Shown here: piece after piece, positions 1 to 64,000 of the stretch
How the letters are laid out: the number at the start of each line of letters is the position of its first letter
How positions within the stretch are numbered: the first letter of the stretch is position 1
The notes under the pieces: generated by a model
Database searches by the model: none
What the model was told of the DNA's origin: nothing
The model's input: the letters and a program-made list of their open reading frames with translations, nothing else
Position numbers and translations under genes: made by a program
IMG/VR virus record: IMGVR_UViG_3300012953_000012
Span: 128,001-192,000 of that record
DNA from: a virus
Lineage: Duplodnaviria > Caudoviricetes
DNA length: 64,000 nt
Reading direction: 5' to 3' (one strand)

Positions 1-28
1 AGGTCCAGCATCATCTGAGGGTCGCAAC

Positions 29-3000
29 GTGGGATTCAATCTAAACGGCTTTGTGCTTCGTCCAGCGCGTGTGGCGTCCGGCAACGATCCAGACACCAAC
101 GAGGCTGTCACAGGCGTAGACCGTGACCACATCCTTGCCAACGACCGCAGCACGCCTGTTGCCAATGAGACGACCCTGGAAAGCCTCGGCTACGACGCAC
201 GCCCCACAGGGGCAGCCGTCCTTGTGGAACCCTATGCCGACATGTACCGGGCAGCGGTGCTTGAACGGCCTCAAGACAAGCAATCCACCGAGCAGTACTG
301 CTTGTTCGCGGCGACCACAGGATCATTGAGCACCATCGAAGACACCGCGATGGCTATCGTAGGGGGCACCGCCACGGCTGACCCCATCGCAGGATCACTC
401 GACGTGGACGGTGGGGCCTACACAGACGGCACCTTGAACTTCTACATTCGGGACGGCGGTCAGCGAGACATCAGTGAGGTGGTCTCCATCACGATCCTCA
501 AAGGGCCGGTTGGTGGTGGCGCACTTCCGACACCCGTGGTGTGCGAGGGAACCACTGACGCATCGACCGGGAAGTTCACTCTCGACGCTGCTGCCGAAAC
601 CGCTCTGAGTGGTGGCTACTCCGAGGACCGGGGAGACAAGGTGGCTGCGACAGCCTATGTCCTCGCCAGTCCGTCCTTCTGGTGGTCCAGGAATGATGAC
701 GACCTGACCCGGTTCGGTTGGGACGGGAAGACCTCACGATGGTTGCCGTTGAAGGGTGGTGCAGCACAGTCCCTGGGCGCGGTGCTTCCTGATGAAGGCT
801 ACAAACTCGTCCCTCCCCCCACCCGGTTCCAGGTTGACGACACACTGCCCGGTGCGGCGACTGCCCCGGACGCCTACGCTCTGGTCCGCTGTGGCCTCTA
901 CGCGGACGCTGACAGTACGCCTCTGAGCATCCTGGTGGTGTCAGACACAGCCGCCCAGGACGGCACCTGGCAATCTGGAGGCTCCCCCGACTGGGATGGC
1001 TACAACGCCGTCGTGGGGGTCACCAACGGTGTGCTGCTCCTCAACCCCGCCTTTGCGGGTGCCCAGGCAGGACGCACACTCTGGTACAACGCCGAATCCT
1101 TCCAGTCGGATGCGGACGGTGATCTGGGGGTGGTGGCTGACCTCCCCACAGGATCAAACCAAGGCTTCCCGGCTCTCTCGCCTGTGCCCGGACCTACGGA
1201 CAGACCCTTCCTCCGCATCGGATCACGGCGCTACATGACGCCTATCCCTGTAGATCAGGACGAAGCAGACCCGGTTGCTGGGTTGACGGGCCTCCCCTCA
1301 CCCGGCTCCGTGCCCTCAGGTTCGTTTTACTGGAGCAAGGCCACCGGCAAGATTGTCCTCTCAGCCATCGACATCGCGAAGTGCATTCCCGGCTCCTCGG
1401 TGGGGGATGGGGACCCCGCCGATTACGAGATTCCGTTCCTGGGCGCACGGCTCTACTACGACGGAGTGGCCCTCAGCACACAGCCCCTTCCACTCAGGGA
1501 AGCCGTTCCGGCCCTCAATGCCGCAGGCAACTCGCTGGACGGGTCCGATCCTGTGGAGGACCACACGGTGCCCACGGACGGCGCGGTTTACGTCCCCCGC
1601 GCAGTCTGTATGCCCCCTCCTGGGGTGAGCGGTGTGCGGTGGGAGCCGGACGGCACCGGAGACACACCGGTCGTCCCTGGCCCCAGCGCCGTCGCGGTCA
1701 ACGAGGAGCCGCAGACCCGACCCAACGGAACGGGTCTGGTTCGCAGGATCACGGGCAGCGCGAGAAGGACCCTCTACGGGGATTCCTTCTTCTTCGCAGA
1801 GGAGTACGCCTACGAGAACACCGACGTCAAGGAGTACAACGACGACCTCAATGACTTCAAGTTCAAGGTGCGGAAGAACGAGGTTGAGATCTCCCGGATG
1901 GTCGCCCCCACGCAGCCTGCGGGGGGGTGGACGAACACCTCTCGCATCCAGTTGCGGCGCAGGAAGGTGAAGGGGCAGCCTCTCTACTTCCGTCAGGCTG
2001 AGGTGATCCCGTCCGTCCATGCCGATGAGGCCAGAATCTATTCCCGCCTCGCCGAGCCGTACTATGTCGCCGGTACAGAGACGCTGCGCTTCGTTATCGA
2101 CGGAGTAGTCCTCACCTGGCTGGGATCATCACTGAATGCGACCGGCACGGTTGCCGACTACACAGCGCAGGACGTGGCGGATTCCTTGAACGCCGTTCAG
2201 GCTGGCATCGCAAGCACCCTGCGTGGTCGCGTCTACCTTCGGGCTGCCAGCCTCACGACAGGAAGCGTGGAGATCGGCTGGAACACGGACCCCGGCGACG
2301 GGAGCACCGACTACAAGGACCTGTCGGGCCACGCTGCGCTGGGGTTTCTCCCCGGCTGGCGCGTGGACATGGCGGATCCCGACGACCGTTTCCGCTGGCT
2401 TCCCGACAATGGGGCCTACCTCGGGGTCTTCCGCAGCCCTGTGAACATGGACCGGACGGCATCTACGCCGGACATCCGGGCCGTGGGCAGGGTCGAAGAC
2501 ACTCCAATGATCACAAGCATCAACGCGAACCCGTTCGTTGCTGTGTCCCCACCCCCGCTTCTGGACGTACCTGGCTACACGGACGTCTCTCACTTTGAAG
2601 TCGTCGTGGGCCTCCTGACCATCCCGATGGAGAACTACCAGACAAGCCTGGAGGTGGGGGTCGTCTACGACTGGGTCAACGACCGCTTCATCTGGTGCGG
2701 AGAGGGGAAGACCAACGGCAAGCAGGTGCCGTACCCCACGTCCATGCTCCAACTCGACAACGTGAGTGTGTTCCCGCAGACCGTCAGCCCTCTCGCCATG
2801 GACGCTGGGACCTACGGGCTGAACCTTCGCCGGGCGACTGACGTAGCCGGGCGGACCTTGCCCGCCGACTTCCCCGTGCCGGAAGACCTCACGGGGTCAG
2901 ACACCACTATAGATTTCTTGATGCCTGGCGACGGCGGCCCCGGCCAGGCTCTGCTCGTGACCCCAGAGGGGGCCGAGGTTGCCTCTGGAGGCAAGGGCGA

Positions 3001-6000
3001 GACCGCAAGCGGAGTGGACGTCTTCCTCGACCCGAACGTCGCGGACCAGACTGACCTCTACAACGCAGTGGAGGTCGGCTACTTGCTCCACATCCTGAGC
3101 GGTGACAACGAGGGCATCTACACCATCACGCTCAAGGATGACACGACGGGGAACGCGATGTTCAGGGTGGTTCCACCCTTCCCGGCGACCGACACCAGCA
3201 CTCAATGGCGCATCTACGAAGCGAAGCCGCGCTCTGCTGTGGACATGACCCTGCTCGCGGACGTTCAGCAGGTCACCACGAGCCACTTCCCGGAGAACCC
3301 CTTCAAGGTCCGCACGTTGACTTCGGTGGGGCAGGTGGAGGTCACCCCGCTTGTGGCCAATGTCGCTGATGCCCTTGCTTCCGGTCGCACGGTGTCCGTG
3401 CGTCTGGGGCTTGCCCCCGTTGCCGCCAACGAACGAACGGTGGCCTACCTGAAACAAGGCTCCAACCTGGGGGCCATCGCGGCGTCCGGGCTGCTGTGCC
3501 CTGACCCCACTGACCCTCACCTGACGCTCTCGGGGCCGGACTCCTACTTCCAGATCCGCATCGGAGCGAAGGTCTACTCAACGGCAGCGGGGAACATGAC
3601 CCTGAATGTGGGGACGGCTAACGACGACGAAGTGGACGTGAACACCACCACAGGAGAAGTCCTGATTGGGGTCAACGTGGTCTCCGACCTGGCCGGAAGC
3701 ACGGTCTACTACGACCAGTTGTTCCTGGCCTCCACGGACGTACCCGCAGGCACTTGCGAGATCGCCCCGCTCGACGGAGCCGTGAACCTCAGCAACCAGG
3801 ACCTGTCGGATTTCGCTACGGGGACGGCCTACTTTGTCGAGCAGATGGTCACCGACAACGACCTTGACGCCAAGATCAACCCCCTGAACGGAAGCCTGCT
3901 GTTCATGCAGCCTCTCCGCGCCATGCAGATCGTTGAGGTCAACTACTTCCAGGCAGACACCAACGGAGACAAGAAACTCGATGACAGCGGGAACCCCATC
4001 GAGATCACCGAGTTCCTGCCGCTCATGGTGACCCTGGAGACCTGCGCCTACGTCAACGATACCGAGTGGACCTACAACCCCACAGGCCGCACGCTCTCCA
4101 CCACCGTGGAGCCGATGATGTGGGTGGGATCAAACCTGATGAACTACGCCGGGGTCAAAAACGCCACGGCGGCGGACGGTGTGCTCACCATCACGGCACA
4201 GGAGGCAGACCTCCTGGAGACTGATGCGGCCACGGTAGTCAGGATCAACTACGGCGTGCTTGAAGCCTTCGGCGGCGAGACCTCCTACACGGTGTCGAAA
4301 CCCCCTGTTTTCTGCAAGCCTTTCTGGATTGAGGCTGACTCCGACACCTTCACACTGGAGACAGACCGCACAGACGACTTCCAGCCGGGCCTCCTGATGC
4401 TCCTGGGGCCGGTGCCCCTTTACATCAACACCAGCGCCTACAACGCCACCACAGACACCACCACAGTCACCGTCTTCCCCACCCCTGAAAACGAGGTCGG
4501 CAGCCGCTCCCCTGGAGGAGATGCGTCGTTGACCCTCTCGGACTTCGTGGTGAGCACCTCTCGGGGAGGCGACACCGGCTTCATGCCTCTGCTGGACACA
4601 GACCCCACTACAGGCACCCCGCTGCTGGAGAGCGACAAAGGGCAGACCACCGTGTCCTTCTACGGCGACTGTCGCTACTACATGAAGACGGACCACCTGC
4701 TGGAGATCGGCGGCTACCCCTACCTCATCGTCAACTCCGAGATGTCGGACGACGGCTACTACACCAACGTGTTGCTGGCCTCCCCGCTCTACAAGCAGCA
4801 CGACAACTCCGAAGAAATCCGAGTGTCCGTCCGGCGCGTCTACCTCGGGCCGCCGGTTGACTTCACCGGGATCAGTCCCTTCTTGTCCACGGAGGAGTAC
4901 GACCTGTTCCTCATGGGAAGCCTCGACAGTGCTGGGAGCCTTCTGCCGGGCAAGGTGCTCGTCGAGGGCCTCGACTACACGGTTGAGCCCAACACGGGCG
5001 ACGTGACCTTCCAGGCACCTTCGCAGGGCGCTCTCCAACCGGGTGAGTACCTGCACTTCCGCTACACACGGCTCATCTCCGTGGGTCCGGGCGTCGTGGA
5101 AGGAGCCGTTGTCTACCCGGTCTACCGGGCGAAGTACCTCTACATGACCACACCCTCGGTCGAGAACCGGCTCCTGGGGGCGGTGTTGAAGGGTCAGTAC
5201 ACCTACCGCAGCCAGGACTCATTCTTCTTCGCGGTGCAGGCATTGGAGGAGTACCTCGGCGAGGTGTCCGTCATCTCGGCCTCGCAGGGTGTGATCCCAT
5301 TCTCCGGCGGGCCGACCTTCTTCAATGACCCCGGCAGTGACCCCAACAAACAGGGCTCTTTGGGGCTGCGCGGCGGAACGGTGGACGCCCAGGACCAGGA
5401 TCGGGCAGCACGGGTCTTCATCGAGTTTTTCAACGGAGTGATCCTGGCCTTTGAGCAGGTCCTTGAGGCCATCGACGGCAGGATCATCGGTGACCGGGAC
5501 GGCAAGTTTCGCTTCTTCATCGGGCACGACAAGCGGTACGCACCCCCCGGCTACGAGGACGCCATCACCGGCAACCTCAACCAACGGGAGTTGTGGCGCA
5601 CCATCATCGACGCCTGGGCACCCTCGGCGTTTGCGGCGGACGACGGCTACTACCGCACGAAGGACTACCTCTACTTGCCGACCACAGCGACAGTCGCAGA
5701 ACCCACGACTCGTCCAGGTGAGACCAGCGGGATCACGATGGACCCGGTTGGATTCTCCGTCTTCACGGAACGTCAGCGCAGGCTGATCAAGAACGACATG
5801 GACGACCGCATCCTGAAAGGGATGGGCCGCCCGAAGGTCGAGTTCATCGTCCCCCTCATGTTCCCGCTCGTGCGGTTCAAGGGCAACTTCGATGACATGT
5901 GGGAGGATCACCGATTCTCGCGGCTGTTCCCGACAGAGACTGAGCACTTCTCACGGCTGTTCCCTGGAGTCAACTACGACCCGGACGCCGGATATGCAGG

Positions 6001-9000
6001 CTTCTTCACCCCCGGACGGGACATCGAGATGCCCGGACCAGAGCCGGGCGAGACCAGTGTCCAGACGGTGCGGACCTTCGGCCAGCCGAACGGAAGCATC
6101 GCGAACCCGGCTCTCGGGGAGATCCCCAACATCATCGACGTGAGTGTCAAGGACAGGCTTCCACGGGGCCGTGTCTGGGCCTACTACCCCAACGGCTTCT
6201 CCGGTATGGGGTTGACCACCACCAGTGCTTGCTTCGTCCTCACCGTCGTGACGATGGACCAGTTCCCCATCGACCCCGCAACAGGGTTCCCTGACTACGC
6301 CAAGTTGATCGACGGGGCGTCCGGCGATGTCTACTCCATCGTGTCAGGCAATCCTGATCTGGCCACGCCTGCCTTTGAGGTTGGTCAGCGGGTCAACTAC
6401 GGCAAGCCGGACGGGACGGTCTACTCACTGAGCGACGTGGACGGAAACGGTATCTTCATCAAGGAGGTGCTCGCAGGGTGTGTGATCACACTGGCGACCA
6501 GCGACGGGTTGCCCAGCCCCACGTTCACTTCGGTGACTGGCGGCAGCATCTACACCGACAAGGACACCCTGACCCGACTCGGGGATGTGATCTCACCCGA
6601 CGATGGCTACTCCGACACGGTGTTCGTAGGCAACGGCGTGGGCGTGGAAATCGCAGATGAGGAGAACCCTACGACCGACGAGTTGGCCCTGCTTGCGTTG
6701 TCGATGCCCGAGTACAGGCAGTTTTTCGACATCTCCATGAGGCGCAAGTCCGGGGACCTCATCGACATCACGTTCCCCGGACCCGATGACAACTTCTTCC
6801 TGAACCTCCAGGCCCTGTTTGGACAGAACGCGCCTGACCCGCTCACCTGTGTCGAGGGGTCGGTCAGGTTCATCAACACGGAGTCGGAGCCGCTTCAACT
6901 GCCTTGCCTGCTGGGCGAGGACAAGGACGACTCGGGTGACCAGCAGATCCCGTTCCTGAGGGGCACCCCGAACGAGGTCAGTGTGCTGCGGGAGATTGCC
7001 CCGCTCCTGGAACGGCTCTACGCGGACACTCCCATCCCCCTTCCTTACGCCCCCGCCTACTACAACGACGCCCTCGGGCTGGGCACCGTGGCTGCTGTTG
7101 AGCAGCAGAACTTCAGGGCTGTGTACCCAGACGAGGTCTACATCGGTGATGGCGCGGTCTACGAAGAGGCGACGTACATCGGCTACCCACAGAACCCGGC
7201 CACGCTCTACACAGCCAACCGGTTGGACGAGGCTGCTGAGGAAGGAGCACCAGCGGCAGGGAAGGGCCTCGGTGATCTCAGGCGCTTTGATCTGCTGTTT
7301 TCTCAGGTCAACCAGGCTGTCATTGACCCCAACTGGAAGGGCATGACAGGAATCCTCGATGTAGGGGATGTGGTCTACGATGCTTCCGGGTCAAACACTC
7401 GGGCATCCGTCGAGATCCCACGCTTCGTGTCCCCCTGCGAAAAGGGGCTGGCCCACAACTACACGCTGTTGGGCTGGGCGGCCTACATCTCCGAGAAGGA
7501 CATCAACCCCGGTGAAGGTTTTGAGGTCTCGGCGGCTGTCAACCCGGCACCGAACATCTTCACCTCGGAACTTCTGTTCAACAGCGTCACGGACATGCCG
7601 GACCTGAGCCTGCTTGACCCCCTGATGAACGGCATTCCACTGCCTCTGGTGAACAACAACGCCTTCGTGATCCGCATCTACGACCCGGACCCGGCAGCAA
7701 CCGAAGCCTTCATCGGAGCCATCACCTTGATCACAGGGGCCGGGCCTACGATCAGGTCCTACTTCTACAACCATGCAACCGCCACAGTCACTGCACCTCA
7801 GGTGGTCGTGTCCCCCGTCTATGGCCCTACTGGAATCGAGATCCAGTACGACATGACCACCACCGCGACCCCAACCGACCCTCTGGAGACCGTCCTGGGG
7901 CTGGTTCCGGGTCAACGCTACGACTTCCGGTTGGACATCGACACCTACGGCTCCCTCTCCACCGCCAATGTTTCCTCGGTGGTGTTTGTTGGTGCTCTCT
8001 ACGGTTCCGACTCCTGTGCGGTGCTCCGCGACCGGCTGACCTTCACGGAGCAGTTGGACTTCACGATGGCGAAGCCTCGGGATTACACCACCGCCGCAGC
8101 CGCTCCAGCCGTAGCCTACGAGGTCGGCGCACAGTTGAATGTGGCCGAGTTCCGGGCCAACGGGGTCAGCGGGTTGACAGTCAACGGCATGGGCGAGATC
8201 AACGGAGGTAGCCCGCTCACGTTCCTCGACCGCTACAACACGACGCCAGCATTTTACGTCGGCACCTTTGATGGCACGGATGGACGGCTCCGAGCCATGT
8301 CCTGGGAAGGGCACGGCAACCAGCCAATCCCGGCTGAGGTCACAGGGGTCCGGCTCTCCTCTGCACCGTCCTCGGACGGGGACCAGACCGGGGTGATCCT
8401 GGAAGGCACCTTCCGGTTTTGGGATGGGGACTCCAGCCTCACGCCTACGACTACGGGGGTCGGCTCCTACGTCCGGGAGGGGAACCGCAACTACCTCACC
8501 ACCGTGAGCGAGGACTCTGGGGTGACCACGAATGTCCTCGCTGGGGACATCTGTGTGGTGACCCAGAACCCCTCTGAGAACGGGGCGGTCAAGACGGGAT
8601 CATACCTCGTGCGGCACGCTGTTCCGCTCGGCACAGACATCTGTGAGGCCGCCAGCAGCAACTTCGGTGACGCTCGACTTCTTGCTGCGAGACAGGGGCC
8701 GCTCGTCACTGATCCGGTGCCTGCGGTTCAAGCACCATCCAACCAACCCCGCGTAGACATTGGCACTGGTGTGGCCTCCGTCCCTCGTGCGGGCCAGGGA
8801 TGCCTGGACTTGGCTTTCCCCACGGTCCAGACGATCACCGACATCCTTCAACGGAAGATCACCCTCACCAACGTGGTTCCGGTCATCGGGGCAGCGACCG
8901 GATGCGGCTGGGCTGACCCGGCAACGGTCGGGTCCTACCGGCTCTACCTGATCCTCAAGGACCAGTACGCCACCTACAGCGACGACGCAGACGGTGGAGG

Positions 9001-11503
9001 TAATCCAGGCTGGGTGATAGATTCTGATGCCGTGTGGTCGGTCGAAGTGAGCAGCATCGACGTTGCCTACGACTCGGAAGAGAAGACCATCACCTTTGTG
9101 GCTTCCGCTGGGACCGTGCGGAGAGCCGATACCACCAGCCGCACCTGGTCCCAGTTAGTTGCGGCAGCAACGCCCGGCACCCGTGTCTCAGGGATGACCA
9201 CATTCGCCCTGAAGCAGATGGGGTCACACCTCCCCGCAAACAACCTGGTCGGCGGTGATTTCCTCGATGACGGAGGCATCGCCCAACCACTGCTGGGCGG
9301 GTTCCGCCGGATGTACATCGGCAACCGCAACGGGAACATGATCCAGCCCTACTTCGATGCTGGGTACGGGGATTCGCTCAAGGCGTTGTGGACGACGGGG
9401 GTCAACATGAGCCACGCGCTGGGGGCGGGAACCCCCGTCGCAGGTGATGTGGTGACGAACCTCCCCCGACCAGCCGACAACACAGACTTCTATGAGGACC
9501 CCAACACGCCGGTCTACGGTCGGATCTATGACTTCACCGGAGCCGCGATGGACCCCGTCGCAGGAGTGGTGCCCTCCCTGACGCTCTACGAGTGGCCAAA
9601 GGCCGTCTGGCAACTGCTCCACTTCGGCTCGCTTCCGGCGGGGCTCGACATCTACAGCGACACGGGGGTGGTGCTTACTGGGTCTCAGGTCCTGGACTGC
9701 CTGCTGCCCCAGGACCGCTTCACTTTCGGGAATGACATCGATCCGTCCGTGGCTGATCCCGGCTACTACGCCCTCTCAGGGGTGTTCATCGAGCCGTCGT
9801 TCCCACGCCCGGTGACCAACATCAACTCGACGGAGGCTAAGGTCACCTCAGCCTCCTACAACGGCTTGACTGTGGGCCAGATCGGAGCACGGGACTACAC
9901 GGACTTTGGTGGTGCGACCGAATACGAGCCTGTCCTCGCAGCCGTCCGACGAATCCGGCGGTTCCACGAGATCCAGGTAGACATCATCAACCTCATCGAA
10001 CCCTTGCGCTACGTCTACGAGATCCGGCGCGGGCTCGTGAACACCTACGACCAGGCAGCCCGCAGCCTGGAGGCACAGACCGGGTTGCTGATCACAGCCA
10101 CGAACCTCGGCTCGTTCGATGAACGGGACGTGAACATCAACCCCGGTGATGTGGTTCGCATCCTCAATGACGACGGTGATCTGGTGGACACCGCAGAAAT
10201 CCAGCGGGTCGATAGCGCCGACACCTTGATCCTACGGCGGCCTGGTCTGACAAACGCCGCGTTCCTGGCCGCCCCCGGAGACTTCAGTTTCGAGGTCTAC
10301 CTGGAGCAAGCCATCGTCCCCCACGAGCAAAGCAACGAGCAGTTGCTTGACCTGCTGACTCAGGAGGTCGTGTACACCCGGCGCGTGGACTACATCGACC
10401 CCACACCGGGCGCTGAGGACGGTGGTGAGGTCACGGTCGTCAACGAGATGAAGGACACCGGGGTCACCGACTGGGAGGCCGAGGGTGTCCAGGCAGGTGA
10501 CTACATCGTCATCGACCCTGCGGGTGATCTCTACAAGGACCAGGAGTCAGGCCAACGCCCCTCGGGGGACATGTCCGTCGAGAGCCGTCCTGCTCCGGGT
10601 CCGTACCTCCCCGGTGGCCCGGCGCGACTGGACGACAACCGAGGCTTCTACAAGGTCGATGAGGTCGGGCAGAACTCCGCAGGTGAGGCTCGCGACACGC
10701 TTATGGTCAGCGGTGTCTCTCGGTTCACAGACGGAGAGGTATTCGGGGATGGCGGCTTCGATGCAGAGTACGTCGTCATGCCGACCATCCACGGCTCCTG
10801 GCTCACGGGATCAGGCGACGGTCCCGAGGGTCAGCAGGACCTTCGGGTCACGGCTGGTCCGGTGGGGGACTCCTACACTGACCGACCCACGGACGACATC
10901 CCAGGAAACGATGGCTACAAGAGCATCACGCCCTTCGCCTACAGGATCATCCGACCGAACACCATCTTCTCGCAGGACACTGTGGAGTTGATCCTGTTCA
11001 CACGGGAACGGATGCTCTCCTGGATTGACGAGATCAACTCGCTCTGGAACAAGAGCGGCACCTACTACATCTTCCAGAAGGACGACCAGATCGAGGATGT
11101 CGGCTCGGACACGGATGCTGCTGCTGGCGCGGGCCTCCTGTCGAACCTGGTGGTGGACAGCCTCAAGGGCCTGACTGACGACACCCCCTTCGCCAACATG
11201 TCCGACTGCCTCTCAGTATTGGACCGGCGCTTCTGGATTCTCGACACCATGCTCGACAACGACGGCTACACCCAGTTCGCCACAGGAGGGTACTCCCAAC
11301 GGCCCGTGGAGCCCGACCTCATTGACGGAGCATTGAACACGGGCGACCTGTTCCGTGACCAACGGTACGGATGGATCACCTTCCGTGCGAACCGTGAGGA
11401 CGGCTCTATCCGCACTGCCACCCGTGAGGAGAACACACTGACGAAGCGATTGAAGAAACAACGCCAAGCCCTCATGCGACAGAAGGGTTTGGACAAGGCG
11501 TAG
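29..11503 (+). CDS. Giant putative virion structural protein (tail/baseplate-associated), 3824 aa
   Basis: 11.5-kb uninterrupted ORF with GTG start after GAGG. Acidic, Gly/Thr/Val/Pro-rich, beta-strand-like patterning (e.g. GLDYTVEPNTGDVTF). Heads a co-directional + strand cluster. Function inferred. Confidence 0.6.
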   Translation: MGFNLNGFVLRPARVASGNDPDTNEAVTGVDRDHILANDRSTPVANETTLESLGYDARPTGAAVLVEPYADMYRAAVLERPQDKQSTEQYCLFAATTGSLSTIEDTAMAIVGGTATADPIAGSLDVDGGAYTDGTLNFYIRDGGQRDISEVVSITILKGPVGGGALPTPVVCEGTTDASTGKFTLDAAAETALSGGYSEDRGDKVAATAYVLASPSFWWSRNDDDLTRFGWDGKTSRWLPLKGGAAQSLGAVLPDEGYKLVPPPTRFQVDDTLPGAATAPDAYALVRCGLYADADSTPLSILVVSDTAAQDGTWQSGGSPDWDGYNAVVGVTNGVLLLNPAFAGAQAGRTLWYNAESFQSDADGDLGVVADLPTGSNQGFPALSPVPGPTDRPFLRIGSRRYMTPIPVDQDEADPVAGLTGLPSPGSVPSGSFYWSKATGKIVLSAIDIAKCIPGSSVGDGDPADYEIPFLGARLYYDGVALSTQPLPLREAVPALNAAGNSLDGSDPVEDHTVPTDGAVYVPRAVCMPPPGVSGVRWEPDGTGDTPVVPGPSAVAVNEEPQTRPNGTGLVRRITGSARRTLYGDSFFFAEEYAYENTDVKEYNDDLNDFKFKVRKNEVEISRMVAPTQPAGGWTNTSRIQLRRRKVKGQPLYFRQAEVIPSVHADEARIYSRLAEPYYVAGTETLRFVIDGVVLTWLGSSLNATGTVADYTAQDVADSLNAVQAGIASTLRGRVYLRAASLTTGSVEIGWNTDPGDGSTDYKDLSGHAALGFLPGWRVDMADPDDRFRWLPDNGAYLGVFRSPVNMDRTASTPDIRAVGRVEDTPMITSINANPFVAVSPPPLLDVPGYTDVSHFEVVVGLLTIPMENYQTSLEVGVVYDWVNDRFIWCGEGKTNGKQVPYPTSMLQLDNVSVFPQTVSPLAMDAGTYGLNLRRATDVAGRTLPADFPVPEDLTGSDTTIDFLMPGDGGPGQALLVTPEGAEVASGGKGETASGVDVFLDPNVADQTDLYNAVEVGYLLHILSGDNEGIYTITLKDDTTGNAMFRVVPPFPATDTSTQWRIYEAKPRSAVDMTLLADVQQVTTSHFPENPFKVRTLTSVGQVEVTPLVANVADALASGRTVSVRLGLAPVAANERTVAYLKQGSNLGAIAASGLLCPDPTDPHLTLSGPDSYFQIRIGAKVYSTAAGNMTLNVGTANDDEVDVNTTTGEVLIGVNVVSDLAGSTVYYDQLFLASTDVPAGTCEIAPLDGAVNLSNQDLSDFATGTAYFVEQMVTDNDLDAKINPLNGSLLFMQPLRAMQIVEVNYFQADTNGDKKLDDSGNPIEITEFLPLMVTLETCAYVNDTEWTYNPTGRTLSTTVEPMMWVGSNLMNYAGVKNATAADGVLTITAQEADLLETDAATVVRINYGVLEAFGGETSYTVSKPPVFCKPFWIEADSDTFTLETDRTDDFQPGLLMLLGPVPLYINTSAYNATTDTTTVTVFPTPENEVGSRSPGGDASLTLSDFVVSTSRGGDTGFMPLLDTDPTTGTPLLESDKGQTTVSFYGDCRYYMKTDHLLEIGGYPYLIVNSEMSDDGYYTNVLLASPLYKQHDNSEEIRVSVRRVYLGPPVDFTGISPFLSTEEYDLFLMGSLDSAGSLLPGKVLVEGLDYTVEPNTGDVTFQAPSQGALQPGEYLHFRYTRLISVGPGVVEGAVVYPVYRAKYLYMTTPSVENRLLGAVLKGQYTYRSQDSFFFAVQALEEYLGEVSVISASQGVIPFSGGPTFFNDPGSDPNKQGSLGLRGGTVDAQDQDRAARVFIEFFNGVILAFEQVLEAIDGRIIGDRDGKFRFFIGHDKRYAPPGYEDAITGNLNQRELWRTIIDAWAPSAFAADDGYYRTKDYLYLPTTATVAEPTTRPGETSGITMDPVGFSVFTERQRRLIKNDMDDRILKGMGRPKVEFIVPLMFPLVRFKGNFDDMWEDHRFSRLFPTETEHFSRLFPGVNYDPDAGYAGFFTPGRDIEMPGPEPGETSVQTVRTFGQPNGSIANPALGEIPNIIDVSVKDRLPRGRVWAYYPNGFSGMGLTTTSACFVLTVVTMDQFPIDPATGFPDYAKLIDGASGDVYSIVSGNPDLATPAFEVGQRVNYGKPDGTVYSLSDVDGNGIFIKEVLAGCVITLATSDGLPSPTFTSVTGGSIYTDKDTLTRLGDVISPDDGYSDTVFVGNGVGVEIADEENPTTDELALLALSMPEYRQFFDISMRRKSGDLIDITFPGPDDNFFLNLQALFGQNAPDPLTCVEGSVRFINTESEPLQLPCLLGEDKDDSGDQQIPFLRGTPNEVSVLREIAPLLERLYADTPIPLPYAPAYYNDALGLGTVAAVEQQNFRAVYPDEVYIGDGAVYEEATYIGYPQNPATLYTANRLDEAAEEGAPAAGKGLGDLRRFDLLFSQVNQAVIDPNWKGMTGILDVGDVVYDASGSNTRASVEIPRFVSPCEKGLAHNYTLLGWAAYISEKDINPGEGFEVSAAVNPAPNIFTSELLFNSVTDMPDLSLLDPLMNGIPLPLVNNNAFVIRIYDPDPAATEAFIGAITLITGAGPTIRSYFYNHATATVTAPQVVVSPVYGPTGIEIQYDMTTTATPTDPLETVLGLVPGQRYDFRLDIDTYGSLSTANVSSVVFVGALYGSDSCAVLRDRLTFTEQLDFTMAKPRDYTTAAAAPAVAYEVGAQLNVAEFRANGVSGLTVNGMGEINGGSPLTFLDRYNTTPAFYVGTFDGTDGRLRAMSWEGHGNQPIPAEVTGVRLSSAPSSDGDQTGVILEGTFRFWDGDSSLTPTTTGVGSYVREGNRNYLTTVSEDSGVTTNVLAGDICVVTQNPSENGAVKTGSYLVRHAVPLGTDICEAASSNFGDARLLAARQGPLVTDPVPAVQAPSNQPRVDIGTGVASVPRAGQGCLDLAFPTVQTITDILQRKITLTNVVPVIGAATGCGWADPATVGSYRLYLILKDQYATYSDDADGGGNPGWVIDSDAVWSVEVSSIDVAYDSEEKTITFVASAGTVRRADTTSRTWSQLVAAATPGTRVSGMTTFALKQMGSHLPANNLVGGDFLDDGGIAQPLLGGFRRMYIGNRNGNMIQPYFDAGYGDSLKALWTTGVNMSHALGAGTPVAGDVVTNLPRPADNTDFYEDPNTPVYGRIYDFTGAAMDPVAGVVPSLTLYEWPKAVWQLLHFGSLPAGLDIYSDTGVVLTGSQVLDCLLPQDRFTFGNDIDPSVADPGYYALSGVFIEPSFPRPVTNINSTEAKVTSASYNGLTVGQIGARDYTDFGGATEYEPVLAAVRRIRRFHEIQVDIINLIEPLRYVYEIRRGLVNTYDQAARSLEAQTGLLITATNLGSFDERDVNINPGDVVRILNDDGDLVDTAEIQRVDSADTLILRRPGLTNAAFLAAPGDFSFEVYLEQAIVPHEQSNEQLLDLLTQEVVYTRRVDYIDPTPGAEDGGEVTVVNEMKDTGVTDWEAEGVQAGDYIVIDPAGDLYKDQESGQRPSGDMSVESRPAPGPYLPGGPARLDDNRGFYKVDEVGQNSAGEARDTLMVSGVSRFTDGEVFGDGGFDAEYVVMPTIHGSWLTGSGDGPEGQQDLRVTAGPVGDSYTDRPTDDIPGNDGYKSITPFAYRIIRPNTIFSQDTVELILFTRERMLSWIDEINSLWNKSGTYYIFQKDDQIEDVGSDTDAAAGAGLLSNLVVDSLKGLTDDTPFANMSDCLSVLDRRFWILDTMLDNDGYTQFATGGYSQRPVEPDLIDGALNTGDLFRDQRYGWITFRANREDGSIRTATREENTLTKRLKKQRQALMRQKGLDKA

Positions 11504-11543
11504 CCGGTAGTGTGGCTCTACGCCTTGTCCAAAGGGAGACCCC

Positions 11544-11777
11544 ATGGAAGACATCGACGAAATCAAGCGGATGCTGAAAGAGAGGGGGATTCCCTTCAAC
11601 GGCGGGTGGGGCGAGACCACCGAACGCACCAACATCGAGTCGCCCATGGTCAAGAAGCAGAAGGTGGCTCTACGCCGCCTGGAAGGCATCCTCCAGACTC
11701 AGTTGGAGCAGGACCAGGCGAAGGTCGCGGCGCTCCACGTCCAACTCCAACGCCTGAAGCACGGCGGAGGGTCGTAG
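11544..11777 (+). CDS. Small coiled-coil protein
   Basis: GGGAGA RBS; heptad-like C-terminal half (LRRLEGILQTQLEQDQAKVAALHVQLQRLK). Confidence 0.6.
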   Translation: MEDIDEIKRMLKERGIPFNGGWGETTERTNIESPMVKKQKVALRRLEGILQTQLEQDQAKVAALHVQLQRLKHGGGS

Positions 11778-11780
11778 GGA

Positions 11781-14372
11781 ATGGCCGAGACACCCAAAGA
11801 CTGGATCACGGTACAGCCCAACCTTGACCCCATCATGGTGATCCCGAACGCGATCATCAAGACCATCGACTCGGTGCTGGCGTTCCTGGTCACTCTGCTG
11901 AACATCGCCAACATCATCTTGAACGTGGTCAAGGTGTTCCTGCTCGGGTTGCTCGACCCCATCCGGGCCATCATCGAAGCCATCATCGAGGAGGTCCGGG
12001 CGTTCATCCATGACCTGCGGCAGTTGGGTTTCTACCTCACTGGGGACTGGAACCTCGTCACCGTCAAACCTCTCCGCGCCCCGGAGTTGCTTGGCGGCTA
12101 CGAGTCCTACGAACGCCGGATGCTCAAGCGATTGCTGAACCGCAAAGACCCCGGACGCCCTGACTTCACTTCCCGGTCGGCGGTGATCGGGTTGTTCACC
12201 TACCTGTCCACGGGGGACATCTTCGCGCTGATCGAGTTGATCAACCGCATCAAGGCATTCTTCGGTGCCATGACCTCACCGAGCCAGGCTCCGCTTGTCG
12301 CCCCGACCGTCCCCGAGGCCGAGTTCAAGTCCTCGACCTCCATCCTGCAAAAGCCCCTCTCCCAGTTGACCGGCCCACCAGACCAGGTGACCCTGTCCTG
12401 GAGTATGCCGGGCACGGGATCCCTGTTTTCAGCGGCTCCAGGAGGCTTCCTGGTTCATATCTCCACCGTTGCCAACGGCTTCGGTCTGCGGACCTTCAAG
12501 AACGAGCAGACGGGTGACGCCGCGAACGTGGAGGCTCCCACTTTCCAGCCTTCGGTGGGCATCGACGGGACCAACGGAACGGAGTTGCGTTTGTTTGGGG
12601 GCGTCTGCGACCTCTCCACAGGGGCGTCCGACTACTCAGATGTCGAGGCTGACTCACCTCAGGCGAACAAGTTGCTCCTGTCGTTGGACCAGAACACGCC
12701 GATGGTCCCACCGTCCGAACTTGTGGGGTCAGGCACAGTGCCTATGGGGGCGGCCACATACTTCGTCAAGGTCTCGGGATTCAGCAAGGCGTTCCCCGGC
12801 CAATCGTATTCAGCCTCCTTCTCCTACGACGATCTGCCTCAGAACCCCGCTATCAAGGCGGACGGTCGCGGTGGGGTCGAGGTCACTGGCGAGGACTGCT
12901 ACAACTTCTACGCCCGAGCCAGGCCCGTCACTCCCGAGTACGCTGAGGCCCTGGGGCTGGACGGCAACGCGAAGTCACCGGCACTTGTGACCCCGACCAG
13001 CCTGAAGTTGAACAACTACGCCAACGAGATGATCACCTCCAACGGGAAGGCGCTGTTCAAGCCTCGGCCAGGACCTTCAGGAAAGACGCCAACGCTGTCG
13101 TCCGGGGAGATAGGACCGGCCTCAGCCCCGTGCGTCTTCAGTATGCCCACCGCTGCCGCGATGGACCTGGTCACGGCGACAACCGTGGCGCTGGAGATCC
13201 TGCTCCTCGTTCGCGTGGACCTCGTGGAGGGTGTGCGGCCTGATGATTGGGTTGAGGGGGACAAGTACGGAGGGGCGAACACCTACGCGATAGACCAAGG
13301 GACCGGTCTGGAGCCCCTCAAGGATCTCCTGGCCAACCTCAAGATCGATGACATCTCCCTCTTCTACAAGCAGAAGGATGCGAAGAAGTGGCGGCGTCAG
13401 GTCCGTAGGAAGTGCAAGGCAGCCGCAGCCAGAATGTTCCTGGAAGCCCCCTCGGAAGCGATGGCAGTTGCCCTCGCAGACGAAGTGAGGTTGCTCCTGG
13501 AGTTCAAGTGGTCCGACATTGACTCCGACTGGCCCGACAAGACCATCATTGAAACGATAGCCAACCAGGACCCGACCTGGGGGGTGGCCGCCTACCCCAA
13601 CGGGATCGGGCTTCCGAATACCCTGCGGAGGCTCAGGAGGGGGCCGTCAAGCGGAGAGGCAGACTTGTGGTTGGATCGTTCGACCCTCTTCCCCCCGAAA
13701 CCACTGCCGAGCGGGGCGGACATCAGCGCACAGTTGGCCCTCAAGGGCTACGGAGGGGCCTGGACGACCGGCTTCGGCTGGTCAGACTACTGCCCCGTCC
13801 TGTTCAGTGCCCCGGACGGCACGGCAGCGAATATGTACACCCTCCGCATCAAGTTTGTCCGGCGTTTGCTCATGGACTACGAGAGCGGGAGCCTGCTCGA
13901 CGCAGCGAGCATGGTCTTGAAGGTGGCAGCGGCGGCCAACTCTCGCTCCCCTACGGAGTCTGAGTGGATTACCAAACGGTTCCTCGACGAGGCCCTGGCT
14001 CCCCTCGACAAGTTGCTGGTGGACATCGAGAAGTTCCTGCTGGCCATCCTGGACGGGCTGCAAGGCATGATCGACAAGATCATCGCCTACATCGAAGCCA
14101 TCCAGGCCCGCATCTACCAGATCCAGCAACTCATCCAGATGATCCGGGCGCTGTTGAACTCACTGACGATGTTCGACCTGCCGTCCATGTCGGGTCTGCT
14201 CCTGGTGGAGAACGGCACGGATGGGATCACGAAAGGCTTGATCACCGCAGGGAACAAGCCTTCAGACTCGGCTCTCTCCTACGGCGGTGGGGTGCTTGTC
14301 ATGGCAGGCGGGGTCCCGGCGATTCTGCTTGAGATCCTGGAGTTGATCCTGGGCGGCGGGGGGAGCGAGTAG
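11781..14372 (+). CDS. Putative virion protein with N- and C-terminal amphipathic helical segments, 863 aa
   Basis: Long ORF coupled to its neighbours; helical I/L-rich termini flank a beta-rich core. Confidence 0.6.
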   Translation: MAETPKDWITVQPNLDPIMVIPNAIIKTIDSVLAFLVTLLNIANIILNVVKVFLLGLLDPIRAIIEAIIEEVRAFIHDLRQLGFYLTGDWNLVTVKPLRAPELLGGYESYERRMLKRLLNRKDPGRPDFTSRSAVIGLFTYLSTGDIFALIELINRIKAFFGAMTSPSQAPLVAPTVPEAEFKSSTSILQKPLSQLTGPPDQVTLSWSMPGTGSLFSAAPGGFLVHISTVANGFGLRTFKNEQTGDAANVEAPTFQPSVGIDGTNGTELRLFGGVCDLSTGASDYSDVEADSPQANKLLLSLDQNTPMVPPSELVGSGTVPMGAATYFVKVSGFSKAFPGQSYSASFSYDDLPQNPAIKADGRGGVEVTGEDCYNFYARARPVTPEYAEALGLDGNAKSPALVTPTSLKLNNYANEMITSNGKALFKPRPGPSGKTPTLSSGEIGPASAPCVFSMPTAAAMDLVTATTVALEILLLVRVDLVEGVRPDDWVEGDKYGGANTYAIDQGTGLEPLKDLLANLKIDDISLFYKQKDAKKWRRQVRRKCKAAAARMFLEAPSEAMAVALADEVRLLLEFKWSDIDSDWPDKTIIETIANQDPTWGVAAYPNGIGLPNTLRRLRRGPSSGEADLWLDRSTLFPPKPLPSGADISAQLALKGYGGAWTTGFGWSDYCPVLFSAPDGTAANMYTLRIKFVRRLLMDYESGSLLDAASMVLKVAAAANSRSPTESEWITKRFLDEALAPLDKLLVDIEKFLLAILDGLQGMIDKIIAYIEAIQARIYQIQQLIQMIRALLNSLTMFDLPSMSGLLLVENGTDGITKGLITAGNKPSDSALSYGGGVLVMAGGVPAILLEILELILGGGGSE

Positions 14373-15173
14373 ATGCCTTCATTCTCTTACCAAGGTGCGT
14401 TCCGTGAGGGTCAGTGGCGAGCCTTCCGAACCTTTGCGTTGCGCGAGCGGCGGGACTTCTCGTCCAGGTCCATGGTCATCTCCACCGAGATGGAGCGCAT
14501 CGGGAAGATTGATCTCCTCTACGCCCGTGACCTGACCACAGGTGCGGTGACACAGGAGCGCATCGGGGTCGTGATCGAGAACCCTACCTCCAGCATCGGG
14601 AAACTCCTGACGGCTTACTGCACACTGGGAGGCAATCCCCTGGACATCAGCCTGTTTCTCTACCCCAATGATTCCGATCTTCCGGGGGATGGGTTCGCGT
14701 ACCCGAAGGGGTTCACCTACTCACTCCAAGGCCAGGAGCAGGACGCAGACAGCAACATCGAAAAGTACCAGCCCTCCCGTATCGGCGGTACGCGGGACAC
14801 CCCCAGCGAGGTCACAAGCGTGACCCTGGGCCTTGTGCGTGACCCCATCATCCAGGAGATGTACCAGAAGCGTATCCTCCTGGAGGAACGCATCCTCAAA
14901 CTGGCCGACCTCTACGACCAACTGGAGAAGGAGCAGACCTTGATGCTCCGCGCACAGGGTGTTGGGACTATCGGACAACAGGCGTGGTCCTCGGAGAAGT
15001 ACGACAAGAACCACAGCATCCCGTGTGTGGTGTTCCTGCTCGACCGGACGTTCCGCACGGCAGCACCTGACGGACGGGTTGAGGCCGTGTCCAATGTCAA
15101 CCTGACCAACCTGGGACCGCTGCCGCAGTTGCTGGGCGATGTCCTTCCGGGGGATGGGAACAACGCTCTGTGA
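14373..15173 (+). CDS. Hypothetical protein (structural cluster)
   Basis: ORF abuts the preceding stop (TAGATG). Confidence 0.65.
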   Translation: MPSFSYQGAFREGQWRAFRTFALRERRDFSSRSMVISTEMERIGKIDLLYARDLTTGAVTQERIGVVIENPTSSIGKLLTAYCTLGGNPLDISLFLYPNDSDLPGDGFAYPKGFTYSLQGQEQDADSNIEKYQPSRIGGTRDTPSEVTSVTLGLVRDPIIQEMYQKRILLEERILKLADLYDQLEKEQTLMLRAQGVGTIGQQAWSSEKYDKNHSIPCVVFLLDRTFRTAAPDGRVEAVSNVNLTNLGPLPQLLGDVLPGDGNNAL

Positions 15174-15215
15174 TCCGTTAGAGCGCCTATCGGGTCCTTC
15201 CTGGCAGGAGACCCC

Positions 15216-16196
15216 ATGCGCCCTGACCCTACGAACGTCGCCAACCGCTTCGCCAAGAAGTGGAAGAAACTGCCCCCTGGATGGACCGACGAGTCCGTCA
15301 AGAAGTTTTGGAAGACGCTCGGCAAGGGCACTCCCGAGCACAAGGTGTGGAACTGCATCGAGAAGATGGACGGACACATCCCCAACACGGGAGCCTTCTG
15401 CGGCGGCCTGGCCGACTGGCAGATGCCTGGGTGGCGAGAGAAAAACAAGAAGGAGTCCCCCGAGGCTCGCTCCGATGCGAAGTCCTACTGGAAGGGCAAG
15501 ATCAAGAAGAAGATGAAGGGGAAGAAGGCATCGGAGAAGTACGACTGGGAGGTCAGCGGCTACCCTATCGAGGAAGATCGTGGGGCGGTCGCCAAGTTCC
15601 GAGGAACAGAGCAGGAGTTTGTTCGGTGGTACAACTCCGAAAGGTTCGATGACCTGTGGGACGACATCCAGATTGAAACCTACGACATCCGCTCCAAGAG
15701 GAGGCTTGACGACTGGGCTGTGGAAAGAGGCCGTCTGGAAAAACTGGCTTCGGCTCAACGGGTGGCGCTCCGGTACGCAGCCCGGCACTCTCCTCCCTCG
15801 ATCATGGGATCAGCCAACATGCTGAAGCGCCAGGGTCTGACCCCGGTGGACGTGTGGTTCGGCGAAGTGAAGCCCCATCGACGCCCCATGCTGGAGTTGG
15901 GTGACATGGTGCAGACCCGAGGCGGTGATCTCATGTACTTCGCTGGCGTAGCCTCCGATGGTGGGGCCATCCTCGGCAAGAACGAGCGCGAAGCCGAGCG
16001 CCTTCACAAGCAGGTGATCGAGGACCGCAAGCACCACTCGTCACGCGCCGCGTTTGGCAGCCCTCTCATGCTCCAGCCTGACTACGGCCACGGTGATGCA
16101 GCGGTGCCGGACGGTCGCGTGCCTCCATGCCAGCAGGGATACCACCCATGCCAGCACGGACTCCCCTGCGAATGTGGCGGCGGGTGCGGCAAGTAG
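15216..16196 (+). CDS. Hypothetical Lys-rich protein with VANRFA/RVALRYA motifs; possible head internal protein
   Basis: GGAGA RBS; preceded by CGTTAG-N5-CTAT at 15176-15190; Cys-rich C-terminal tail. Confidence 0.6.
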   Translation: MRPDPTNVANRFAKKWKKLPPGWTDESVKKFWKTLGKGTPEHKVWNCIEKMDGHIPNTGAFCGGLADWQMPGWREKNKKESPEARSDAKSYWKGKIKKKMKGKKASEKYDWEVSGYPIEEDRGAVAKFRGTEQEFVRWYNSERFDDLWDDIQIETYDIRSKRRLDDWAVERGRLEKLASAQRVALRYAARHSPPSIMGSANMLKRQGLTPVDVWFGEVKPHRRPMLELGDMVQTRGGDLMYFAGVASDGGAILGKNEREAERLHKQVIEDRKHHSSRAAFGSPLMLQPDYGHGDAAVPDGRVPPCQQGYHPCQHGLPCECGGGCGK

Positions 16197-16256
16197 CAAA
16201 CACACCCTCCCCGTTGGGTATGACGTAGACAGGTCAACACTAACGGGAGCAGACCA

Positions 16257-16421
16257 GTGTACGAGAGCCGTGACCAGCGCCAAGAAGTCCAGGACTGGGT
16301 GGACGCCCAGTCCGAATGTCCCAGCCGAAAGGAAACCCAGCGACGGTTCCCTGAGATCCCCATCAAGCACGTCCGGGCCGCGATCCAGTCGCGCAAGGAC
16401 CGTGATGGGAGGGGACAATGA
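16257..16421 (+). CDS. Small hypothetical protein, 54 aa (below the ORF-track cutoff)
   Basis: GGGAG RBS then GTG; MYESRDQRQEVQDWVDAQSECPSRKETQRRFPEIPIKHVRAAIQSRKDRDGRGQ; stop overlaps the next ATG (ATGA). Confidence 0.55.
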   Translation: MYESRDQRQEVQDWVDAQSECPSRKETQRRFPEIPIKHVRAAIQSRKDRDGRGQ

Positions 16422-16999
16422 CCCGCGAAGGCAGGGAGGAGGCGACCCTCCTTCTGTTCGGGGTGGTGTTCCTGATGCTCTGGCAGTGTGACGAGCCTTC
16501 GGCGCGTGCGCTCCCTCCACTGGAGATCCCGGACACGGCGGTGGCAGCACCTGAGCCTGACCCTCCCGAGGACTTCGCACGGCACTGTGACGTCAAGCCG
16601 CCGGTCGGCTTCAACCGCATGGTCGAGAAGGCTGCCCAGGAGTCCGAGATCAACCCCCGACTCCTGGCGCTGACCGTGTACCGCGAGAGCCGGTGCAAGG
16701 TGGACGCAGTCGGGGCGGTCGGGGAGATCGGTCTGGGGCAGGTGTACCCGGCCATCTGGACCAAGGTACTGACCGACGAGGGGATCATCGGCTCGGTAGA
16801 TGACCTCTACGATCCTGAGGTCAACCTGCGTGCGGTCGGCTTCATCCTGGGCGAAGCCTTGCGTTACGCGAAGGGAGACCCCACCGATGCACTCCGAAGA
16901 TACAACGGCACCGGCCCCGCAGCAGAGCGGTACGCCCACGAGCAAACCCACCTCTACCAAGCCATGTGGGGAGAATCCCTCTGGTTCCGAGACAGGTAG
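16418..16999 (+). CDS. Lytic transglycosylase (SLT domain) with N-terminal membrane anchor
   Basis: Catalytic Glu motif VYRESRC, GEIGLGQV, LYDPEVNL, ALRRYNG; hydrophobic N-terminus. Confidence 0.85.
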   Translation: MTREGREEATLLLFGVVFLMLWQCDEPSARALPPLEIPDTAVAAPEPDPPEDFARHCDVKPPVGFNRMVEKAAQESEINPRLLALTVYRESRCKVDAVGAVGEIGLGQVYPAIWTKVLTDEGIIGSVDDLYDPEVNLRAVGFILGEALRYAKGDPTDALRRYNGTGPAAERYAHEQTHLYQAMWGESLWFRDR

Positions 17000-17256
17000 C
17001 CTGACCCTGTGTGGCCCCAGCCTACGACCCCAGCCTATCTGCGACTGGGGAGGCTGCTCCCAGCGGGCGACACAGGCCCGGCTGTGGCAACGGCTGTGGC
17101 TGCCCGTCTGTGATACCTGTGCCGTGAGATAGCCTCACCGACCCGCCTGCCCCCGCCGTCTTTCACTCTTCTTGTTCAGCGGCCAGGACAGGCGGGTCGT
17201 TTTGGTACTTCGTCTATGGGGCACGGGTATGGTGGGGCTTCCCCGTGGAGCCGACC

Positions 17257-17451
17257 ATGCCTCTCTTTGAATACCGCTGCCAGAAGTGCGGACACGAGTT
17301 TGAACGGCTCGTCAAACACTCCGAACGCGACACACCCCAGAAATGCGTCAACCCGAAATGCGAGTCCACGGACACGAGGAAACTCGTCTCCCGGACTTCC
17401 TTCTCTCTCAAAGGAGGAGGCTGGGCAGCAGACGGCTACGCGAACGACTGA
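17257..17451 (+). CDS. FmdB-family zinc-ribbon protein
   Basis: MPLFEYRCQKCGHEFE...C..C...KLVSRTSFSLKGGGW..DGY matches the FmdB/CxxC_CxxC_SSSS pattern. Confidence 0.85.
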   Translation: MPLFEYRCQKCGHEFERLVKHSERDTPQKCVNPKCESTDTRKLVSRTSFSLKGGGWAADGYAND

Positions 17452-17458
17452 GTGACCC

Positions 17459-18712
17459 ATGCCATACCGCCTACTGACTGCCCTACTGACCGTGACCCTT
17501 GCTGGGTGTCCCAGCCCAACGCCCCCGGAGCCAACGACGTGCCAGGCTGATCCCGCGTGGATCACCAACCCGTCGATGCCCGGAGAGGTGCCTGAGGCTG
17601 AGTCCTTCTGCGACTTCTACCAGTTCAGTTGGCAGTGGATGATCGCCCAGGCCAGCCCTGACCAGAGCGGAGAGCCGGTGTTCATGCAGAACCGGGTCTA
17701 CTCCCCGACCGGAGGCAACGACCAGTGTGCCGATGCGCCCATCACAGGCGTCCTGGGGGCCATGGAGCAGTTGATCCCACGTCAGGGCAAGCCCACCAAC
17801 TTTGAGGACGCCCAGGCGGACGGCAACGCCCTCTACGACCAGAACGGCAACGTCCTCTACTACAACGCCTTCTACTCCCAGGAGTTGTGCAGCGCGACCT
17901 CAGCCGGGTTCGTGCCGGGCACGCTGGAAGCAAAGGTGTCGTGGATGATCCTCCAGGAAGGGACGCACCACACCTACTACACGGTCAGCGCCTCGCTACC
18001 GGGTCACGAGGAGCAACTCACCCTCGGCCTGGTCGGGCTTCACCTGGCCATCTGGACACCCCACCACCCGGAAATGATCTGGGCCACCTGGGAGCACAAG
18101 ACCAACGCACCGCTGTGCAACGGGAGCAGCGCCGCGAGCGGTTGGTCCCTGGCCTCGGACGAGGCGGCGGCGTGTCTACAGGCCAATGCGACCGTAGGAC
18201 CTGGACCGTCGCCTCGGTGCGCGTCGTTCAACTTCAACACGGCCCACCCTCACTCCAGTGAGGTCCCTGTCACGGGTGATCCCATCAACGTCTGTCGGCA
18301 GTACGCCTACGGCAACCAGGACGGCACCGCAGTCAACGGGAACGACAACGTGGCGAACCTGGCGGCGATCACAGAACTCAACACTGCGCTCGTCGGCGAC
18401 GAAGGGCTCCTGACCCAACTGCCCTCGGACAACCCGATGCAGGTCTGGTCCAACTACGAGATGGTGGGAGCCATCTGGACGAAGGACGGTGCGGACTCTG
18501 GACCGCCTCCCGTGCCGAGCACTCAGACGCAAGGCCCCGGTGATGCCAACAGCCCCCAGCGCGGCTCGTTGGAACTGACCAACATGACCCTGGAAACCTT
18601 CCAGCAGGGCGACACCAGTGCGGTGCCTAACTGCTTCGGGTGCCACAACTACGACTCGTCGAAGCCTCTGGACGTCTCACACATCCAGTCGAAGTTGCTG
18701 CCGTCAGAGTGA
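17459..18712 (+). CDS. Predicted lipoprotein with one c-type heme-binding motif
   Basis: Lipobox LAGC after a hydrophobic signal; C-terminal NCFGCH; FYQFSWQW, LGLVGLHLA, IWATWEH, LTNMTLETFQQ segments. Confidence 0.7.
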   Translation: MPYRLLTALLTVTLAGCPSPTPPEPTTCQADPAWITNPSMPGEVPEAESFCDFYQFSWQWMIAQASPDQSGEPVFMQNRVYSPTGGNDQCADAPITGVLGAMEQLIPRQGKPTNFEDAQADGNALYDQNGNVLYYNAFYSQELCSATSAGFVPGTLEAKVSWMILQEGTHHTYYTVSASLPGHEEQLTLGLVGLHLAIWTPHHPEMIWATWEHKTNAPLCNGSSAASGWSLASDEAAACLQANATVGPGPSPRCASFNFNTAHPHSSEVPVTGDPINVCRQYAYGNQDGTAVNGNDNVANLAAITELNTALVGDEGLLTQLPSDNPMQVWSNYEMVGAIWTKDGADSGPPPVPSTQTQGPGDANSPQRGSLELTNMTLETFQQGDTSAVPNCFGCHNYDSSKPLDVSHIQSKLLPSE

Positions 18713-18760
18713 GACCGGTAGTCCGTCTATCGAAAACCACCAGCAACGAAGGAGGTCAAC

Positions 18761-19261
18761 ATGGCCCGCAAACTGATGGCTTCTGACCGGAAGTCCCTGA
18801 TCCGTCTGGCGTCCTCACTCCCCGTAGGTAGTGAGGATCGGAGAACCATCCTCTCCGCGCTCAAGAAAGCCCGGACCTTCAACCCGTACCGCACGGGTCA
18901 CAAGTACGGCATCGACTTGAAGACCGTGGACAACAAGACCGTGAAGCGGTACGGCTCTGATGGTAATGCCACTTCGGGACTCAGCGGGCTGTTTTACGCC
19001 ACCGGAACCGTCACTGACTCCAGCCGCCCCGGAGAGCACCCCTTCATGGCGGTGTTCCGCATCGACCAATCACCACGGTCGGGGACAATGATCTTTGATG
19101 TGGAGCGGGTGTATGGCAGAAGTGCCGAGGCCGCGATGAACGCCGAGATCGCCTCGTATGTCTTTTTTCAGAACTCCAGGGCTGCTTCCAAGTTGGTGGA
19201 CATGCTGGGCCGCATCCAGTACGTTCCCGCACCCGGAACCGAGCGTGACTTCATGGATTGA
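18761..19261 (+). CDS. Hypothetical protein with N-terminal LIRLAxxLPxGS motif
   Basis: AAGGAGG RBS; CGGTAG-N5-CTAT at 18716-18730; ASDRKSLIRLASSLPVGSEDRRTILSALKKA. Confidence 0.8.
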   Translation: MARKLMASDRKSLIRLASSLPVGSEDRRTILSALKKARTFNPYRTGHKYGIDLKTVDNKTVKRYGSDGNATSGLSGLFYATGTVTDSSRPGEHPFMAVFRIDQSPRSGTMIFDVERVYGRSAEAAMNAEIASYVFFQNSRAASKLVDMLGRIQYVPAPGTERDFMD

Positions 19262-19361
19262 GGCCGTACTTGAGCAGGCGGTAGATCTTGAGGACGAGGT
19301 AACCGTAGACGGCGGTGCAGATGAACACGCCCGCAGCCATGCCGAGAATGAAGTGGGTCAC
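19251..19361 (-). CDS. Small single-TM peptide, 36 aa
   Basis: MTHFILGMAAGVFICTAVYGYLVLKIYRLLKYGLNP; GTGA overlap with the upstream ORF stop. Confidence 0.4.
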   Translation of the reverse strand: MTHFILGMAAGVFICTAVYGYLVLKIYRLLKYGLNP

Positions 19362-19597
19362 GGATCACCCTGCTTCATCGAGGGGGCTTGCCCATCCTCC
19401 AAAGCAGGAACAGGCAGACGCCGAGGACGAAGGTGATCTGGTACACCAGCGGGAGCAGCATCGGACGCGCTCTCCTTGCGAAGGCGTTCGACCTCAGCGA
19501 GCAGCCTCTTGAGATCCTGCTGCGCGGTCAGGATGTGCCACTTGTAGAAACTGTCCGCCATGCGGCTTCGGATGGCTTCCAGTTCGTCGTCGGTCAT
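19358..19597 (-). CDS. Hypothetical phage protein
   Basis: MTDDELEAIRSR...DLKRLLAEVERLR, a pattern common in small phage ORFs. Confidence 0.5.
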   Translation of the reverse strand: MTDDELEAIRSRMADSFYKWHILTAQQDLKRLLAEVERLRKESASDAAPAGVPDHLRPRRLPVPALEDGQAPSMKQGDP

Positions 19598-19829
19598 TGG
19601 TCTCTCTCGCCAAAAGCGCACGGGCCTTGTGGTACGCCTCCTCGGAGCAGGAGGCGCGGACGTGAGCATGGTACGCATCCGCATGATCTTCCGTGGCGTA
19701 CCACGGAGTCAATGGGTCTCCGTTGTCGGGGTTGGCGTCAACGGGGCGAGGGGGGACAAGGCGTCCCTCCTTGCGTGGCAGCAACTTGCCGCCGGATCGG
19801 ATGAAGTAGTACCAGCGCATGACCCTATG

Positions 19830-20138
19830 CTACCCGGCGTCGTCCATGATGGAGGCGTACTCCTCGGGGGTCAGGGTGACCTCCGCACCGGATTCGTCCA
19901 GGGCCTCGACGACCCAGTGGTTGGAGACTGTCCAGGCCAGTGACCCCATGTCCACGCCGTCGTGCGTCAGGGTCTTTTCCTCCGGGGGTGGTCCCAGGAT
20001 CACCCGTCCGTTGCACTCGGCCCAGGGGAACTTCTCGCCTCCCTCGGCCAGGTACGCTGTGATGGTCTGATCTTCACGTCGGATGTTGATCTGCAAGTCC
20101 GCCGGAAGTCCGGTCGGTGTGGTGATTGCTCCGCTCAT
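19830..20138 (-). CDS. Hypothetical protein
   Basis: AGGAG RBS, ATGA overlap with the upstream gene; starts MSGAITT. Confidence 0.6.
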   Translation of the reverse strand: MSGAITTPTGLPADLQINIRREDQTITAYLAEGGEKFPWAECNGRVILGPPPEEKTLTHDGVDMGSLAWTVSNHWVVEALDESGAEVTLTPEEYASIMDDAG

Positions 20139-21448
20139 GCTGACTCCTTTGAAGTCTCGGCTGGGGTTCCCAGCACATAGGTGTGGCTGTCGGGGACCGA
20201 GCCTCGGCTTCCCTTCTTGTAGGGCTTCACCCATCGCCGTTTCAGAGCGAGTTGTTCGGTGATCGTTTGCTTTTCGGTTCGGTGATGGGCCTCAGCCCGG
20301 CGCAGAGCCGCGACAATAGGCACTAAGGTAGTGATCTCAGGGTCGTCTTCGGAGAGGCTTGCCAGACGCTTGCGGGCTTTGTTGGCCTCTTCCTGGGCCT
20401 CGTCGTGTGCTTGCGTGGCTTCCCGGATGCGGTGGGCGATGGTGTCTCGTCGAGGCCACCAGTGGCCTCGGACCCAATGCTCACGTTGGGAGGTCCCCGT
20501 ACCAGTGCTGGTGGAGGGTTCGTTGCCTCGGATGCGGACGGAACGCCCAACCCACGAAACGATGTCGGTGGGCAGCGTGGTCAACTGCTTCCGCAACTTA
20601 CGCCCCCGACTCTTGTTTGGATTCTTCATGCGGCCCAGAGCGGTCGTGATCTCCTTGCGGCGGAGGTTGGCCTCGACCACAGCCTCGTCCAGAGTGACCT
20701 CCGCGTCCTGGCAGTCCATATAGAGCAGAGCGTTGAAGAGCACGCGCATCACATGGAGGACGCCCGCGATGGCCGTCCCTCCGTCGTTCCTGGGCATCTG
20801 GGTGGACAGTCCGAGGCTGCGTCCAAAATCAGTCATCTCAGTCAGCGAGGCATCGCGCTCGGGATCATTCAGCATGGCAAGGAGGTAGGTCTCCAGGTCC
20901 GTATTCCTCATCTCCGCGAGATCGAAGGTGAACCACATGGACGCATCGTCGCCGGGGCCGTGGGAGCGTTCATTCTCCATGCCCCAGATATAGACGTTGA
21001 TCATCCCTTCGGGGCAGGTGACCTCACCTTCCACGTCCTGGATGCACTCGCCTGGGGGGACGTAGCGCACGAACACGCCTCCGACCTTGTGCCAGAGGGT
21101 CTTTTCGCCACCCCAGATCTGGGCCTCGCAGTCCGGCAACGCCATGTAGAGACAGCGGTAGGGCAACTTGAGTTCGTTGAACCCAATGTCCTTCAACGAG
21201 GTGCGGGCCAATGCGTCCTGCATCTCGTTGGGGACCACAAAGGTCTGACGGCCTTGTGTGCGGTACTCCGCAAGGAACAGGGTGAGGGTGTAGAGGGCAC
21301 GGTGGAACCCCACGCCGGGCATATCGAAAAGAGGCATCACCGACTGTTGGTCAGTGCCATCTACGAGGGCCTGGACGATCTGCTCGTGGAAGGGGTCACG
21401 GGGAACCTCTCGGGGGAGCATCCGAATCTGGTCAAACACGTTGATCAT
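20135..21448 (-). CDS. Hypothetical protein, 437 aa
   Basis: AGGA RBS; long ORF; HWVRGHW and WVKPYKKG motifs. Confidence 0.7.
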   Translation of the reverse strand: MINVFDQIRMLPREVPRDPFHEQIVQALVDGTDQQSVMPLFDMPGVGFHRALYTLTLFLAEYRTQGRQTFVVPNEMQDALARTSLKDIGFNELKLPYRCLYMALPDCEAQIWGGEKTLWHKVGGVFVRYVPPGECIQDVEGEVTCPEGMINVYIWGMENERSHGPGDDASMWFTFDLAEMRNTDLETYLLAMLNDPERDASLTEMTDFGRSLGLSTQMPRNDGGTAIAGVLHVMRVLFNALLYMDCQDAEVTLDEAVVEANLRRKEITTALGRMKNPNKSRGRKLRKQLTTLPTDIVSWVGRSVRIRGNEPSTSTGTGTSQREHWVRGHWWPRRDTIAHRIREATQAHDEAQEEANKARKRLASLSEDDPEITTLVPIVAALRRAEAHHRTEKQTITEQLALKRRWVKPYKKGSRGSVPDSHTYVLGTPAETSKESA

Positions 21449-21529
21449 GGTCAGTCCTACTTGATGGGGGGCGAGATCACCCCCCTACAGACAAGACGCC
21501 AGCCGAGAGCCTTCGCGGACAGACTCGGA

Positions 21530-21700
21530 TTAGGACTTTTCTCGGAGGTCCTGGGCCATCTTCAACAGGCGGCCTTCCGGCATCGCGTCACCCTTCTCGT
21601 CCATGACGTAGGACAAGGCCACCAGGATCATGGCGAGATGTTCTTCCGGGTCCTTGTGGGTGGTGCAGATCGTGTCGCAGAGAAACTTCCAGTTATCCAT
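21530..21700 (-). CDS. Small hypothetical protein
   Basis: GGAG RBS, starts MDNWKFL. Confidence 0.5.
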   Translation of the reverse strand: MDNWKFLCDTICTTHKDPEEHLAMILVALSYVMDEKGDAMPEGRLLKMAQDLREKS

Positions 21701-22094
21701 GGTGGCTCCAGACGTAGGGGACGGGGCAGGCGTTGAGGTCCTGCTGAGGTTTGGGGGATTGCGAAAGGGTGTCGATGACCTCGGGAGGCCACCCTGCTCG
21801 GCCACAAGGCTCGGTCAGCAGGGGATCGAACCAGGCGCACTCCTGACACGCGGTGCTGGGCCACACGTTGTCTTCACGCCCCACTCCCAGGAGGGCGAGA
21901 CGCTCCTCCTTCTGCTCGGTGGTCTGACGGGCAGTGTACGCCAGGTCTACCTCGCCGCCGTAGCCTTCCAGCAACACACGAAGGTCGGCGGCGTCCTCGT
22001 CGGTCATGACAAGGTGGACAGCGGTGGTGCCTCCGTCATGTTCGACAACGGGGTTGTGCTTCGGTTGGACCGTGAAGGGGCTACCTCTCTGCAC
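21693..22094 (-). CDS. Hypothetical protein (CxxC)
   Basis: Coupled ORF in the - strand operon; start uncertain. Confidence 0.5.
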   Translation of the reverse strand: MQRGSPFTVQPKHNPVVEHDGGTTAVHLVMTDEDAADLRVLLEGYGGEVDLAYTARQTTEQKEERLALLGVGREDNVWPSTACQECAWFDPLLTEPCGRAGWPPEVIDTLSQSPKPQQDLNACPVPYVWSHHG

Positions 22095-22425
22095 CCACAA
22101 ACGGAATAACCTTGCCCTCGTACCACCGTCCGACATCCTGGGCCTCCTGCTTAGAGAGCACTCTACCCCCGTTGCAAACCCTCACAGCAGGTCGTCCCTG
22201 GTAGGGGGGACAAGCATCGTCGTACCGCTTGACGCTGACACGCTTTCCGCTCGGTGCCATCCATACGGCTCCGGTGCTGGTAGACCCATGCGGCATGGCG
22301 GTTCCAACGGCGCGACGGACGGCGTCGGAGTCGGCTGCGCTGGTGAGGATGACGAGGTGGTCGTTGCCCCTGCGAAGGGATTCGTGGGTGAGGCGACAAG
22401 CGCACTCGGTTGCGATTCTGTTCAT
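22081..22425 (-). CDS. Hypothetical protein
   Basis: ATGA overlap with the upstream stop; starts MNRIATEC. Confidence 0.55.
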   Translation of the reverse strand: MNRIATECACRLTHESLRRGNDHLVILTSAADSDAVRRAVGTAMPHGSTSTGAVWMAPSGKRVSVKRYDDACPPYQGRPAVRVCNGGRVLSKQEAQDVGRWYEGKVIPFVGAER

Positions 22426-23444
22426 GTTGTCCGCTCCTTCGGTCCCGCTGCGAGGGTCCATCCGAACCTCCGATCTGCGATTCCGTTGTAGGGGGACACG
22501 CTGATGCAAACCTCGGCGTGTCCGGTGATGGACTCCATGGCATCGCTGCACATGGAGTGGATGGCTGTGGTGATGGGGTTGAACCCATCGGAAAGGTCGT
22601 CCGCCCCCCAGAGGGTGACGGTCCACATGGTGATCGTGGCCGCATCGTCGTGTGGCTTGCCTGCCACAGCGTTGATGTTGTGCGCCCGCAGGTAGTCGAT
22701 GACGCCCTTCTGGACGACTCCTGTGAGGCTCACGCGGCCTTGTGTGGTCGAGAGAGCCTTGTAGGAGTACAACCGCCGTTGGTCGTCCGAGAGGTCCGCC
22801 AGGGTGGCCGTAGGGATCTGTGTGGCCTTGCGAAGCATGGGGAGAGACCCTGCCTCGTAGCCTTTCACGCCTGTCGGGATTGCAGGCAGCCCCTTCTTCG
22901 CGATCTCGATGGCGTACTCCACGTCCATGCCTTCCTTGGTTGCGTCGGCTTCGACCCGGTCCATGATCTGGGCACAAGTGTCGGTGTGAGCGGAGACCTG
23001 GAGCCGCATTTCTTCGGCGACCTCCATGGAGGCGATCTCCAACTGCATCCCCAGGACCACAGGGTCCAGTGTGTCGGTCAGTACAGGGACCGCCGGGTGC
23101 CCTTCTTCAGGCAACAGCCCGGAACGCAACTCGGGAACGTCCCCGTCCAGGGACGCCCGTTCCGCGATGGCTGCCTCCATGAGAGGGTTCAGCATGGTCA
23201 TGCCGTTGTCATGCGTCAGGGTGAGCGGGGCACCGTGCGCCTCCCGTGCTGCCTTCTCCATGCGGGTGGATGCGGCGACGAGAGCGTCCCCGTGGCCTGC
23301 CTGGAGAGCGAGTTCAGCCAACTTGGTCAGGGCCTCCTCGGGTGCCAGCCGACCTTCCTGGAGAGCCAGCAAGACCGGTGCGGCCCCTGGTGTATCTTCC
23401 AGGAGGCGTTGAACCTGAGCAACGATGTCGAGCACGTCCCTCAC
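22422..23444 (-). CDS. Hypothetical protein
   Basis: GTGA overlap with the upstream stop; ~340-aa ORF. Confidence 0.65.
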   Translation of the reverse strand: MRDVLDIVAQVQRLLEDTPGAAPVLLALQEGRLAPEEALTKLAELALQAGHGDALVAASTRMEKAAREAHGAPLTLTHDNGMTMLNPLMEAAIAERASLDGDVPELRSGLLPEEGHPAVPVLTDTLDPVVLGMQLEIASMEVAEEMRLQVSAHTDTCAQIMDRVEADATKEGMDVEYAIEIAKKGLPAIPTGVKGYEAGSLPMLRKATQIPTATLADLSDDQRRLYSYKALSTTQGRVSLTGVVQKGVIDYLRAHNINAVAGKPHDDAATITMWTVTLWGADDLSDGFNPITTAIHSMCSDAMESITGHAEVCISVSPYNGIADRRFGWTLAAGPKERTT

Positions 23445-23623
23445 CCTTTCACCTGCGCCTGTGCCGCTGGGGGACGTGGGGGTGCGAACACCACGCGGAT
23501 CGTGCCACACTTGTTGTTGCGTCTGACGCGGGTTTCGTACTGGTCTGGGACCGTTACACCACGCGCTCTGAGTGCTTGCCTTAGCAGACTGTCGATCTCG
23601 TCCTGTTCAAGTACGAGTTCCAT
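23441..23623 (-). CDS. Small hypothetical protein
   Basis: AGGAGA RBS; coupled to the next gene. Confidence 0.6.
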   Translation of the reverse strand: MELVLEQDEIDSLLRQALRARGVTVPDQYETRVRRNNKCGTIRVVFAPPRPPAAQAQVKG

Positions 23624-23664
23624 GAGGGTTCTCCTGTGTGCCCCGGAAGTGGGGCATTGTGGGA

Positions 23665-24588
23665 CTATTTCTTCTTACTTGACCCGAATGTGATCTTACC
23701 CCCCACACCGATGACCCGTTCTTTTGGGGCTTCAGGTGCGGCCCACGGGTCAGGTTCCGGTGGGGGAGGTGGTCCGCCTCCGACCATGACCCCACCGGAA
23801 GGCATGTTCGTGTTGAAGGAGGGTCGTGGAGGCGTGGGAGCCTTGCGCTCGGGCCTGGTCGGGTGGGCGGCAGGCTTCTCAGGGATCATGTCGGCGGCGC
23901 GGGCACGCTTGATGGCGATGTCTCGTGCGTGCTTGCAGGGAACCTCTCGGGACGCACAAGTGCATTCCCACTGACCGTCATGGTGAAGGGTGACCTCATA
24001 GATGACCCGCTTGCCCTTCGCGTCTTTTGAGTCTCCCTGGACACGCCAACGCCCGATGATCTCGTCGGGGGTTTCCTCTGGGACATCAGGGATTTCCTGG
24101 GACCCATCCACATGAGTAGGCTGCGGAGATGGATCTGGGGTCACTGTTGTGGGGTCTACGGGGTCATTGTCGGGGATCGGGTCCTCAGGTGGTTCCGGCT
24201 CTGGTTCCGGCTCCTTCTGAAAGCCCGAAGGGGCCACCATGCCCATCATCTCGGCTGCTGCTCGTCCAACGTCGGCGTCCGTGACGGGCTCCCAGTCCCC
24301 ACGCTGGTCGCTGATCTCAATCGCCAACGCCTGTCGGAGCATGTCTGGGAAGTCGGGGAGGCCGAGGACCGTCGCCGTGTTCTCCGGGGCGAAGTCCGGG
24401 TTGTGAAGAAGGCGGTCCTCCTGGGTCAGGATCCGCTTGTTCCACTTGGTGCCTGCGCCCTTGCTGTTGCGACAGCCCACGTTCATGCACACGCCGCAAA
24501 ACATCTGCTTGAACTGCTCAGGTGCGAGCAACTTGCGGTGCTCACCGTCGTAGCAGCCGTCGAACAAGTCTGGGAGGGATTTACTCAT
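23665..24588 (-). CDS. SWIM zinc-finger-containing protein with Pro-rich linkers
   Basis: WECTCASREVPCKH (CxCx(n)CKH); N-terminal CxxCxxxxC; ATGA overlap. Confidence 0.65.
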   Translation of the reverse strand: MSKSLPDLFDGCYDGEHRKLLAPEQFKQMFCGVCMNVGCRNSKGAGTKWNKRILTQEDRLLHNPDFAPENTATVLGLPDFPDMLRQALAIEISDQRGDWEPVTDADVGRAAAEMMGMVAPSGFQKEPEPEPEPPEDPIPDNDPVDPTTVTPDPSPQPTHVDGSQEIPDVPEETPDEIIGRWRVQGDSKDAKGKRVIYEVTLHHDGQWECTCASREVPCKHARDIAIKRARAADMIPEKPAAHPTRPERKAPTPPRPSFNTNMPSGGVMVGGGPPPPPEPDPWAAPEAPKERVIGVGGKITFGSSKKK

Positions 24589-25157
24589 GACTCCTTCTTC
24601 TTGCGGAACCAGATCTGGTCGGGGCTGGTGTAGGTGAGAGTCAACTCCGTGCCGGGGGTGACGTCCTTCGTCGCGAAGAAATCCATGTAGCGTCGGTCGG
24701 TGTCCGGTTCGATGTAGGGTTGGCACCTCATGTTGGCCTCTTTCCTGGGGGCGTGGTTGTAGAGCATCCCGTTGCCCAGCACCAACGCTCGGATCTCGTC
24801 CTTGCGCCACGGATGGACCATGTGCTTGAGTAGCACCCCGCCCCGCCCCACATAGGGATGCAGCATGGTGCCTTGCAGCGTTCGCTCCAGAGGCATGTCA
24901 GGGGTGTCCAGGATGTAGGCGGCACAGCGTTCGACAAGCATCCCTTCCTGGAGAGGTGAGCGGCTGAAGACCCCCAACCCCTTCCCTGGAATGTGTTGGA
25001 TGTACAAGCCTCCGCCGTAGTGGACCAGGCGGGCCTCTCGGGCCTCTCGGAGCGGGGATCCACAAAACTCGCAAAGAGGGTTGTGGTCGGCACCCCTTCT
25101 CTCAACGATCTCGTTGACGACCCCGCAGTGGGCGCATGGGATCTGGCTGACGTCCAT
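24585..25157 (-). CDS. SET-domain protein-lysine methyltransferase-like, with N-terminal zinc ribbon
   Basis: GKGLGVF, GMLYNH..., FFATKDVTPGTELTLTY (SET motifs GxG, NH, ELxxxY); CxxC..CxxC N-terminus. Confidence 0.85.
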   Translation of the reverse strand: MDVSQIPCAHCGVVNEIVERRGADHNPLCEFCGSPLREAREARLVHYGGGLYIQHIPGKGLGVFSRSPLQEGMLVERCAAYILDTPDMPLERTLQGTMLHPYVGRGGVLLKHMVHPWRKDEIRALVLGNGMLYNHAPRKEANMRCQPYIEPDTDRRYMDFFATKDVTPGTELTLTYTSPDQIWFRKKKES

Positions 25158-25165
25158 CTCTACTC

Positions 25166-25663
25166 CTACGCTACGTTGAAGCCGCCACCCCGCACTACAA
25201 CGACATGGCGGCCTTCCCGCCATGCAAACACTACCCGCTGGAAGACCTCGACAGCCTCCGTAGGAACGCCGTCAGACAGGGGCGGCTCGTAGCACTCAGG
25301 CGGCCCGTGCTTGAGTCTACGGCCCTTTCCCTTACTCCCCCCAGGTCGGCAGAGCGGTTCGTCCCAGGTCAGGCACGCCTTCCCGATCTTGCACACGCCT
25401 TCATCGGAGGCCACGCGCCTGGCGCTGGCTCGGGGGTCTCGCCCCAACTCCCGCACCAGAGGTAGAAAACGCCCGTGTAGGGCGTGTGATAGGGACTCGG
25501 CGGTGATCTCCTTGACCCCCGCTTCCCAGGTGGTCCCCCGGAGCGATTCAAGTACCCCCCAGTGGTCCGCGTCCTCGGGGACCTCCTCCACCAGGAGCAG
25601 CACCTTTTCGGCCTCCCGTCCGGGAAGGGGGGAGGGGTCGGTGAGGTCAAGGATTCTCACCAC
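25166..25663 (-). CDS. Hypothetical protein
   Basis: ORF in the - strand operon with several Cys. Confidence 0.55.
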   Translation of the reverse strand: MVRILDLTDPSPLPGREAEKVLLLVEEVPEDADHWGVLESLRGTTWEAGVKEITAESLSHALHGRFLPLVRELGRDPRASARRVASDEGVCKIGKACLTWDEPLCRPGGSKGKGRRLKHGPPECYEPPLSDGVPTEAVEVFQRVVFAWREGRHVVVVRGGGFNVA

Positions 25664-26252
25664 TCCCCCCTACTTGTTTGAAGAAGCGACTGGCTCCCCC
25701 GGTGTCTCCGAACCGATGGCCGTCTCCGTCCATGGGGAACATGCCGGTCTTCCCGGCTTCGCGCTTTGCGGATCGGCTCGACCCCGCGCTGTGCATCCCT
25801 CCAGCAAGCGAATCAGCATCCAATCGAGCAACGGGGCAATCCGGCTCGCAGATCCAGTTGGCGACAGTCTCCTTGCCTTCTGCGTCCCCATGCTCCACTT
25901 TGTTTTGAAGTCCTTCTGCTGTTCCGTAGACTCCGTGTTTCCCGAAGGCTCCTGTGCTTCCCGGCTTCATGCCCCCAGTAATAGCCTTCACCCTCTTGAC
26001 CCCACCACACCGACAACCTTCAAGGTGCTGGAGGATCACGTTGGCGGGCCATCTTCCTTTCGAGGTCGTAGCGACATAGGCGGGTCGCTCCTTTCGCCCA
26101 AACCCGCTCCAAACCTCCAGTCGGTTGATGGGTATCCGATCCGACCCGACCCGAGAGGCGTCGATGTTGATCCCCCCCGTCCCATGACGGAGGGTGTTGG
26201 CTGCGACGGTCCCTTCGGACAAGGGCTTCCGTAGGACGTGGATCATCCTCAT
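25647..26252 (-). CDS. DNA amino-methyltransferase middle module, copy 2 (no catalytic or SAM motif)
   Basis: RKPLSEGTVAANTLRHGTGGINID..GRWPAN..GDTGGASRFF; ATGA overlap with the tdk stop. Confidence 0.75.
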   Translation of the reverse strand: MRMIHVLRKPLSEGTVAANTLRHGTGGINIDASRVGSDRIPINRLEVWSGFGRKERPAYVATTSKGRWPANVILQHLEGCRCGGVKRVKAITGGMKPGSTGAFGKHGVYGTAEGLQNKVEHGDAEGKETVANWICEPDCPVARLDADSLAGGMHSAGSSRSAKREAGKTGMFPMDGDGHRFGDTGGASRFFKQVGGSGENP

Positions 26253-26857
26253 TGTCGCCCCTTCACCCAGCACGCTCGACAGCGGGCCTCGTACATCCCC
26301 GTCGAGCCGACCTGCACCTGCTCCCCGGAGTCTTGATCAGGCAACCGGAACGAACGAGTGGCAGGCTTGCCACACACCTCGTCCCACTTCCACTGACCCC
26401 CCACGGTTCGTGTTCTTGTGGTCCCGTGTACGCATACGGCAGTCAGTTTGGTCACCTTGTCGGCCACCGCGAGAAGTCGTGCCATCGGCCCGAACGGCTG
26501 ACCATCAGAGTCGAGATCAAGCCCCGCGACGATGACCCGGCGACCTCTGTTTGCTTCTGACTCCAGCACGTCCACGATCTCGTCGTCAAGGAACTGCACC
26601 TCGTCCACTCCGATGACCTTCCCTGTCATGTAGAAGGGCTGTGTTCGGAGAAGGCGTTTGACGTGATCCACGTCCTTGACGGCGACCGCTTCCAGTGTGC
26701 CCCCAACGTGGGTCGCCAGCGAATCCTTGGAGTAGCGGTCGTCAATCGCGGGCTTCATCACAAGGGTGAACTGGTCCGCGATCTGGCACCGACGCAGACG
26801 CCGGATCAACTCCTCTGACTTGCCGCTGTACATGCAGCCTGTGATGGCCTCAAGCAT
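26249..26857 (-). CDS. tdk: Thymidine kinase
   Basis: GCMYSGKSEELIRR, VIGVDEVQF, VAGLDLD..GQPFG, KLTAVC..C, YEARCRAC. Confidence 0.95.
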   Translation of the reverse strand: MLEAITGCMYSGKSEELIRRLRRCQIADQFTLVMKPAIDDRYSKDSLATHVGGTLEAVAVKDVDHVKRLLRTQPFYMTGKVIGVDEVQFLDDEIVDVLESEANRGRRVIVAGLDLDSDGQPFGPMARLLAVADKVTKLTAVCVHGTTRTRTVGGQWKWDEVCGKPATRSFRLPDQDSGEQVQVGSTGMYEARCRACWVKGRQ

Positions 26858-27527
26858 CCTCCTTCCCTCCGATCTGTTTGTAGAAGCGTGAGGCTCCTCC
26901 TGTGTCTCCAAAACCGGGGTCTCCCCGCACCTCATCTGCGGACAATGCCTGACCCAGTCCGTTGCCCCCGCCGTAGATCGTAGAGGTGGTGGAGATGTTG
27001 GCGGTGCGCCCGCCTGTGCTCTTGGTCACACCGCTCTGCTCATCCAATCGTGCGACAGGACAGCCGGATTCACAGATCCAGTTGGCTACCGTCTCCTTGC
27101 CGTCCTTGTCCGTGTGATTGAAGTAGGGGCGGTTCTGCTTCTCGGCAAAGCCGCCGTGCGCTGTAATGGGGGCGGCATGTCGGTGGGGTTTCGTCCCTCC
27201 AGTGATCCCCTTCACCTTCTTGACCCCAGCACGCCTACACCCGTCGAGGTGCTGGAGGACCACGTTCGCGGGCCACCTGCCGAGTTTCTGTGCGTCCGAA
27301 GGCACATAGGACGATCCCGCTGCGTACATGCCAGGGCCGTCACCGATGCCTGTCCTGTCAGCCATCAGGTTGTCCTTCCCTCGACGCACGACGCCTGTGA
27401 CAACGTGCGAGCCGTCACTGGAGATGCGGGATGCGTCGATATTCAACCCGCCCGTGCCGTGCTTCAAGGTGTTCGCGGCCACGGTGCCTTCGGAGAGAGG
27501 CTTACGGAGGACGTGGATCATCCTCAT
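26850..27527 (-). CDS. DNA amino-methyltransferase middle module, copy 1
   Basis: MRMIHVLRKPLSEGTVAANTLKHGTGGLNID..GRWPAN..GGASRFY; ATGA overlap with the N-module stop. Confidence 0.75.
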   Translation of the reverse strand: MRMIHVLRKPLSEGTVAANTLKHGTGGLNIDASRISSDGSHVVTGVVRRGKDNLMADRTGIGDGPGMYAAGSSYVPSDAQKLGRWPANVVLQHLDGCRRAGVKKVKGITGGTKPHRHAAPITAHGGFAEKQNRPYFNHTDKDGKETVANWICESGCPVARLDEQSGVTKSTGGRTANISTTSTIYGGGNGLGQALSADEVRGDPGFGDTGGASRFYKQIGGKEDA

Positions 27528-28126
27528 TCCGGCTTCCTCCCCACACAAACCGGTTCCCACGAAGGTTTCAAAGCGGTTCCCCACCCATCCCAGCGTTGAG
27601 CCTTTTCAACAAGAGGGACGTGGTGCCTCTCCCCGCTCTCTTTCATGAAAGATCCCGGTCCCGCACCAAAACCTTGGCCTCTGTCCAGCGCACCCCTTTT
27701 CCCTTCAGTCTTTTGGGTTTTGTAGCGACCGTGATTCGGGCTTGTGGGATCAGGCCCCCCGTGGGGAACCCCACGCGCCGCCTTGTCCAGAGCCTTGCCG
27801 ATGTTCATGCTCTTGGGGAAGCCTGAGCCGTAGTTCCACGACTCGATCCGAAGGTCGGTGAACCCGGCCTCGGCCATAGCCGCAGCCATCCGATGATAGG
27901 TGCGAGTACCGGAGAACGCCTTGATGACCCCACCGGGTCGGAGCACTCGGTACACTTCGTCCCAGAGGTCGGCTGAGAAGGCGATGCCTGCGCCCTCGGC
28001 ATCCCACGTCTTGCCCATGAACGAGATGTGGTACGGAGGGTCGCAGATGAACGCTCCAACGAAGCCTTCCTCGTATTCACCGAGGACTTCCACACAGTCA
28101 CCGTGTCGTAGAGTCAGCCACTGCAT
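27524..28126 (-). CDS. DNA amino-methyltransferase (beta class) N-terminal catalytic module, copy 1
   Basis: HGDC, DPPY, FMGKTWD, YGSGFPKS, WGTALKPSWEP; lacks FxGxG. Confidence 0.85.
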   Translation of the reverse strand: MQWLTLRHGDCVEVLGEYEEGFVGAFICDPPYHISFMGKTWDAEGAGIAFSADLWDEVYRVLRPGGVIKAFSGTRTYHRMAAAMAEAGFTDLRIESWNYGSGFPKSMNIGKALDKAARGVPHGGPDPTSPNHGRYKTQKTEGKRGALDRGQGFGAGPGSFMKESGERHHVPLVEKAQRWDGWGTALKPSWEPVCVGRKPE

Positions 28127-28134
28127 CGTGCCCC

Positions 28135-28959
28135 CTACAGTCCGAACAGGTCGTCGAGAGAAATGGTCTCGGGCTCGGCTTCGCGTGCCTCGGTGATCTC
28201 AGTGAGGTCGGAAGACACTTCGGCAGCGTTCCATCCAGCATCACGGGTGTTCCAGTACCGGACCCGGCCCTCGGCGATGGTCAGGTACTCCTTCTCCCGT
28301 TCGATGCCGATGAAGTCGTGCCCTGTCTGGACACAGGCGATGCCCGTAGTCCCGCTGCCCATGAACGGGTCCACCACAGGACCTACGTCCTTCGGCACAT
28401 CGTGGAGCAGCCGTGCCATGACGGCGTAGGGCTTCACGGTGGGGTGGACGTTGCGGCGCTTCTTCACCCGGTTCAGGCCGATGTCCTGACCTCCAGGTGC
28501 CTCGACATCCTCGCCTTCCTCGGTCGATGCGATGGCCCCCTGTGCGCCCCCGGACATGCCGAAGACCTTGAGGGGTAGGTGGTCCAGTCCGGCCTCACGT
28601 TCCTTGCGGGCGGCTTTGGCGACGTAGTGCATCTGGTCGGTCGTGCTGTCGGCCACCATGATGCAGTCGCGGACCTCAAAGCCAGTGTCCTCAGCGAAGC
28701 AGGCTCCGGTGTGTCCCGTGGGTTCAGCGGGGTCGTTGGCGAGCATCAGGTGTCCGCCCGGCTTCAAAGCCCGATGGGCCTCGGTGATCTCGTCGAGGGA
28801 GTCCAGAGAAGACTCCAGCACGATGCCGTGAACGCTCTCGTCCTCGTGCTGGGACCAGTCGTAGCCTTTGGTGGCGTAGACGAACACACCCTCGACCCCC
28901 TGGGGGTCACCGGGCGTGATCATGTCACGCAGGTAGTCAATCAGTTCGGGGTTCATCAC
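28135..28959 (-). CDS. DNA amino-methyltransferase C-terminal SAM-binding module with a degenerate N-half
   Basis: GFEVRD, YVAKAARKER, HPTVKP, VDPFMGSGTTG, IGIERE; no DPPY. Confidence 0.85.
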   Translation of the reverse strand: MMNPELIDYLRDMITPGDPQGVEGVFVYATKGYDWSQHEDESVHGIVLESSLDSLDEITEAHRALKPGGHLMLANDPAEPTGHTGACFAEDTGFEVRDCIMVADSTTDQMHYVAKAARKEREAGLDHLPLKVFGMSGGAQGAIASTEEGEDVEAPGGQDIGLNRVKKRRNVHPTVKPYAVMARLLHDVPKDVGPVVDPFMGSGTTGIACVQTGHDFIGIEREKEYLTIAEGRVRYWNTRDAGWNAAEVSSDLTEITEAREAEPETISLDDLFGL

Positions 28960-29157
28960 GGGCAGGTCCTCGGGTCACGGAGTGGGCAATAAGCACGACG
29001 GAGAGTGCCCACACGCAGGCCAATGTACCCACAACCTCCGCGACCCTACGGGTGCGTCGGAAGCGTCGGGGGCGCTTGGTTTTCATGGTCATAGAAGGGA
29101 GTACCCGTTGGTCTGTCTATGGTGACCCCCCATCGTAGACGACGAAGGAACACCCCG

Positions 29158-30609
29158 ATGCCCCGCTACCCAGCACCACAGGTCCAGTACAAGAAGGACG
29201 AACGAGCACGAGCGAAGCACATCGCGGCGGCTCGACGCGACTTCCGAGCCCTGTTGAAGGCGGTGGCACCGGACGCGGCGAAGATCAAGGCGCTCCACAA
29301 GCGAGATCAAAACAAGCAGAAGCGTGCGTTGGTCAAGAGCCTCAAGGGGCGGGGCGACGTGCGTGCATTTCTCGACAAGTACATGGGCACCGAGTCGGCG
29401 AGTCCGAAGGCGTACTCGTGGCGAAACACGGGGCAGTATCTGGTCCGGGACGCGGCGCTTGGGATCAAGAGCCTCCGGGATGTCCTGCCTGCACTGGACA
29501 AGGTGACGAGCAACGGCTTCCAGGCATTGACCGTCGAGGAGTTTCAAGCACCCCTGCGGTCTACGATCCCAGCCCTGCTGCGGGAGTACCTGCCCCAGAC
29601 GGTCGAGGTCAACGTAGACGAGAACGGGACCATCCAGCGGGTCACGGACAGGTTCAACAACGAGTACAAGACCCTGGCAGTCAAGATCGCCCACCAGAAG
29701 GCGCTCCTGAAGAAGTACAACGCCATCGCCAAGCGGGTGAAGCGGGACCTCAAGTCCTCGGACGAGATCACCCGGCTCTCGGCGCTGATCACATCGATCC
29801 TCATGGAGACCGGCATCCGACCCGGCAAGCGAGGCAACGGCGTGGTCAAGACCATCGGCGACAAGGAAGAGTTCATCGAAACCTTCGGAGCCGTGACCCT
29901 GGGGCCTGGGCACGTCAACTTCGTCCGGGACAACTTCGTGGAGTTGAGTTTCCTGGGCAAGATGACCGGCCAGAACACGGCCACGCTGTCCGACCGGGTG
30001 ATCATCAAGGCGCTCCAGGACTATGTGAACAACGCCCTCAAGTCGGGGAGCAAGTACGTCTTCGTGGCCGACGATGGCTACGAGTACACATACAACGACC
30101 TGTACAAGTACTTCCAGAAGCACTTCAAGGGGATTGACCCCACGGACTGGCGCAAACTCAAAGCCTCCGAGACCGTGTTCGATGCCATCCAGGAAGAACA
30201 GGAAGCCCTGTACAGCAGGATTCTGGCCTTCGCAGACAGCGAGGGTGATGATCTCATGGACCGGGTGACCGAAGAGATCGCAGCGACGTTGGACCGAGCC
30301 ATCGCCAAAGCCCAGGTCGCCCTGTCTCACGACAAGGCCACGACGACGAAGAAGCAGTACATCAACCCAGAGGTACTGCTTCGGTTCCTGAGCACCGCGA
30401 CGATGGGAGGCGCGACGTTCCGCGATGCCATCCTCGCAGGGAAGCCGACGTTGGCGTTTGACCCGCAACGGTTCATCGAGGTCGCCAGCGCAGCAGCCGT
30501 AGGCAAGAGAGCCAGCCGCCGTCTGCTCCTCGCCGGGGGTGCGGCCATGACCTTGGAAGAGATGCTGGACGTGCTGGCGGACTCACTGATGATTGAAGGG
30601 GAGAGGTAG
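29158..30609 (+). CDS. Type IB DNA topoisomerase (poxvirus/bacterial TopIB-like)
   Basis: Catalytic pentad recognisable: ETGIRPG (R), FLGK (K), TDWRK (R), ALSH (H), KQYINP (Y); ETFGAVTL; start may be 29119. Confidence 0.85.
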   Translation: MPRYPAPQVQYKKDERARAKHIAAARRDFRALLKAVAPDAAKIKALHKRDQNKQKRALVKSLKGRGDVRAFLDKYMGTESASPKAYSWRNTGQYLVRDAALGIKSLRDVLPALDKVTSNGFQALTVEEFQAPLRSTIPALLREYLPQTVEVNVDENGTIQRVTDRFNNEYKTLAVKIAHQKALLKKYNAIAKRVKRDLKSSDEITRLSALITSILMETGIRPGKRGNGVVKTIGDKEEFIETFGAVTLGPGHVNFVRDNFVELSFLGKMTGQNTATLSDRVIIKALQDYVNNALKSGSKYVFVADDGYEYTYNDLYKYFQKHFKGIDPTDWRKLKASETVFDAIQEEQEALYSRILAFADSEGDDLMDRVTEEIAATLDRAIAKAQVALSHDKATTTKKQYINPEVLLRFLSTATMGGATFRDAILAGKPTLAFDPQRFIEVASAAAVGKRASRRLLLAGGAAMTLEEMLDVLADSLMIEGER

Positions 30610-30612
30610 ACG

Positions 30613-30882
30613 ATGGAAGTGAACCCGAAAGACCCGAAGACCTACATCCCTGTCCTGGTCGTCCTGGCGGGAACGCTCGGCGCGGGGTCGATGCTGGGAC
30701 TGACCATCGAACCGGAAGAGACTACGGCCCTACGGGTCGAGAACGCCATGCTCACAGAGCGCACGTCGAACCTGGAGGCGCAGACCGAGACCCTGGAAGC
30801 GCGGGTAGCATCCCTTGAACGGATCGTCGAAGGGTGCCGGGCGGTCGTGGATGCGTGCCGCACGGCGACCACAGGCCCATAG
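30613..30882 (+). CDS. Membrane-anchored coiled-coil protein
   Basis: N-terminal TM helix then heptads. Confidence 0.6.
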   Translation: MEVNPKDPKTYIPVLVVLAGTLGAGSMLGLTIEPEETTALRVENAMLTERTSNLEAQTETLEARVASLERIVEGCRAVVDACRTATTGP

Positions 30883-30898
30883 AGGGGAGACAAGACCC

Positions 30899-31228
30899 AT
30901 GATGAAGCACCTTTCCGACCTCATGACCGTGGTCCAGATCGCAGTGGTCTGGACCTTCGTCTTCTGCGCCGCAACCATCGTGGCCACCGGCCACGCACAG
31001 ACGCCAGGTCCGAAGATGGACCCTCAGTCGGCAGACGAAGCCATCGAGAACCTGGAAGAACTTATGGGTCAGTACGAGCAGGGTCAGTACGCGAACCAAC
31101 CATCGGGACTGGCAGCAGCACAAGCCAGGATCACGGAGTTGGAGATGGCCCTGGGACTGTTGAGCAAGCAACACGAAAGCCTACAGGCAGAGCACGTTGC
31201 ACTACAGGAACGGTGCGCCCAGCGGTGA
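30899..31228 (+). CDS. Membrane-anchored or secreted coiled-coil protein
   Basis: GGAGA RBS; hydrophobic N-terminus, heptad C-terminus. Confidence 0.6.
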   Translation: MMKHLSDLMTVVQIAVVWTFVFCAATIVATGHAQTPGPKMDPQSADEAIENLEELMGQYEQGQYANQPSGLAAAQARITELEMALGLLSKQHESLQAEHVALQERCAQR

Positions 31229-31271
31229 CCCTACCGCCGCCACCATGACCCGTCCCGAAGGGGGGAGAGAG

Positions 31272-31556
31272 TCAAGCGTCTCCCTGGGATTGCTCGGCAG
31301 TCATAGCCAGAATGACCTCGTCCAACTCTCCTGCGATGTCTTTCAACTGTTGCCGTAGGGCGAGGGCTTCCAGCAGGGAGTGAGAAGTCACGTCGTGGAA
31401 GACCCTACGAGGAAGCACAGCCAGGATGGACCCCGTGCTCTCGGCAAGTGAGACCGCCATCTCATGAACCTCTTCCAGGTCCACGTCTGACACACCGCCC
31501 TCGGTCCAGAGGATCACGAGGTCGTAGGGACCCGCACGCACCGTGGTCCACGGCAT
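31272..31556 (-). CDS. Hypothetical protein
   Basis: Ordered C-terminal part of a longer ORF; start uncertain. Confidence 0.45.
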   Translation of the reverse strand: MPWTTVRAGPYDLVILWTEGGVSDVDLEEVHEMAVSLAESTGSILAVLPRRVFHDVTSHSLLEALALRQQLKDIAGELDEVILAMTAEQSQGDA

Positions 31557-32164
31557 GTTCACAGGAGTGCTGGGAGGAGGGGTTCGCCGGGTCATGGGAG
31601 GGACTGTACCCCCCGCCTCGCCCCAGCCGTAGTATGGGCTCACAGGCATCCCTGTTGGGCGTGGGGTTGTGTGCGGGTTCCTTGGGGCATGATCGGGCCG
31701 GGTGGGGGGACGATGGACGTAAGATCCAGGTCGTGATCCTGCGTGAGAGCCGGAAAACCAGGGATCAAGACAAACAGGCATAGAAATCAGGAACCGAAAT
31801 GGGTTCGTAGTGATCCTGGCCGGGCCGGGCTGTAGCGATTCCAAACCTGGCCGCAGTGAAATCGGGAGTGATCTCTGTTCCGTGATCTCTGACCCCTAAG
31901 CCCGGACGACTGGCTTCTGCTGCTTTGAGTGAGTGGGTGCTTGAGATGGCGTGACACCTACGACAGTGATCCCACGTTGTTGTAGATCGGCAGAGCCCCG
32001 GACCCGCACAACCAACGTGTAGTCACATCCGACCCAACAGCATGTAGTCACACGAGATCACGGTGACCCCACAACAGCCGCTGCGAAGAGACCTGAGGAG
32101 GCGGAGAGGAGCAGCCGAGGAGACGCTGAGGAGCCAGAGTGAGAAATCGCTGAACGCAAAAAAG

Positions 32165-32216
32165 CGCCCCCGCCCTCGCGCCTTCCTGGAACAAGGGAAG
32201 GGCGAGGGCGGGGGCG
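32165..32216 (-). terminator. Intrinsic terminator
   Basis: cgcccccgccctcgc...gcgagggcgggggcg stem with an A-run on its left (U-tail on the - strand), directly after a - strand ORF. Confidence 0.65.
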
Positions 32217-32233
32217 GTCAGATTGTCGAGGGC

Positions 32234-32731
32234 TTACTTGCCTTCGGAAGCGCGGACCTTGGCAACGCTGTTGCGCTTGTCGCCGTTGGCGAAGTCAGCC
32301 AACTGGGCGGCGTGGTGGTGAGCCAGGCGGTGGCAGACAGCCACCATCGACTGGCCTGCGAAGGTCTTGCTGAACTCCTTGGCGGGGGTTTTGCTCCAGG
32401 ACTTGCGCCCGGTGTAGGGGCACTTGCGAAGGAGGATCCAGGGGCTCTTACGGAAGCAGCCCTGGACGCGCTGGCGCATCACGCCGTCTTGCTGGCCACC
32501 GTCGAGGATGGCACCGAGGCGGGAGCCGACCTTGGAGTAGTTGTGGCCGAAGCCGATCCGGTTGTCGGCGTGGGTGGACTCGCTGGCCTTCTCAGAGGCC
32601 AACTGGCTGGCGTAGATGCGAGCCACGCCGCGCATGGCGGCGAAGTCGCCGCGAGTCATCCAGCCGAAGGGGGTCTTGACCCGGCGGGTGTCAGCAAGGA
32701 GGGCGCGGATGGAGGAAGCAGTGTGGGTCAT
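32234..32731 (-). CDS. Hypothetical early-type protein
   Basis: GGAGA RBS, leader hairpin and bipartite motif upstream. Confidence 0.7.
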   Translation of the reverse strand: MTHTASSIRALLADTRRVKTPFGWMTRGDFAAMRGVARIYASQLASEKASESTHADNRIGFGHNYSKVGSRLGAILDGGQQDGVMRQRVQGCFRKSPWILLRKCPYTGRKSWSKTPAKEFSKTFAGQSMVAVCHRLAHHHAAQLADFANGDKRNSVAKVRASEGK

Positions 32732-32810
32732 GTAATCTCCGTTGGCTGCATGGCAGCACTGGGGGAAGGGGAGCAGTCGGAGGGGCCGGGGTGGCTCCCT
32801 CTCTCACATA

Positions 32811-32838
32811 CTTACGGAAGCAGCAGACGGTTTTAACG
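32811..32838 (-). promoter_or_regulatory. Bipartite CGTTAA-N16-CGTAAG element (putative early promoter)
   Basis: One of 9 copies with identical spacing, all intergenic and oriented into the downstream gene. Confidence 0.7.
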
Positions 32839-32969
32839 GGACGGGATCAAAAAAGATCACGGGCCGATTTCTCGCTGGGGCAAGACGCAAAAAACCCGCC
32901 CCCGTGGCAGTCCTGACATCTCTTCCAGAGCAGGACCGCACACGGGGGCGGGAGTAAGTCGGGGCCAGG

Positions 32970-33281
32970 CTACGACCTGGCCTTCTTGATGGCAGCACGG
33001 CCAGCCTTCTCGGCCTCGGCCATGCCGTTGGCGAAGCCGCTGGCGAGGAGCACCTGCGGCGGCCAGCCGCGCCACGCACGACGCTTGTCGTGAGGGCCAC
33101 GGCGCATGACGCGCCAGGCCACAACGCCTTGCTGCCAGTCTTGCACCGACTCCCCGGAGAGGGGGCGGGTGTGGATCTCGCTCTCGCTCTTGTCCGCGTG
33201 GCGGATCGAGTTGGAGCAGTAGGACTGCCAGTCGGCCAACGCCAGGGCGTTGGCGACGGCGTGGATGTCGAGAGTAGGCAT
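32970..33281 (-). CDS. Hypothetical early-type protein
   Basis: GGAGA RBS plus leader hairpin; starts MPTLDIH. Confidence 0.7.
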   Translation of the reverse strand: MPTLDIHAVANALALADWQSYCSNSIRHADKSESEIHTRPLSGESVQDWQQGVVAWRVMRRGPHDKRRAWRGWPPQVLLASGFANGMAEAEKAGRAAIKKARS

Positions 33282-33373
33282 GGGGTCTCCAGTGGCTCCA
33301 GGGGAGCGCGGGGAAGGAGTGGGGAGGTTGGGGGAGGGGGCCTTTGTTTGTCGGTAGGCCCAAACCGCCGGGA

Positions 33374-33916
33374 TCACCCGGCGTGGAAGGAAGCGCAGAG
33401 CACCTTGCCGTGCTCCATGCCCTCGACCGCAGCGCCAATCTCGATCACCTCAAGGGTGTCGATGGCGTCGGTCCAGGAGCCGTACTCCCCCTCGGAAGGG
33501 GAGCCGTCGTACTTGGACACGAAGCAACGCTGGTCGCTGTCCCAGCGGTCGTAGTCGCTGGGGTGGACCCGGCGAGCCAGGTCAGCGGTCGGAGCAGCCA
33601 CGACGAAGCGGCTGTAGGTGTCGTAGCCACCCCGGCAGGTGCGGGTGACTTGCCAGAGGCGCATCGGACCTTCGGTCTCGATGTTGGCCTCGCGCTCGGC
33701 GGCGGCAGCCTCAGCGGCCTCGGCCTGGGCCAGGGCGCGAGCCTCGTCAGCGGCGTGGTTGGCTGCCGCAAGGGCAGCGAGGGCGATGCGACGGCCCTCG
33801 TGGCGGCGAGAGGCGTTCGCCTGGGTCTGGATGAACAGGGCGTAGCCAGCGTCGGAGTACGGGTACTCCATCGCCTTGCGGCGGGTCTCGCCGCGTCGGT
33901 GGTTGATGTGGGGCAT
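33374..33916 (-). CDS. Hypothetical early-type protein
   Basis: AAAGGA RBS plus leader hairpin; Ala-rich helix then a globular domain. Confidence 0.7.
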   Translation of the reverse strand: MPHINHRRGETRRKAMEYPYSDAGYALFIQTQANASRRHEGRRIALAALAAANHAADEARALAQAEAAEAAAAEREANIETEGPMRLWQVTRTCRGGYDTYSRFVVAAPTADLARRVHPSDYDRWDSDQRCFVSKYDGSPSEGEYGSWTDAIDTLEVIEIGAAVEGMEHGKVLCASFHAG

Positions 33917-34105
33917 GGTGTTCCTTTGGCAGCGTGGCTGCACTGGGGGTTGGAAGGGGACGGGCCTTTCACCCGGACGCCACTGTGTCGCGTGGTCCGC
34001 CTCGGCTCTTATATCCCTCGTGGCCTGCTACTAAGTCGAGGTGAACTCGCGGGCCGGGAGTGACCGTTTCCCCCCGTGGGGTCAAGGCGTCTTCCCTTGT
34101 GCTTA

Positions 34106-34133
34106 CTTACGGAAGCAGCGGCCCGGTTTAACG
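34106..34133 (-). promoter_or_regulatory. Bipartite CGTTAA-N16-CGTAAG element
   Basis: Exact consensus and spacing. Confidence 0.7.
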
Positions 34134-34157
34134 GCCAGGCCACAAAAAAAGTGAAAG

Positions 34158-34192
34158 ACCCCCTGCGCCGCGCTTTGCGGAACAGGGGGTCA
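34158..34192 (-). terminator. Probable intrinsic terminator
   Basis: gaccccctg...cagggggtc stem with A-runs on its left. Confidence 0.5.
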
Positions 34193-34349
34193 GCATCACA
34201 CACGCTTCTCCGGGGTCGGTAGTCCGTGCCTCGGCGCGGGGAGCGATGCAGTCAGTGTTGTCGTGTCTTCCAATCAGCCGGAACCTCCTACCGTGGCGCT
34301 ACTACGGAGAAGGGTCGTACAACCACCTCGCTCGACGGCGAGGGGTTCA

Positions 34350-34600
34350 TCACTCTTCGGCGGCGATAGCCATCAGGCTATCGTTCACAGCCTCGACCTC
34401 GGCCACCAACTCCCAGAGTTCGCTGACATTGAGCAGCGAAACTCCGAGGAGCCAGTTCCGGGGTCGCAGGCTACCGAAGACGTCCTTGTGCAGTTCCAGG
34501 TAGTGAAACACCGCCCAGTGAAGGCGGTATCTCGCGTCCCAGGTGCGAACATCGAAGGTGATGCGAAACTCCAGGTTGGGGTTGATGGGGAAGGGTGGAC
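34350..34600 (-). CDS. Hypothetical protein (5' end unresolved)
   Basis: Protein-like C-terminal part (LEFRITFDVRTWD...); no clear RBS or start found. Confidence 0.35.
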
Positions 34601-34880
34601 AAAGTGGTGAGGGACGTGAGAGGTCAAGCGCCACCCGGCCCCTCGTGGGGACCGGATGACGCGACCCTTCTTCACTCCCATGTGAAGTGTGGCCCGTCAG
34701 GGTGGGCCAGTCCCTTCTGCGCCTTGTCGCATTTCGCAGTCGCGTCCCCGTGTGGTGGGATGAAACCCCGCAGTTTCGCTCGCAGGTCGCGCTGTCGGTC
34801 ACGTCGTGAGCACGTCCAGTTTAGCGCCATTGGGAAGGGCGTCCCTCCCCCCCCCGAAGGGGGAAGGGAAGGGGTTGAGC

Positions 34881-35675
34881 CTACGCAGCCACGGTGTCGA
34901 GGATGTTGGCGACCACCGTGGGGTCCACAGTGATGCCAGCGGCATCGGAAGCCGACACAGCCTCAGCGCCGAGGTTCAGGACAAAGTCCGTACCGGGCTC
35001 CAGGCAGTAGGAAACGTAGCGGCGGCTGGGGAGGAGGCGGGTGATGATCCGCTTCGCGACCGTCTTGCCGCCGCTCTTGCTCTGGGGGCGGGCGTACTGG
35101 GCAGCCTCGATGACCTTGCGGCCCACGCGGAGGCCCTGGACGTAGATGGTGCCAGGGGTGCTCGCGGGAGCCTCGTTGGGGTCAGCGGGGCCGACGTAGA
35201 CGCGGTAGCCCTTGAGGGCCTTGCCGTCCACGACCAGGGGCTCGTAGACATGGTCGGTCGTGCTGGTGTTGGTGCCAGCGATGGACTTCGCGGTGCTGGC
35301 GATCATGTCGGCCAGGGCAGCGTCAAAGTCCGCACGGGTCACAGCCACCTGCGTGGCGTTCTTGCCGCGACCGCTCCAGGCCATGTGGCCGTCAGCGACC
35401 ATGGCGTCGAGGTCAGCGCCGGTCAGCGCGTCGAGGATGACAGCATCCTTGCGCTTGAGGGCGGTGTAGGACCGTCCAGCGACGAACGTGTCGCGGACCG
35501 TGTCGTTGCCCATCTGCACCTTCTTGCCACCGCGCTTTTCGCCGGGGGCGAGGCGGGTGACACCCTTGAGGGTGGTGACGACGGACATGAAGGAAGCGCC
35601 CTGGGCGCTACGGCTGCCAGCGACGGCAGCGGCGAGGGTGGAGGAGTTGGCGTTGGTCTTGGTTGCGGTGGTCAT
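34881..35675 (-). CDS. Hypothetical early-type protein
   Basis: AAAGGA RBS plus hairpin plus bipartite motif; strong GC3 codon bias. Confidence 0.75.
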   Translation of the reverse strand: MTTATKTNANSSTLAAAVAGSRSAQGASFMSVVTTLKGVTRLAPGEKRGGKKVQMGNDTVRDTFVAGRSYTALKRKDAVILDALTGADLDAMVADGHMAWSGRGKNATQVAVTRADFDAALADMIASTAKSIAGTNTSTTDHVYEPLVVDGKALKGYRVYVGPADPNEAPASTPGTIYVQGLRVGRKVIEAAQYARPQSKSGGKTVAKRIITRLLPSRRYVSYCLEPGTDFVLNLGAEAVSASDAAGITVDPTVVANILDTVAA

Positions 35676-35749
35676 GATGATGTTCCTTTGGCCCCTGTGG
35701 GGCACTGGGTCTGGGAGCGGAGAGCAGCAGTGTGCCGCCCTCTCACATA

Positions 35750-35777
35750 CTTACGGAAGCAGGAGGGAGTTTTAACG
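35750..35777 (-). promoter_or_regulatory. Bipartite CGTTAA-N16-CGTAAG element
   Basis: Exact consensus and spacing. Confidence 0.7.
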
Positions 35778-35801
35778 AGACAGGGTGAAAGTTTTTTCGG
35801 A

Positions 35802-35842
35802 GATCGCTGAAAACCCCCACAGTGAAGGGGTTTTCAGCGATC
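35802..35842. terminator. 16-bp perfect inverted repeat (terminator-like)
   Basis: gatcgctgaaaacccc-9nt-ggggttttcagcgatc directly after a - strand stop. Confidence 0.65.
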
Positions 35843-35845
35843 CGA

Positions 35846-36151
35846 CTACTTGAGCATCCGGGAGGGGCAGATCACGACATCGCCTACGATGTCTCCCTCA
35901 GGGCCGAAGGCTGCTGAGGCGACCACGTTCTTCGGGAGGCCGTGGAGTCGGCCTTCCTCGTTCATGATCATGATCCGCTTGATCTCGCGGCTCTTGGTCT
36001 TGGGCATCGGGTAGGTCTGGATGTAGCCTCCCACGGCCTTCTGCAACTCTTTGAGTCCGAAGTGCTTGCCGCTCTCGGGGTGGATGGGGGTCACCTTGCC
36101 ATCGGAGGTGATCAGGACAGGTTGGTGCGGGTCGAAGGTGGAAGTAGAGAT
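35846..36151 (-). CDS. DUF3846-like small phage protein
   Basis: LKELQKAVGGYIQ, MNEEGRLHGLPKN..AS, IVGDVVIC; start is either ATC at 36151 or GTG at 36220. Confidence 0.7.
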   Translation of the reverse strand: MSTSTFDPHQPVLITSDGKVTPIHPESGKHFGLKELQKAVGGYIQTYPMPKTKSREIKRIMIMNEEGRLHGLPKNVVASAAFGPEGDIVGDVVICPSRMLK

Positions 36152-36216
36152 AGGAGCCTCCTTGGAAAGGCAGACCCCACCTCTCCAGGAGAGGCGGGGT
36201 CGTAGGGTTGGGGGGA

Positions 36217-36687
36217 TCACTGAGCAGGCTTGAAGCCTACGCGCGGGGTCGGTTCATCAAGCACGACGTACTGGAGGATCTCTTCGGCGTTGCCGTCCTG
36301 GAGCCTCTCCATTTCGGCGGTCAAGAGATCGTTGATGTCGGGGCGCGTCCGAACGGTGGTGACAGTGCGGAAGTACTTGTCGAAGTCAGGGCCGAGATCC
36401 TTGCGGGCCTTCGACCAGTCAGCGCCCTTCAGAGCCTCGTAGCGGGTCTCAGGGAACGTGACGGACACGCGCCCGTTGGACACCTGGTAGGCAACGTGGC
36501 CCGCTCCAGGCTCCCGCTCGGTACGGGCGAGGTCTCGGAGCAACCCTTTGAGGGGTTCCAGAGCGTCCTGGGCCTGTCGAACGTGGCGAGCCAGTTCGAC
36601 AGCGACTTCAGACAGGGAATCAGCACTGCCGCCTCGCTTGGCAAGGTCAGCGGCGTCGTCGAGTAGTTGGTTGAATGGGGTAGTCAT
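36217..36687 (-). CDS. Hypothetical early-type protein
   Basis: GGAGA RBS plus leader hairpin. Confidence 0.7.
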   Translation of the reverse strand: MTTPFNQLLDDAADLAKRGGSADSLSEVAVELARHVRQAQDALEPLKGLLRDLARTEREPGAGHVAYQVSNGRVSVTFPETRYEALKGADWSKARKDLGPDFDKYFRTVTTVRTRPDINDLLTAEMERLQDGNAEEILQYVVLDEPTPRVGFKPAQ

Positions 36688-36765
36688 GGGGTCTCCGGCG
36701 GCTGGGCCGCAACAGGTGACCACAGAGGGTGCGGCAACCCGCACCCCCGTGGCGGGGGGTGGGGG

Positions 36766-37584
36766 TTACTGGGCGAAGCACTCAGGGTGGAACACACCAC
36801 CACCGTCCTCAGCGGGGCGGTAGTGGGCAGTCGATCCAGCCGGGATCGTCTTGCCGCAAGAGTGACAAGGGCAGGCGAAGGGGACCGTGACTCCTGTCGG
36901 GGTCACAGGGACCTCCACCGTGTCTTCGGCAGCAGAGAGGCCCGCAGCCAGGACGAGTTCAGTCTTCGCGTCGAGCGCCGCAGCGACCTCAGCGAAGTCC
37001 GCCATGCCAGCCTGCTGACACAAGCCAGCGAGCGGGCAGGTGCGGCACTGATCGGAGCGGGAAGACCACGCACCGAAGCACCGGGTCTGCTCGGCAGCCA
37101 TGCGCCGCAAGCCCATGTCGGCAGCCTCGTAGCCGACGCTGTTCACAGCATCGGCCTGAGGGGTGAAGGACACGCCGTCCTTCGTGACCACGTTGACGGC
37201 CACAGGAGCGGCCACAGGAGCCTTCGCAGGCTCCTTCGGGGTCTGGACAGGCATCTCGGCCACAGGGGCCTCAGGAGCGGCCACAGGGGCCTCCACAGGC
37301 CCGGAGAGGGCGTAGTAGCCCCGGCGGGGGCAGGTGATCGCGCCTTCGGCCTTCAACTTGCCAGCGGCGAGGGTGACGGCACGCATCCCGCGAGGGTAGG
37401 GCTTCCCCCTCTTGGTCATGTTGCCCCAGGTGTCCCAGCCGGGGAAGGACGGCTGGATCTCACACCAGTTCAGGACGGAGGCGAATCGAATCTCGCCACC
37501 ACACGGGGCGAGTGCTGTAAGGGCGGCGATGACGACGCCCTTCCAGGCGTCGGCGTTGTGGGTCGTGGGGAAAGTGAAGGACAT
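36766..37584 (-). CDS. Protein with a putative N-terminal winged helix and two C-terminal Cys/His zinc sites
   Basis: Mrr-N-like pattern (..LKAEGAITCPRRGYYALS); CFGAW..CRTCPLAGLC; CHSCGKTI..HPEC. Confidence 0.6.
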   Translation of the reverse strand: MSFTFPTTHNADAWKGVVIAALTALAPCGGEIRFASVLNWCEIQPSFPGWDTWGNMTKRGKPYPRGMRAVTLAAGKLKAEGAITCPRRGYYALSGPVEAPVAAPEAPVAEMPVQTPKEPAKAPVAAPVAVNVVTKDGVSFTPQADAVNSVGYEAADMGLRRMAAEQTRCFGAWSSRSDQCRTCPLAGLCQQAGMADFAEVAAALDAKTELVLAAGLSAAEDTVEVPVTPTGVTVPFACPCHSCGKTIPAGSTAHYRPAEDGGGVFHPECFAQ

Positions 37585-37651
37585 GAGGTATCTCCGTTGG
37601 CCCGAGGCGGGCACTGGGTTGGGAGTGGTTGGGAGTGGTTGGGTTCAGGTA

Positions 37652-37679
37652 CTTACGGGAGCAGGAGGCAAGATTAACG
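37652..37679 (-). promoter_or_regulatory. Bipartite CGTTAA-N16-CGTAAG element
   Basis: Exact consensus and spacing. Confidence 0.7.
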
Positions 37680-37721
37680 CCCACGGGGTCACTTTTTTCA
37701 GTGACCCCGTGGGCGTCGGGT

Positions 37722-38927
37722 CTACAGGTCCTCGTCAGCGAACACGCCACCAGTGACGTGAGCGTCGATCAGGGACTTGGCGATCAGCCGGTTGTCGGGG
37801 TCGAGCCGGTCAAGCCAGGCCCGGAAGCCCTTCTTGAGCAGACCCTTCGGCGGGGTGCCCTTCCCGAACCACAGGAGATCATCACACTCGGCAAGGATCT
37901 CGCAGAGTCCCCGGTGAGTGAGGTCAGCCTCCAGGTCCACCGTGGACTCGCCACGGATCGCGTTGCGGATCGCCACGGTAGCAGCCCCCAACTCATCGAA
38001 GACCAGGGGAGCCTTCGCAGCGAGGTCAGCAAACTTGCCTCGCAGGATGGCACCCTCGTCCTTCCAGTCGAGGTATTCGGCCTCCACGAAGCGGCCCATG
38101 CGGTCAAGCAGGGACGCATCCATGACCCGAGAGGACATGCGACCGTCCACGTCACCGGTCCCGCAGGAGTTCGCCGTGAAGGCGAAGCGGGTGCCGGGGA
38201 ACAGGGTGTGAACCTGACCCGTGGGGCCGACGAGCCGCTTGCTGGTGGTGTCCAGCATCAGCCGGAACTCTTCCAACTGCTCAGGCGTGCCACGGTCCAC
38301 GTCGCTGAAACAGATCAACGCGGGGTGGCGGCTGCCGTCTGCGGCCTGGATGCCGTGGATCAGCGCGTCCCAGAGGATGCCGTAGGACCAGGAGGTCCCG
38401 TTGGCACCGATCTCGCGGCTGTAAAACCACCGCTTCACGTCGGTGCCCGACGTGAACGTGTAGATCAGGCTCGGAGTGCGCGTGTCGGCGCAGAAGGCCG
38501 AGATCGCGGCGTCCTTACCGGTGCCCGAGGGACCCCAGTAAAAGACAGGGTGGCCACGACGCAGCGCCAGGACGACCCGGCGGGTGCGCTCCAGCGCCTT
38601 CCCGCAGGAGGGCCACTGGTAGCCTTCGGGCTTCGGAAGGCACTGGCCCTCCGCGATGGCCACGTTGACAGGGGCCTTGACGCCCATCATGTCGTGACTG
38701 AGGGTGGCGAGAGCCGGGGCCGGGGATCGGCGCTGACCCTTGCGCTTGTCCTTCACACCCTGGATCAGGGCGTGGCTGACAGTGGCAGCACCGGGGTGAG
38801 CGGAGAGGTAGTCGGCCACCGAGAGGCCGTGGGCCTCACGAAGGTGGTCGAGGAGGGAGTGTGACTTGTGGCCACAGCCAGGGACCTGGCAGACGACGCG
38901 GTCGTCAACGAGTTTCAAAGCAGTCAT
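37722..38927 (-). CDS. MoxR/CbbQ/CobS-like AAA+ ATPase with N-terminal C2H2 zinc finger
   Basis: Walker A GPSGTGKD, Walker B variant ICFSDVDR, FTANSCG, DASLLDRM; CQVPGC..HLREAH. Confidence 0.85.
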   Translation of the reverse strand: MTALKLVDDRVVCQVPGCGHKSHSLLDHLREAHGLSVADYLSAHPGAATVSHALIQGVKDKRKGQRRSPAPALATLSHDMMGVKAPVNVAIAEGQCLPKPEGYQWPSCGKALERTRRVVLALRRGHPVFYWGPSGTGKDAAISAFCADTRTPSLIYTFTSGTDVKRWFYSREIGANGTSWSYGILWDALIHGIQAADGSRHPALICFSDVDRGTPEQLEEFRLMLDTTSKRLVGPTGQVHTLFPGTRFAFTANSCGTGDVDGRMSSRVMDASLLDRMGRFVEAEYLDWKDEGAILRGKFADLAAKAPLVFDELGAATVAIRNAIRGESTVDLEADLTHRGLCEILAECDDLLWFGKGTPPKGLLKKGFRAWLDRLDPDNRLIAKSLIDAHVTGGVFADEDL

Positions 38928-38988
38928 GGTAGTGTTCCTTTGGCCGCTCAGTGCGGCTCTGGGGGATGGAGGGAAATGCTCTCAGGTA

Positions 38989-39016
38989 CTTACGGAAGCA
39001 GGGGACGGTTTTAACG
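38989..39016 (-). promoter_or_regulatory. Bipartite CGTTAA-N16-CGTAAG element
   Basis: Exact consensus and spacing. Confidence 0.7.
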
Positions 39017-39036
39017 CCGCCCCCCTGAAAAAAGTC

Positions 39037-39420
39037 TCAAAGGCCGAACATCTCGGCCATGTCGCGGAGCAGGAGGTACTCGTTGCGACGTGCGGTGATG
39101 TACCGCTGCCCCACAGCAACGATGTGCTTGCAGGGACGACCGTTGCGGCCAAAGTCCTTGCAGGTGCAGGACATGGACCGGGTACGGCCTCGGACAGGAC
39201 CGGCGATGACGACGGTGTAGACCTTGTCGGACGTGGCCGACTCGACGGTGGCCCGGATGGCTCCTGTCTTCTTGCTCTCGGTCGCCTTGACGATGGCGAC
39301 AGTAGCGGCTCGCTCGGTGCGGCGACCGCAGGCACCGTCCAGCATGATGCGGACGGCCTTGCCACGCTCAACGAGCGTGGCCTTGCGCTGCTCAATGTCA
39401 GCGGTGGTGATGGTGTTCAT
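39037..39420 (-). CDS. SWIM zinc-finger protein
   Basis: YTVVI...SCTCKDF...PCKHIVAV. Confidence 0.8.
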   Translation of the reverse strand: MNTITTADIEQRKATLVERGKAVRIMLDGACGRRTERAATVAIVKATESKKTGAIRATVESATSDKVYTVVIAGPVRGRTRSMSCTCKDFGRNGRPCKHIVAVGQRYITARRNEYLLLRDMAEMFGL

Positions 39421-39446
39421 GGGGTGCTCCAGAAGGGGTTCATGGT

Positions 39447-39474
39447 CTTACGGGAGCAGGGGGAGGTTTTAACG
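39447..39474 (-). promoter_or_regulatory. Bipartite CGTTAA-N16-CGTAAG element
   Basis: Exact consensus and spacing. Confidence 0.7.
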
Positions 39475-39510
39475 GCCTGTGGGTCAACTTTTTCGTGATC
39501 CCACGAACGG

Positions 39511-39544
39511 CACCAACCTCCTCTCGTAAGAGAGGAGGTTGGTG
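39511..39544. repeat. 15-bp perfect inverted repeat with GTAA loop between divergent promoters
   Basis: caccaacctcctctc-gtaa-gagaggaggttggtg. Confidence 0.8.
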
Positions 39545-39644
39545 AATCCGACGAGATTCACTGTTGTTCGGTGAGATCACGGCACGGGGTCACTGTTGCA
39601 CAACGGCGTGGTGTGGGTGGTTTTCATCTTTTTCAGGGGGGTCC

Positions 39645-39672
39645 CGTTAAAACATGCGGCTGCTTCCGTAAG
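39645..39672 (+). promoter_or_regulatory. Bipartite CGTTAA-N16-CGTAAG element
   Basis: Exact consensus on +, divergent from the 39447 copy. Confidence 0.7.
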
Positions 39673-39734
39673 TACCTGACACCAATCACCCACCACTTCA
39701 CCCTGCGCCGCGACGAGCGGCCATCGGAGAGACC

Positions 39735-40853
39735 ATGCCTACGAAGCAAGCCGCCCCACGGGGCACGACGACCCTCAGTGGTCGCAAGTGGATCGGAGCC
39801 GCCCAGGCTTCGGTCGATTCAATCCTGGGGGATGCGTCCCCCAAAGTCTCCAGCCGTGGAGGCTCGTTCTTCAACGTCAACCGCTGGACCGCCCGGATCC
39901 TGTTCGGTCGGCTGACCGAGAGCATCAAGTACGGCAACGAGATGGACGAGACCACCGTCCGCAACGGTCTCGACCTGGCCAACGGCACCAAGGTGCCCAA
40001 GCGCGAGATCGTGATCGCTGCGGTTCCTGACCGCATCCCGCCCTGGCTGGCACGGTCCTCCGTTGGAGGCCGCTACCACGAGGCGTGGCATGATCTCTAC
40101 TCGTGTACGCGGGACCTGACCTTCGACGAGGTCAACGGGCCGCTGATGGCTCGCTGGGATCTGCTCGACGACTGGGGTCCTTTCGTTGGCGCTGTCCTCA
40201 CCTGGGGCAACGTGATCGAGGACATCCGCATCGAGCGTCACGGCTGCCGGGAGTTTCCCGGCTCCCAGGACAAGATGGAAGACCTCCAGGACTTGATCCT
40301 GGTCATGGAGTCCGAGGGCCGGACGGCTGCGGAGCACCGTGGTCTGCCTACCAACGACGACATGGCTGTGGTCATGGGCGCGTTCCGTGATCTCGGTCTG
40401 GGCTACCAGACTGAGAAGCAGGAGGCCGCGCTCGCTGGCTACCAGAAGCGGTCGCCCGCTGGCTGGCGGCTCGTCACTGAGGGACCGTTGAAGCCTCTCC
40501 TGGACCGTGCCATCACCATGGGCCGGGACGATGACCTGGGTCACTGGTGGCTCGCCATGGAGGTCGTGGCTGTGCTGGCATCCCTCGGGAAGCAGACTCA
40601 GCAGCAGCCTCCACCCCCTGGCGGCGAAGGCGACGAAAGCCAGCCCCCGCCTCCCGGACCTCCGAGTGATTGTGACGACTCGGATGGTGAGAGCGGCAAG
40701 GGCAAGCCTCCCCGGTTCCCCCTGTTCAAGGTGGGTGATCGTGCGAAGGCGAAGCGTGGAGCCTACGCGGGCAAGATCGTCGAGGTGACCTTCGCTGGTC
40801 CTCCCGACGAGGAAGGCCGCCAGAGCCTCAAGTTTGCCGTCGTCGAAGATTGA
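39735..40853 (+). CDS. vWA-associated putative zinc metallopeptidase (CobT N-terminal-like)
   Basis: YHEAWH (HExxH) plus NVIEDIRIE third-ligand motif. Confidence 0.7.
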   Translation: MPTKQAAPRGTTTLSGRKWIGAAQASVDSILGDASPKVSSRGGSFFNVNRWTARILFGRLTESIKYGNEMDETTVRNGLDLANGTKVPKREIVIAAVPDRIPPWLARSSVGGRYHEAWHDLYSCTRDLTFDEVNGPLMARWDLLDDWGPFVGAVLTWGNVIEDIRIERHGCREFPGSQDKMEDLQDLILVMESEGRTAAEHRGLPTNDDMAVVMGAFRDLGLGYQTEKQEAALAGYQKRSPAGWRLVTEGPLKPLLDRAITMGRDDDLGHWWLAMEVVAVLASLGKQTQQQPPPPGGEGDESQPPPPGPPSDCDDSDGESGKGKPPRFPLFKVGDRAKAKRGAYAGKIVEVTFAGPPDEEGRQSLKFAVVED

Positions 40854-40872
40854 GACTTTTCGGGCCGGTGGC

Positions 40873-40900
40873 CGTTAAAACGGTCGCCGGTTTCCGTAAG
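40873..40900 (+). promoter_or_regulatory. Bipartite CGTTAA-N16-CGTAAG element
   Basis: Exact consensus and spacing. Confidence 0.7.
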
Positions 40901-40957
40901 TATGTGAACCCCTTCCCCCTACCCCCAGACGCCCATCGAGGGCGCACAGGAGATCCC

Positions 40958-42604
40958 ATGACTACTTCCATTTTGACCAGCCTGATGCGGCTGGGTGCCG
41001 AGATCTTCGGCAGCAACGAAGACCTCACCATGCTTCCCAAGGACGACCAGTCCGGCGGCGGCGATGGTGAGTCTGATGACGACGACTCGGACCAGGACGG
41101 CGACGATGCCGATGAGTCCGGTGGCGACCAGGACGACAGCGATGCTGGCGACCAGGACGGTGACCAGGACGGTGACCAGGACGACCAGTCCGGCGACGAT
41201 GCCGATGGCGAGTCCGGCGAGTCTGGCGATGACCAGGACGACACCGATGGTGACGGCTCTGGTGAGTCCGGCGATGACACCGATGGTGACGAAGGCCAGG
41301 ACGACGACGGCGACGACGGCGACGAGTCCAACGGTTCCGATGACGGTTCCGAGGGCGACGAGTCCGGCGACCAGCCCGGTGACGAGTCCGGTGACTCTGG
41401 CGAGGGCGACGGCTCCGACAAGACCGACGACAGCGACAGCGGCGAGCAGACCGACGACGTTGATCCCCAGTCTGACAAGACCGCTGGCGGCTTTGATCCT
41501 GGCGAGGACTTCGCTGACGCCATGGTCGATGGCCTCAAGGCCCCCCAGGATCACATCAAGGACGCGGCTGACGCGCTGGCCGAAGCCACGGACAAGTGCC
41601 GCGACGAAGACGATGTTCACCCTGGTGAGCAGGTCTGGCGTCCCTACAACCCTGAGGCGGACGTCATCGTCAAGCCGAAGGGCGACCGAGAGTCGGCTGA
41701 GACCCTGCGGAAGGAGGCCAAGTTGCTGACCGCTGCCCTCCGCACACAGTTTCGGCGTCGGTTCCTGGCTGCGAAGAACCCCCGTGAACAGCACGGTGTT
41801 CGGCGCGGCAAGGACCTCTCCGAGCGTCGGCTCGTGGAGTCGTTCGTCGAGATCAAGTCCGGCGTGCGCCCCAGCCGCCCCGACTTCAAGGTCGAGTCCC
41901 AGAGGGACGTATCCCTGGCCCTCGGCGTCGTGATCGACCAGTCCGGCTCCATGCACGGTCGCGAGCAGCACGCTGCTGCGGTGGCTGCCCTGGCACTGGC
42001 TGAGTCCTTCGACTCCCTGAACTCCCCTGTGATGGTCTGCGGACCTCGCAACAGTGGGCGGGACGTTCGACGGGCGGACACCGGCTACTACACGGACATC
42101 GACAACGACGACAGCCACACCGGCAGCGTCGATGTGATGCGAGGTCCGAGGTGTCACCGCTACGTCGCCACGGCCATCGACCTGTTCATGGACTGGGACG
42201 AGTCCTTCAAGCAGGTCAAGCACCGCTTCAGCAACGTCCGGGCTACGGGCTCCACGCCCCTGTCTGACGGCATCCAGTTCGCCATGCAGGAGTTGTCCAA
42301 CCGCCCTGAGCGTCACCGGATCATCGTGGTCCTGACGGACGGGGAGCCGGACAACTCCGCTGTGGTGACCCGCCAGATCCGCCTGGCTCGTGAGGCCGGG
42401 ATCACCGTGATCGGTGTCGGCATCAGCGGGGCCGAGTACGCGGTCCCCCGCCTGTTCGTTGACCACCACATCGTCGTCAACGACCTCACGGAGTTGCCGA
42501 AGGCGATGATGGCTGTCGTCGGTGCCATCGTGTTCCCCCGGAGTGCCAAGAAGGCGGTCCTGGACGGGCGCATCGGCACCCGGCGGCAACGTCGGCGGGC
42601 GTAG
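40958..42604 (+). CDS. vWA-domain protein with long acidic linker (CobT/NorD-like C-terminal half)
   Basis: MIDAS DQSGSM, STP, VLTDGEP; ~140-aa D/G/S/E tract. Confidence 0.85.
   Translation: MTTSILTSLMRLGAEIFGSNEDLTMLPKDDQSGGGDGESDDDDSDQDGDDADESGGDQDDSDAGDQDGDQDGDQDDQSGDDADGESGESGDDQDDTDGDGSGESGDDTDGDEGQDDDGDDGDESNGSDDGSEGDESGDQPGDESGDSGEGDGSDKTDDSDSGEQTDDVDPQSDKTAGGFDPGEDFADAMVDGLKAPQDHIKDAADALAEATDKCRDEDDVHPGEQVWRPYNPEADVIVKPKGDRESAETLRKEAKLLTAALRTQFRRRFLAAKNPREQHGVRRGKDLSERRLVESFVEIKSGVRPSRPDFKVESQRDVSLALGVVIDQSGSMHGREQHAAAVAALALAESFDSLNSPVMVCGPRNSGRDVRRADTGYYTDIDNDDSHTGSVDVMRGPRCHRYVATAIDLFMDWDESFKQVKHRFSNVRATGSTPLSDGIQFAMQELSNRPERHRIIVVLTDGEPDNSAVVTRQIRLAREAGITVIGVGISGAEYAVPRLFVDHHIVVNDLTELPKAMMAVVGAIVFPRSAKKAVLDGRIGTRRQRRRA
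41050..41470 (+). repeat. Low-complexity coding repeats (GACCAGGACGGT-type) encoding the Asp/Gly linker
   Basis: Repeated DQDG/DESGD units. Confidence 0.8.
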
Positions 42605-42678
42605 CCCTCCCCTCTCCCCCAGGAAGCCCCCACGGGCTTCCTGGGGCTTCCCTTTCAACCTTCAACCCAGGAGTCCAC

Positions 42679-42879
42679 ATGGACATCACTGACATGGGTG
42701 ACGGGCGCATGGCCGTCACCGGAACCAAGGACGAGTTGGACGCGGCTACCCTCTGGGCACGCGCCATGCTCCACGCGGTCTTCGGTCCCGAGGGTGGTGA
42801 GCAACGCTTCAAGGCTATCCCGGCCCTGGCTGTGCTCATGGCCTACCGTGAGCGAGTCGCACACGCCCCCGACTGCTGA
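42679..42879 (+). CDS. Small hypothetical protein
   Basis: AGGAG RBS. Confidence 0.6.
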   Translation: MDITDMGDGRMAVTGTKDELDAATLWARAMLHAVFGPEGGEQRFKAIPALAVLMAYRERVAHAPDC

Positions 42880-42901
42880 TCTCAACAAACCCTTCAACCC
42901 G

Positions 42902-42943
42902 AAAACGGCCCCCACCTTGCCTTATGGCGGTGGGGGCCGTTTT
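42902..42943 (+). terminator. Intrinsic terminator
   Basis: aaacggcccccacc...ggtgggggccgtttt. Confidence 0.7.
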
Positions 42944-42958
42944 CGTCGTTGCGGTGCC

Positions 42959-42986
42959 CGTTAAAAGTGCCTCCTGCTTCCGTAAA
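42959..42986 (+). promoter_or_regulatory. Bipartite element variant (CGTTAA-N16-CGTAAA)
   Basis: One mismatch, same spacing. Confidence 0.65.
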
Positions 42987-43059
42987 GAGACACAGGGCAG
43001 CACCGCCCACCACCCTCTGCCCCGTTGGGGGCCTGGCCCACTGAGGCCCAAAGGAACCT

Positions 43060-43212
43060 ATCGCTACCAACGACCCCATCGTCCTCCCCACCGTCCCTGC
43101 CACCCCTTCCCTCATTGACCTGGCCAACCAGGCCGAAGACGCCCAGGTCGAAGCCCTGACCCCGGAGCAGGTCGAAGCCCTGCTCCGTCGCTTCACGCAG
43201 ATGCTCGACTGA
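43060..43212 (+). CDS. 50-aa ORF with an ATC codon at the start position
   Basis: Promoter-like element, hairpin and AAAGGA RBS, then ATC; followed by a terminator. Confidence 0.45.
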   Translation: MATNDPIVLPTVPATPSLIDLANQAEDAQVEALTPEQVEALLRRFTQMLD

Positions 43213-43219
43213 TCCTGCT

Positions 43220-43254
43220 GCCCCCGCTCGCCCCGTGCGAGCGGGGGCCGTTTC
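43220..43254 (+). terminator. Intrinsic terminator
   Basis: gcccccgctcgc...gcgagcgggggc followed by cgtttcgtt. Confidence 0.6.
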
Positions 43255-43690
43255 GTTCGTCTCGGCTACCCCTCCGCGCTACCCCTCCACGGTGGCCCTC
43301 CAGGACGCGCCTCTCCCCCCACCGAGAAATAGGTGGAACCGCCGACATAAATCAAGGGGGGTCCCCGGCCTGTCATGACGGGCGCATTGAAACCGCGTCC
43401 AAAATCAGATTGCTGATCCCAACCCCCCTTGCCATCCCCTTTCCCTGCGGGAATCGAACCGGCGAGTAGACCCACAAGCAGACCTCCGAGCAGACCCACA
43501 AGTAGACGCTCTCACAGAGGGGGGCCTCTCTCACACGGGATCACGGGATCACGGGATCACTGACTCCCCGGCTGCGAAATAGTTTCGCGGCTGGTCCCAG
43601 AACAAAAATCCCAACCCCCTCTCGGTGAGGGGACAGGACCAGGGGTGCGGACCCGTACAACAGGTCTCAACCCCAACGTGAGACTGAACC

Positions 43691-44329
43691 ATGCCCAGTG
43701 ACGCCATTGACCTTCTGTTCGACTGGCAGGACGAAAGGCGGGAAGCGGATCGGGAGGAAGCCCCCCACGCCTCGCGCACGGAATCTCGGACGACGATTAC
43801 GCCCAGAAAGGGTGGTTACAAGGTGAAGCCGTGGCCTCCCCGTGAGGTCACGGCGGAAGAACTCGCCAGCGGTCCTTCAAGAACTTGTATCCGGTGTGGG
43901 GTGGCCTACCCGGAGACAAAGGAGTTTTTCAAGTACCATCCACCTACCCGAACATGGAGGCAGGGTGGGTTTCTACCCCGATGTCGAGGCTGTCACCGCA
44001 AGGTAGTCCGTGACAATAAGCGTCGAGCACGCCACACCTTTGCTCAACGGTGCAGGACTATGCGATTCGGGGCGCGTAAGCGGGAGATCGAGTGGGGTTT
44101 CGATGATCAAGAAGACCTCCGTGATCTCTACGACACCCCCTGCCACTACTGCGACGGCGAGGTAAAGAGCCGGATCGCTCTGGACCGAGTAGACAGCACC
44201 AAGGGGTATGTCCCCGGCAACGTGGTGCAGTGCTGTTCGACATGCAACGTGATGAAAATGCGCCTCTCCGTAGACGAGTGGGTGGACCACATGGAACGGG
44301 TGCTCAGTCACCTGCGCGGGACTTCTTGA
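43691..44329 (+). CDS. HNH-type endonuclease
   Basis: PCHYC...LDRVDSTKGYVPGNVVQCCSTCNVMK; extra CxxC. Confidence 0.8.
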   Translation: MPSDAIDLLFDWQDERREADREEAPHASRTESRTTITPRKGGYKVKPWPPREVTAEELASGPSRTCIRCGVAYPETKEFFKYHPPTRTWRQGGFLPRCRGCHRKVVRDNKRRARHTFAQRCRTMRFGARKREIEWGFDDQEDLRDLYDTPCHYCDGEVKSRIALDRVDSTKGYVPGNVVQCCSTCNVMKMRLSVDEWVDHMERVLSHLRGTS

Positions 44330-44543
44330 AGCCCAGCCAGAAGCCCAGGGCGACCATCAGGTGCAGGCTGATGCTTGCGAACGTCTCAAAGTCGGCGTGG
44401 TAGTCGGTCAGATGCAGGTGTACCTGGCCTACGACCCAGAACGGGATCGCAAACTGCTCGCTGTACCAGATCAGGCTGTACTCGATGAAGTCCTTGAACG
44501 CCTGCCTGGGTTGAGGCTCTGCGGCTTTGGGGTCATCCGTCAT
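44304..44543 (-). CDS. Small membrane protein
   Basis: Two hydrophobic segments; late-type element variant at 44559-44573. Confidence 0.55.
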   Translation of the reverse strand: MTDDPKAAEPQPRQAFKDFIEYSLIWYSEQFAIPFWVVGQVHLHLTDYHADFETFASISLHLMVALGFWLGFKKSRAGD

Positions 44544-44616
44544 GCCCCTGGCGTCTCTATAGAAATCTCACCGCCGAGGGGGCGTTGATCCTCCGTTGAT
44601 CTCGGTAGTAGGACCC

Positions 44617-45060
44617 ATGACGAAAGACCCACCACGCTTGACTGTTGAACTTGTCCCAAAGGGCCAGTGGGGTGCGAACCTCCGCTCGGAGTTGTCCCGC
44701 AAGGAGTGGGACCGCCTGCGAAGGGCTTCCTACAAGGCTGCCGACTACCGCTGCGAGATCTGCGGTGGCGTCGGGCGTCGGCATCCTGTCGAGTGCCATG
44801 AACGCTGGGACTACAACGAGGCTACGAAGACCCAGACCCTCGTGGGCTTGATCTCCCTGTGTCCTGCTTGTCATCAGGTCAAGCACATCGGGCGTTCGTT
44901 CGCCATCGGGAAGGGACCCCAGGCGATGGCTCACCTGATGAAGGTCAACGGCTGGAGCGAGGACGAGGCCACCCTCTACGTCGAGGGTGCGTTTGAGGTC
45001 TGGCATCGCAGGAGCAACGAGGATTGGACCCTGGACATCTCCTGGGCCACCGATGCCTAA
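44617..45060 (+). CDS. HNH-like nuclease-domain protein
   Basis: YRCEICGG..VECHERW..LISLCPACHQVKH. Confidence 0.75.
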   Translation: MTKDPPRLTVELVPKGQWGANLRSELSRKEWDRLRRASYKAADYRCEICGGVGRRHPVECHERWDYNEATKTQTLVGLISLCPACHQVKHIGRSFAIGKGPQAMAHLMKVNGWSEDEATLYVEGAFEVWHRRSNEDWTLDISWATDA

Positions 45061-45262
45061 ACGGATCACGGAGGTCCAGATGCGCGTGCTGCGTGCGATG
45101 GACCCGAACGGCCCCGACTTCGACCCCGACCACCGACCCCGTGGTTCGCTGGAGCGTCTGGCGAAGAAGGGACTGGTCACCGGGGGCCGAAAAGAGGGTT
45201 GGAAGTTGACGTTTGCCGGGCGAGAGACCGTCCGCCGCCGCAGCGGGGAAGCGCCAGAATGA
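45053..45262 (+). CDS. Small winged-helix-like protein
   Basis: SLERLAKKGLV...WKLTFAGR. Confidence 0.55.
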   Translation: MPKRITEVQMRVLRAMDPNGPDFDPDHRPRGSLERLAKKGLVTGGRKEGWKLTFAGRETVRRRSGEAPE

Positions 45263-45345
45263 CCTCATCAACGCAGTTTTCGCAAGGCTACCCGGTAGGA
45301 TCACGCCTCGTATCAGTAAAGACCCTCACCAGAGAGGGTTTTACG

Positions 45346-46692
45346 ATGGCATCCAGCAACACCACGACGTACAAAGGCGACTCACCCGGAAAAGCATTGG
45401 TCCGCATCCGCACCTGGGGGGCTATCCGAGCAACGATGTCTCGGTTGGGCATTCCTTTCCAGGGGGCGATGGTCCTCGCAGGGGAAGGAGGTGACCTCGG
45501 TGTCCTCGACGGAATGGGCTTCGACATGTCGAAGGTCGTCGCAGTAGACCGTGATCCCTTCATGGTCGAGTGGTGTCAGCACCACTACCCGGAAGTGGTC
45601 CCCGGCAAAGGCGAGTTGATGGACATCGCCGCAAGCGGCATCCTCCCCTACAACACCGCCCACATCGACCTTTGTGGTGGTATCCGCAAGGCAGACAACA
45701 TCCTCACTGTGGCTCGTGTGGCTCAAGGCATCCACTCACACCCTGCTGTGGTCGCCGTGACCATGATCAAGGGCCGGGAAGGCAAAGCCGAGCAGGGCTT
45801 GATGGAGGGTGTCAAACGCGGTGTTCGACGACGCCTTCAGTTGCTCGCCCGGAAGAAGGGCGACTCTCTGGCTGAACACGTTTACTCAGGCAAGCCCTTT
45901 CAGTCCCGGCAGATGTTGGATGTTGTCCACGCACAGATGCAGGAGATCATCCGCCGTGACCCGGAAACCCACGCGGGCATCTTGAAGAAGAACGGCAAGC
46001 CGACGACCTGGGGCATGGCGATGCAGCGGGCCATCATCCTTCAACACACCGTCGAGTACCTCTGGGAAGCCTGGAACGAGAGCGGGTGCGGGGTCAAGAT
46101 GAACCTGCCGCCGGGGGAGCGCCTACACATGCAGCAGGTGGGCCTCATGGCCTACCACTCAGGGACGAAGAAGGGTGGCGGTACGCCGTTCGTGACCGTG
46201 CTCTACCTCATCTACCGGACCTCCCAGAACCGAGCGGTGGTCGATTGGTTGGTCGATGGAGAACGCCGCATGAACGCGACCGGCCTCTCTGGGGGGAGCC
46301 TTCCCTACGGGGAGATCACGCTCAAGGAGGCCCTGGAGTCCTTCAACCCCACCGTGGCCGCGATGGCACGGGTCCAGGACCACAGCAAAGTGGCCCGGAT
46401 GTTCGGGATCGATCCGAAGTCGATCCCCGCCATTCTCGCCCACGACACCCGAGGCACCTACAAAGGCAAGGCCCTCTGGCAAGCCCGCAAGGTGTTGGTC
46501 CCACAAGGGGCTGAGGGATCCTTCGCTACCAATGGTTGGGGCGGCCACGTCGCAACCTCCGACGAACACAGCGCCGCCACGAACGCCATGCGGGAACAGG
46601 TGGAAGCCTGGCTCGCCGCAGGGGGGACGGTCGAGACGTTCCCTGGCTTCCGCGAGATTGAACTCGCCAACTCACATTCGGAGTCGAAATGA
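45346..46692 (+). CDS. Hypothetical protein with a possible Rossmann/SAM-MTase-like N-domain
   Basis: MVLAGEGGD, VVAVDRD, AHIDLCG spacing resembles class I MTase strands; inference only. Confidence 0.5.
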   Translation: MASSNTTTYKGDSPGKALVRIRTWGAIRATMSRLGIPFQGAMVLAGEGGDLGVLDGMGFDMSKVVAVDRDPFMVEWCQHHYPEVVPGKGELMDIAASGILPYNTAHIDLCGGIRKADNILTVARVAQGIHSHPAVVAVTMIKGREGKAEQGLMEGVKRGVRRRLQLLARKKGDSLAEHVYSGKPFQSRQMLDVVHAQMQEIIRRDPETHAGILKKNGKPTTWGMAMQRAIILQHTVEYLWEAWNESGCGVKMNLPPGERLHMQQVGLMAYHSGTKKGGGTPFVTVLYLIYRTSQNRAVVDWLVDGERRMNATGLSGGSLPYGEITLKEALESFNPTVAAMARVQDHSKVARMFGIDPKSIPAILAHDTRGTYKGKALWQARKVLVPQGAEGSFATNGWGGHVATSDEHSAATNAMREQVEAWLAAGGTVETFPGFREIELANSHSESK

Positions 46693-47213
46693 CCACCTCC
46701 ACCGACACGACAGTGCAAGCCGTCTTCATCTCTGAGGAGTACACCTTCCTCTGCCACATCGTCCTCCTGGCCGAAGGCACCACCACGGCTCAGATCGAAC
46801 AGTGGTGGCAGGAGTCGAAGGGGCGCTACAGCGACCCGCTTCCTGGGGAGGTCCGGCGCGACACCATCATCTGGAAGCACAACCTGGAACCCGAGGACGG
46901 TTGGACCCCCGTGGACGAAACCTGGCCCCATCCAGGACAGGTGTTCCACCTCCTCAACCGGGAGGTCCACACCTACGACCCCACTGAGTACAAGATGCCT
47001 GAGGATTCAGCCTTCGTTCACACCCACATGGACGAGGACTCGTTCCTACGGCTCCCGGACGGCACCTGTCACCCGCACCCGGACTACGACCCGTCCGACG
47101 ACGACTCGGAGGACGACCAACCCCTGCTGTCCACCATGCTGCTGTGGGGCATGACCTCAGCGAGCAGCCTGCTGCCAACGTACAACAACCGCCGTAAGAA
47201 GGAGGCACGATGA
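46689..47213 (+). CDS. Hypothetical protein (paralog of 47464-47769)
   Basis: EEY..WW..HTHMDEDSFLRLPD. Confidence 0.65.
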   Translation: MTTSTDTTVQAVFISEEYTFLCHIVLLAEGTTTAQIEQWWQESKGRYSDPLPGEVRRDTIIWKHNLEPEDGWTPVDETWPHPGQVFHLLNREVHTYDPTEYKMPEDSAFVHTHMDEDSFLRLPDGTCHPHPDYDPSDDDSEDDQPLLSTMLLWGMTSASSLLPTYNNRRKKEAR

Positions 47214-47461
47214 CCAACCGAAGCAAAGGCGAAGAGAACTTCATCGACCAGTACACCCGCAAGTTGATGGTGGACTGGGCGATCACCCAGGTCTCACGTC
47301 CAATGGACGAGGATCCTCTCAAGGCGATCACCCAGGGTCGTCCCGGCTCCCTCACGATCTTCGTTGAACACGCCTTGAAGAAGGGCTGGCTCACGAAGCG
47401 GGAGCCCCGCAGGCTCACGGCGAAAGGCTTCCAGGTCGCTGCATCCTTCCTCAAGAGGTAG
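47210..47461 (+). CDS. Small winged-helix-like protein
   Basis: ALKKGWLT...RLTAKGF; ATGA overlap. Confidence 0.6.
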   Translation: MTNRSKGEENFIDQYTRKLMVDWAITQVSRPMDEDPLKAITQGRPGSLTIFVEHALKKGWLTKREPRRLTAKGFQVAASFLKR

Positions 47462-47463
47462 TC

Positions 47464-47769
47464 ATGGCTGTCACGGTTTTTCTGGTCGAGGAGTACGGCT
47501 ACCGCACCTGGATCTGGCGCACGGGCATGACCCCGACGCGGCTGATCGCCTGGTGGAAGGCCCTGCCGACTGTCTCACCCTTCTTCTTCAACCCCAGCGA
47601 GAGCGGACTGCCTGGCGACCTGACGCAGGCGGGAGAGACCGACCATGAGCCAGGCTGGTGGAGCGCACACCTCCACATGGACGAGGACTCCTGGCTCCGC
47701 ACCCCCGACGACATTGAGATCCACCACGAAGGCTACACCGGAGAAAGGCATGAAACCCCACCCTCGTGA
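47464..47769 (+). CDS. Hypothetical protein (paralog of 46689-47213)
   Basis: EEY..WW..HLHMDEDSWLRTPD. Confidence 0.65.
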   Translation: MAVTVFLVEEYGYRTWIWRTGMTPTRLIAWWKALPTVSPFFFNPSESGLPGDLTQAGETDHEPGWWSAHLHMDEDSWLRTPDDIEIHHEGYTGERHETPPS

Positions 47770-47983
47770 GCGGGTCGCCCGCAACTTCATCAAGCGGTAC
47801 GGCAGAGAGCAGTTTCGCTGGACCATCGAAGCCTTCGGGGAGCCCCGGTCAGGCCAGGAGGTCGCAAAGCGCCTGGGCGTGTCCCGAGAGCGCGTCCGAC
47901 AGTGGCGCAACGCCTTTGGTCAGACCATCACCTTCTATCGCCTGCACCCGGAAACGAAGCGCATCCTGGACGAGCCGGAATGA
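47750..47983 (+). CDS. HTH DNA-binding protein
   Basis: SGQEVAKRLGVSRERVRQW (sigma region-4-like HTH). Confidence 0.7.
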   Translation: MKPHPRERVARNFIKRYGREQFRWTIEAFGEPRSGQEVAKRLGVSRERVRQWRNAFGQTITFYRLHPETKRILDEPE

Positions 47984-48037
47984 GGGGCGGTAGTGCGACT
48001 ATAGGATCAGAAGGTCAAGACTTCTGGAGCGACCCCG

Positions 48038-48634
48038 ATGCCTCGTACCCTGACTGCCGCCGACCGTAGTGCCCTGATTCGCCTTGCTTCGACCCTGGAG
48101 AAGGGTTCGCCCGAACGCAAGGCCATCCTCGCCGGACTGGGGAAGATGGCGTATGGCTGGAGCAGGTCTGAGAAGGAACTCGGTCGTAAGGCGATGGCGG
48201 AACTCGGACTCACCCAGGGCCAGATGTATGCCCTCCTGGACAGCATGGGTGCTATGTCCGCCCACAATAAGAGCCTTCGTGACGGTGATGGCGAGAAGCC
48301 CATGAAGGGAAAGCGTGATTGGATCGCCATGTCCATGACAGACGGGTTGGTCCGCCCTCTCGGCAGGAAGACTCTGGGCCGCTTCTACGACATCGTGTAC
48401 GGCGACCGGCGGCGTGCCGGACTGGAGAAGATGGCAAGGATGCCTTCTATGGTGCTCAACGATCCCAAAGCCTACTTGCGGTGGGCGCGGAAGACCTGGG
48501 AATACAACGTCAACAACCCCCGCCTGAAGTTCGATGCTGCCGTCGAAAAGACGCGCAAGAAGAACCGGCTTCCCGATACTCCCGAAGGGCGTGCCGAGGC
48601 GGCATACCACGAGATCACGCTGCTCCAGGACTGA
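48038..48634 (+). CDS. Hypothetical protein with N-terminal LIRLAxxLxxGS motif
   Basis: AADRSALIRLASTLEKGSPERKAILAGLGKMA; CGGTAG-N5-CTAT at 47988-48002. Confidence 0.8.
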   Translation: MPRTLTAADRSALIRLASTLEKGSPERKAILAGLGKMAYGWSRSEKELGRKAMAELGLTQGQMYALLDSMGAMSAHNKSLRDGDGEKPMKGKRDWIAMSMTDGLVRPLGRKTLGRFYDIVYGDRRRAGLEKMARMPSMVLNDPKAYLRWARKTWEYNVNNPRLKFDAAVEKTRKKNRLPDTPEGRAEAAYHEITLLQD

Positions 48635-48646
48635 CTTACCTCGGGC

Positions 48647-49543
48647 CTACACGAACGAGCGGGGGCTCAGGACTCCACGCCCGACGTAGGGTCCGAAGGC
48701 TGACCTGACCCCACGACCGAACCGGGGCTGCGCCAGACCACGCATGTAGTGGACCGTCCGGGACTTCGCCTCGGTGAGTTTGTCCCACTGGTCCTCAGCG
48801 TTTTGCTTCATGCCTTCGTACTTGCCGGACTTCTCGATGGAGAGGCTGATCCCGCCGATGCTGTAGTCGAACTCGTTGGCGATCCAGTTGTAGACGAGCG
48901 CCTGAGCCGCGTTCACGAGTGCCCCCCACAGCAACGCTGCCTTCCAGGAAGGTTTCTGCTGGCACAGCATCTCGATGTTCTTGATCTCCTCGGTCGAGGG
49001 TGGGTGCATGTTCCACTTCCAGAGGGCGATCTCCAGGTACTCGGCAAACTCTTCGTCGGTCCAGATGTAGCCGAACACCTGGTTGTAGCAGCCCACCGTG
49101 CCTTCGCCTTCGGGAGGCATGAAGCGGTAGTTGCGGTCGGGATTGTTGTCCCTCGTCAGGAAGCGCATCTTGCGGATCAGGTCCGTCAGGCAGTCCGAGT
49201 AGGGGTTGGCCTCGGTTTCGACGGCACTGGACACGACGCCGAACTCCTGGACGGCCCCTTCCTCGGCGCTCGTTGCTGTCTCCCGGAAGCGCCAACGGAT
49301 GCGGTAGTCCCCCGGAGCCGCACTGGAGGGCACCTGGAGGCTCGCGTAGTACTCACCCACCGTGGGGTTCACCGGAGTCCTGGTCGCGGACCCAATCAGG
49401 ACCTCGGCGGTCGTGGTGGGGTCCACATAGTAGACGGCGTAGGAGATGCTGAAGGCGTTGGTGGGGTTGCCGTCCGCGTTGGACAGGTAGATGTCCAGGT
49501 CGCCGCGAGCGAGGGTCTGACCCTGAGTGAATACGACAGCCAT
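48647..49543 (-). CDS. Putative virion neck/head-tail adaptor-like protein with N-terminal Ig-like domain
   Basis: DYSIGGISLSIEKS..Y pattern; late-type element at 49575-49589; function inferred. Confidence 0.5.
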   Translation of the reverse strand: MAVVFTQGQTLARGDLDIYLSNADGNPTNAFSISYAVYYVDPTTTAEVLIGSATRTPVNPTVGEYYASLQVPSSAAPGDYRIRWRFRETATSAEEGAVQEFGVVSSAVETEANPYSDCLTDLIRKMRFLTRDNNPDRNYRFMPPEGEGTVGCYNQVFGYIWTDEEFAEYLEIALWKWNMHPPSTEEIKNIEMLCQQKPSWKAALLWGALVNAAQALVYNWIANEFDYSIGGISLSIEKSGKYEGMKQNAEDQWDKLTEAKSRTVHYMRGLAQPRFGRGVRSAFGPYVGRGVLSPRSFV

Positions 49544-49583
49544 GTGCTACCTCCTTGCCTACGGGTGCGATCCCATAGCCGCA

Positions 49584-49685
49584 CTACCGGGTGAGGCTCC
49601 ATCTCCAGAGATCGAACGCCAGCAGCGTGCCGATGACGAGAGCCAGCAGCGACCAGATGACCCACGTTGGAACCTTGTCGTTCAC
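49584..49685 (-). CDS. 33-aa single-TM peptide
   Basis: MNDKVPTWVIWSLLALVIGTLLAFDLWRWSLTR; stop lies inside the late-type element. Confidence 0.4.
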   Translation of the reverse strand: MNDKVPTWVIWSLLALVIGTLLAFDLWRWSLTR

Positions 49686-49725
49686 ACCCTACCGCGACCA
49701 TAGGGTCGCCACCGGCATCCCGCTG

Positions 49726-49765
49726 ACCCCACAACAACAGTGACCCCACAACAACAGTGACCCAG
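49726..49765. repeat. Tandem repeat TGACCCCACAACAACAG x2.3
   Basis: Direct reading; a related GTGACCCCACAACA occurs at ~32063. Confidence 0.75.
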
Positions 49766-50191
49766 GGAAGGCTGAAACCTCCTCCTTGGGGACATCGGAC
49801 CTTTGGCCTTTTCTGCCCCTCGTAAGGGGGCGTAGTTACTGGGTTTTTTTGAAGCGAATAAAAACAGAGTGACTTCGAGCCTCCTCAAAAGCCTCCGGCT
49901 CCGTGATCCCACGGCCCATCTCCGCCCATCTCGGACGCACCTCGGAGCCCTTGCGGACAGGCACCTACGGACAGAATGATCCCAGTTCAGCCTCTCGTCA
50001 GGCAAAGGCTCTCGTCGAAAACCCCGGAAGGACCTATGCTTTGAACTTTTTTGAAGTTTTTTGGTTTAGTCTGTCCGCCGAGCGGGGTTCGCCCCGTCTC
50101 GCGCACGCGAGGCTCTGGAGGGCCACTGTTGTGTGACCCCATGACCCCAGGCGGTATCTCGGCTATCCATCCCCAGGGGTAGAGGTTTCCC

Positions 50192-51514
50192 ATGGCTCAC
50201 GACGACGACGCACCGAAGACCGGCGAAGACCAGGCCCCGTTTGCCCTGGCTCAGAACCCTGCGCCCAACCCTCCCTCGGGCCAGGCGTACCTGACGGACA
50301 AGGAATCGCTGACCCAGCAGATCATGGCGACCTTCCGTGCGGTGCTGCCGAGCAACTACGTCGCCCAGGTCAACGGCCCCTGGTACTCACTCCAGTTTCA
50401 GGCCATGGCCGAGCAGTTGGCTGAGATCCAGATCAGCACGACTGAGATCTACAAGGACTCCGGGTTCGATTTCACCCGAACAGACTTCTTGTGGCAGGTG
50501 CTGGGGTCGCTGGTGTTCCCAGGAGCCACGGACCAGTCAGGTATCCCTCAGATTGACGGTGACCTGGCCTACCGCGAGTTCCTGCACAAGATGGTCATGC
50601 TCCTGCTTCAAGGAGCAACGAAGGCCAGCATGGAAGGCGGCCTTGAAGCCCTGGACCCGAACGTGGTGGCGACCATCACCGAACGCTACCTGGAGACACC
50701 CCCGCGTGATCCTGTGGGTGCATGGACCATCGAGGACCAGTTCCTGATCGACATCTTCATCGAAGGTTCCACGGGGAACACCTTCCCGGCTGACCCTTTC
50801 GTGCTCCAGCGAAATGCAGAACTCGTCCTGGCCGCCTTGAAGCCTGCCCACGTCTTCTACGGCTACTCGTACCTGTTCCGGGACGCCTTCGACAAGGTAG
50901 CGGACGACACAGGGGGCATGAGCCTCGACCTGGACTCCTACTACTACGCCGACCTGCGGAAGTGGTGCCTGGGGGCGCAGCGCATCAGCGGCACCGGAGA
51001 CACCCTCTCCACCAGGACCCTGTTCACCGACCCCGACGTGTCGTTCCAGAGCATCCGGGCGGGAGCCGTCCTGGAGATTGCTGACGGCACGAACGCAGGC
51101 CGCCACCGCGTCGTGAGCACCCGCGCCCTTCTCTATGGGGCAGAAGCCGTCGCCAGGTCGTACACGACCTCCACGGGCCTCACAGGCACCCTCACGGCGG
51201 TCTCCGATGACACGGTAGTGGACCCTGGGCGAGACTGGGGTGCTTTGCCGGTGGACACGACCATCACCATCGCAGATGGCCCCAATGCGGGGACGTACCG
51301 GCTCGACACCGTGCTGGGAGAAACCGGCGGCCCTATCGGCACGGTTGGCATCAGCGGCACTGAGGTCAGGCTCTCTCCGAGCACCCTCCAGGTGGCGCGG
51401 CGCATGGACGTGGTTGCGACAGGGCAGACCTACACGGTGAGCGTGGACCGCCTGGGTGTGCAGACCCCACGGCCTGTGTCGGGCGAGGACGTCACGCTCC
51501 AGTTTCTCCTGTGA
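50192..51514 (+). CDS. Putative baseplate wedge/tail protein (P2 gpI-like N-domain)
   Basis: YREFL..L..LLLQGATK, LAALKPAHVF; beta-rich C-half; late-type element at 50152-50166. Confidence 0.6.
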   Translation: MAHDDDAPKTGEDQAPFALAQNPAPNPPSGQAYLTDKESLTQQIMATFRAVLPSNYVAQVNGPWYSLQFQAMAEQLAEIQISTTEIYKDSGFDFTRTDFLWQVLGSLVFPGATDQSGIPQIDGDLAYREFLHKMVMLLLQGATKASMEGGLEALDPNVVATITERYLETPPRDPVGAWTIEDQFLIDIFIEGSTGNTFPADPFVLQRNAELVLAALKPAHVFYGYSYLFRDAFDKVADDTGGMSLDLDSYYYADLRKWCLGAQRISGTGDTLSTRTLFTDPDVSFQSIRAGAVLEIADGTNAGRHRVVSTRALLYGAEAVARSYTTSTGLTGTLTAVSDDTVVDPGRDWGALPVDTTITIADGPNAGTYRLDTVLGETGGPIGTVGISGTEVRLSPSTLQVARRMDVVATGQTYTVSVDRLGVQTPRPVSGEDVTLQFLL

Positions 51515-51558
51515 CGGTAGACGCTCTATGTTTTCGGGGGGTGTAGGAGAGTAGGATC

Positions 51559-52044
51559 ATGCCCCCCTACGATGTGGCTGTGAAGCGTGACGACTACAGC
51601 GTAGAGCCAATGGGGTCAGTGCGGTCCTACCTGGGGACGTACAAGGACATCATCGTCTACCACGACTACCAGCCGCTCTTGCTGTTTTGGAACATCTCGG
51701 ACATCGCGAACAACCGGGTGATCTGGGAGACCTACTGGGACTACAAGGAGATGGGGGCCGAGTCGGCCTACATTCAGTACGCCCTGTACTTCTGCGTGTC
51801 GCTGGGAATGCTCTTCAGCCTCCCGAACCTGCGCTCCTGTGCTCGCTTCGTGGCGGCCTACCTGCTGCTCTACGTCTTCTCCACCGCGAAGTTCGTCGTG
51901 ACCTTCCTGACGGACGAGGAGTTTGCCCAGAACCCGGACATCAAGCGGAGCCTGGTCGTGACCGGGGTCTACTTCACCCTCTGGTGCTGGATCTACTTGA
52001 AGATGCGGGTCGAGTTGGCCCATCGGAACGCCAATGGCGAATGA
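51559..52044 (+). CDS. Multi-pass membrane protein
   Basis: 3 hydrophobic segments; AGGA RBS; late-type element at 51515-51529. Confidence 0.65.
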   Translation: MPPYDVAVKRDDYSVEPMGSVRSYLGTYKDIIVYHDYQPLLLFWNISDIANNRVIWETYWDYKEMGAESAYIQYALYFCVSLGMLFSLPNLRSCARFVAAYLLLYVFSTAKFVVTFLTDEEFAQNPDIKRSLVVTGVYFTLWCWIYLKMRVELAHRNANGE

Positions 52045-52375
52045 CGCTACCACTACGGCTGCCATCGTCGCCGCTGTGACAGGGGTGATGTCCGCAGGTG
52101 CGTTCAAGTTTTACGAGTTCATCCTAAAGCAGCGCCGTGAGGTCCAGAAGGAGGAGAAGGCCGAGCAGATGCTCTACCGCGATGACCTCATTCGCCGAGT
52201 CGAGAAACTGGAGAGCGAGCGGGACGACCGGATAGAGGAAGCCATCGGATTCCGCGCTGAGATCAGCGCCATGAAGGTCCAGATCGACTTCATGAAGCAG
52301 GAGAATGACCTGCTGAAAGGGCAGGTCGAACTGGTCAAGCACGAGAACCAGATCCTCAAAGACACCCTACGGTAG
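52034..52375 (+). CDS. Single-TM plus coiled-coil protein (possible lysis accessory)
   Basis: TM helix then heptads; function inferred. Confidence 0.55.
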   Translation: MANDATTTAAIVAAVTGVMSAGAFKFYEFILKQRREVQKEEKAEQMLYRDDLIRRVEKLESERDDRIEEAIGFRAEISAMKVQIDFMKQENDLLKGQVELVKHENQILKDTLR

Positions 52376-52409
52376 TGATTCGATAGGCTGCTCCCGGTAG
52401 GAGATCACC

Positions 52410-53180
52410 ATGAACCGAACCGTGCTACGACGTATCCTTGCCTCCGAAGGCTTGCTCCCTCGGAATAAGCAGGCGTCAAAGGGACTTGCTCGCGCCTTCG
52501 CCGACTTCTACAGGGGGGTCCAGAGAGATTTGGGGCCTGACCCGGCAGAGCGTTTGGATGTTCGCAAGGCTGTCTCTGCCGACTTGAAGAAGATCGTGGC
52601 CGGGATGGGGAACGCCTCGGCCAACCTCGGTACTGTGTATGCTGACGACGACAACTTCCTGTACGAGACAGAGGTGACGATTGCCGACGACGATTGGTCG
52701 AGCCTTGAAGAAAACATCGTACTCCCCACAAGGTACTACGTCACAGGCACGATCTCGGTGAGTCCCCTTCCATTCAAGGACTCCTACCTCTACGACTTCC
52801 TTGAATCCTTGATCTCCCAGCGCGAAAAGAGAGCGATGGTGAAGAAGTGGGACGCCTTCATCCTCAAGGTCATGGAGTCGGAGGACTTTCAGCAAGCCCT
52901 CTTGCGGAAGTTCTCTCGATGGCAAGAGGATGCTCACAGTGCGCTGCAAATCGAAGCCTATGATTGGGTAGACTCGGTAGCAAGTGGGATCGAACCCTTC
53001 TCCAATGAGGGGTCCACGGTCACCTACTTCCCATCACCGGAAGACGATTCCTACTGGAACATCCGCGCTGACTTGCTCGGAGTTAACCGTCGTGGGGAGT
53101 ACACCATCAAGTTCACCGGGGTGATGGATGCGGAGAAGATCGTGGACGGGATGGAGTTTGATTGGGTAAACCCCCGCTAA
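52410..53180 (+). CDS. Hypothetical protein with LRRILASEGL..KQAS leader
   Basis: AGGAGA RBS; late-type variant at 52370-52384. Confidence 0.7.
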   Translation: MNRTVLRRILASEGLLPRNKQASKGLARAFADFYRGVQRDLGPDPAERLDVRKAVSADLKKIVAGMGNASANLGTVYADDDNFLYETEVTIADDDWSSLEENIVLPTRYYVTGTISVSPLPFKDSYLYDFLESLISQREKRAMVKKWDAFILKVMESEDFQQALLRKFSRWQEDAHSALQIEAYDWVDSVASGIEPFSNEGSTVTYFPSPEDDSYWNIRADLLGVNRRGEYTIKFTGVMDAEKIVDGMEFDWVNPR

Positions 53181-53524
53181 TCGGTCGGCTTGATCCGGGC
53201 CATCGCTTCTTCGACAGCACCGCCGACAAACTGCTCGGCCATCTTCGCCACATGCACCCGGACACGCTCTTCCAGGTCACCAGGCGTGATCTCCTCGGGC
53301 TTCTTGCCTTGTGAGATCATCGTGATCGCCATGACGTAGGCTTCACGTCGCAGGTACTCGATGATGAACGCATGGGCGACCTGGACCAGTCCACCGGACG
53401 GCCACTCAGCAGCACGCTGGGCATCCCCAGGCGTGGCAGGACGATGCGCCGTGAACAGGGCGTCGTCTGTGACTCGGCGTCGGACCTCCAGAAGGAAGCG
53501 GACGGTGTCGAACTGATCGGTCAT
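53177..53524 (-). CDS. Hypothetical protein
   Basis: Coupled - strand ORF. Confidence 0.6.
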   Translation of the reverse strand: MTDQFDTVRFLLEVRRRVTDDALFTAHRPATPGDAQRAAEWPSGGLVQVAHAFIIEYLRREAYVMAITMISQGKKPEEITPGDLEERVRVHVAKMAEQFVGGAVEEAMARIKPTD

Positions 53525-53533
53525 GAGGCTACT

Positions 53534-53992
53534 CTACCCAGCCCATGCCTCCGACTCGGGGGCGATGCTGGGGAATCGACCGCCGCCACCCATGCCGTAC
53601 AAGAGAACCGCGAGCCCTTCGTCGTCACGGGCCATCTCCTTGAGCCTTTCGGTGAGGGACTTCTCCAGGTTGTACTCGGCCTTCGCCTCGTCCATACCGT
53701 CGCGGTACTTGACGAAGAAGGTGACCCTGTTGCCCTTGTCAGTGACCTGTGTCACGTCACCCAGGCCGAGGCGTCTGCCGACGTCCTTCAGATCATCAAC
53801 CGCACTGTCGTAGTCACGGCCATAAGGGTCGTCGAAACGGCCCCATTCAGATGCCCTCGTGTCCAGAGGGACCTCCACGCTCAGGAGGTTGTCGTCCATC
53901 CCGATGCGGCGGAAGTAGGCACGCCGCACCATCCGGTCCTGCCGGTAGGCGTACTCCAGTGCGACACGGTGGGTAGATGCGGTACGAATCAT
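53534..53992 (-). CDS. Hypothetical protein with RTAS/RVALEYA leader
   Basis: AGGAGA RBS; CGGTAG-N5-CTAT at 54021-54035. Confidence 0.7.
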   Translation of the reverse strand: MIRTASTHRVALEYAYRQDRMVRRAYFRRIGMDDNLLSVEVPLDTRASEWGRFDDPYGRDYDSAVDDLKDVGRRLGLGDVTQVTDKGNRVTFFVKYRDGMDEAKAEYNLEKSLTERLKEMARDDEGLAVLLYGMGGGGRFPSIAPESEAWAG

Positions 53993-54029
53993 GGCGGTAT
54001 CTCCTGCCTCTGCCGAGGCGATAGAGACC

Positions 54030-56096
54030 CTACCGCGCAGACTGCTGAACCGTGTCCTCTGCTGGGGTCAGGGTTTCCCAGTCGATCTCACAGGAACCAC
54101 CGACACAGGCCAGGGTCTGTGCGCCGTTGCCCATGTCCTCGGTTTCGTACCGAGAGAGCAGCGCGTAGTCGAGAACAGGGAAGTCCAGGAGCCGGGTGCG
54201 GTACTCGGACTCGGTGATCTCTTCGTAGGGGGCCAACTCGTACTTGCCGCCGTCGTAGGGCAGGAAGGAAAGCCCCGTGACCTCGTCGAAGTGCTCGTAG
54301 AGCCAGTCACCAACCTGACCCCACTCGTCTTCGCGGACGTAGACCGTGGCGCTCTGGTTGTGGCCGCGCTCCGAGCACCAGGTCCGCATGATGTGGAGGT
54401 AGCGGCCCAACTGCTCCAGGGCGGTCTCGTCGTTCCGGGTCATGCAGCCTTCGGGGGCCTTGACTGGAAACTCGACAACCCAGGTCGGGCAGTCAGCATC
54501 GGGGCCATTCTTGTACTTCACGTCCTTGAAGACAGGAGCACCGGAGTCCCGGACCAGGTGGAACAAGGGGTCGTTGGCACTCACCCGGACGCGCCGGATG
54601 TAGAACTCTGCGTACCGGGTGTGGAAGCCGCTCGCGCAGTCCACCGCCTGGGAGGAGTTGCCGCTGGGCTTGCCACAGGTCACGGACGCAGGCATCTCGA
54701 TGCCCAGGTGTGCAGCCGCTTCGGCGGCAGTCTCCAGGGCGACCTGGTTGAAGTAGGACATCGCCTCGGCATCGTTGGAGAGCGCCGGGTTGTCACAGTG
54801 GCCGGTGATGTCCACCCCGAGCAGGCGGTCTTCGTTGCAGTGCTGAGTCCAGGCAGGACGCAGGTAGGGGAAGTCGGTGAACGACGCCTGGAGGGCACCG
54901 ATCCAGGTGGCGGTGCGAACCTTCGCAGCGAAGGACTCGCGGGTGTCTGTCTCCCGCATGACGGCAGCCGAGAGGTTGCAGAACTGCCCGCCGCCGCCCT
55001 TGCCTGTCCAGGGGCACTCGGCTCTGGAGAAGCGAAGCAGGATCTCACCGCAGGGGTTGGACCGCATCTCGCCGTTGCGCTCTTCACGACGGCTGGAGGG
55101 GATCATGTAGAAGCCGCGTTCGCCGGAACCGCTGTTCCGAAGGGCGTCCCACTCGCGGTCGAAGATGTCACGGTCTGGCTTGGCGTCCCAGAACGCCGAG
55201 ATATTCGCCATGTAGCGACACTCGGGGAACGACCCCTTGCGCCAATCCTTTGCGTGTCGCATGAGTTCGTCGTCAGGGTCAGAGAAGCAGATCAACGCTG
55301 CGCGGCGCACACCACCAGCCTTGACGATCTCACCGATCATGCAGGCGATGTCACTGACCTCGATGGTCCGCAACTGGCGGCCTGAGGCACCGTCGATGAT
55401 CTCTTGGCAGAACTCCAGGAGGAGACGGAGAGGCTTCGGCCCGGAAGCACGGCCACCCTTCGTCTGGCAGCGGGCACCTTCGGGGCGGATCTGCGAGTAG
55501 TCAAACTCGACGGTGTGTCCCTTCCACATGTGGGTCAACCCGTTGAACACCGCATCGGCCCAGCCGACTGTGCTGTCCGGGATGGTGTACTGGATCGCGT
55601 CACCAGAACGAGGGGCGACCTCTGGGAGGTTGCCGACGAACTTGCGCTCGACCGAGTAGCCGACACCCGTGCCCATCATCAGGATGTACAGCATCTCCCC
55701 AAACGCCTTGAGGTTGTCGAGGGGCACGAAGGAGCAGTTGTAGATCATCGTGTTGTCACGCGCTGCCGCAGGGCCAGCGGACCACAGAGCACGCATCGAC
55801 GGAAGGACTCCCATCGAGAGCATCCCCTCCCGGATGTCCCCCAAAACCGCAGAAGGAACGGAACGCTCACCACCAACGAAGTCGCAGTAGCGGTCCACCG
55901 CCTCCTCGTAGGTCTCGCGGCGGCCCTCTTCTTCGCGCCAGCGTAGGTACGAGCGGGTCACAACAAACTGAGACAGGGCGTTGGGGTAGCCGAAAACCGG
56001 CTTGCGGGTGGGAACGAGGTCAGGGCTGCTACTACACGACTCATGCCTGGTCGGGGTGCTGGATTGTGCGTCTGACAGGGGCATGAGTTCGATCAT
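54030..56096 (-). CDS. nrdJ: Class II (B12-dependent) ribonucleotide reductase
   Basis: PSMRALW, YNCSF, GTGVGYSV, GGRASGP, GGVRRAALI, NPCGEI, CNLS, KPSGNSSQ, C-terminal CxxxxC; no nrdB partner. Confidence 0.9.
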   Translation of the reverse strand: MIELMPLSDAQSSTPTRHESCSSSPDLVPTRKPVFGYPNALSQFVVTRSYLRWREEEGRRETYEEAVDRYCDFVGGERSVPSAVLGDIREGMLSMGVLPSMRALWSAGPAAARDNTMIYNCSFVPLDNLKAFGEMLYILMMGTGVGYSVERKFVGNLPEVAPRSGDAIQYTIPDSTVGWADAVFNGLTHMWKGHTVEFDYSQIRPEGARCQTKGGRASGPKPLRLLLEFCQEIIDGASGRQLRTIEVSDIACMIGEIVKAGGVRRAALICFSDPDDELMRHAKDWRKGSFPECRYMANISAFWDAKPDRDIFDREWDALRNSGSGERGFYMIPSSRREERNGEMRSNPCGEILLRFSRAECPWTGKGGGGQFCNLSAAVMRETDTRESFAAKVRTATWIGALQASFTDFPYLRPAWTQHCNEDRLLGVDITGHCDNPALSNDAEAMSYFNQVALETAAEAAAHLGIEMPASVTCGKPSGNSSQAVDCASGFHTRYAEFYIRRVRVSANDPLFHLVRDSGAPVFKDVKYKNGPDADCPTWVVEFPVKAPEGCMTRNDETALEQLGRYLHIMRTWCSERGHNQSATVYVREDEWGQVGDWLYEHFDEVTGLSFLPYDGGKYELAPYEEITESEYRTRLLDFPVLDYALLSRYETEDMGNGAQTLACVGGSCEIDWETLTPAEDTVQQSAR

Positions 56097-56199
56097 CGTG
56101 GTGTCCTCGGAGGCGTAGGGTTCGGGTTTCATAAAGCGTCGGGCAGCCATTAGAGCCTCGACTGTGAAGCCCTCTCTGAACCCGCCCCTATACGGCGGG

Positions 56200-57201
56200 C
56201 TATTGACCCCCTACCGAGGAACAGCCCCTTAAGAGAGCCGCCTCACATGCTACCCACGGAGCGGGAACACCCCTCAACACGCCCCTGTCTACATGAGCAA
56301 GATCACGGACGAGGTTCACAAGATTTCTTGTGCCCCACTTTTTCGCGGCGGGGATTGTCGTGCGCTCCGTTACCCAGGAGGGTGACCCCAGCATGGCACC
56401 GATCTGATGAGGGGTGGTGCCACGCTCCAGGAGCAGGGATGCCTGGAGCCATCGGTAGGCGAGGTCTGCCGGGCCACCGCGTGCTCGGAGGAGGAGCATC
56501 GTCGGGTCAGTCACCGACTTACGGCGTAGGGTCACAAGGGCTTTGGCCATCTTCGCCGTGTGCCTCGACGCGAGAGCATCCCGAACGGGCTGCATGTCTA
56601 CGCCGATGTGGCCCTTCACAACAGCCTTGACCTCAGCCGAGGTGATCTGCTTGCCGCCTTGCGACCGGACCAAAGCCGTGATCTTGCTCATCTCGTAGGA
56701 GAGGACACCGAGGTCCACGCCCATGACGCCGACCATGGCTTTCGCCAGGTCAGTGCTGAGAGCCTGCTGGTTGAGGGTGAGTCGATGTGCCTCCATGACG
56801 AGGAACTTGACGGCCCGCCCCTCCCTGTCCTGTTTCCGGGCAGGGATGCAGTAGGTGACTGTGTGTTTCTTCTTCACCAGGGCGACCGCTGGATGCTTCT
56901 TCGGGTCTGCGTTGCCCTCCACCTCCATGAGGATGCACACCCGCCCAGGCTTGTCGGCCTCGTGGGCACTCACAGTCTCGGGATCAACCTTTCCGCCTGG
57001 CACCAGGATCAACGTCGGCTGCCCGAAGGTAGTGCCCATGGAGAGCGCGTCGATGACCTCACCGTCTGACCCGGCATGGACAACCTCGTAGCCTGCCTGG
57101 TACGCGCCCATCATGGCGTGACGTAGCCATCGACGGCACAGGAACCGCTCGTCCCCGGTCACGGCCAGCACGGGAGGGGGTTTGTCCCACGAGAGTTTCA
57201 C
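56200..57201 (-). CDS. holA: DNA polymerase III delta subunit-like
   Basis: AVTGDERFL, DLGVLSYEMSKITAL, ITSAEV..VV, D.D..VLRG. Confidence 0.75.
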   Translation of the reverse strand: MKLSWDKPPPVLAVTGDERFLCRRWLRHAMMGAYQAGYEVVHAGSDGEVIDALSMGTTFGQPTLILVPGGKVDPETVSAHEADKPGRVCILMEVEGNADPKKHPAVALVKKKHTVTYCIPARKQDREGRAVKFLVMEAHRLTLNQQALSTDLAKAMVGVMGVDLGVLSYEMSKITALVRSQGGKQITSAEVKAVVKGHIGVDMQPVRDALASRHTAKMAKALVTLRRKSVTDPTMLLLRARGGPADLAYRWLQASLLLERGTTPHQIGAMLGSPSWVTERTTIPAAKKWGTRNLVNLVRDLAHVDRGVLRGVPAPWVACEAALLRGCSSVGGQ

Positions 57202-57785
57202 GGCTTCCTTCCCACGATGACAGGCTCCCACGAAGGCTTCAAGGCGGTGCCCCACCCATCCCACCTCTGTGCCTCGGGGGTGGCTGGAGCGGTAAGAAGA
57301 CCTGGTTCGGAGGTGTACTGGTACTTCGACGCATCTCGATCCCCCGCGAAACCGTGCGTCCCTGTGCGTTTACCTTCTCCATGGTAGTTGGGGTCTCTCC
57401 CGATCACCTCACGCTTGGCCCCCGCAGCCTTGTCGAACGCCTTGCCGATGTTCATCGACTTGGGGAACCCGCTTCCGTAGTTCCATGAGTCCACCTGAAG
57501 GTCGATGAACCCTGCCTGCTCCATCGCGTAAGCCATGTGATGGAAGGTCCGCGTCCCGGAGAATGCCTTGATGACCCCGCCGGGCCGGAGGACCCGAAAG
57601 GCTTCCGTGACCCATGCTTCATGCCACTTTCGCTGGGCCGCGCCTTCCCCCAACTTGTCAAAGTCCTTCCCCATGAAGGACAGGCCATAGGGAGGGTCGG
57701 AGACCACAGCCCCGATGGAACCGTCTTCGTAGCCTTTGAGCACATCCACGCAGTCCCCGTGTCGCAGGATCAATCTCTGGGTCAT
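57198..57785 (-). CDS. DNA amino-methyltransferase N-terminal catalytic module, copy 2
   Basis: HGDC, DPPY, YGSGFPKS, WGTALKPSWEP..GRKP stop; no FxGxG. Confidence 0.85.
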   Translation of the reverse strand: MTQRLILRHGDCVDVLKGYEDGSIGAVVSDPPYGLSFMGKDFDKLGEGAAQRKWHEAWVTEAFRVLRPGGVIKAFSGTRTFHHMAYAMEQAGFIDLQVDSWNYGSGFPKSMNIGKAFDKAAGAKREVIGRDPNYHGEGKRTGTHGFAGDRDASKYQYTSEPGLLTAPATPEAQRWDGWGTALKPSWEPVIVGRKP

Positions 57786-58399
57786 TCCATCGCCTCCAGG
57801 AGTGCCGTAGCGGCACACAGGTGTGACCCCCTGCCGTCCAGCAGAGGGCGCACATGGTTCCAGACAGCAGCGGTTTCCCGGCTGCCCAGGTCAGGGTGTT
57901 CCTCCACGATAAACTCGCAGAAGCCGTGAAGTAGGGCGGGCCAGTCGCGCTGGCTGGCGTGGATCACCGATAGGCATGTCGCCACGTCTTTCTTGGACCA
58001 GGCCCTGTAGAGAGCACGGGCGTTGTCATCCATGAACGGAGAGGTCCAGCGTTCGTCGGGCGGACACCAGCGGTCCAGGGTCCTGGAGCGGATGGTGCCG
58101 ATGACCCCACCGTAGAAGTCGGCCCACAGGAGGATCCTGACAGGGCCGTCTGCGAGGTCTTCAAGGGTCTTCAACAGGCCGTCCACCGCTTCTGGGGTCG
58201 CCCGGTCCAGGGGGCCTACGACCAGGACGGGGGGTCTGTCTCCCACGCCAGCGTTCCCAGCAAGGCGGACAATCTCACGCGAGTCATCCACCTTCAGTCC
58301 GGTGTCCCCGATAGGCTCCCCGAGCAGACGCCCCAGACTACGGGCGTGGGCAACCGCTTCGCCTCGCGCAAGGGGGCCGTGAAACAACAAAGGGGTCAT
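57782..58399 (-). CDS. holB: Shortened DNA polymerase III delta-prime-like protein
   Basis: LLFHGP, KVDDSREI, LDRATPEAVDGLLKTLED, GTIRSR. Confidence 0.7.
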   Translation of the reverse strand: MTPLLFHGPLARGEAVAHARSLGRLLGEPIGDTGLKVDDSREIVRLAGNAGVGDRPPVLVVGPLDRATPEAVDGLLKTLEDLADGPVRILLWADFYGGVIGTIRSRTLDRWCPPDERWTSPFMDDNARALYRAWSKKDVATCLSVIHASQRDWPALLHGFCEFIVEEHPDLGSRETAAVWNHVRPLLDGRGSHLCAATALLEAME

Positions 58400-58411
58400 G
58401 CTCGCAACCCC

Positions 58412-58612
58412 TTAGAATCGTGTGCTGAAACGCTTCTTGCACTTCTGGCAGCGGTAGTGGATGGCGGTCCCACCTCCCTGGTCAGGAGAGAGGTCCTGGA
58501 CCATAAGGATCACAGCCTGGTTGCCATCACAGAGTTCACTGACCCGGCAAGAGACCCACTTGGTCTCACCGACCGTTTTCTTCACCCGGTTGCTGAACTT
58601 ACTCATGGTCAC
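58412..58612 (-). CDS. Small zinc-ribbon protein
   Basis: CRVSELC...YRCQKC. Confidence 0.6.
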   Translation of the reverse strand: MTMSKFSNRVKKTVGETKWVSCRVSELCDGNQAVILMVQDLSPDQGGGTAIHYRCQKCKKRFSTRF

Positions 58613-58660
58613 CTTCCTCCATGTGGAGACATACCCACATGACCCGAGAGGTGACCCCCC

Positions 58661-59164
58661 TCAATAGCCTTGGGAGACAGCCCGAGCCTTGATGATCCCG
58701 GACAACTGCTGCAAGTAGTCACCAACCTCGTACTGGTACAACCCCCCGACAGCCGCAGTGCTGTGGGAAGAAGTCCCAACCACAGCGCCAGCAGGGTACT
58801 GCACCTGTCCTCCGCTCTGGGGGATCAGGACATTCGTAGGCAGAGTCAGGGTGTCTCCCGTAGAGGGATCAACACCGGCCCACCAGTTTGTTCGCAGGTC
58901 GTCCACCACAGGAACCACGACGTTTTGCCACTGAGTCCAGTGGACCCACACAGGAAGACTGCCCCTCAAGGTAGGGATGGTGTCAGGAAGCGGTTCGATC
59001 CCGATGATCCCCACCTTCACAGATGGGTTGGAACGATCTGTACCAGGGAACACAGGCTTGGCGTGTCCCTTGACCAGCAGAAAGATCGGGATGGGGAGCA
59101 GATCAGCCAACTCCGTGGCTGTCCTCACAGGGGCTATGCCCGTTCGATAGTCAGCCCGTGCCAT
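58661..59164 (-). CDS. Hypothetical late-type protein
   Basis: AGGAGGA RBS; CCGTAG-N5-CTAT at 59190-59204. Confidence 0.65.
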   Translation of the reverse strand: MARADYRTGIAPVRTATELADLLPIPIFLLVKGHAKPVFPGTDRSNPSVKVGIIGIEPLPDTIPTLRGSLPVWVHWTQWQNVVVPVVDDLRTNWWAGVDPSTGDTLTLPTNVLIPQSGGQVQYPAGAVVGTSSHSTAAVGGLYQYEVGDYLQQLSGIIKARAVSQGY

Positions 59165-59763
59165 GGTTCCTCCTACAGCGAGGGGTCCGATAGACGGACT
59201 ACGGAGAGGATCACAGGATCACTCGTCGCGGGTGTCGTTGTACTACTACTTGTATGCGTATGGGGTGTCTGGTGGTTGGTGGTTGTCGTGTCATTCATCG
59301 TGAGTGTCTTATTCAATCGGTCAACCTACGGTTTCCCTACTCCTAAGAGAAGGTAGTACTCCTTCTCTCGGTCCCTCTCCTTGTGTGTCAGTGGAGAGGG
59401 CTGAGGATGCCTGGCTGAAGAACCTGACCCTTGAACACGGCTCGCTTGTGGATCCCCCTGACTCCCTTCCCAGTTGGGTGGTCAGGTTGTGGGAAGCACA
59501 AGGCCGAGTAGGCTGGCTCCGAAGACCCGCTCCTGTGGGGGAGGTAGGGTCAACCCTTCATCGGTTCCGTCGTGAGAAAGATCGTGTGACTGAGGCTGTT
59601 CCTTGACCTTCGGGTTTCCCCGATCCCGCACCGAGGGACCTCAAGCGAGCACACGATCTGACGAACCGGCCCATCCTGTTTCCCCCAGCCTGAGACTGGT
59701 GTCACGGGTAGTATCTACTCGACAGCAGGGCTCCGAGCAACCCCCCTGTGTGAGGATGGCCTT

Positions 59764-60075
59764 GTGTACCACGTTTGGATTGTGACGAGCCGCGATCTGG
59801 AACCGATCCAGTTGGGTGCTTCCTTCACTGACGAGCAGGATGCACTGGGGGCCGCATCAGGCACTCTCACCGCGATGGGTGCTGCTGTCCTGGCTGCCCG
59901 GAACGCCTACAGGAACGGGTCGTTGACCTTGCTGGTGTACGACCCCACTGGCCTGTTGCCCGTGAGCGCCTTCGTGGAGGGCGCAGTCCTGTCGGAGAAC
60001 GGTCGCAGCCTTCCCCCCAACGAGACTACCGAAACCATCGTCACGCGCCTCGTGGAGGGCGCGGAGGTCCACTGA
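59764..60075 (+). CDS. Hypothetical protein
   Basis: Protein-like ORF converging on the next gene; start uncertain. Confidence 0.5.
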   Translation: MYHVWIVTSRDLEPIQLGASFTDEQDALGAASGTLTAMGAAVLAARNAYRNGSLTLLVYDPTGLLPVSAFVEGAVLSENGRSLPPNETTETIVTRLVEGAEVH

Positions 60076-61365
60076 CTACCGGGCTACGAAGGTGTCACCC
60101 CAGCCTTTGCGGACGAGGCCCTGAATGTCGAGGTAGGCCAGGCACCGGTCGAGTCGTGGCTGGTCCATCCGCAGCGCCTCCTTGATTTCCTTCTTGGTGG
60201 ACCACGGCTCCATGCGGAGCAGGGCCAGAGTGTTTTGGGCATCTTCACGAGTCTGGATGCCTTCGCGCAACGCCGCCCGGACCTTGCTCCGGTTGGTGAG
60301 GGCACGGGTCACCGAGCACTCGTCCATGTCGGCAATCTCCTCGGCACTCGCTCCTGCGATCATGGCGTCGTACACAGCAGTGTACCGCTCGACTGCGCCC
60401 CGGAACGCGGAGGCAACGATCTCCCGACCGACTCGGACCATCTCCTCTCGGTCCCGGTGAGTTGCGACCTCGTCCTCAGGGGTCATGCTGGGGTCCACCA
60501 GGACATGCTCCACAACCAGGTCCCCTTCGTCGGGCTTCATTCGGATGACCTCGATGTCCCCTGCCACCAGGCTCTCAGGGGCGACATAGTCCTCCTGACC
60601 GAGTTCAATGCGTTGGTTGATCTCATGCTGGGTGCGAGCGCCGCGCTGACGGGCAAGAGCGTCCTGAGCGGACTTGTAGATGGAAGAGGTGCGCTTGCGC
60701 TCCAATGCCCGGCACAACCACGAGAACGGGACCGCGCCCTTCTCCTTGATGACGGCATCGAACGTGCCCTTCTGTCCCCAGGTTGCCAACCACAGGCCAG
60801 CGTCTGAACGGAGGTCATCGAAGTCAGCATGGACATCGCGCTTCGCCAACATCGCGGCAAGTCGTTTGATGAGGCCGTGCTCCGCGATCTGAACCGCCAG
60901 CCACTCTTGGGTCAGGGTGGTGGAGGCAGCGGGAGCCTTCACAGGAGCCGCAGGAGCCTCGACAGGGGCTTCCTCGACCACAGGCTCCGGTGCAGCCTCG
61001 ACAACGGGCTCGACAGGCTGTGGGGTCTCGACGGGGGTTGAGTCGGTGTTGCTCTCCGGGAGCACGTCGAGGACGATCTCGCGGTCTCCGTCACGGAGGG
61101 TGGCGAGCAGGGTCTCGGGCTGACCTCGGAGGGCAGCGAGTAGAGCGGATGCAAAGCGGGTCTGAGCCCCAGCGCCCTTGAAGCCATTTTGGAGCACGAG
61201 GTCACGGCGCACGATGCTGCGCTTGCGGCCCTGCTCTTCGGCGGTGGCGGTGATCCAGACGCTGATCTCTCGCTCGACCGAGGCGTCGTCCTCGGGAGTG
61301 GCGGTGAAGCCGCTGATCAGGTTGGTGAGGAGGGCGAGACGGCGTGGGGTGGTCTTGATAGACAT
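60076..61365 (-). CDS. Putative sigma-70/ECF-like factor with extra N-terminal domain and C-terminal winged helix
   Basis: Region-2-like DFDDLRSDA.LWL...FD..PFSW; region-4-like GASAEEIADMDECS..A...R.K..AALR; terminal wHTH ..LAYLDIQGLV. Confidence 0.55.
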   Translation of the reverse strand: MSIKTTPRRLALLTNLISGFTATPEDDASVEREISVWITATAEEQGRKRSIVRRDLVLQNGFKGAGAQTRFASALLAALRGQPETLLATLRDGDREIVLDVLPESNTDSTPVETPQPVEPVVEAAPEPVVEEAPVEAPAAPVKAPAASTTLTQEWLAVQIAEHGLIKRLAAMLAKRDVHADFDDLRSDAGLWLATWGQKGTFDAVIKEKGAVPFSWLCRALERKRTSSIYKSAQDALARQRGARTQHEINQRIELGQEDYVAPESLVAGDIEVIRMKPDEGDLVVEHVLVDPSMTPEDEVATHRDREEMVRVGREIVASAFRGAVERYTAVYDAMIAGASAEEIADMDECSVTRALTNRSKVRAALREGIQTREDAQNTLALLRMEPWSTKKEIKEALRMDQPRLDRCLAYLDIQGLVRKGWGDTFVAR

Positions 61366-61555
61366 GGCGTTCCTGGGTTTGCCAGCAGGGCTGGTCATGC
61401 GATGGTTTTTTCGATCAGGTCAGGACAGGCGACAGTGCTACAAGGAGCGGGTCTTTGGTCGTGACCCTTCGGTTGTAGCATGGGAGGAGCGGCGGGTCAA
61501 CCCGGTTTGGCCACTTTTGTCCCACTTTGCTCCACGTCCCCCGATTAGCGTTGCT

Positions 61556-61604
61556 CGGTAGAGTGGCTATGATCACGGACCAGTGATCTCGGTAGTCCCT
61601 CTAT
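61556..61604 (+). promoter_or_regulatory. Tandem CGGTAG-N5-CTAT elements (putative late promoters)
   Basis: Two exact copies at 61556-61570 and 61590-61604. Confidence 0.7.
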
Positions 61605-61640
61605 GGGACGCCGGGGTGTACGACCTACGGAGACTCCCCC

Positions 61641-63911
61641 ATGTTTCAGCCAACTGACCGCGCCCCCCTGTTGCGCCTTGCGTCGAGCCTCCCTGTAGGC
61701 TCTTCGGAGCGTAGAACCATCCTTGCCACCTTGAAGAAGGAGGCCGGGATCATGGACGACACGCTGGCGCGGGCGGACCTGCTTTCAGGTGCTCTCAAGA
61801 AGAGCAAGACCGCTGACCGTGGGCCTGTCCTGGAGGTCATGCAGGGCGGCATCGGAGGATTCTTCGACAAGTGGAACACATGGGTGAAGGAAAAGGCTCC
61901 CGAGTACGGAGCCAAAGACCTCGCAGAACTCCGTGAGTCTCCTGATCTCAACGACGAGGACCGTGATGCTCTGGAGGGCTTCGACAAGCGGCTCAAGACC
62001 TACGGTCCCGTCGCATCCCAACTCCTTGATCTGCTGGGTCAGATCGGAGAGGCCGAGAAAGACGCCTACGATGTCCTGTCCAACCGCAAGGACTACAAGT
62101 TGCGCGAAGCCGTCATGGCAGGCGCGGCCAAAGGCATCCACGGCATGGTTTCTACGATGGACTCGGGTCGTCGCCAGGTCACGGACATCGGACGGGGTGG
62201 GATCACCACTCCTGGGTCACACGGCGTAGACGCGGAAGACCTCGCCCAGGTCATGCTGGGCGGCGGCATGTTCATGCCAGGCATGATCTTCGACATGAAC
62301 ATCAAGGACAAGACCGACATTGGTCAGGGCTACAAGGTCAAAGGCGCGTTCAAGGAGCGCAAGAAGGTCTGGTCACCTGCGGGAACGAGCGTCTACACCA
62401 TCTCTGGTGCCGCACGCGGACCCTACATCAAGCCTGCCGCCAACTACGCCCGCACTGTGGCTATGAACGCCGCTGTGGACTGGAAGCGCAGCGTCCACGT
62501 CGAGTTGGAGTACATCCTCACCCCTGCCGACGAGCAGGACGGTGCGGACACGGGTGCCATCAACATGGGCGGCAAGGTCAGCCTGGAGACTCTCATGGGA
62601 GCCGAAGAGATCGCGGGCGTCCCTGTCAGCAGGCAGATGATCCTGGCTCAGTACTACATCAGGAAGATCGAGTCGAAGTTGGACAAGATGCTCAAGGAGG
62701 GAGTCGCCAAGGCTACCTGGCAGGCAGTCATGGCCCTGATCAAGGACCGGAAGAACCCCTGGAAGAAGGGTGGGGCTGGAGACTTCTCCATCGCTGTCCC
62801 CGTCGTCGCAAAGTTCCTGGAGAGCACCCGCGAAGGCCAGGAGATCATGGAAGCGAACGGCATGGAGAAGGCGGATCCGCGCACCATGCAGGCTCGCTGG
62901 AAGGACGCTGTGAAGAGCCTGAGGAAGGCGCTGTCTCAGTTGTCCGACGACGATCTGCTCTCCTCCCTCCACCTCACCCTGGAAGGGTTGGTGGATGATG
63001 TCCCCGCGTACATCCGCCAAATCAAGGACGACAAGGACCTCTACCAGACATACCTCTCGGACCTGCGAAAGACCGCCTCGGAGCAGAAGACCCTCACTGC
63101 ATCTGACCGTTCGGCACTGATTCGCCTGGCCGCATCCCTGCCTGTGGGATCACCGGAACGCCGTGCGATCCTTGCTGGCTGCGAGAAGTTGCCCGCTGGC
63201 CCGATGCGGGACAACTGCGAGAAGTCCAAGAAGGACGGTGTGCAGCCTGGCAAGGGCAAGTCGAAGGCGAAGTCCGACGACAAGAAGAAGGACGACGGCA
63301 AGATGCCCGCCGAGTTGCTGGAGAAGTTCAAGGCGAAGAAGGCTGGCAAGGATATGTCTCCCGCCGAGATCAAGAAGAAGATCGAGGAGATGGAACACTT
63401 CCTCGACATGATGCAGAACTACGACCCCTTCCTCCGAGGCCCCATCCACCATCAGTTCCAAGCCACCTCCAAGCAAGTGGCGGACTTGAAGAAGGCTCTC
63501 GACAAGGCCCTCCGTGGAAAGAAGGCTGCTGGTAGCCCTGACCCCAAGGGTCGCAACAGGAAGGAAGCCGCTGGCAACACGACGACCCTGACCTTCGATG
63601 TGAAGTACCTCATGCCCCTCATGTCCGTGCTCCAGAAGAACGGCTACAAGATCCGGCAGTCGGGTCGCGGGATGGAAGTGGTTGGCCATGACCGGTTCGA
63701 CAAGGCTGCGGGCAAGGTGCCCGACGCTCTCAAGAAGCACCAGTTCAAGCCCGGTGAGGGCGCGGGCGAGGATGCTGACGGTGACGGCAAGACCAACGAG
63801 CCGAAGCCCGACTTCCTCAAGAAGAAGGCCGCGCTGATTCGCCTGGCTGCCACACTCCCTGTGGGATCACACGAGCGCAAGACCATCCTTCGCATGGCCG
63901 CTGGAGCATGA
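61641..63911 (+). CDS. 756-aa protein with three LIRLAxxLPVGS motif copies; putative head-internal polyprotein
   Basis: Motif at the N-terminus, internally and at the C-terminus; Lys-rich spacers with repeated K-x-A. Confidence 0.75.
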   Translation: MFQPTDRAPLLRLASSLPVGSSERRTILATLKKEAGIMDDTLARADLLSGALKKSKTADRGPVLEVMQGGIGGFFDKWNTWVKEKAPEYGAKDLAELRESPDLNDEDRDALEGFDKRLKTYGPVASQLLDLLGQIGEAEKDAYDVLSNRKDYKLREAVMAGAAKGIHGMVSTMDSGRRQVTDIGRGGITTPGSHGVDAEDLAQVMLGGGMFMPGMIFDMNIKDKTDIGQGYKVKGAFKERKKVWSPAGTSVYTISGAARGPYIKPAANYARTVAMNAAVDWKRSVHVELEYILTPADEQDGADTGAINMGGKVSLETLMGAEEIAGVPVSRQMILAQYYIRKIESKLDKMLKEGVAKATWQAVMALIKDRKNPWKKGGAGDFSIAVPVVAKFLESTREGQEIMEANGMEKADPRTMQARWKDAVKSLRKALSQLSDDDLLSSLHLTLEGLVDDVPAYIRQIKDDKDLYQTYLSDLRKTASEQKTLTASDRSALIRLAASLPVGSPERRAILAGCEKLPAGPMRDNCEKSKKDGVQPGKGKSKAKSDDKKKDDGKMPAELLEKFKAKKAGKDMSPAEIKKKIEEMEHFLDMMQNYDPFLRGPIHHQFQATSKQVADLKKALDKALRGKKAAGSPDPKGRNRKEAAGNTTTLTFDVKYLMPLMSVLQKNGYKIRQSGRGMEVVGHDRFDKAAGKVPDALKKHQFKPGEGAGEDADGDGKTNEPKPDFLKKKAALIRLAATLPVGSHERKTILRMAAGA

Positions 63912-63912
63912 C

Positions 63913-64000
63913 ATGAACAAGCAAGCACTCCGAGAAGCGATGATCGCTGAGGGCATGATCCGAAAGGCAAGCCCCTCTCTCCCCAGGCCACGGCGCAACA
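63913..64000 (+). CDS. Partial ORF with LREAMIAEGM..KAS leader
   Basis: GGAG RBS; MNKQALREAMIAEGMIRKAS; runs off the window. Confidence 0.6.
   Translation, partial: MNKQALREAMIAEGMIRKASPSLPRPRRN

What the first reader, a model, noticed from the sequence alone, without database searches (positions are those of the whole stretch)
11505..61604. CG(G/T)TAG-N5-CTAT: a compact phage-specific late promoter motif
Seen with a fixed 5-nt spacer, intergenic and sense-oriented. Exact CGGTAG form: 18716, 47988, 49575(-), 51515, 54021(-), 61556, 61590. Variants: 15176 CGTTAG, 29106 CGTTGG, 50152 CGGTAT, 59190(-) CCGTAG, 44559(-) CGGTGA, 52370 ..CGAT, 56202(-) ..CAAT, 11505 ..CTCT, 17203 TGGTAC. Most lie ~20-60 nt before structural-type or tag-bearing genes. 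A 15-bp element with no -35 partner recalls T4 gp55 and jumbo-phage late promoters, but the sequence differs from the ones I know. Inference: recognition site of a phage-encoded sigma factor or RNAP.
Basis: partly seen in the sequence, partly recalled or inferred. Interest (0 to 1): 0.7.

Follow-up and report, generated by a model that had tools for sequence, protein, structure and literature searches.

The report
Giant-phage promoter signal CGGTAG-N5-CTAT
A 15-base two-part DNA signal sits just in front of about one gene group in four or five of an uncultured giant phage and its relatives; it is almost certainly the phage's own promoter for tail and accessory genes, probably read by host RNA polymerase carrying a phage-made sigma-type factor, but no transcript start has been measured.

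Summary
All 16 listed sites exist. CGGTAG-N5-CTAT occurs 7 times in the window and 18 times in the 205-kb record, against about 0 expected. In this record and two relatives (297 and 288 kb), 58 of 58 exact copies lie in the ~10% non-coding DNA. All 58 point at the next gene and end 23 nt or more (mode 27-32) before its start codon.

Unbiased counting of two-part words puts CGGT-N7-CTAT first in five related genomes. Genes shared between relatives keep the motif while spacer and flanks change. Four back-to-back divergent pairs leave no room for another promoter.

It is one promoter class among several. A gene block at 31-42 kb lacks it and instead carries GTTAAAAC-N8-CTGCTTCCGTAAGTA.

The reader of the signal is inferred, not shown. 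No phage RNA polymerase or sigma-54 was found in 1.45 Mb of relatives. The clade does encode a divergent two-domain sigma and a protein with two sigma-region-4 domains. The 5-bp spacer fits no known sigma geometry.

'Late' rests on gene content only: baseplate, sheath-initiator-like and fibre-like genes. A conserved weakened variant also precedes a ribonucleotide reductase gene.

The scan found this motif before, in this genome and in another one.

The parts
11505..11519 (+). motif variant CGGTAGTGTGGCTCT, 24 nt before the 77-aa gene at 11544, directly after the stop of the 3810-aa gene
   Evidence: 11.7 bits
15176..15190 (+). motif variant CGTTAGAGCGCCTAT, 25 nt before the 326-aa gene at 15216. 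Orthologues in G004, G005 and G006 also carry a variant.
   Evidence: 17.3 bits
17203..17217 (+). weak variant TGGTACTTCGTCTAT before a small ORF and the 417-aa gene at 17459
   Evidence: 10.2 bits, borderline
18716..18730 (+). exact motif, 30 nt before the 166-aa gene at 18761
29106..29120 (+). variant CGTTGGTCTGTCTAT in a divergent gap, 37 nt before the 483-aa gene at 29158
   Evidence: 12.2 bits
44559..44573 (-). weak variant CGGTGAGATTTCTAT, only 15 nt before the called start of the 79-aa gene 44304-44543. The start call or the site is uncertain.
   Evidence: 11.5 bits
47988..48002 (+). exact motif, 35 nt before the 198-aa gene at 48038. It is kept before orthologues in G001, G002, G004, G005 and G006 with changed spacer and flanks.
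49575..49589 (-). exact motif, 31 nt before the 298-aa gene 48647-49543. It is kept in G001, G004 and G005 (one change in G005).
It is a possible second promoter 110 nt upstream of 49575(-).
   Evidence: 15.4 bits
50152..50166 (+). variant CGGTATCTCGGCTAT, 25 nt before the highly conserved 440-aa gene at 50192. Orthologous sites are CGATAC.. (G002) and GGGTAG.. (G004).
51515..51529 (+). exact motif, starting right after the TGA stop of the 440-aa gene and 29 nt before the 161-aa gene at 51559
52370..52384 (+). variant CGGTAGTGATTCGAT. Its TAG is the stop codon of the upstream gene. It lies 25 nt before the 256-aa gene at 52410.
   Evidence: 14.8 bits
54021..54035 (-). exact motif. Its TAG is the stop of the RNR gene. 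It lies 28 nt before the 152-aa gene 53534-53992 and is kept in G001 and G002 with diverged flanks.
56202..56216 (-). variant CGGTAGGGGGTCAAT, 51 nt before the class II ribonucleotide reductase gene 54030-56150. The same off-consensus 3' half (CAAT or CGAT, then AGCCC) is kept before the RNR orthologues of G004 and G006.
59190..59204 (-). variant CCGTAGTCCGTCTAT, 25 nt before the 167-aa gene 58661-59164. The same CCGTAG variant is kept in G004.
61556..61570 (+). exact motif, the first of a tandem pair 34 nt apart
61590..61604 (+). exact motif, the second of the pair, 36 nt before the ATG at 61641 of the 756-aa gene

Best explanation
CGG-TAG-N5-CTAT (core CGGT-N7-CTAT) is the complete promoter signal of one transcription class in a clade of uncultured giant phages. 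It marks the start of about 45-50 transcription units in this 205-kb fragment. These include tail/baseplate genes and many accessory genes. Proposed mechanism (inferred): the host core RNA polymerase is redirected by a phage-made sigma-family factor. The AT-rich 3' half, CTAT, serves as a short -10-like element. RNA would then start some 5-10 nt downstream of it. The 5' half, CGGT(AG), lies one helical turn upstream and supplies the rest of the specificity. It would be read either by a second DNA-binding domain of the same factor or by a partner protein. There are two candidate readers. One is the conserved 302-aa two-domain sigma at G000:87185-88090(-). The other is the ~211-aa protein with two sigma-region-4 folds, which sits next to a NusG-like gene and a clamp-loader gene just beyond the end of this record. 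Shown here: the statistics, position, orientation and conservation of the motif, and the presence of the candidate factors. The confidence of 0.6 is for the whole statement, including sigma dependence. That the element is a promoter at all I put at about 0.85.
For: (1) Enrichment: 18 exact copies against ~0.1 expected, and 20 one-mismatch copies against 3.5 expected.
(2) Position: 58 of 58 exact sites in three genomes lie in the ~10% non-coding DNA, and all 58 are sense to the next gene. In co-directional gaps 81 carry the motif in sense and 1 in antisense. Only 1 of 32 convergent gaps carries it.
(3) Four divergent gaps hold two motifs back to back, with 5' ends -2 to 20 nt apart. That leaves no room for any other upstream promoter.
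(4) An unbiased count of two-part words ranks CGGT-N7-CTAT first in the upstream regions of five genomes. The exact motif scores 25, 15, 5, 6 and 1 in five relatives against 0 for the reversed control.
(5) Orthologous genes keep the motif while spacer and flanks diverge.
(6) It is class-specific. The 31-42 kb block has none and carries a different conserved promoter-like motif before CobT/VWA, MoxR-AAA and SWIM genes.
(7) No conserved base lies outside the 15 bp.
(8) No phage RNA polymerase (PF00562, PF00623, PF00940) or sigma-54 DNA-binding domain was found in 8 records totalling 1.45 Mb; PF00623 was also absent from a 485-kb relative.
(9) The A2 family has 915 homologues. Its profile hits sigma-H (PDB 3mzy) at E = 6.9e-5. 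21 of 28 members hit Sigma70_r2 weakly. The top 50 fold matches are all sigma factors.
(10) The double region-4 protein hits Sigma70_r4 at E = 5.9e-13. It is conserved in G004, G005, G007 and LR745208.1.
(11) Anti-Shine-Dalgarno words (CTCC or CCTC) occur within 13 nt after CTAT in 31 of 99 sites against 45 of 384 controls (p = 9e-6). This makes sense if RNA starts inside or after them.
(12) Precedent: late promoters of phage 7-11 have a 4-base -10 element 'aCTA', read by a phage sigma (PMC8948821).
(13) Genes driven by the motif include a Baseplate_J protein and a beta-helix protein, plus a weak sheath-initiator match below Pfam's cut-off and a baseplate-hub-like protein known only from an atlas lead.
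Against: No transcript 5' end is available. The 5-bp spacer puts the two halves only ~10 bp apart, centre to centre. That is about 13 bp too close for sigma domains 2 and 4 held in the canonical holoenzyme, so a standard -35/-10 reading fails. Neither candidate factor is tied to the motif by any test. The G005 record carries the motif but has no A2 homologue in its 288 kb; the record is 79% complete, and a 350-kb contig of the same length as one that carries the marker protein (67% identical to ours) does encode an A2 homologue. A conserved variant precedes the RNR gene, which weakens the 'late only' reading. Functions of most driven genes in the window are unknown; Pfam and PHROGs gave no hits.
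Confidence: 0.6

Rival explanations
1. The motif is the promoter of a phage-encoded RNA polymerase that the family searches cannot recognise, either single-subunit T7/N4-like or another kind. The RNA would start 1-2 nt after CTAT.
For: The element is about as long as a T7-family promoter upstream of its start, and it is self-contained. It ends in CTAT-n-G in many copies, which recalls CTATAG at -5..+1 of T7/SP6 promoters (own knowledge; sequences). Several very large proteins have no recognisable family, for example the 3810-aa one.
Against: PF00940, PF00562 and PF00623 are absent from 1.45 Mb of the clade; PF00623 is also absent from a 485-kb relative. The bases after CTAT are not conserved: G is present in only 43 of 112 sites at the second position. 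T7-type promoters have a fixed +1 G. Anti-SD words directly after CTAT would then be in every transcript and would block the ribosome site. A conserved DVDGD lead in a 1468-aa protein turned out to be baseplate-hub-like. The PF00940 search had no positive control.
Confidence: 0.1
2. The motif is the binding site of a phage transcription regulator. That could be a monomer with two helix-turn-helix domains, or a dimer on the TAG-N5-CTA inverted repeat. The regulator would switch on, or repress, promoters whose core elements are read by the host's own sigma.
For: The two halves are ~10 bp apart, which is the spacing of two successive major grooves. TAG-N5-CTA is an inverted repeat. The clade encodes a conserved protein with two region-4-type HTH domains. 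A small HTH protein is encoded at 47645-47983, right before an exact site.
Against: No -10-like or -35-like element is conserved at any fixed distance around the motif. In 62% GC DNA a host-sigma promoter should stand out. The minimum of 23 nt to the start codon leaves no room for a separate -10 element plus leader downstream. Orientation is strictly one-way, so the element is read asymmetrically.
Confidence: 0.15
3. The motif acts in RNA, not DNA. It would be a processing site that cuts long operon transcripts between genes, or a site for a translational regulator.
For: Sense orientation, an intergenic position and a fixed distance to the start codon would also fit an RNA signal.
Against: Back-to-back divergent pairs sit at the very start of opposite operons with 5' ends -2 to 20 nt apart. 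A transcript holding one motif would have to start inside the other. A 3-bp stem cannot fold. The motif often overlaps the upstream stop codon, and no structure is conserved.
Confidence: 0.04

Closest known systems
Late promoters of phiEco32-like phages, read by phage sigma factors on the host core: phi32_gp36 (tAATGTAtA) and SaPh711_gp47 of phage 7-11 (GTAAtg-16-aCTA) (PMC8948821)
   Same: A lineage-specific consensus unrelated to the host's. It lies before middle or late genes. A phage-encoded divergent sigma is present. The 7-11 -10 element 'aCTA' is as short as CTAT and similar to it. Starts there lie 6-9 bp from the element.
   Different: Here the two halves are 5 bp apart, not 16. The element is also not a single -10 box. 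No transcription data exist. The sigma candidates share no close sequence relation with gp36 or gp47 (not tested directly).
Phage T4 late promoters (TATAAATA), read by gp55 with gp33 and the sliding clamp (own knowledge; gp33 discussed in PMC7824862)
   Same: There is no -35 element. The compact promoter sits close to the gene. Some copies are placed so that read-through RNA could hide the ribosome site. A clamp-loader gene sits next to the region-4 protein in relatives.
   Different: The sequence differs and the element is two-part. The candidate sigma has both domain 2 and domain 4. No gp55 or gp33 homologue was sought or found.
Sigma-54 promoters (TGGCAC-N5-TTGC, the -24/-12 layout; own knowledge)
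   Same: The layout is identical: a hexamer, a 5-bp spacer and a tetramer. GG occupies the same place in the hexamer.
   Different: No sigma-54 DNA-binding domain occurs in 1.45 Mb of the clade. The 3' half is CTAT, not TTGC. No enhancer-binding ATPase is linked to it.
T7/SP6-type single-subunit polymerase promoters (own knowledge)
   Same: The size is similar, there is no separate upstream element, and CTAT lies near the 3' end.
   Different: No such polymerase was found. There is no conserved +1.
Late promoters of jumbo phages with their own multisubunit polymerases, such as AR9 (AACA-N6-TW) and phiKZ (own knowledge; papers listed)
   Same: Short two-part, start-proximal elements in very large phages.
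   Different: No beta or beta-prime homologues occur here.

Membership tests
Sigma-70-family (ECF-type) -35/-10 promoter | Two elements separated by about 16-17 bp | tested here: not met
   The spacer is fixed at 5 bp. No conserved base lies within 50 nt upstream.
Sigma-70-family (ECF-type) -35/-10 promoter | A cognate sigma with domains 2 and 4 is encoded | tested here: met
   The A2 family hits sigma-H (PDB 3mzy) at 6.9e-5 over domains 2-4, and all of the top 50 fold matches are sigma factors. Its link to this motif is untested.
Sigma-70-family (ECF-type) -35/-10 promoter | Transcription starts 6-9 nt downstream of the -10 element | not testable with these tools
   No RNA run was listed. The only indirect hint comes from anti-SD words after CTAT.
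T4 gp55-type late promoter | A single -10-region box with no -35 element | tested here: inconclusive
   There is no -35 element, but the element is two-part and spans 15 bp.
T4 gp55-type late promoter | gp55 and gp33 homologues are present | not tested
   No search was made with gp55 or gp33 models.
T7-like single-subunit polymerase promoter | A phage T7-like RNA polymerase (PF00940) is encoded | tested here: not met
   There were no hits in 8 records. The records are incomplete and the search had no positive control.
T7-like single-subunit polymerase promoter | Conserved initiating bases directly after the element | tested here: not met
   The positions after CTAT carry 0.16 bit or less.
Sigma-54 -24/-12 promoter | A sigma-54 DNA-binding domain is encoded, or the consensus is GG-N10-GC | tested here: not met
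   PF04552 is absent. The 3' half is CTAT. Only the 6+5+4 layout agrees.
Jumbo-phage multisubunit polymerase promoter (phiKZ/AR9 type) | Phage beta/beta-prime homologues are encoded | tested here: not met
   PF00562 and PF00623 are absent in 1.45 Mb; PF00623 is also absent in LR745208.1.

The most novel reading that the evidence does not exclude
The 15-bp element is read in one piece by a phage factor on the host core, with a DNA-binding domain placed only one helical turn upstream of a 4-base -10 element. That would be a promoter-recognition geometry not described for any sigma-70-family factor, laid out like sigma-54's -24/-12 but built from sigma-70-type parts. The domain could be the candidate sigma's own domain 4 freed from the beta flap, or the double region-4 partner protein.
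Probability: 0.2. Interest if true: 0.75.

Novelty: new variant of a known kind. Interest (0 to 1): 0.5.

Why it matters
The signal gives a ready map of transcription units for a widespread, uncultured clade of giant phages in which nearly all genes lack annotation. It splits their genes into at least two regulatory classes. It also names testable proteins, a divergent sigma and a double region-4 protein, that could be expressed and assayed on E. coli core polymerase without culturing the phage. If the 5-bp spacing is truly read by a sigma-type factor, it would extend the known ways in which bacterial RNA polymerase is aimed at promoters.

Tried and rejected
- RNA evidence: no RNA holder was listed for window:47900-54100, so no start sites could be mapped.
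- DNA similarity: megablast of 15 kb against cultured phages found nothing. The nearest cultured relative by protein is Bacillus phage G, at 25% identity over 42% of one protein.
- Annotation: Pfam and PHROGs gave no hits for most motif-driven genes in the window or for the 3810-aa protein.
- The conserved 440-aa protein: its model was poor (pLDDT 59.9) and the fold search gave nothing. An atlas lead to baseplate wedge proteins scored only 0.90.
They are not excluded, because the tests used single sequences.
- A conserved DVDGD motif, checked as a hidden polymerase signature: it lies in a baseplate-hub-like protein.
- Capsid, sheath and terminase families: only one sub-threshold capsid hit, in G004.
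- A GTATAR-N5-CTAT element before the sigma gene: it is not repeated elsewhere.
- General leader hairpins: fold z-scores are only mildly negative, and pairing between the leader's first bases and the SD region is only modestly above control. Only the anti-SD word test was clearly significant.
- Literature: no paper holds this motif as a phage promoter.

Full report
**What the window is.** The window is bases 128001-192000 of a 205,564-bp virus record. The record is about 62% GC, and CheckV estimates it at 46% complete. Almost none of its proteins match Pfam or PHROGs. The nearest cultured phage by protein is Bacillus phage G, at 25% identity over part of one protein. An uncultured 485-kb phage, LR745208.1, is a closer relative at 44%.

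- The exact 15-mer CGGTAGNNNNNCTAT occurs 7 times in the window against 0.00 expected. It occurs 18 times in the record and never when the pattern is read backwards.
- One-mismatch copies number 20 against 3.5 expected.
- A weight matrix trained only on two other genomes recovers all 16, plus 49700(-). It gives 48 hits in the record against 6.8 expected.
- The copy at 16794 lies in a coding frame, scores below threshold and is probably chance.

**Position and orientation.** I made a rough gene call from codon usage. I then counted sites in this record and in two relatives fetched whole: G004 (297 kb) and G005 (288 kb).
- All 58 exact copies lie in the 9-11% of DNA that is non-coding, or overlap only the upstream stop codon.
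- All 58 point toward the next gene.
- In 19 of the 58, the motif's own TAG is the stop codon of the upstream gene.
- The gap from the end of CTAT to the start codon is never below 23 nt. It peaks at 27-32 nt.
- Among gaps between co-directional genes, 81 carry the motif in sense and 1 in antisense.
- Among 32 convergent gaps, 1 carries it. Among 64 divergent gaps, 29 carry it.
- In four divergent gaps, two motifs stand back to back with their 5' ends -2 to 20 nt apart. A signal that acted in RNA would need a promoter upstream of it, and there is no room for one. This is my main argument for a DNA-level promoter.

**Extent of the element.** Aligning 112 sites shows no conserved base in the 50 nt upstream. 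Nothing is conserved downstream until the purine-rich ribosome site about 11-18 nt after CTAT. Within the spacer the second base is C or G in all 18 exact copies of this record. That preference weakens in the larger set.

**Conservation in relatives.**
- The exact motif is present 25, 15, 5, 6 and 1 times in five IMG/VR relatives, with zero hits for the reversed control.
- An unbiased count of all 4-mer/gap/4-mer words in upstream regions ranks CGGT-N7-CTAT first in each of five genomes.
- Orthologous genes keep the motif while spacer and flanks change. Examples are the genes at 48038, 49543(-), 50192, 53992(-), 59164(-) and 15216.
- In LR745208.1 the full motif is not enriched: 16 hits against 34 for the control.
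- However, CTAT is still the most enriched tetramer 20-60 nt before start codons there, and a few TTAG-N5-CTAT sites are seen. The 3' half therefore seems older than the 5' half. The numbers are small, so this is only a lead.

**It is one class among several.**
- The window has no copy between 19.3 and 28.9 kb or between 31 and 44 kb.
- The second of these blocks carries another strongly conserved element, GTTAAAAC-N8-CTGCTTCCGTAAGTA. It has 16 copies in the record, all in sense orientation.
- That element precedes genes for a CobT-like VWA protein, a MoxR-type AAA protein and a SWIM-finger protein.
- Genes behind CGGTAG-N5-CTAT that could be named are a Baseplate_J protein and a 1923-aa beta-helix protein. 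Weaker leads are a sheath-initiator match below Pfam's cut-off and a baseplate-hub-like protein.
- This fits a virion, hence probably late, class. But a variant with an off-consensus 3' half (CAAT or CGAT) is conserved before the class II ribonucleotide reductase gene in three genomes. 'Late' is therefore likely for most sites but not shown, and the class is not purely structural.

**Who reads it.**
- Searches of eight related records (1.45 Mb) found no multisubunit polymerase subunits, no T7-like polymerase and no sigma-54 DNA-binding domain. A beta-prime domain search of LR745208.1 also found nothing. The records are incomplete, and the T7-family search had no positive control, so absence is likely rather than proven.
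- The clade does encode sigma-type proteins. A 302-aa protein (G000:87185-88090, minus strand) has 915 homologues in public data, some named sigma-24 family by JGI.
- Its profile hits sigma-H (PDB 3mzy) at 6.9e-5 across domains 2 to 4. 21 of 28 members hit Sigma70_r2 weakly.
- Its model (pLDDT 81) matches only sigma factors among the top 50 solved structures, though with weak E-values.
- Just beyond the end of this record, near-identical relatives encode a three-gene cluster. It comprises a clamp-loader-like protein, a NusG-like protein and a ~211-aa protein with two sigma-region-4 stretches (E = 5.9e-13).
- That last protein is conserved in G004, G005, G007 and LR745208.1.
- G005 also has an ordinary 347-aa sigma.

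**How it most likely works.** Host core polymerase with a phage sigma-type factor is the most economical reading. CTAT, the only AT-rich patch in the 3' half, would act as a short -10 element. There is precedent: the late promoters of phage 7-11 have the -10 element 'aCTA', read by a phage sigma (PMC8948821).

One new observation bears on the start site. Anti-Shine-Dalgarno words occur within 13 nt after CTAT in 31 of 99 sites, against 45 of 384 controls (p = 9e-6). RNA reading through from upstream could then pair with, and hide, the ribosome site. RNA begun several bases after CTAT could not. That fits a sigma-type start better than a T7-type start directly after CTAT. It is a hint, not a measurement.

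The unresolved difficulty is the 5-bp spacer. The two halves are about 10 bp apart, centre to centre. That is roughly 13 bp closer than domains 2 and 4 of a sigma sit in the normal holoenzyme. Either another domain or partner reads CGGT(AG), or the geometry is new. The layout (6 + 5 + 4) is that of sigma-54 promoters, but no sigma-54 is present.

**Rivals.** An unrecognised phage polymerase, a regulator binding site laid over host-type promoters, and an RNA-level signal are weighed in the rival list. The regulator reading is the strongest rival, because a monomer with two HTH domains fits two grooves 10 bp apart. It fails to explain the lack of any other conserved core element.

**Verdict.**
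- The interpretation as a phage-specific promoter is strongly supported by comparative evidence.
- A phage sigma is plausible, and candidates are named.
- 'Late' is only partly supported.
- A phage RNA polymerase is unlikely.

The same motif was already reported by this scan on another window of this genome and on another genome. My tests were made independently and agree on the promoter reading. They disagree with the note that places sigma factors at 60-64 kb of this window.

Noticed in passing
window ~32811(-), 34106(-), 35750(-), 37652(-), 38989(-), 39447(-), 39646(+), 40874(+); 8 more elsewhere in the record: There is a second, unrelated conserved promoter-like element, GTTAAAAC-N8-CTGCTTCCGTAAGTA, often preceded by a T or A run. 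It has 16 copies, all sense, 26-190 nt before genes. It may be an early or middle class with a sigma-70-like layout (TTAAAA-16-TAAGTA). The same pattern search did not find it in G004 or G005.
   Followed up: partly
window 54030-56150 (-): A class II (B12-dependent) ribonucleotide reductase gene. It is preceded by a motif variant whose off-consensus 3' half (CAAT or CGAT, then AGCCC) is conserved in G004 and G006.
   Followed up: partly
window 47645-47983 (+): A small 112-aa protein with a sigma-region-4-type helix-turn-helix (28.4 bits, over the cut-off). It ends 5 nt before the exact motif at 47988. It has no homologue in G004-G008 by tblastn.
   Followed up: partly
G001 (L019:17-1992), beyond the right end of this record: A conserved gene trio: a clamp-loader lid-domain protein, a NusG-like protein (PF02357) and a ~211-aa protein with two sigma-region-4 stretches. 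In G004 an exact motif starts right after the third gene's stop.
   Followed up: partly
window 71-11503 (+): A 3810-aa protein with no Pfam or PHROG match. It is conserved (37-49% identity) in G004, G006 and G008 and sits next to baseplate-hub-like genes.
   Followed up: partly
window 37722-38927 (-) and 40958-42604 (+): A MoxR-type AAA_5 protein and a CobT-like VWA protein, which form a pair often seen in phages. Both lie behind the second promoter-like class.
   Followed up: no
G005:C1:51760-51812 (-): Three identical copies of CGGTAGAGCTACTAT in tandem with a 19-nt period. The window has a tandem pair at 61556 and 61590.
   Followed up: no
window 61641-63911 residues 483-531 versus window 48044-48190: A ~49-residue segment is shared (59% identity) between the 756-aa protein and the N-terminus of the 198-aa protein, and also with proteins in G004-G006. 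This is consistent with the portable peptide tag reported by earlier notes.
   Followed up: no
G000:88100-88330 (-), G004:108490-108760 (-): Upstream of the candidate sigma gene a hairpin is followed by GTATA(G/A)-N5-CTAT-CGAC. It is conserved between G000 and G004 and is related to, but distinct from, the main motif.
   Followed up: partly

Follow-up and report, generated by a model that had tools for sequence, protein, structure and literature searches.

A portable, predicted hairpin tag on unrelated proteins of a marine megaphage, a candidate virion address

In phage T4, the capsid targeting sequence (CTS) is a strictly N-terminal peptide of about 10 to 20 residues that ends in a hydrophobic-x-Glu motif, is cut by the gp21 protease, and is carried by IPI-III and by Alt, itself a packaged ADP-ribosyltransferase. 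In phage P22, the C-terminal helix-turn-helix of the scaffolding protein, ∼30 residues including basic ones, is a sufficient address for the capsid interior, and the tails of herpesvirus scaffold/protease proteins are analogous. Encapsulin cargo-loading peptides are portable and bring diverse cargo into a shell of the HK97 fold from either terminus. For their part, MuF proteins join a conserved head-associated module to variable effectors, ADP-ribosyltransferases included, that are delivered with the DNA (see PMC7824862). The T4 CTS has been reviewed (PMC3012670).

The tag described here was found in a 64-kb window, the whole stretch of DNA analysed, which belongs to a 205-kb fragment (205,564 bp) of a ∼450-kb marine megaphage. 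The capsid protein of this phage is of the HK97/Phage_capsid_4 kind and resembles that of Bacillus phage G, with 40.6% identity to the major head protein of the latter. Its prohead protease, for which Pfam gave no match, is 41% identical to the 'head maturation protease' of Tunturi_5, and a separate acidic scaffold-like protein, devoid of the tag, is also encoded (4560-6074 in G000).

Three proteins of the window carry the tag, in five copies altogether, all on the plus strand and all at the positions that the earlier note had given for them. The first copy (18761..18871) makes up residues 1 to 37 of a 166-residue protein (18761..19261), and the second (48038..48151), the nearest to the family consensus, residues 1 to 38 of a 198-residue protein (48038..48634); the cargo of both proteins has no assigned function. 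The other three copies belong to a 756-residue protein (61641..63911), one at its N terminus (61641..61745), one internal (residues 484 to 519; 63090..63197), and one forming its final 30 residues (63819..63908). As the earlier note had proposed, an HMM was made from these five copies and run on the genome (205,564 bp), which was translated in all six frames. All five were recovered at domain E values of 1e-16 to 1e-19 (2.7e-19 for the first copy), together with a sixth, divergent copy at genome positions 99440-99526, and nothing else fell below an E value of 0.05. The four carriers showed no mutual similarity once the tags were masked (best BLASTP E value, 0.15), in agreement with the claim that the sequences beyond the tag are unrelated.

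The 756-residue protein is mostly helical, with disordered Lys-rich linkers, and its arrangement of N-terminal, middle, and C-terminal tags is retained in the homologs P0132, P0133, P0135, P0138, P0139, and P0144. Its identification as an ECF-like sigma factor was discarded, with no sigma family at an E value of ≤1 and no such fold match; the Foldseek comparison of its model with the PDB gave nothing significant, and two cargo parts searched against the ESM Atlas gave nothing usable. Orthologs of the 166-residue protein were found with the tag (P0002 to P0008), without it (P0010), and with another domain preceding it (P0009 and P0011).

Comparison of the copies at the nucleotide level showed that 129 of 216 codon pairs specifying the same residue (60%) use different codons, and the differences between copies numbered 111, 73, and 218 at the first, second, and third codon positions, respectively. 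Because so many identical-residue codons differ between copies, selection acts at the protein level, and it is strong. An origin at the DNA level, by recent duplication or as a recombination site, was ruled out, since the synonymous sites are saturated.

The conserved span comprises about 35 to 38 residues, running as M-x-R-x-L-T-A-x-D-R...A-G-L-x-K-x-A. The earlier description of the tag therefore holds in outline and needs amending on two points, as ∼38 residues are conserved where ∼30 had been given, and the tag is not only N-terminal, internal and C-terminal copies being common in the family. The AlphaFold2 model consists of a helix (residues 7 to 19), a turn, and a second helix (residues 25 to 43), with a mean pLDDT of 83, so that the tag is predicted to be a helix-turn-helix hairpin, as the earlier note had proposed. 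The hydrophobic faces of the predicted hairpin are conserved (L13, I14, L16, A17, L20, I30, L31, and L34), as are the basic residues R10, R15, R27, K28, and K36, the net charge being only about +2 to +3. Residues L16, A17, G23, R27, and L31 are invariant. The core is followed by A-G-L-x-K-x-A, with K in 64% of copies at position +5 and A in 48% at position +7. Among the aligned copies there was neither a conserved Glu after the core nor a hydrophobic-x-Glu cleavage motif, and the L-x-K-x-A ending may just mark where the helix stops.

A profile search with the tag yielded 1,543 cluster representatives at an E value of ≤1e-3 and 356 at ≤1e-10. About 120 matches to the 198-residue protein cover its first 38 residues only, at 80 to 90% identity; 266 carriers fell into 129 unrelated groups when their tags were masked, and one cargo family was found both tagged and untagged. 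The tag is thus portable and joined to unrelated proteins. The 135 top profile matches contain 110 N-terminal, 80 internal, and 35 C-terminal copies. In the majority of carriers the tag lies at residue 1, which is the start of 71% of the N-terminal copies, and many carriers have an internal or C-terminal copy as well. Two to four tags at the N terminus, middle, and C terminus are present in many proteins, and P0181 (87 residues) consists of two tags and hardly anything else. Such repeated copies, and those in internal or C-terminal position, do not fit a propeptide that is cut off. Related genomes encode 11 to 17 carriers; loads per genome were 17 carriers with 23 tags (G001), 11 with 12 (G002), and 4 with 6 (G000). 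The carrier genes often lie in tandem arrays and turn over fast.

The tag is restricted to phages, and among them to one clade. Only three loci were found in 185,579 prokaryotic species genomes, all on short MAG contigs, and all known carriers come from uncultured phages. A tblastn search of 50,697 phage records gave no match, and Tunturi_5 and phage G, two cultured relatives whose capsid proteins belong to the same fold family, have neither the tag nor a comparable shared N-terminal peptide. The earlier note had recognised no described family, and this stands: the tag is undescribed, with no match to it or to the window carriers in Pfam, PHROGs, or NCBIfam, none to the tag in the PDB (best E value of the profile against PDB sequences, 0.04, from chance matches; no Foldseek match of the model at an E value of ≤0.001), and no account of such a tag in the literature searched.

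These searches bear on the idea that the hairpin is a small nucleic acid-binding motif of the SAP, HeH, or Rho-N type that would anchor its carriers on phage DNA, by which route they might also reach the head. Two helices, a Gly-containing turn, basic residues, and a length of ∼35 residues, as seen in the AlphaFold2 model, do recall SAP/HeH motifs, and some cargo is a VP2-like DNA-binding protein. Yet no SAP, HeH, or Rho_N domain appeared at an E value of ≤1 in the window carriers or of ≤0.001 in 149 other carriers, the PDB holds no sequence or fold match, and the low net charge argues in the same direction. The near absence of the tag from cellular genomes is also unlike SAP/HeH, and it sets the tag apart from any known DNA-binding domain common in non-phage proteins, the match that the earlier note had regarded as fatal to its proposal. 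We consider a nucleic acid-binding motif improbable.

A promoter-like motif, CGGTAG-N5-CTAT, precedes each of the three genes in the window, as previously claimed. It is located 30 bp upstream of the 166-residue protein gene (18716..18730, plus strand), 35 bp upstream of the 198-residue protein gene (47988..48002, plus strand), and twice before the 756-residue protein gene (61556..61570 and 61590..61604, both plus strand). Another site (49575..49589, minus strand) lies upstream of the minus-strand ORF 48647-49543, a homolog of a Tunturi_5 'head-tail connector protein'. The window contains 7 sites, versus 0.00 expected from shuffles. In the wider comparison, 14 of 32 carriers had GGTAG-N5-CTAT in the 120 bp upstream of the gene, compared to 35 of 817 other genes (odds ratio, 17; P = 1.5e-10), and the motif also lies ahead of homologs of Tunturi_5 genes whose annotations are tail fibre and head-tail connector. 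The carriers thus share a promoter-like motif with virion genes, and from this motif only they would be expected to be expressed late.

Among the cargo are an ADP-ribosyltransferase (P0183) and a pentapeptide-repeat protein, as well as a WGR domain and domains like Fusellovirus VP2. The set also contains repeat proteins of a DNA-mimic-like kind and many proteins with no assigned function. The ADP-ribosyltransferase and the pentapeptide-repeat protein look like host-directed effectors rather than parts of a factory.

Tentatively, and a little short of even confidence, we favour the reading that the tag is a portable docking hairpin, most likely bringing diverse late accessory proteins to the assembling virion. 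The hairpin would dock its carriers on one conserved part of that structure, most plausibly the procapsid interior, and the tagged proteins would be released together with the particle and may pass into the host infected next. Proteins with several tags, such as that of 756 residues with three, could act as multivalent hubs or scaffold-like components. Virion targeting is something that we infer, as are the binding partner, packaging in the head, cleavage of the tag, and injection.

A more distant phage of 485 kb, LR745208.1, carries a shorter element, MTTLRSKLIRLAHxNPxLRPxLLPLLKEAA, on 10 unrelated proteins. From the profile comparison (hhalign E value, 5.7e-5), this variant is probably homologous to the tag. 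One of its carriers is encoded within the head operon, with the scaffold gene on one side and the decoration/capsid genes on the other, and some genomes (G003 and G002) use two tag types. A short leader, NLKxILAxEGL, was noted as well. Such variation has to be set against the suggestion that a conserved host factor recognises the tag, or that carriers are marked by it for timed handling, as a degron, a chaperone or protease adaptor tag, or a signal for localisation in the host cell. An invariant target would fit with the 80 to 90% identity of the tag across phages whose other proteins are 30 to 70% identical, and a start at residue 1 in most N-terminal copies is typical of recognition tags. 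However, variants that differ between related phages, and two types within one genome, sit better with a co-evolving partner encoded by the phage than with a single fixed target in the host. Degrons are usually short and unstructured, whereas the tag is a predicted 35-residue hairpin often repeated within a protein, and its sequence shows neither the hydrophobic nor the twin-arginine character of export signals. A host factor is, accordingly, quite unlikely in our judgement.

Since LR745208.1 has its own variant of the tag, the partner should be a core gene. The capsid protein (91 to 100% identical among tag-bearing genomes, compared to 64 to 70% for the protease and 55 to 60% for the scaffold) is a conserved candidate partner by sequence, and it is conserved regardless of the tag, because Tunturi_5 and phage G have none. 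The prohead protease bears a C-terminal extension of ∼190 residues in four of four tag-bearing genomes (residues 290 to 479 in G000) that Tunturi_5 and phage G, both tagless, lack, a correlation that reflects one evolutionary event. A weak likeness of the protease tail to helix 1 of the tag (6.3 bits in one genome; hhalign probability, 7.6%) was set aside as too weak for evidence. A search by gene presence and absence found 20 genes specific to G000, G001, and G002 and singled out no single gene as the receptor.

That outcome lends something to the proposal that the hairpin is a general docking or self-association module, building an intracellular, non-virion complex or condensate, for example a replication or assembly factory, in which proteins with several tags would cross-link. 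The two to four tags of many carriers, with P0181 as the extreme case, suggest multivalency, and the conserved hydrophobic faces need a partner surface, possibly another hairpin. The promoter-like motif common to carriers and tail-fibre and connector genes speaks against it, as do the variant-tag carrier inside the head operon and the effector-like cargo. A docking or self-association module of this kind is in our view unlikely, though to be taken seriously.

Returning to virion targeting, a broader form of it is possible but rather doubtful: the tag and its shorter variant would be address labels of globally distributed, phage G-related aquatic megaphages, with a co-evolving receptor encoded by the phage and a capsid-loaded set of proteins. 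This set would be large and fast evolving, reaching about 17 or more proteins per genome, and the proteins with several tags would form an internal hub. Possible receptors are the C-terminal domain peculiar to the prohead protease of this clade and the inner capsid surface.

If the tag is a true virion address, the proteins that ∼450-kb ocean phages bring into their hosts could be catalogued with nothing more than sequence data, and very large phages outside the T4 lineage would have evolved their own cargo-loading code from a structured, reusable hairpin. Were the address labels also read by a co-evolving receptor, the proteins that uncultured megaphages package and inject could be inferred directly from their genomes. 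A folded tag of 35 residues usable at either end of a protein could help in loading phage-derived shells. Function aside, this is a large and sharply delimited module that occurs on over 1,500 distinct carriers and lacks a database entry, and it could be defined as a family now.

Like the T4 CTS, the tag is a shared peptide on unrelated accessory proteins of a large phage, and one of its carriers is an ADP-ribosyltransferase, as is Alt; the frequent tandem arrays of carrier genes and their fast turnover are further likenesses. The analogy drawn in the earlier note nevertheless fails, and the tag is not a T4-type capsid targeting sequence: it is about three times longer, is predicted to be folded, ends in L-x-K-x-A rather than hydrophobic-x-Glu, and occurs in internal, C-terminal, and multiple copies, in a phage with a protease that is not of the T4 type and a head of the HK97/phage G type, not the gp23 type.

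Encapsulin peptides differ from the tag in being about 10 residues long, extended, and mostly C-terminal, and in serving a cellular compartment; the genome studied here codes for proteins homologous to baseplate, tail-fibre, and connector components, and its carriers are dispersed across >90 kb. The MuF module is a large folded domain within one giant protein, whereas the 35-residue tag is distributed over many small separate proteins, and no MuF domain was matched in the window carriers or in 149 other carriers. The P22 coat-binding helix-turn-helix, in turn, belongs to one protein compared to hundreds of tag carriers; the tag, unlike it, lacks a sequence or fold match in the PDB, and its phage has the scaffold-like protein apart and tagless. 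Like the P22 element, however, the tag is a predicted two-helix structure with basic residues that also occurs at C termini, and the 756-residue protein is possibly scaffold-like.

The five copies of the tag, a predicted helix-turn-helix hairpin of ∼35 residues, that the earlier note had claimed were each found in place, in carrier proteins of 166 aa (18761-19261), 198 aa (48038-48634) and 756 aa (61641-63911, three copies). When a profile built from these copies was run against a six-frame translation of the whole genome, all five were recovered with E values of 1e-16 to 1e-19, together with a sixth, divergent N-terminal copy at genome positions 99440-99526, and no further match was obtained. 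The sequences outside the motif proved unrelated, as had been proposed, the four carriers showing no mutual similarity after masking of the tag. The codon differed in 129 of 216 same-residue codon pairs between copies, and nucleotide differences (111/73/218 by codon position) were concentrated at the third position. Thus, recent DNA duplication was ruled out as the origin of the copies, and selection acts on the tag peptide.

A six-copy profile matched 1,543 proteins at an E value of ≤1e-3, and 356 at ≤1e-10, among 1.84 billion cluster representatives. The consensus was M-[SP]-R-T-L-T-A-[AS]-D-R-S-A-L-I-R-L-A-S-T-L-P-x-G-S-x-E-R-K-A-I-L-A-G-L-x-K-x-A; the tag began at residue 1 in 71% of the N-terminal copies, and K-x-A ended about half of all copies. 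Of the copies in the 135 best matches, 110 were N-terminal, 80 were internal and 35 were C-terminal; 76 of these proteins had two to four copies. Some 120 matches to the 198-aa carrier covered its first 38 residues only, at 80 to 90% identity, and then diverged fully. Once the tag was masked, 266 carriers fell into 129 unrelated groups, and the cargo family of the 166-aa carrier occurred tagged, untagged (P0010) or with another domain in front (P0009 and P0011). Two related contigs, of 297 and 288 kb, encoded 17 carriers with 23 tags and 11 carriers with 12 tags, respectively, often in tandem. Among 185,579 prokaryotic species genomes, a pattern scan found the tag at only three loci, all on MAG contigs of 15 to 18 kb. 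The earlier note had not recognised a described family, and indeed the tag was unmatched in Pfam, PHROGs, NCBIfam, PDB and 50,697 deposited phage genomes, nor was any such tag described in the literature searched. It can be stated firmly that the tag represents a new, very large family of portable modules, helical hairpins found specifically in one aquatic megaphage clade.

An AlphaFold2 model of the tag (131-sequence alignment; mean pLDDT, 83) consisted of a helix at residues 7-19, a five-residue turn centred on the invariant G23-S24, and a second helix at residues 25-43. Foldseek returned nothing significant with this model, which is unsurprising for a structure of this small size. The 756-aa protein was predicted to be largely helical, its long Lys-rich linkers being disordered (pLDDT, 61); its fold search gave no match, and no support was found for an ECF-sigma identity. 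Between the internal and C-terminal tags (aa 520-720; window 63200-63800), two features are conserved among its homologs: a C-x11-C pair (AGCEKLPxGPMRDNCEK) and a loop, D-x-D-G-D-G-K-T-N-E, resembling a calcium-binding site. A docking or cross-linking module fits the multivalent tag layouts better than a cleaved propeptide. That the tag serves an assembly role outside the virion is a serious, if less likely, rival explanation.

The window (62% G+C) comes from a 205,564-bp IMG/VR virus record, positions 128,001-192,000, with a CheckV-estimated completeness of 46%. The 291-aa major capsid protein (genome 6958-7833), of the HK97/Phage_capsid_4 kind, was 91 to 100% identical to those of uncultured contigs of 141 to 297 kb, 85.6% to that of the uncultured phage LR745208.1 (485 kb), 50% to that of Tunturiibacter phage Tunturi_5 (309 kb), and 40.6% to the major head protein of Bacillus phage G (498 kb). 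These identities mark the record as a piece of a ∼450-kb megaphage related to phage G. Tara Oceans sampling had yielded close relatives, one of them binned as part of a Planctomycetaceae MAG. Conservation of the capsid protein was unusual: it matched more than 2,000 clusters defined at 90% identity, and its best 120 matches were 87 to 99% identical, versus 30 to 70% for other proteins of the same genomes.

The promoter-like motif that had been noticed upstream of the carriers was present at all four, including that of the sixth copy. The strongly enriched intergenic motif GGTAG-N5-CTAT occurred at 19 sites genome-wide, nearly all 25 to 80 bp upstream of a same-strand gene start, and at seven sites in the window versus none expected. 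In three genomes, it lay within 120 bp upstream of 14 of 32 carriers versus 35 of 817 other genes (odds ratio, 17; p, 1.5e-10). Carriers devoid of it were often in tandem arrays and may lie within operons. The motif also preceded a head-module gene (genome 2064), two homologs of Tunturi_5 genes annotated as tail fibre (at genome positions 40888 and 52791) and, on the minus strand at window 48647-49543, a homolog of a Tunturi_5 gene annotated as head-tail connector. Since the motif is common to both, we infer that carriers would be co-regulated with virion genes. It was conserved in the related contigs G001 and G002, with 29 and 18 sites, respectively, but LR745208.1 had only three; the motif is likely a phage-specific promoter class.

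Other genes of the window included a single ORF of 3,824 aa (29-11503, plus strand) with no Pfam match, its product being conserved in G001 (48% identity), G002 (38%) and LR745208.1 (30%). Next come three conserved genes (77, 863 and 266 aa) and, at 16418-16999, an SLT lytic transglycosylase; the ORF is probably part of a virion or ejection module. A MoxR/CobS-like AAA_5 ATPase adjoined a VWA/CobT-like protein (37722-38927, minus; 39735-40853 and 40850-42604, plus), both kept in G001 and G002 and not found in LR745208.1. Also present were a type IB topoisomerase with a eukaryotic-type catalytic core (29119-30609, plus), a B12-dependent (class II) ribonucleotide reductase (54030-56150, minus), and a DNA methylase fragment (28135-28959, minus) matching the N6_N4_Mtase profile in its C-terminal part only.

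Most cargo had no Pfam match. The exceptions were an ADP-ribosyltransferase (P0183, aa 150-319) with two tags C-terminal to the domain; pentapeptide repeats with one tag on either side (P0203); a WGR domain with an N-terminal tag (P0115); a DnaJ-type zinc finger with two tags, the best-scoring one N-terminal (P0204, aa 6-34); and Fusellovirus-VP2-like domains flanked by tags in P0189 (aa 5-31 and 166-194) and in a G001 protein (aa 3-38 and 348-385). The cargo part had a median length of 125 residues and a charge near neutral.

The tag profile gave no match in LR745208.1. An all-against-all comparison of N-terminal 50-mers there showed that ten unrelated proteins (loci L092-L116, e.g., L111:18456-18575, minus strand) start with a variant, M-T-T-L-R-S-K-L-I-R-L-A-H-x-N-P-x-L-R-P-x-L-L-P-L-L-K-E-A-A. 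With hhalign, 29 columns aligned to the tag, with a turn three residues shorter (E value, 5.7e-5; probability, 66%). The variant was found at 70 loci in IMG/VR, including one contig that also carried the first tag type, and in the head operon of LR745208.1 the gene of a 134-aa variant carrier lay between that of the scaffold and those of the decoration and capsid proteins. Nothing comparable to either form was found in Tunturi_5 or phage G. In G002 (loci L077-L091), a second N-terminal leader of ∼12 to 15 residues, (M)KNLKxILAxEGL, resembling tag helix 2, headed some eight small proteins that are otherwise unrelated; most of their genes cluster at 264-271 kb (e.g., 263906, 267192 [minus], 270152, 270400 and 270784).

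The lineage-specific variants suggest that the tag has a co-evolving, phage-encoded partner; action through a host factor or as a degron is unlikely. Binding of the tag to nucleic acid is quite improbable. Among tag-bearing genomes, identity was 91 to 100% for the capsid protein, 64 to 70% for the protease and 55 to 60% for an acidic scaffold-like protein, so the capsid protein is the only head protein matching the tag in conservation; it is conserved in tagless relatives too. In all four tag-bearing genomes, the prohead protease (genome 3124-4563, outside the window; sharing 41% identity with the 'head maturation protease' of Tunturi_5) bore a C-terminal extension of ∼190 aa, in which an acidic linker leads into a helical domain. 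As it is missing from the tagless Tunturi_5 and phage G, this extension is a candidate for the tag's receptor, or for an address that the protease carries for itself. Its tail, R-D-L-S-x-A-E-x-R-V-V-V-R-x-G-x-L-L, faintly resembles tag helix 1, a likeness that is a lead and not evidence.

Virion targeting, probably to the procapsid, is the best-supported reading, and a tentative one. It is favoured because the promoter motif is shared with virion genes and a variant carrier lies in a head operon, and by the lineage-specific tag variants, the types of cargo and the analogy with known address peptides. The parallel that the earlier note had drawn with T4 capsid targeting broke down in its details: the tag departs from the T4 sequence in its length, its position and the motif at its end, and the type of protease also differs, which rules out membership in that family. 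The ADP-ribosyltransferase cargo of P0183, of putative late expression, is likened to T4 Alt, an ADP-ribosyltransferase that is packaged and injected.

Follow-up and report, generated by a model that had tools for sequence, protein, structure and literature searches.

Beta-class DNA methyltransferases are regarded as single-chain enzymes that function as dimers. The locus described here raises the question of whether such an enzyme can be kept in nature as several separate proteins. It lies in a 64-kb window, the whole stretch of DNA that was analyzed, within a 205-kb IMG/VR fragment of a phage described as huge and marine, whose genome is estimated to be 46% complete. The original prediction had recognized here a DNA methyltransferase cut into separate, duplicated open reading frames (ORFs), and this arrangement proved to be real, with all five module ORFs open on the minus strand at the coordinates given below.

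Two of the modules correspond to the catalytic half. N1 (27524 to 28126, minus strand; 200 aa) matches positions 4 to 89 of the 221 positions of PF01555 with 26.5 bits, marginally under the gathering cut-off of 26.7 bits, and N2 (57198 to 57785, minus strand; 195 aa) matches positions 3 to 90 with 36.9 bits, above it. N1 carries DPPY (motif IV) at residues 29 to 32 together with motifs V to VIII, and its C terminus falls at beta7 (...EPVCVGRKPE); N2, 57% identical to N1, has DPPY as well and ends in ...EPVIVGRKP. DPPY was invariant in all 44 aligned members of the N family, and N is without a SAM motif. Stand-alone N gave 2461 matches in the 110- to 350-aa range in metagenomic families. The family HMM covers N right up to the C-terminal residue, and among the 120 best homologues 90 terminate 0 to 4 residues past RKP, most of the others finishing in close variants (xKP, RKK, or RKT). 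N carries two variable cassettes, V1 and V2, which are shuffled: those of N2 differ from those of N1 and recur in other combinations among relatives. N2 does sit between the two genes that had been called holB and holA, a delta-prime-like gene on one side and the next replication gene on the other; the names themselves were not borne out, the PF13177 match of the former being sub-threshold and the latter having no Pfam match.

The SAM-binding subunit D (28135 to 28959, minus strand; 274 aa) matches positions 148 to 220 of PF01555 with 72.1 bits, above the cut-off. It consists of an N-like half, Dn (approximately residues 1 to 122), a YVAKAxRxERE strand, HPTVKP (motif X), DPFMGSGTT (motif I), and, at the C terminus, a conserved tail of acidic-hydrophobic character. 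Across the D family motifs X and I do not vary, and neither N nor M has them. Dn is homologous to N (hhalign against the N family: 93.8%, E = 1.7e-7). It had been described as a degenerate DPPY-less half; DPPY is indeed missing and motif IV eroded, but Dn is no decaying remnant, as it is strongly conserved with motifs of its own, only the position of motif IV being variable in the family alignment (A2). The D sequence gives no account of the role of Dn. The D family comprises 6219 matches, among them M-D fusion proteins of 400 to 480 aa from other phages. Each of the five whole contigs searched holds one D, and the sole SAM site of this family in each contig is in D.

The remaining modules correspond to the middle of a single-chain methylase. 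M1 (26850 to 27527, minus strand; 225 aa), the insert or recognition-like subunit, shows in order a beta7-like MRMIHVLRKPL, GTGGLNID, GRWPAN, a variable Cys-containing middle, and GGASRFYKQ. M2 (25647 to 26252, minus strand; 201 aa) is 51% identical to M1; the two have the first 21 residues in common and differ in their middles. Neither has a Pfam match, nor M1 a PDB sequence match, and both align to the middle of single-chain phage methylases. Stand-alone M gave 6988 matches, about 100 of the top 150 cluster representatives being stand-alone proteins of approximately 200 to 230 aa that match from residue 1, and the family HMM spans M from its first residue. The position of M in the single chain, the only basis for the assignment given that no relative is solved or annotated, suggests a putative recognition domain. 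Between M1 and M2 lies tdk (thymidine kinase; 26249 to 26857, minus strand; PF00265, E = 3.4e-42), translationally coupled to both. A third M module, M3, was found in the same genome outside the window (genome positions 64395 to 65036). The predicted count of two N and one D was right and that of two M too low: the fragment holds at least two N, three M, and one D, in a genome about 46% complete in which further D-type genes are possible.

At the N1/M1 junction (27524 to 27541, minus strand), as read from the DNA, N1 ends in GRKPE-TGA, the TGA overlapping the M1 ATG by 4 nt (ATGA), and the G-R-K codons (GGGAGGAAG) form a Shine-Dalgarno-like site 8 nt ahead of that ATG. The end of N2 is arranged in the same way ahead of the GTG of its downstream gene. 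ATGA overlaps are also present at tdk/M2 and holB-like/N2, and M1 and tdk overlap by 8 nt. N-M coupling by ATGA and GTGA overlaps, as had been proposed, applies to N1/M1 only, the GTGA joining N2 to its downstream gene and not to an M module. The RKP junction is found on both sides of the cut as predicted, at the N end (...GRKP(E)) and at the M start (MRMIHVLRKPL); because of this doubled strand, a single indel could not restore a normal chain from the pieces.

If ordinary methylase genes were broken, or frameshifted by the assembly, their Pfam matches would be split in the way seen here, and one homologue, P0028, does finish in an alternative frame. Against this, the termini are common to more than 100 homologues from many samples, and the D-N-M-tdk-M order recurs in three independent marine assemblies (L007 to L009). 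Compared with L007, dN/dS was 0.08 for D, 0.21 for M1, and 0.18 to 0.21 for N, well below 1 throughout. Furthermore, a Logan contig assembled independently from the probable source run shows full identity over positions 25600 to 29000, with 0 gaps. The probability of such an artifact is negligible. The original prediction had argued for a maintained split and had named dN/dS and synteny among its checks; both came out in its favor, as did the Logan assembly with regard to indel errors, and together with the hundreds of stand-alone N, M, and D homologues having the same termini they strongly support a split that is maintained, neither decay nor assembly error.

The pieces might also be joined into one chain, by programmed frameshifting across the ATGA or by split-intein trans-splicing. 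The 4-nt N1/M1 overlap would suit the former, and for the latter there is precedent in marine metagenomes, where phage genes fractured by split inteins are known (PMC2677866). Read-through from N1 to M1, though, would double the beta7-RKP strand, and M2 and M3 follow tdk and a helicase gene, respectively, neither of which is an N module. The gene order read from the DNA, D, N, M, is permuted relative to the chain, as had been noted. The HMMs span N and M fully, so intein halves would not fit, and the modules matched no intein family in a Pfam profile search. We consider joining highly improbable.

Single-chain relatives of N-M-C layout exist: Mycobacterium phage Edtherson gp58 (381 aa) and a 533-aa ORF of LR745208.1, an uncultured phage of 485 kb, span the three pieces in the N-M-C order. 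Across a census of 79 IMG/VR loci, the single chains were N-M-C with no clear Dn, the one exception-like match (L028) being weak at 31 bits, and split systems were composed of stand-alone N and M with Dn-C or M-Dn-C. Relatives contain tandem arrays with as many as about 6 N and 6 to 8 M, for example, D with about 6 N and 6 M in L012, and 7 M, D, and 2 N in L018, the termini being the same throughout. The numbers of N and M are unequal, and module order in the arrays is irregular.

Structure modeling had been the check proposed for N, M, and C together. In the three-chain model of D, N1, and M1, with N1 as the scored partner, ipSAE was 0.87, and the best control reached 0.34; in calibration, 58 of 80 solved complexes attained this mark, as did 2 of 110 mismatched pairs. 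The three-chain job differed from the calibration in its custom alignments and its three chains. At least 82% of contacts were common to the runs, with a partner pLDDT of at least 71. Residues 194 to 197 of D (beta1) contact residues 23 to 26 of N1 (beta4, before DPPY), D 215 to 220 (beta2) contacts N1 3 to 7, and D 81 to 87, in Dn, contacts a helix of N1 (74 to 82). M1 residues 1 to 6, 26 to 31, 84 to 89, and 212 to 216 contact N1 178 to 195. The controlled model thus supports a predicted rebuilding of the canonical fold in trans, in which the DPPY strand of N (beta4) pairs with the motif-I strand of D (beta1). Because N and D are halves of one split domain, the 0.87 may stem partly from the model's memory of intact single-chain methyltransferase folds. 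With D replaced, N1 against M1 alone still scored 0.34, which by itself gives the N-M contact weak support.

Neither D nor N forms a complete fold alone. If Dn filled the beta1 edge in cis, N would be left without a partner; when D was modeled by itself, and likewise for an M-D fusion, known methyltransferases were matched by Dn and by the C-half separately and never by the two as one body, and therefore the edge is not filled in cis. The predicted N-contacting positions were identical in M1, M2, and M3 at 23 of 27, against 59 of 198 other positions. Between N1 and N2, 57 of 76 predicted interface positions were conserved, against 59 of 124 elsewhere. Outside the predicted docking residues, the paralogues are variable and mosaic.

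Could N and M serve non-enzymatic roles, for example, as DNA-binding proteins or anti-defense decoys, and could D be a relic without activity, or bind SAM for some different purpose? D is without motif IV, N without a SAM site, and M without a known family, and N2 and M3 lie among replication genes, all of which would fit. On the other hand, the catalytic-half motifs of N, DPPY among them, do not vary, nor do motifs X and I in D, a pattern to be expected only under selection for catalysis; M is linked to the SAM half by the M-D fusions, and a canonical active site is rebuilt in the three-chain model. We regard non-enzymatic roles as very unlikely. The predicted multi-subunit methyltransferase is favored by the same fusions, by the modeled beta4/beta1 pairing, and by the division of DPPY and the only SAM site between N and D.

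We therefore propose, as the probable reading, a beta-class amino-DNA methyltransferase made of three components that complete its Rossmann fold in trans, one D serving alternative N and M. D would give the AdoMet-binding half (motif X, motif I, and beta1 to beta3) and also bear Dn, a conserved yet catalytically eroded copy of the other half. N would give the active catalytic half, from beta4 with DPPY to beta7, ending exactly after beta7. M would be the large insert at the place of the target-recognition domain in single-chain beta-class relatives, docking on N via conserved motifs and leaving its variable middle free. With one D serving several N and M (2 N and 3 M here, about 6 N and 6 to 8 M elsewhere), the phage would build several holoenzymes, most likely of different DNA specificities; the target would most likely be N6-adenine. 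The complex would presumably transfer methyl groups, every N x M combination may form by free mixing, and the purpose could be escape from host restriction.

How far the modules are exchangeable bears on the combinatorial 2 x 2 x 1 enzyme of the original prediction. Sharing of one D among several N and M is supported by the one-D tandem arrays and the conserved docking residues of the paralogues; the tally gives way to at least 2 N x 3 M x 1 D. Alternatively, the split enzyme could form cognate sets only, such as D+N1+M1, with N2, M2, and M3 as extras: time-specific or redundant alternates in other operons, or regulators competing for D. N1 adjoins M1 and is translationally coupled to it, N2 and M3 lie far off in replication operons, which could mean different timing, and the computed results do not tell promiscuous from cognate pairing. 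Nevertheless, N and M modules differ in number (7 M against 2 N in L018, and 3 M against 2 N in this genome), predicted docking residues are near-identical among paralogues, and each contig searched has a single D; we judge cognate-only pairing unlikely. The three-component enzyme with a shared D might go further and be "plug-and-play," with D as scaffold, its pseudo-catalytic half holding the assembly, N and M interchangeable, cassettes shuffled, and N x M specificities generated, a protein-level counterpart of Type I hsdS shufflons that would be widespread in marine huge phages. To this extension we give somewhat less than an even chance.

No description of a naturally split amino-methyltransferase was found in full-text literature searches, and the word "split" is absent from a 2020 review of class beta enzymes (PMC7544214). 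If the proposal is true, nature can keep a class-I methyltransferase fold divided into two half-sheets carried by different proteins, and phages have a simple route to multiply methylation specificities against host restriction. It would also account for the hundreds of ORFs labeled "hypothetical" or "partial methylase" in phage genomes from metagenomes, and its exchangeable recognition modules would be a natural toolkit for programming DNA methylation.

How does this system compare with known ones? Beta-class features are present, DPPY in N1 and N2 and motifs X and I in D; motif IV, TRD, and motif I in order on one polypeptide are absent, being spread over three ORFs. Judged by these motifs, the system is one that would work like a beta-class enzyme and is not a canonical single-chain member. 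Solved relatives of the single-chain PF01555 (N6_N4_Mtase) enzymes are M.RsrI, CcrM, M1.HpyAVI, and M.BceJIV. Placed end to end, the pieces give the motif order of the single chains: DPPY, GSGFPKS, EPxxxxRKP, GTGxLNID, GRWPxN, GGASRF, AKAxxxER, HPTVKP, and DPFxGSGT. Unlike in those, cuts fall after beta7 and after the insert, the first cut has beta7 on either side, an additional N-like half, eroded, is part of the SAM half, and N and M occur in several copies.

Bacillus phages SPR and phi3T have multispecific C5 methyltransferases with recognition domains strung within one polypeptide. As proposed here, several recognition modules there give several targets to one enzyme system, whereas our modules are separate proteins of the amino-methyltransferase family. 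Multispecific C5 enzymes of Bacillus phages are mentioned in PMC8936443. M.AquI and M.EcoHK31I are natural two-subunit C5-cytosine methyltransferases (PMC3404938) and likewise place a methyltransferase domain on separate polypeptides that must associate, which for our system is a proposal. However, they belong to the C5 family, with motifs I to X and a PC motif, and consist of two pieces, one copy each, without a pseudo-half or alternative modules. The present modules match PF01555 only, with DPPY as catalytic motif, and C5 motifs (PF00145, PC catalytic cysteine) are absent from them.

In the Type I R-M methyltransferases (HsdM2-HsdS), specificity subunits are exchangeable (PMC3510504, PMC3874165). 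Common to both are a separate exchangeable specificity subunit with conserved docking and variable recognition parts (a role predicted for M) and translationally coupled genes. In contrast, HsdM forms a complete enzyme of the gamma class, and M, which aligns inside single-chain PF01555 enzymes, is not related to HsdS; here the catalytic fold is divided, and no module matched HsdS or HsdM families (Pfam, E up to 0.01). MettL3-MettL14 and ciliate MTA1-MTA9 are class beta heterodimers of the MT-A70 type, DNA binding in MTA1c being carried out by p1/p2 (PMC7544214, PMC9174199). As proposed for N and Dn, they combine an active motif IV partner with a paralogue whose motif IV is eroded, and in MTA1c DNA binding is similarly delegated to separate proteins. 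Their active subunit, though, keeps its own SAM site in one intact fold, whereas here the SAM site is on the eroded-half chain and the active half is a separate protein. If the proposal holds, the phage system would be a bacterial-virus parallel to these active/eroded pairs.

The parent record of the window is 205,564 bp long and rated 46% complete by CheckV, and it is therefore a fragment of a huge phage. Every ORF named in the original prediction was confirmed as an open minus-strand frame. Read in the direction of transcription, the first cluster comprises D (28959-28135, minus, 274 aa), a SAM-binding subunit with motifs X and I; N1 (28126-27524, minus, 200 aa), a catalytic-half module with DPPY; M1 (27527-26850, minus, 225 aa), a recognition-like insert module; tdk (26857-26249, minus); and, separated from M1 by tdk, M2 (26252-25647, minus, 201 aa). 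A second catalytic module, N2 (57785-57198, minus, 195 aa), lies 30 kb from this cluster, flanked by a weakly delta-prime-like gene and the gene that follows. The names holB and holA given to these two neighbors have a weak basis, since the former (57782-58399, minus) yielded only a sub-threshold PF13177 match (22.2 bits versus a cut-off of 27) and the latter (56200-57201, minus) had no Pfam match. The two predicted M modules of the window were confirmed, but tblastn of the whole record revealed a further stand-alone M in the same genome. This module, M3 (genome 64395-65036, plus), lies outside the window, starts with MRMVHVLRKPL, and has the genes for a DnaB-like helicase and a primase as its neighbors, with a family A DNA polymerase gene farther downstream.

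Matches of N1 and N2 to the methyltransferase profile PF01555 were confined to positions 3-90 and those of D to positions 148-220, M1 and M2 had no Pfam match, and no sequence match to M1 was present in the PDB. Near-identical DNA occurred in marine metagenomes only, and no RNA data set was among the public runs listed for it; joints at 85% likeness in a sponge metagenome come from relatives. Megablast with 25000-30000 as the query returned nothing from 50,697 phage records, and an IMG/VR scan with M1 as a single protein was equally empty; related IMG/VR loci were recovered with an alignment-based scan using an M-module profile. The D-N-M-tdk cluster is flanked by genes for a eukaryotic-type topoisomerase IB (29119-30609, plus; PF01028, E 3.5e-13) and a SET-domain protein (24585-25223, minus; PF00856), both of which also adjoin it in the Tara scaffold L007. 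A separate complete methyltransferase, unrelated to the split system, is encoded outside the window (genome G000:C1:203854-204831, plus). Its motif I (DPFAGG) precedes SCPPYW, which places it in a different permutation class, and its specificity is possibly for N4-cytosine.

Single-chain relatives carry N, M, and the SAM half (C-half) in this order on one polypeptide, as seen in mycobacteriophage Edtherson gp58 ("DNA methylase," 381 aa), in a 533-aa ORF of the 485-kb uncultured phage LR745208.1, and in about 74 ORFs from the 79 IMG/VR loci of our census. Exceptions to the standard cut were rare and comprised an ORF of N plus half of M followed by one of half M plus C (L063:9454-11131), and an N homologue (P0028) whose last 14 residues lie in the alternative frame; either case may reflect a genuine frameshift or a sequencing error. 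At the standard cut, the beta7-RKP strand closes N and also opens M, so that a normal chain could not be regained by any indel. The G-R-K codons at the N end double as a GGAGG-like ribosome-binding site that serves the gene behind. ATGA overlaps were found at N1/M1, tdk/M2, and holB-like/N2, M1 and tdk overlap by 8 nt, and the helicase/M3 overlap is TAATG. The proposed coupling of N with M through ATGA and GTGA overlaps thus holds for the ATGA at N1/M1 but not for the GTGA, which joins N2 to the next gene. An identical 21-nt stretch, AATGAGGATGATCCACGTCCT, spans the start codons of M1 and M2 (27507-27527 and 26232-26252, minus), and recombination across this repeat would remove M1 and tdk, leaving M2 behind N1.

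The same boundaries recur in large protein families. N1 had 2461 homologues in the range of 110-350 aa. Of the best 120, with identities down to about 40%, 90 terminate 0-4 residues past RKP, and in most of the remaining 30 the terminus is a close variant of it (xKP, RKK, or RKT). For M1, 6988 homologues were found among 1.8 billion cluster representatives, and about 100 of the top 150 are ~200-230 aa long and match from their own residue 1, while the 6219 homologues of D cover its full length, including the N-like half. The order topoisomerase IB, D, N, M, tdk, M is common to three independent marine assemblies (L007-L009). Comparison with L007 yielded dN/dS values of 0.08 for D, 0.21 for M1, and 0.18-0.21 for N; values between paralogues (0.25-0.50) were set aside, as dS was saturated. 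Furthermore, a Logan contig assembled from the probable source run reproduces 25600-29000 with full identity and 0 gaps. The conserved termini, the synteny, the low dN/dS, the independent assemblies, and the Logan contig rule out both decay into pseudogenes and assembly error. Together with the doubled beta7-RKP strand, these data indicated that the split is maintained, as originally predicted. It is also very unlikely that the pieces are joined after all, by frameshift fusion or by split inteins, because the family profiles cover N and M over their full lengths, and the genes that precede M2 and M3 are unrelated ones.

D had been described as having a degenerate N-half devoid of DPPY. The N-terminal 120 residues of D (Dn) are indeed homologous to N (hhalign 93.8%, E 1.7e-7 over the alphaD-beta6 region), lack the beta7 strand, and show no conservation at the DPPY position, but the label "degenerate" does not fit, as new motifs (SVHG, EPTGHTGAC, and GFEVRD) are invariant or nearly so. 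Among the census loci, Dn is present in every split system with a C-half, and no clear Dn was seen in single-chain enzymes, the exception being a weak 31-bit match in locus L028. On sequence grounds, the invariant motifs and this distribution argue that D is a conserved scaffold rather than a remnant. An hhalign match of YVAKA in D to the KALDKAA segment of N was set aside because it looked like low-complexity similarity. D ends in an acidic-hydrophobic tail, ...SLDDLFGL (28135-28160, minus), that is conserved throughout the D family, and the LR745208.1 single-chain enzyme ends in a similar one, ...SILDLF. This tail resembles the C-terminal peptides through which replication proteins bind sliding clamps and may bind a clamp itself; the beta-clamp domain PF02768 was not found in the partial genome. 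Two D-type proteins (L018:8327-10238, 637 aa; L038:7435-9994, 853 aa) carry an insertion of ~400 aa between Dn and the SAM half, which may be an intein or an extra domain.

D, M1, and N1, each with its family alignment, were then folded as three chains, with N1 as the scored partner. N1 was placed with an ipSAE of 0.87 versus 0.34 for the best control. In calibration, 58 of 80 solved complexes attained this mark, as did 2 of 110 mismatched pairs; our job, with its own alignments and three chains, differs from that calibration. With D replaced, N1 scored just 0.34 against M1 alone, a caveat for the N-M contact. Three runs shared at least 82% of contacts, with a partner pLDDT of at least 71. In the model, D 194-197 (beta1, directly before DPFMGSG) contacts N1 23-26 (beta4, directly before DPPY), D 215-220 (beta2) contacts N1 3-7, D 81-87 (PTGHTGAC) contacts N1 74-82 (TRTYHRMAA), and M1 1-6, 26-31, 84-89, and 212-216 contact N1 178-195. 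The predicted arrangement is a canonical methyltransferase sheet rebuilt from two proteins, with Dn packed on the other face of N and M docked on its conserved WDGWGTALKPS segment. Because the modeled chains represent halves of a single domain, the high score may in part reflect intact methyltransferases memorized by the predictor. When D alone (pTM 0.51) and an M-D fusion (pLDDT 78) were modeled with AlphaFold, they matched known methyltransferases in Foldseek and VIA as two separate half-domains (Z 5-9), never as one intact domain. These matches say little beyond "class-I methyltransferase halves," but they suggest that Dn does not fill the beta1 edge in cis, and they are consistent with the three-chain model.

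The predicted docking surfaces are more conserved than the remainder: 23 of 27 N1-touching positions of M1 are identical in M1, M2, and M3, versus 59 of 198 elsewhere, and 57 of 76 interface positions are identical in N1 and N2, versus 59 of 124 elsewhere. N contains two variable cassettes, V1 behind DPPY and V2 between beta6 and beta7, that reassort among close relatives. Their types are a+1 in N1, b+2 in N2, and c+1, b+1, and c+2 in the homologues P0002, P0003, and P0016; V1 of P0003 is 100% identical to that of N2 and its V2 78% identical to that of N1. Conserved docking, a variable remainder, and reassorting cassettes argue that both N and M carry diversifying parts, which fits a role in target choice without proving one. 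The variable middle of long M modules (26850-27527 and 25647-26252, minus) shows a CxC ... CxxxC pattern, a possible zinc site, with four Cys in M2, M3, and the homologue P0123 and three in M1; in short M modules, this entire segment is absent.

Gene arrangements elsewhere tie the pieces to one another. M is fused to a whole D in several phages (e.g., P0121, 422 aa; P0186, P0200, P0213, P0217, and P0219), and the P0121 fusion directly follows a stand-alone N in locus L010. DPPY is invariant in N, where the SAM motif is absent, and the sole SAM half of this family per contig is in D. In one tandem array (L012), about 6 N and 6 M come after D, and another (L018) consists of six M, D, two N, and one more M; in these arrays all N end in ...VGRK(P), and all M start with M-I/V-x-x-x-V-x-RKPL and end in ...ASRFFKQ. 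Each of five whole contigs searched has one D, with 1-6 N and 2-8 M. We propose that D would bind AdoMet, that an N module would complete the fold and bring DPPY to the cofactor, and that an M module, bound to N and, judging by the fusions, also next to D, would contribute DNA recognition, a single D being common to alternative N and M modules. As far as computation reaches, the M-D fusions, the single-D arrays, and the three-chain model support the predicted multi-subunit enzyme, whose activity and several specificities are putative. m6A would be the likelier product, since DPPY is the usual form in N6-adenine enzymes such as M.RsrI and CcrM. By analogy with the general role of phage orphan methyltransferases, the system would likely shield the phage DNA against several host restriction systems.

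No description of such a divided, multi-cassette methyltransferase was found in the searchable literature, the coverage of which is incomplete, so that priority is unproven. Natural two-polypeptide methyltransferases exist in the C5 family, namely, M.AquI and M.EcoHK31I (PMC3404938). Class beta enzymes form dimers with a division of labor; in MettL3-MettL14 and MTA1-MTA9, an active subunit is paired with a partner of eroded motif IV, and in MTA1c the DNA-binding subunits are separate (PMC7544214, PMC9174199). In Type I systems, the specificity subunits are exchangeable (PMC3510504, PMC3874165). Elements of all of these recur in the system described here, which nevertheless differs from each in that the cut runs through the Rossmann fold itself, the SAM half resides on the chain with the eroded half, and the catalytic and recognition parts are multi-copy cassette genes.
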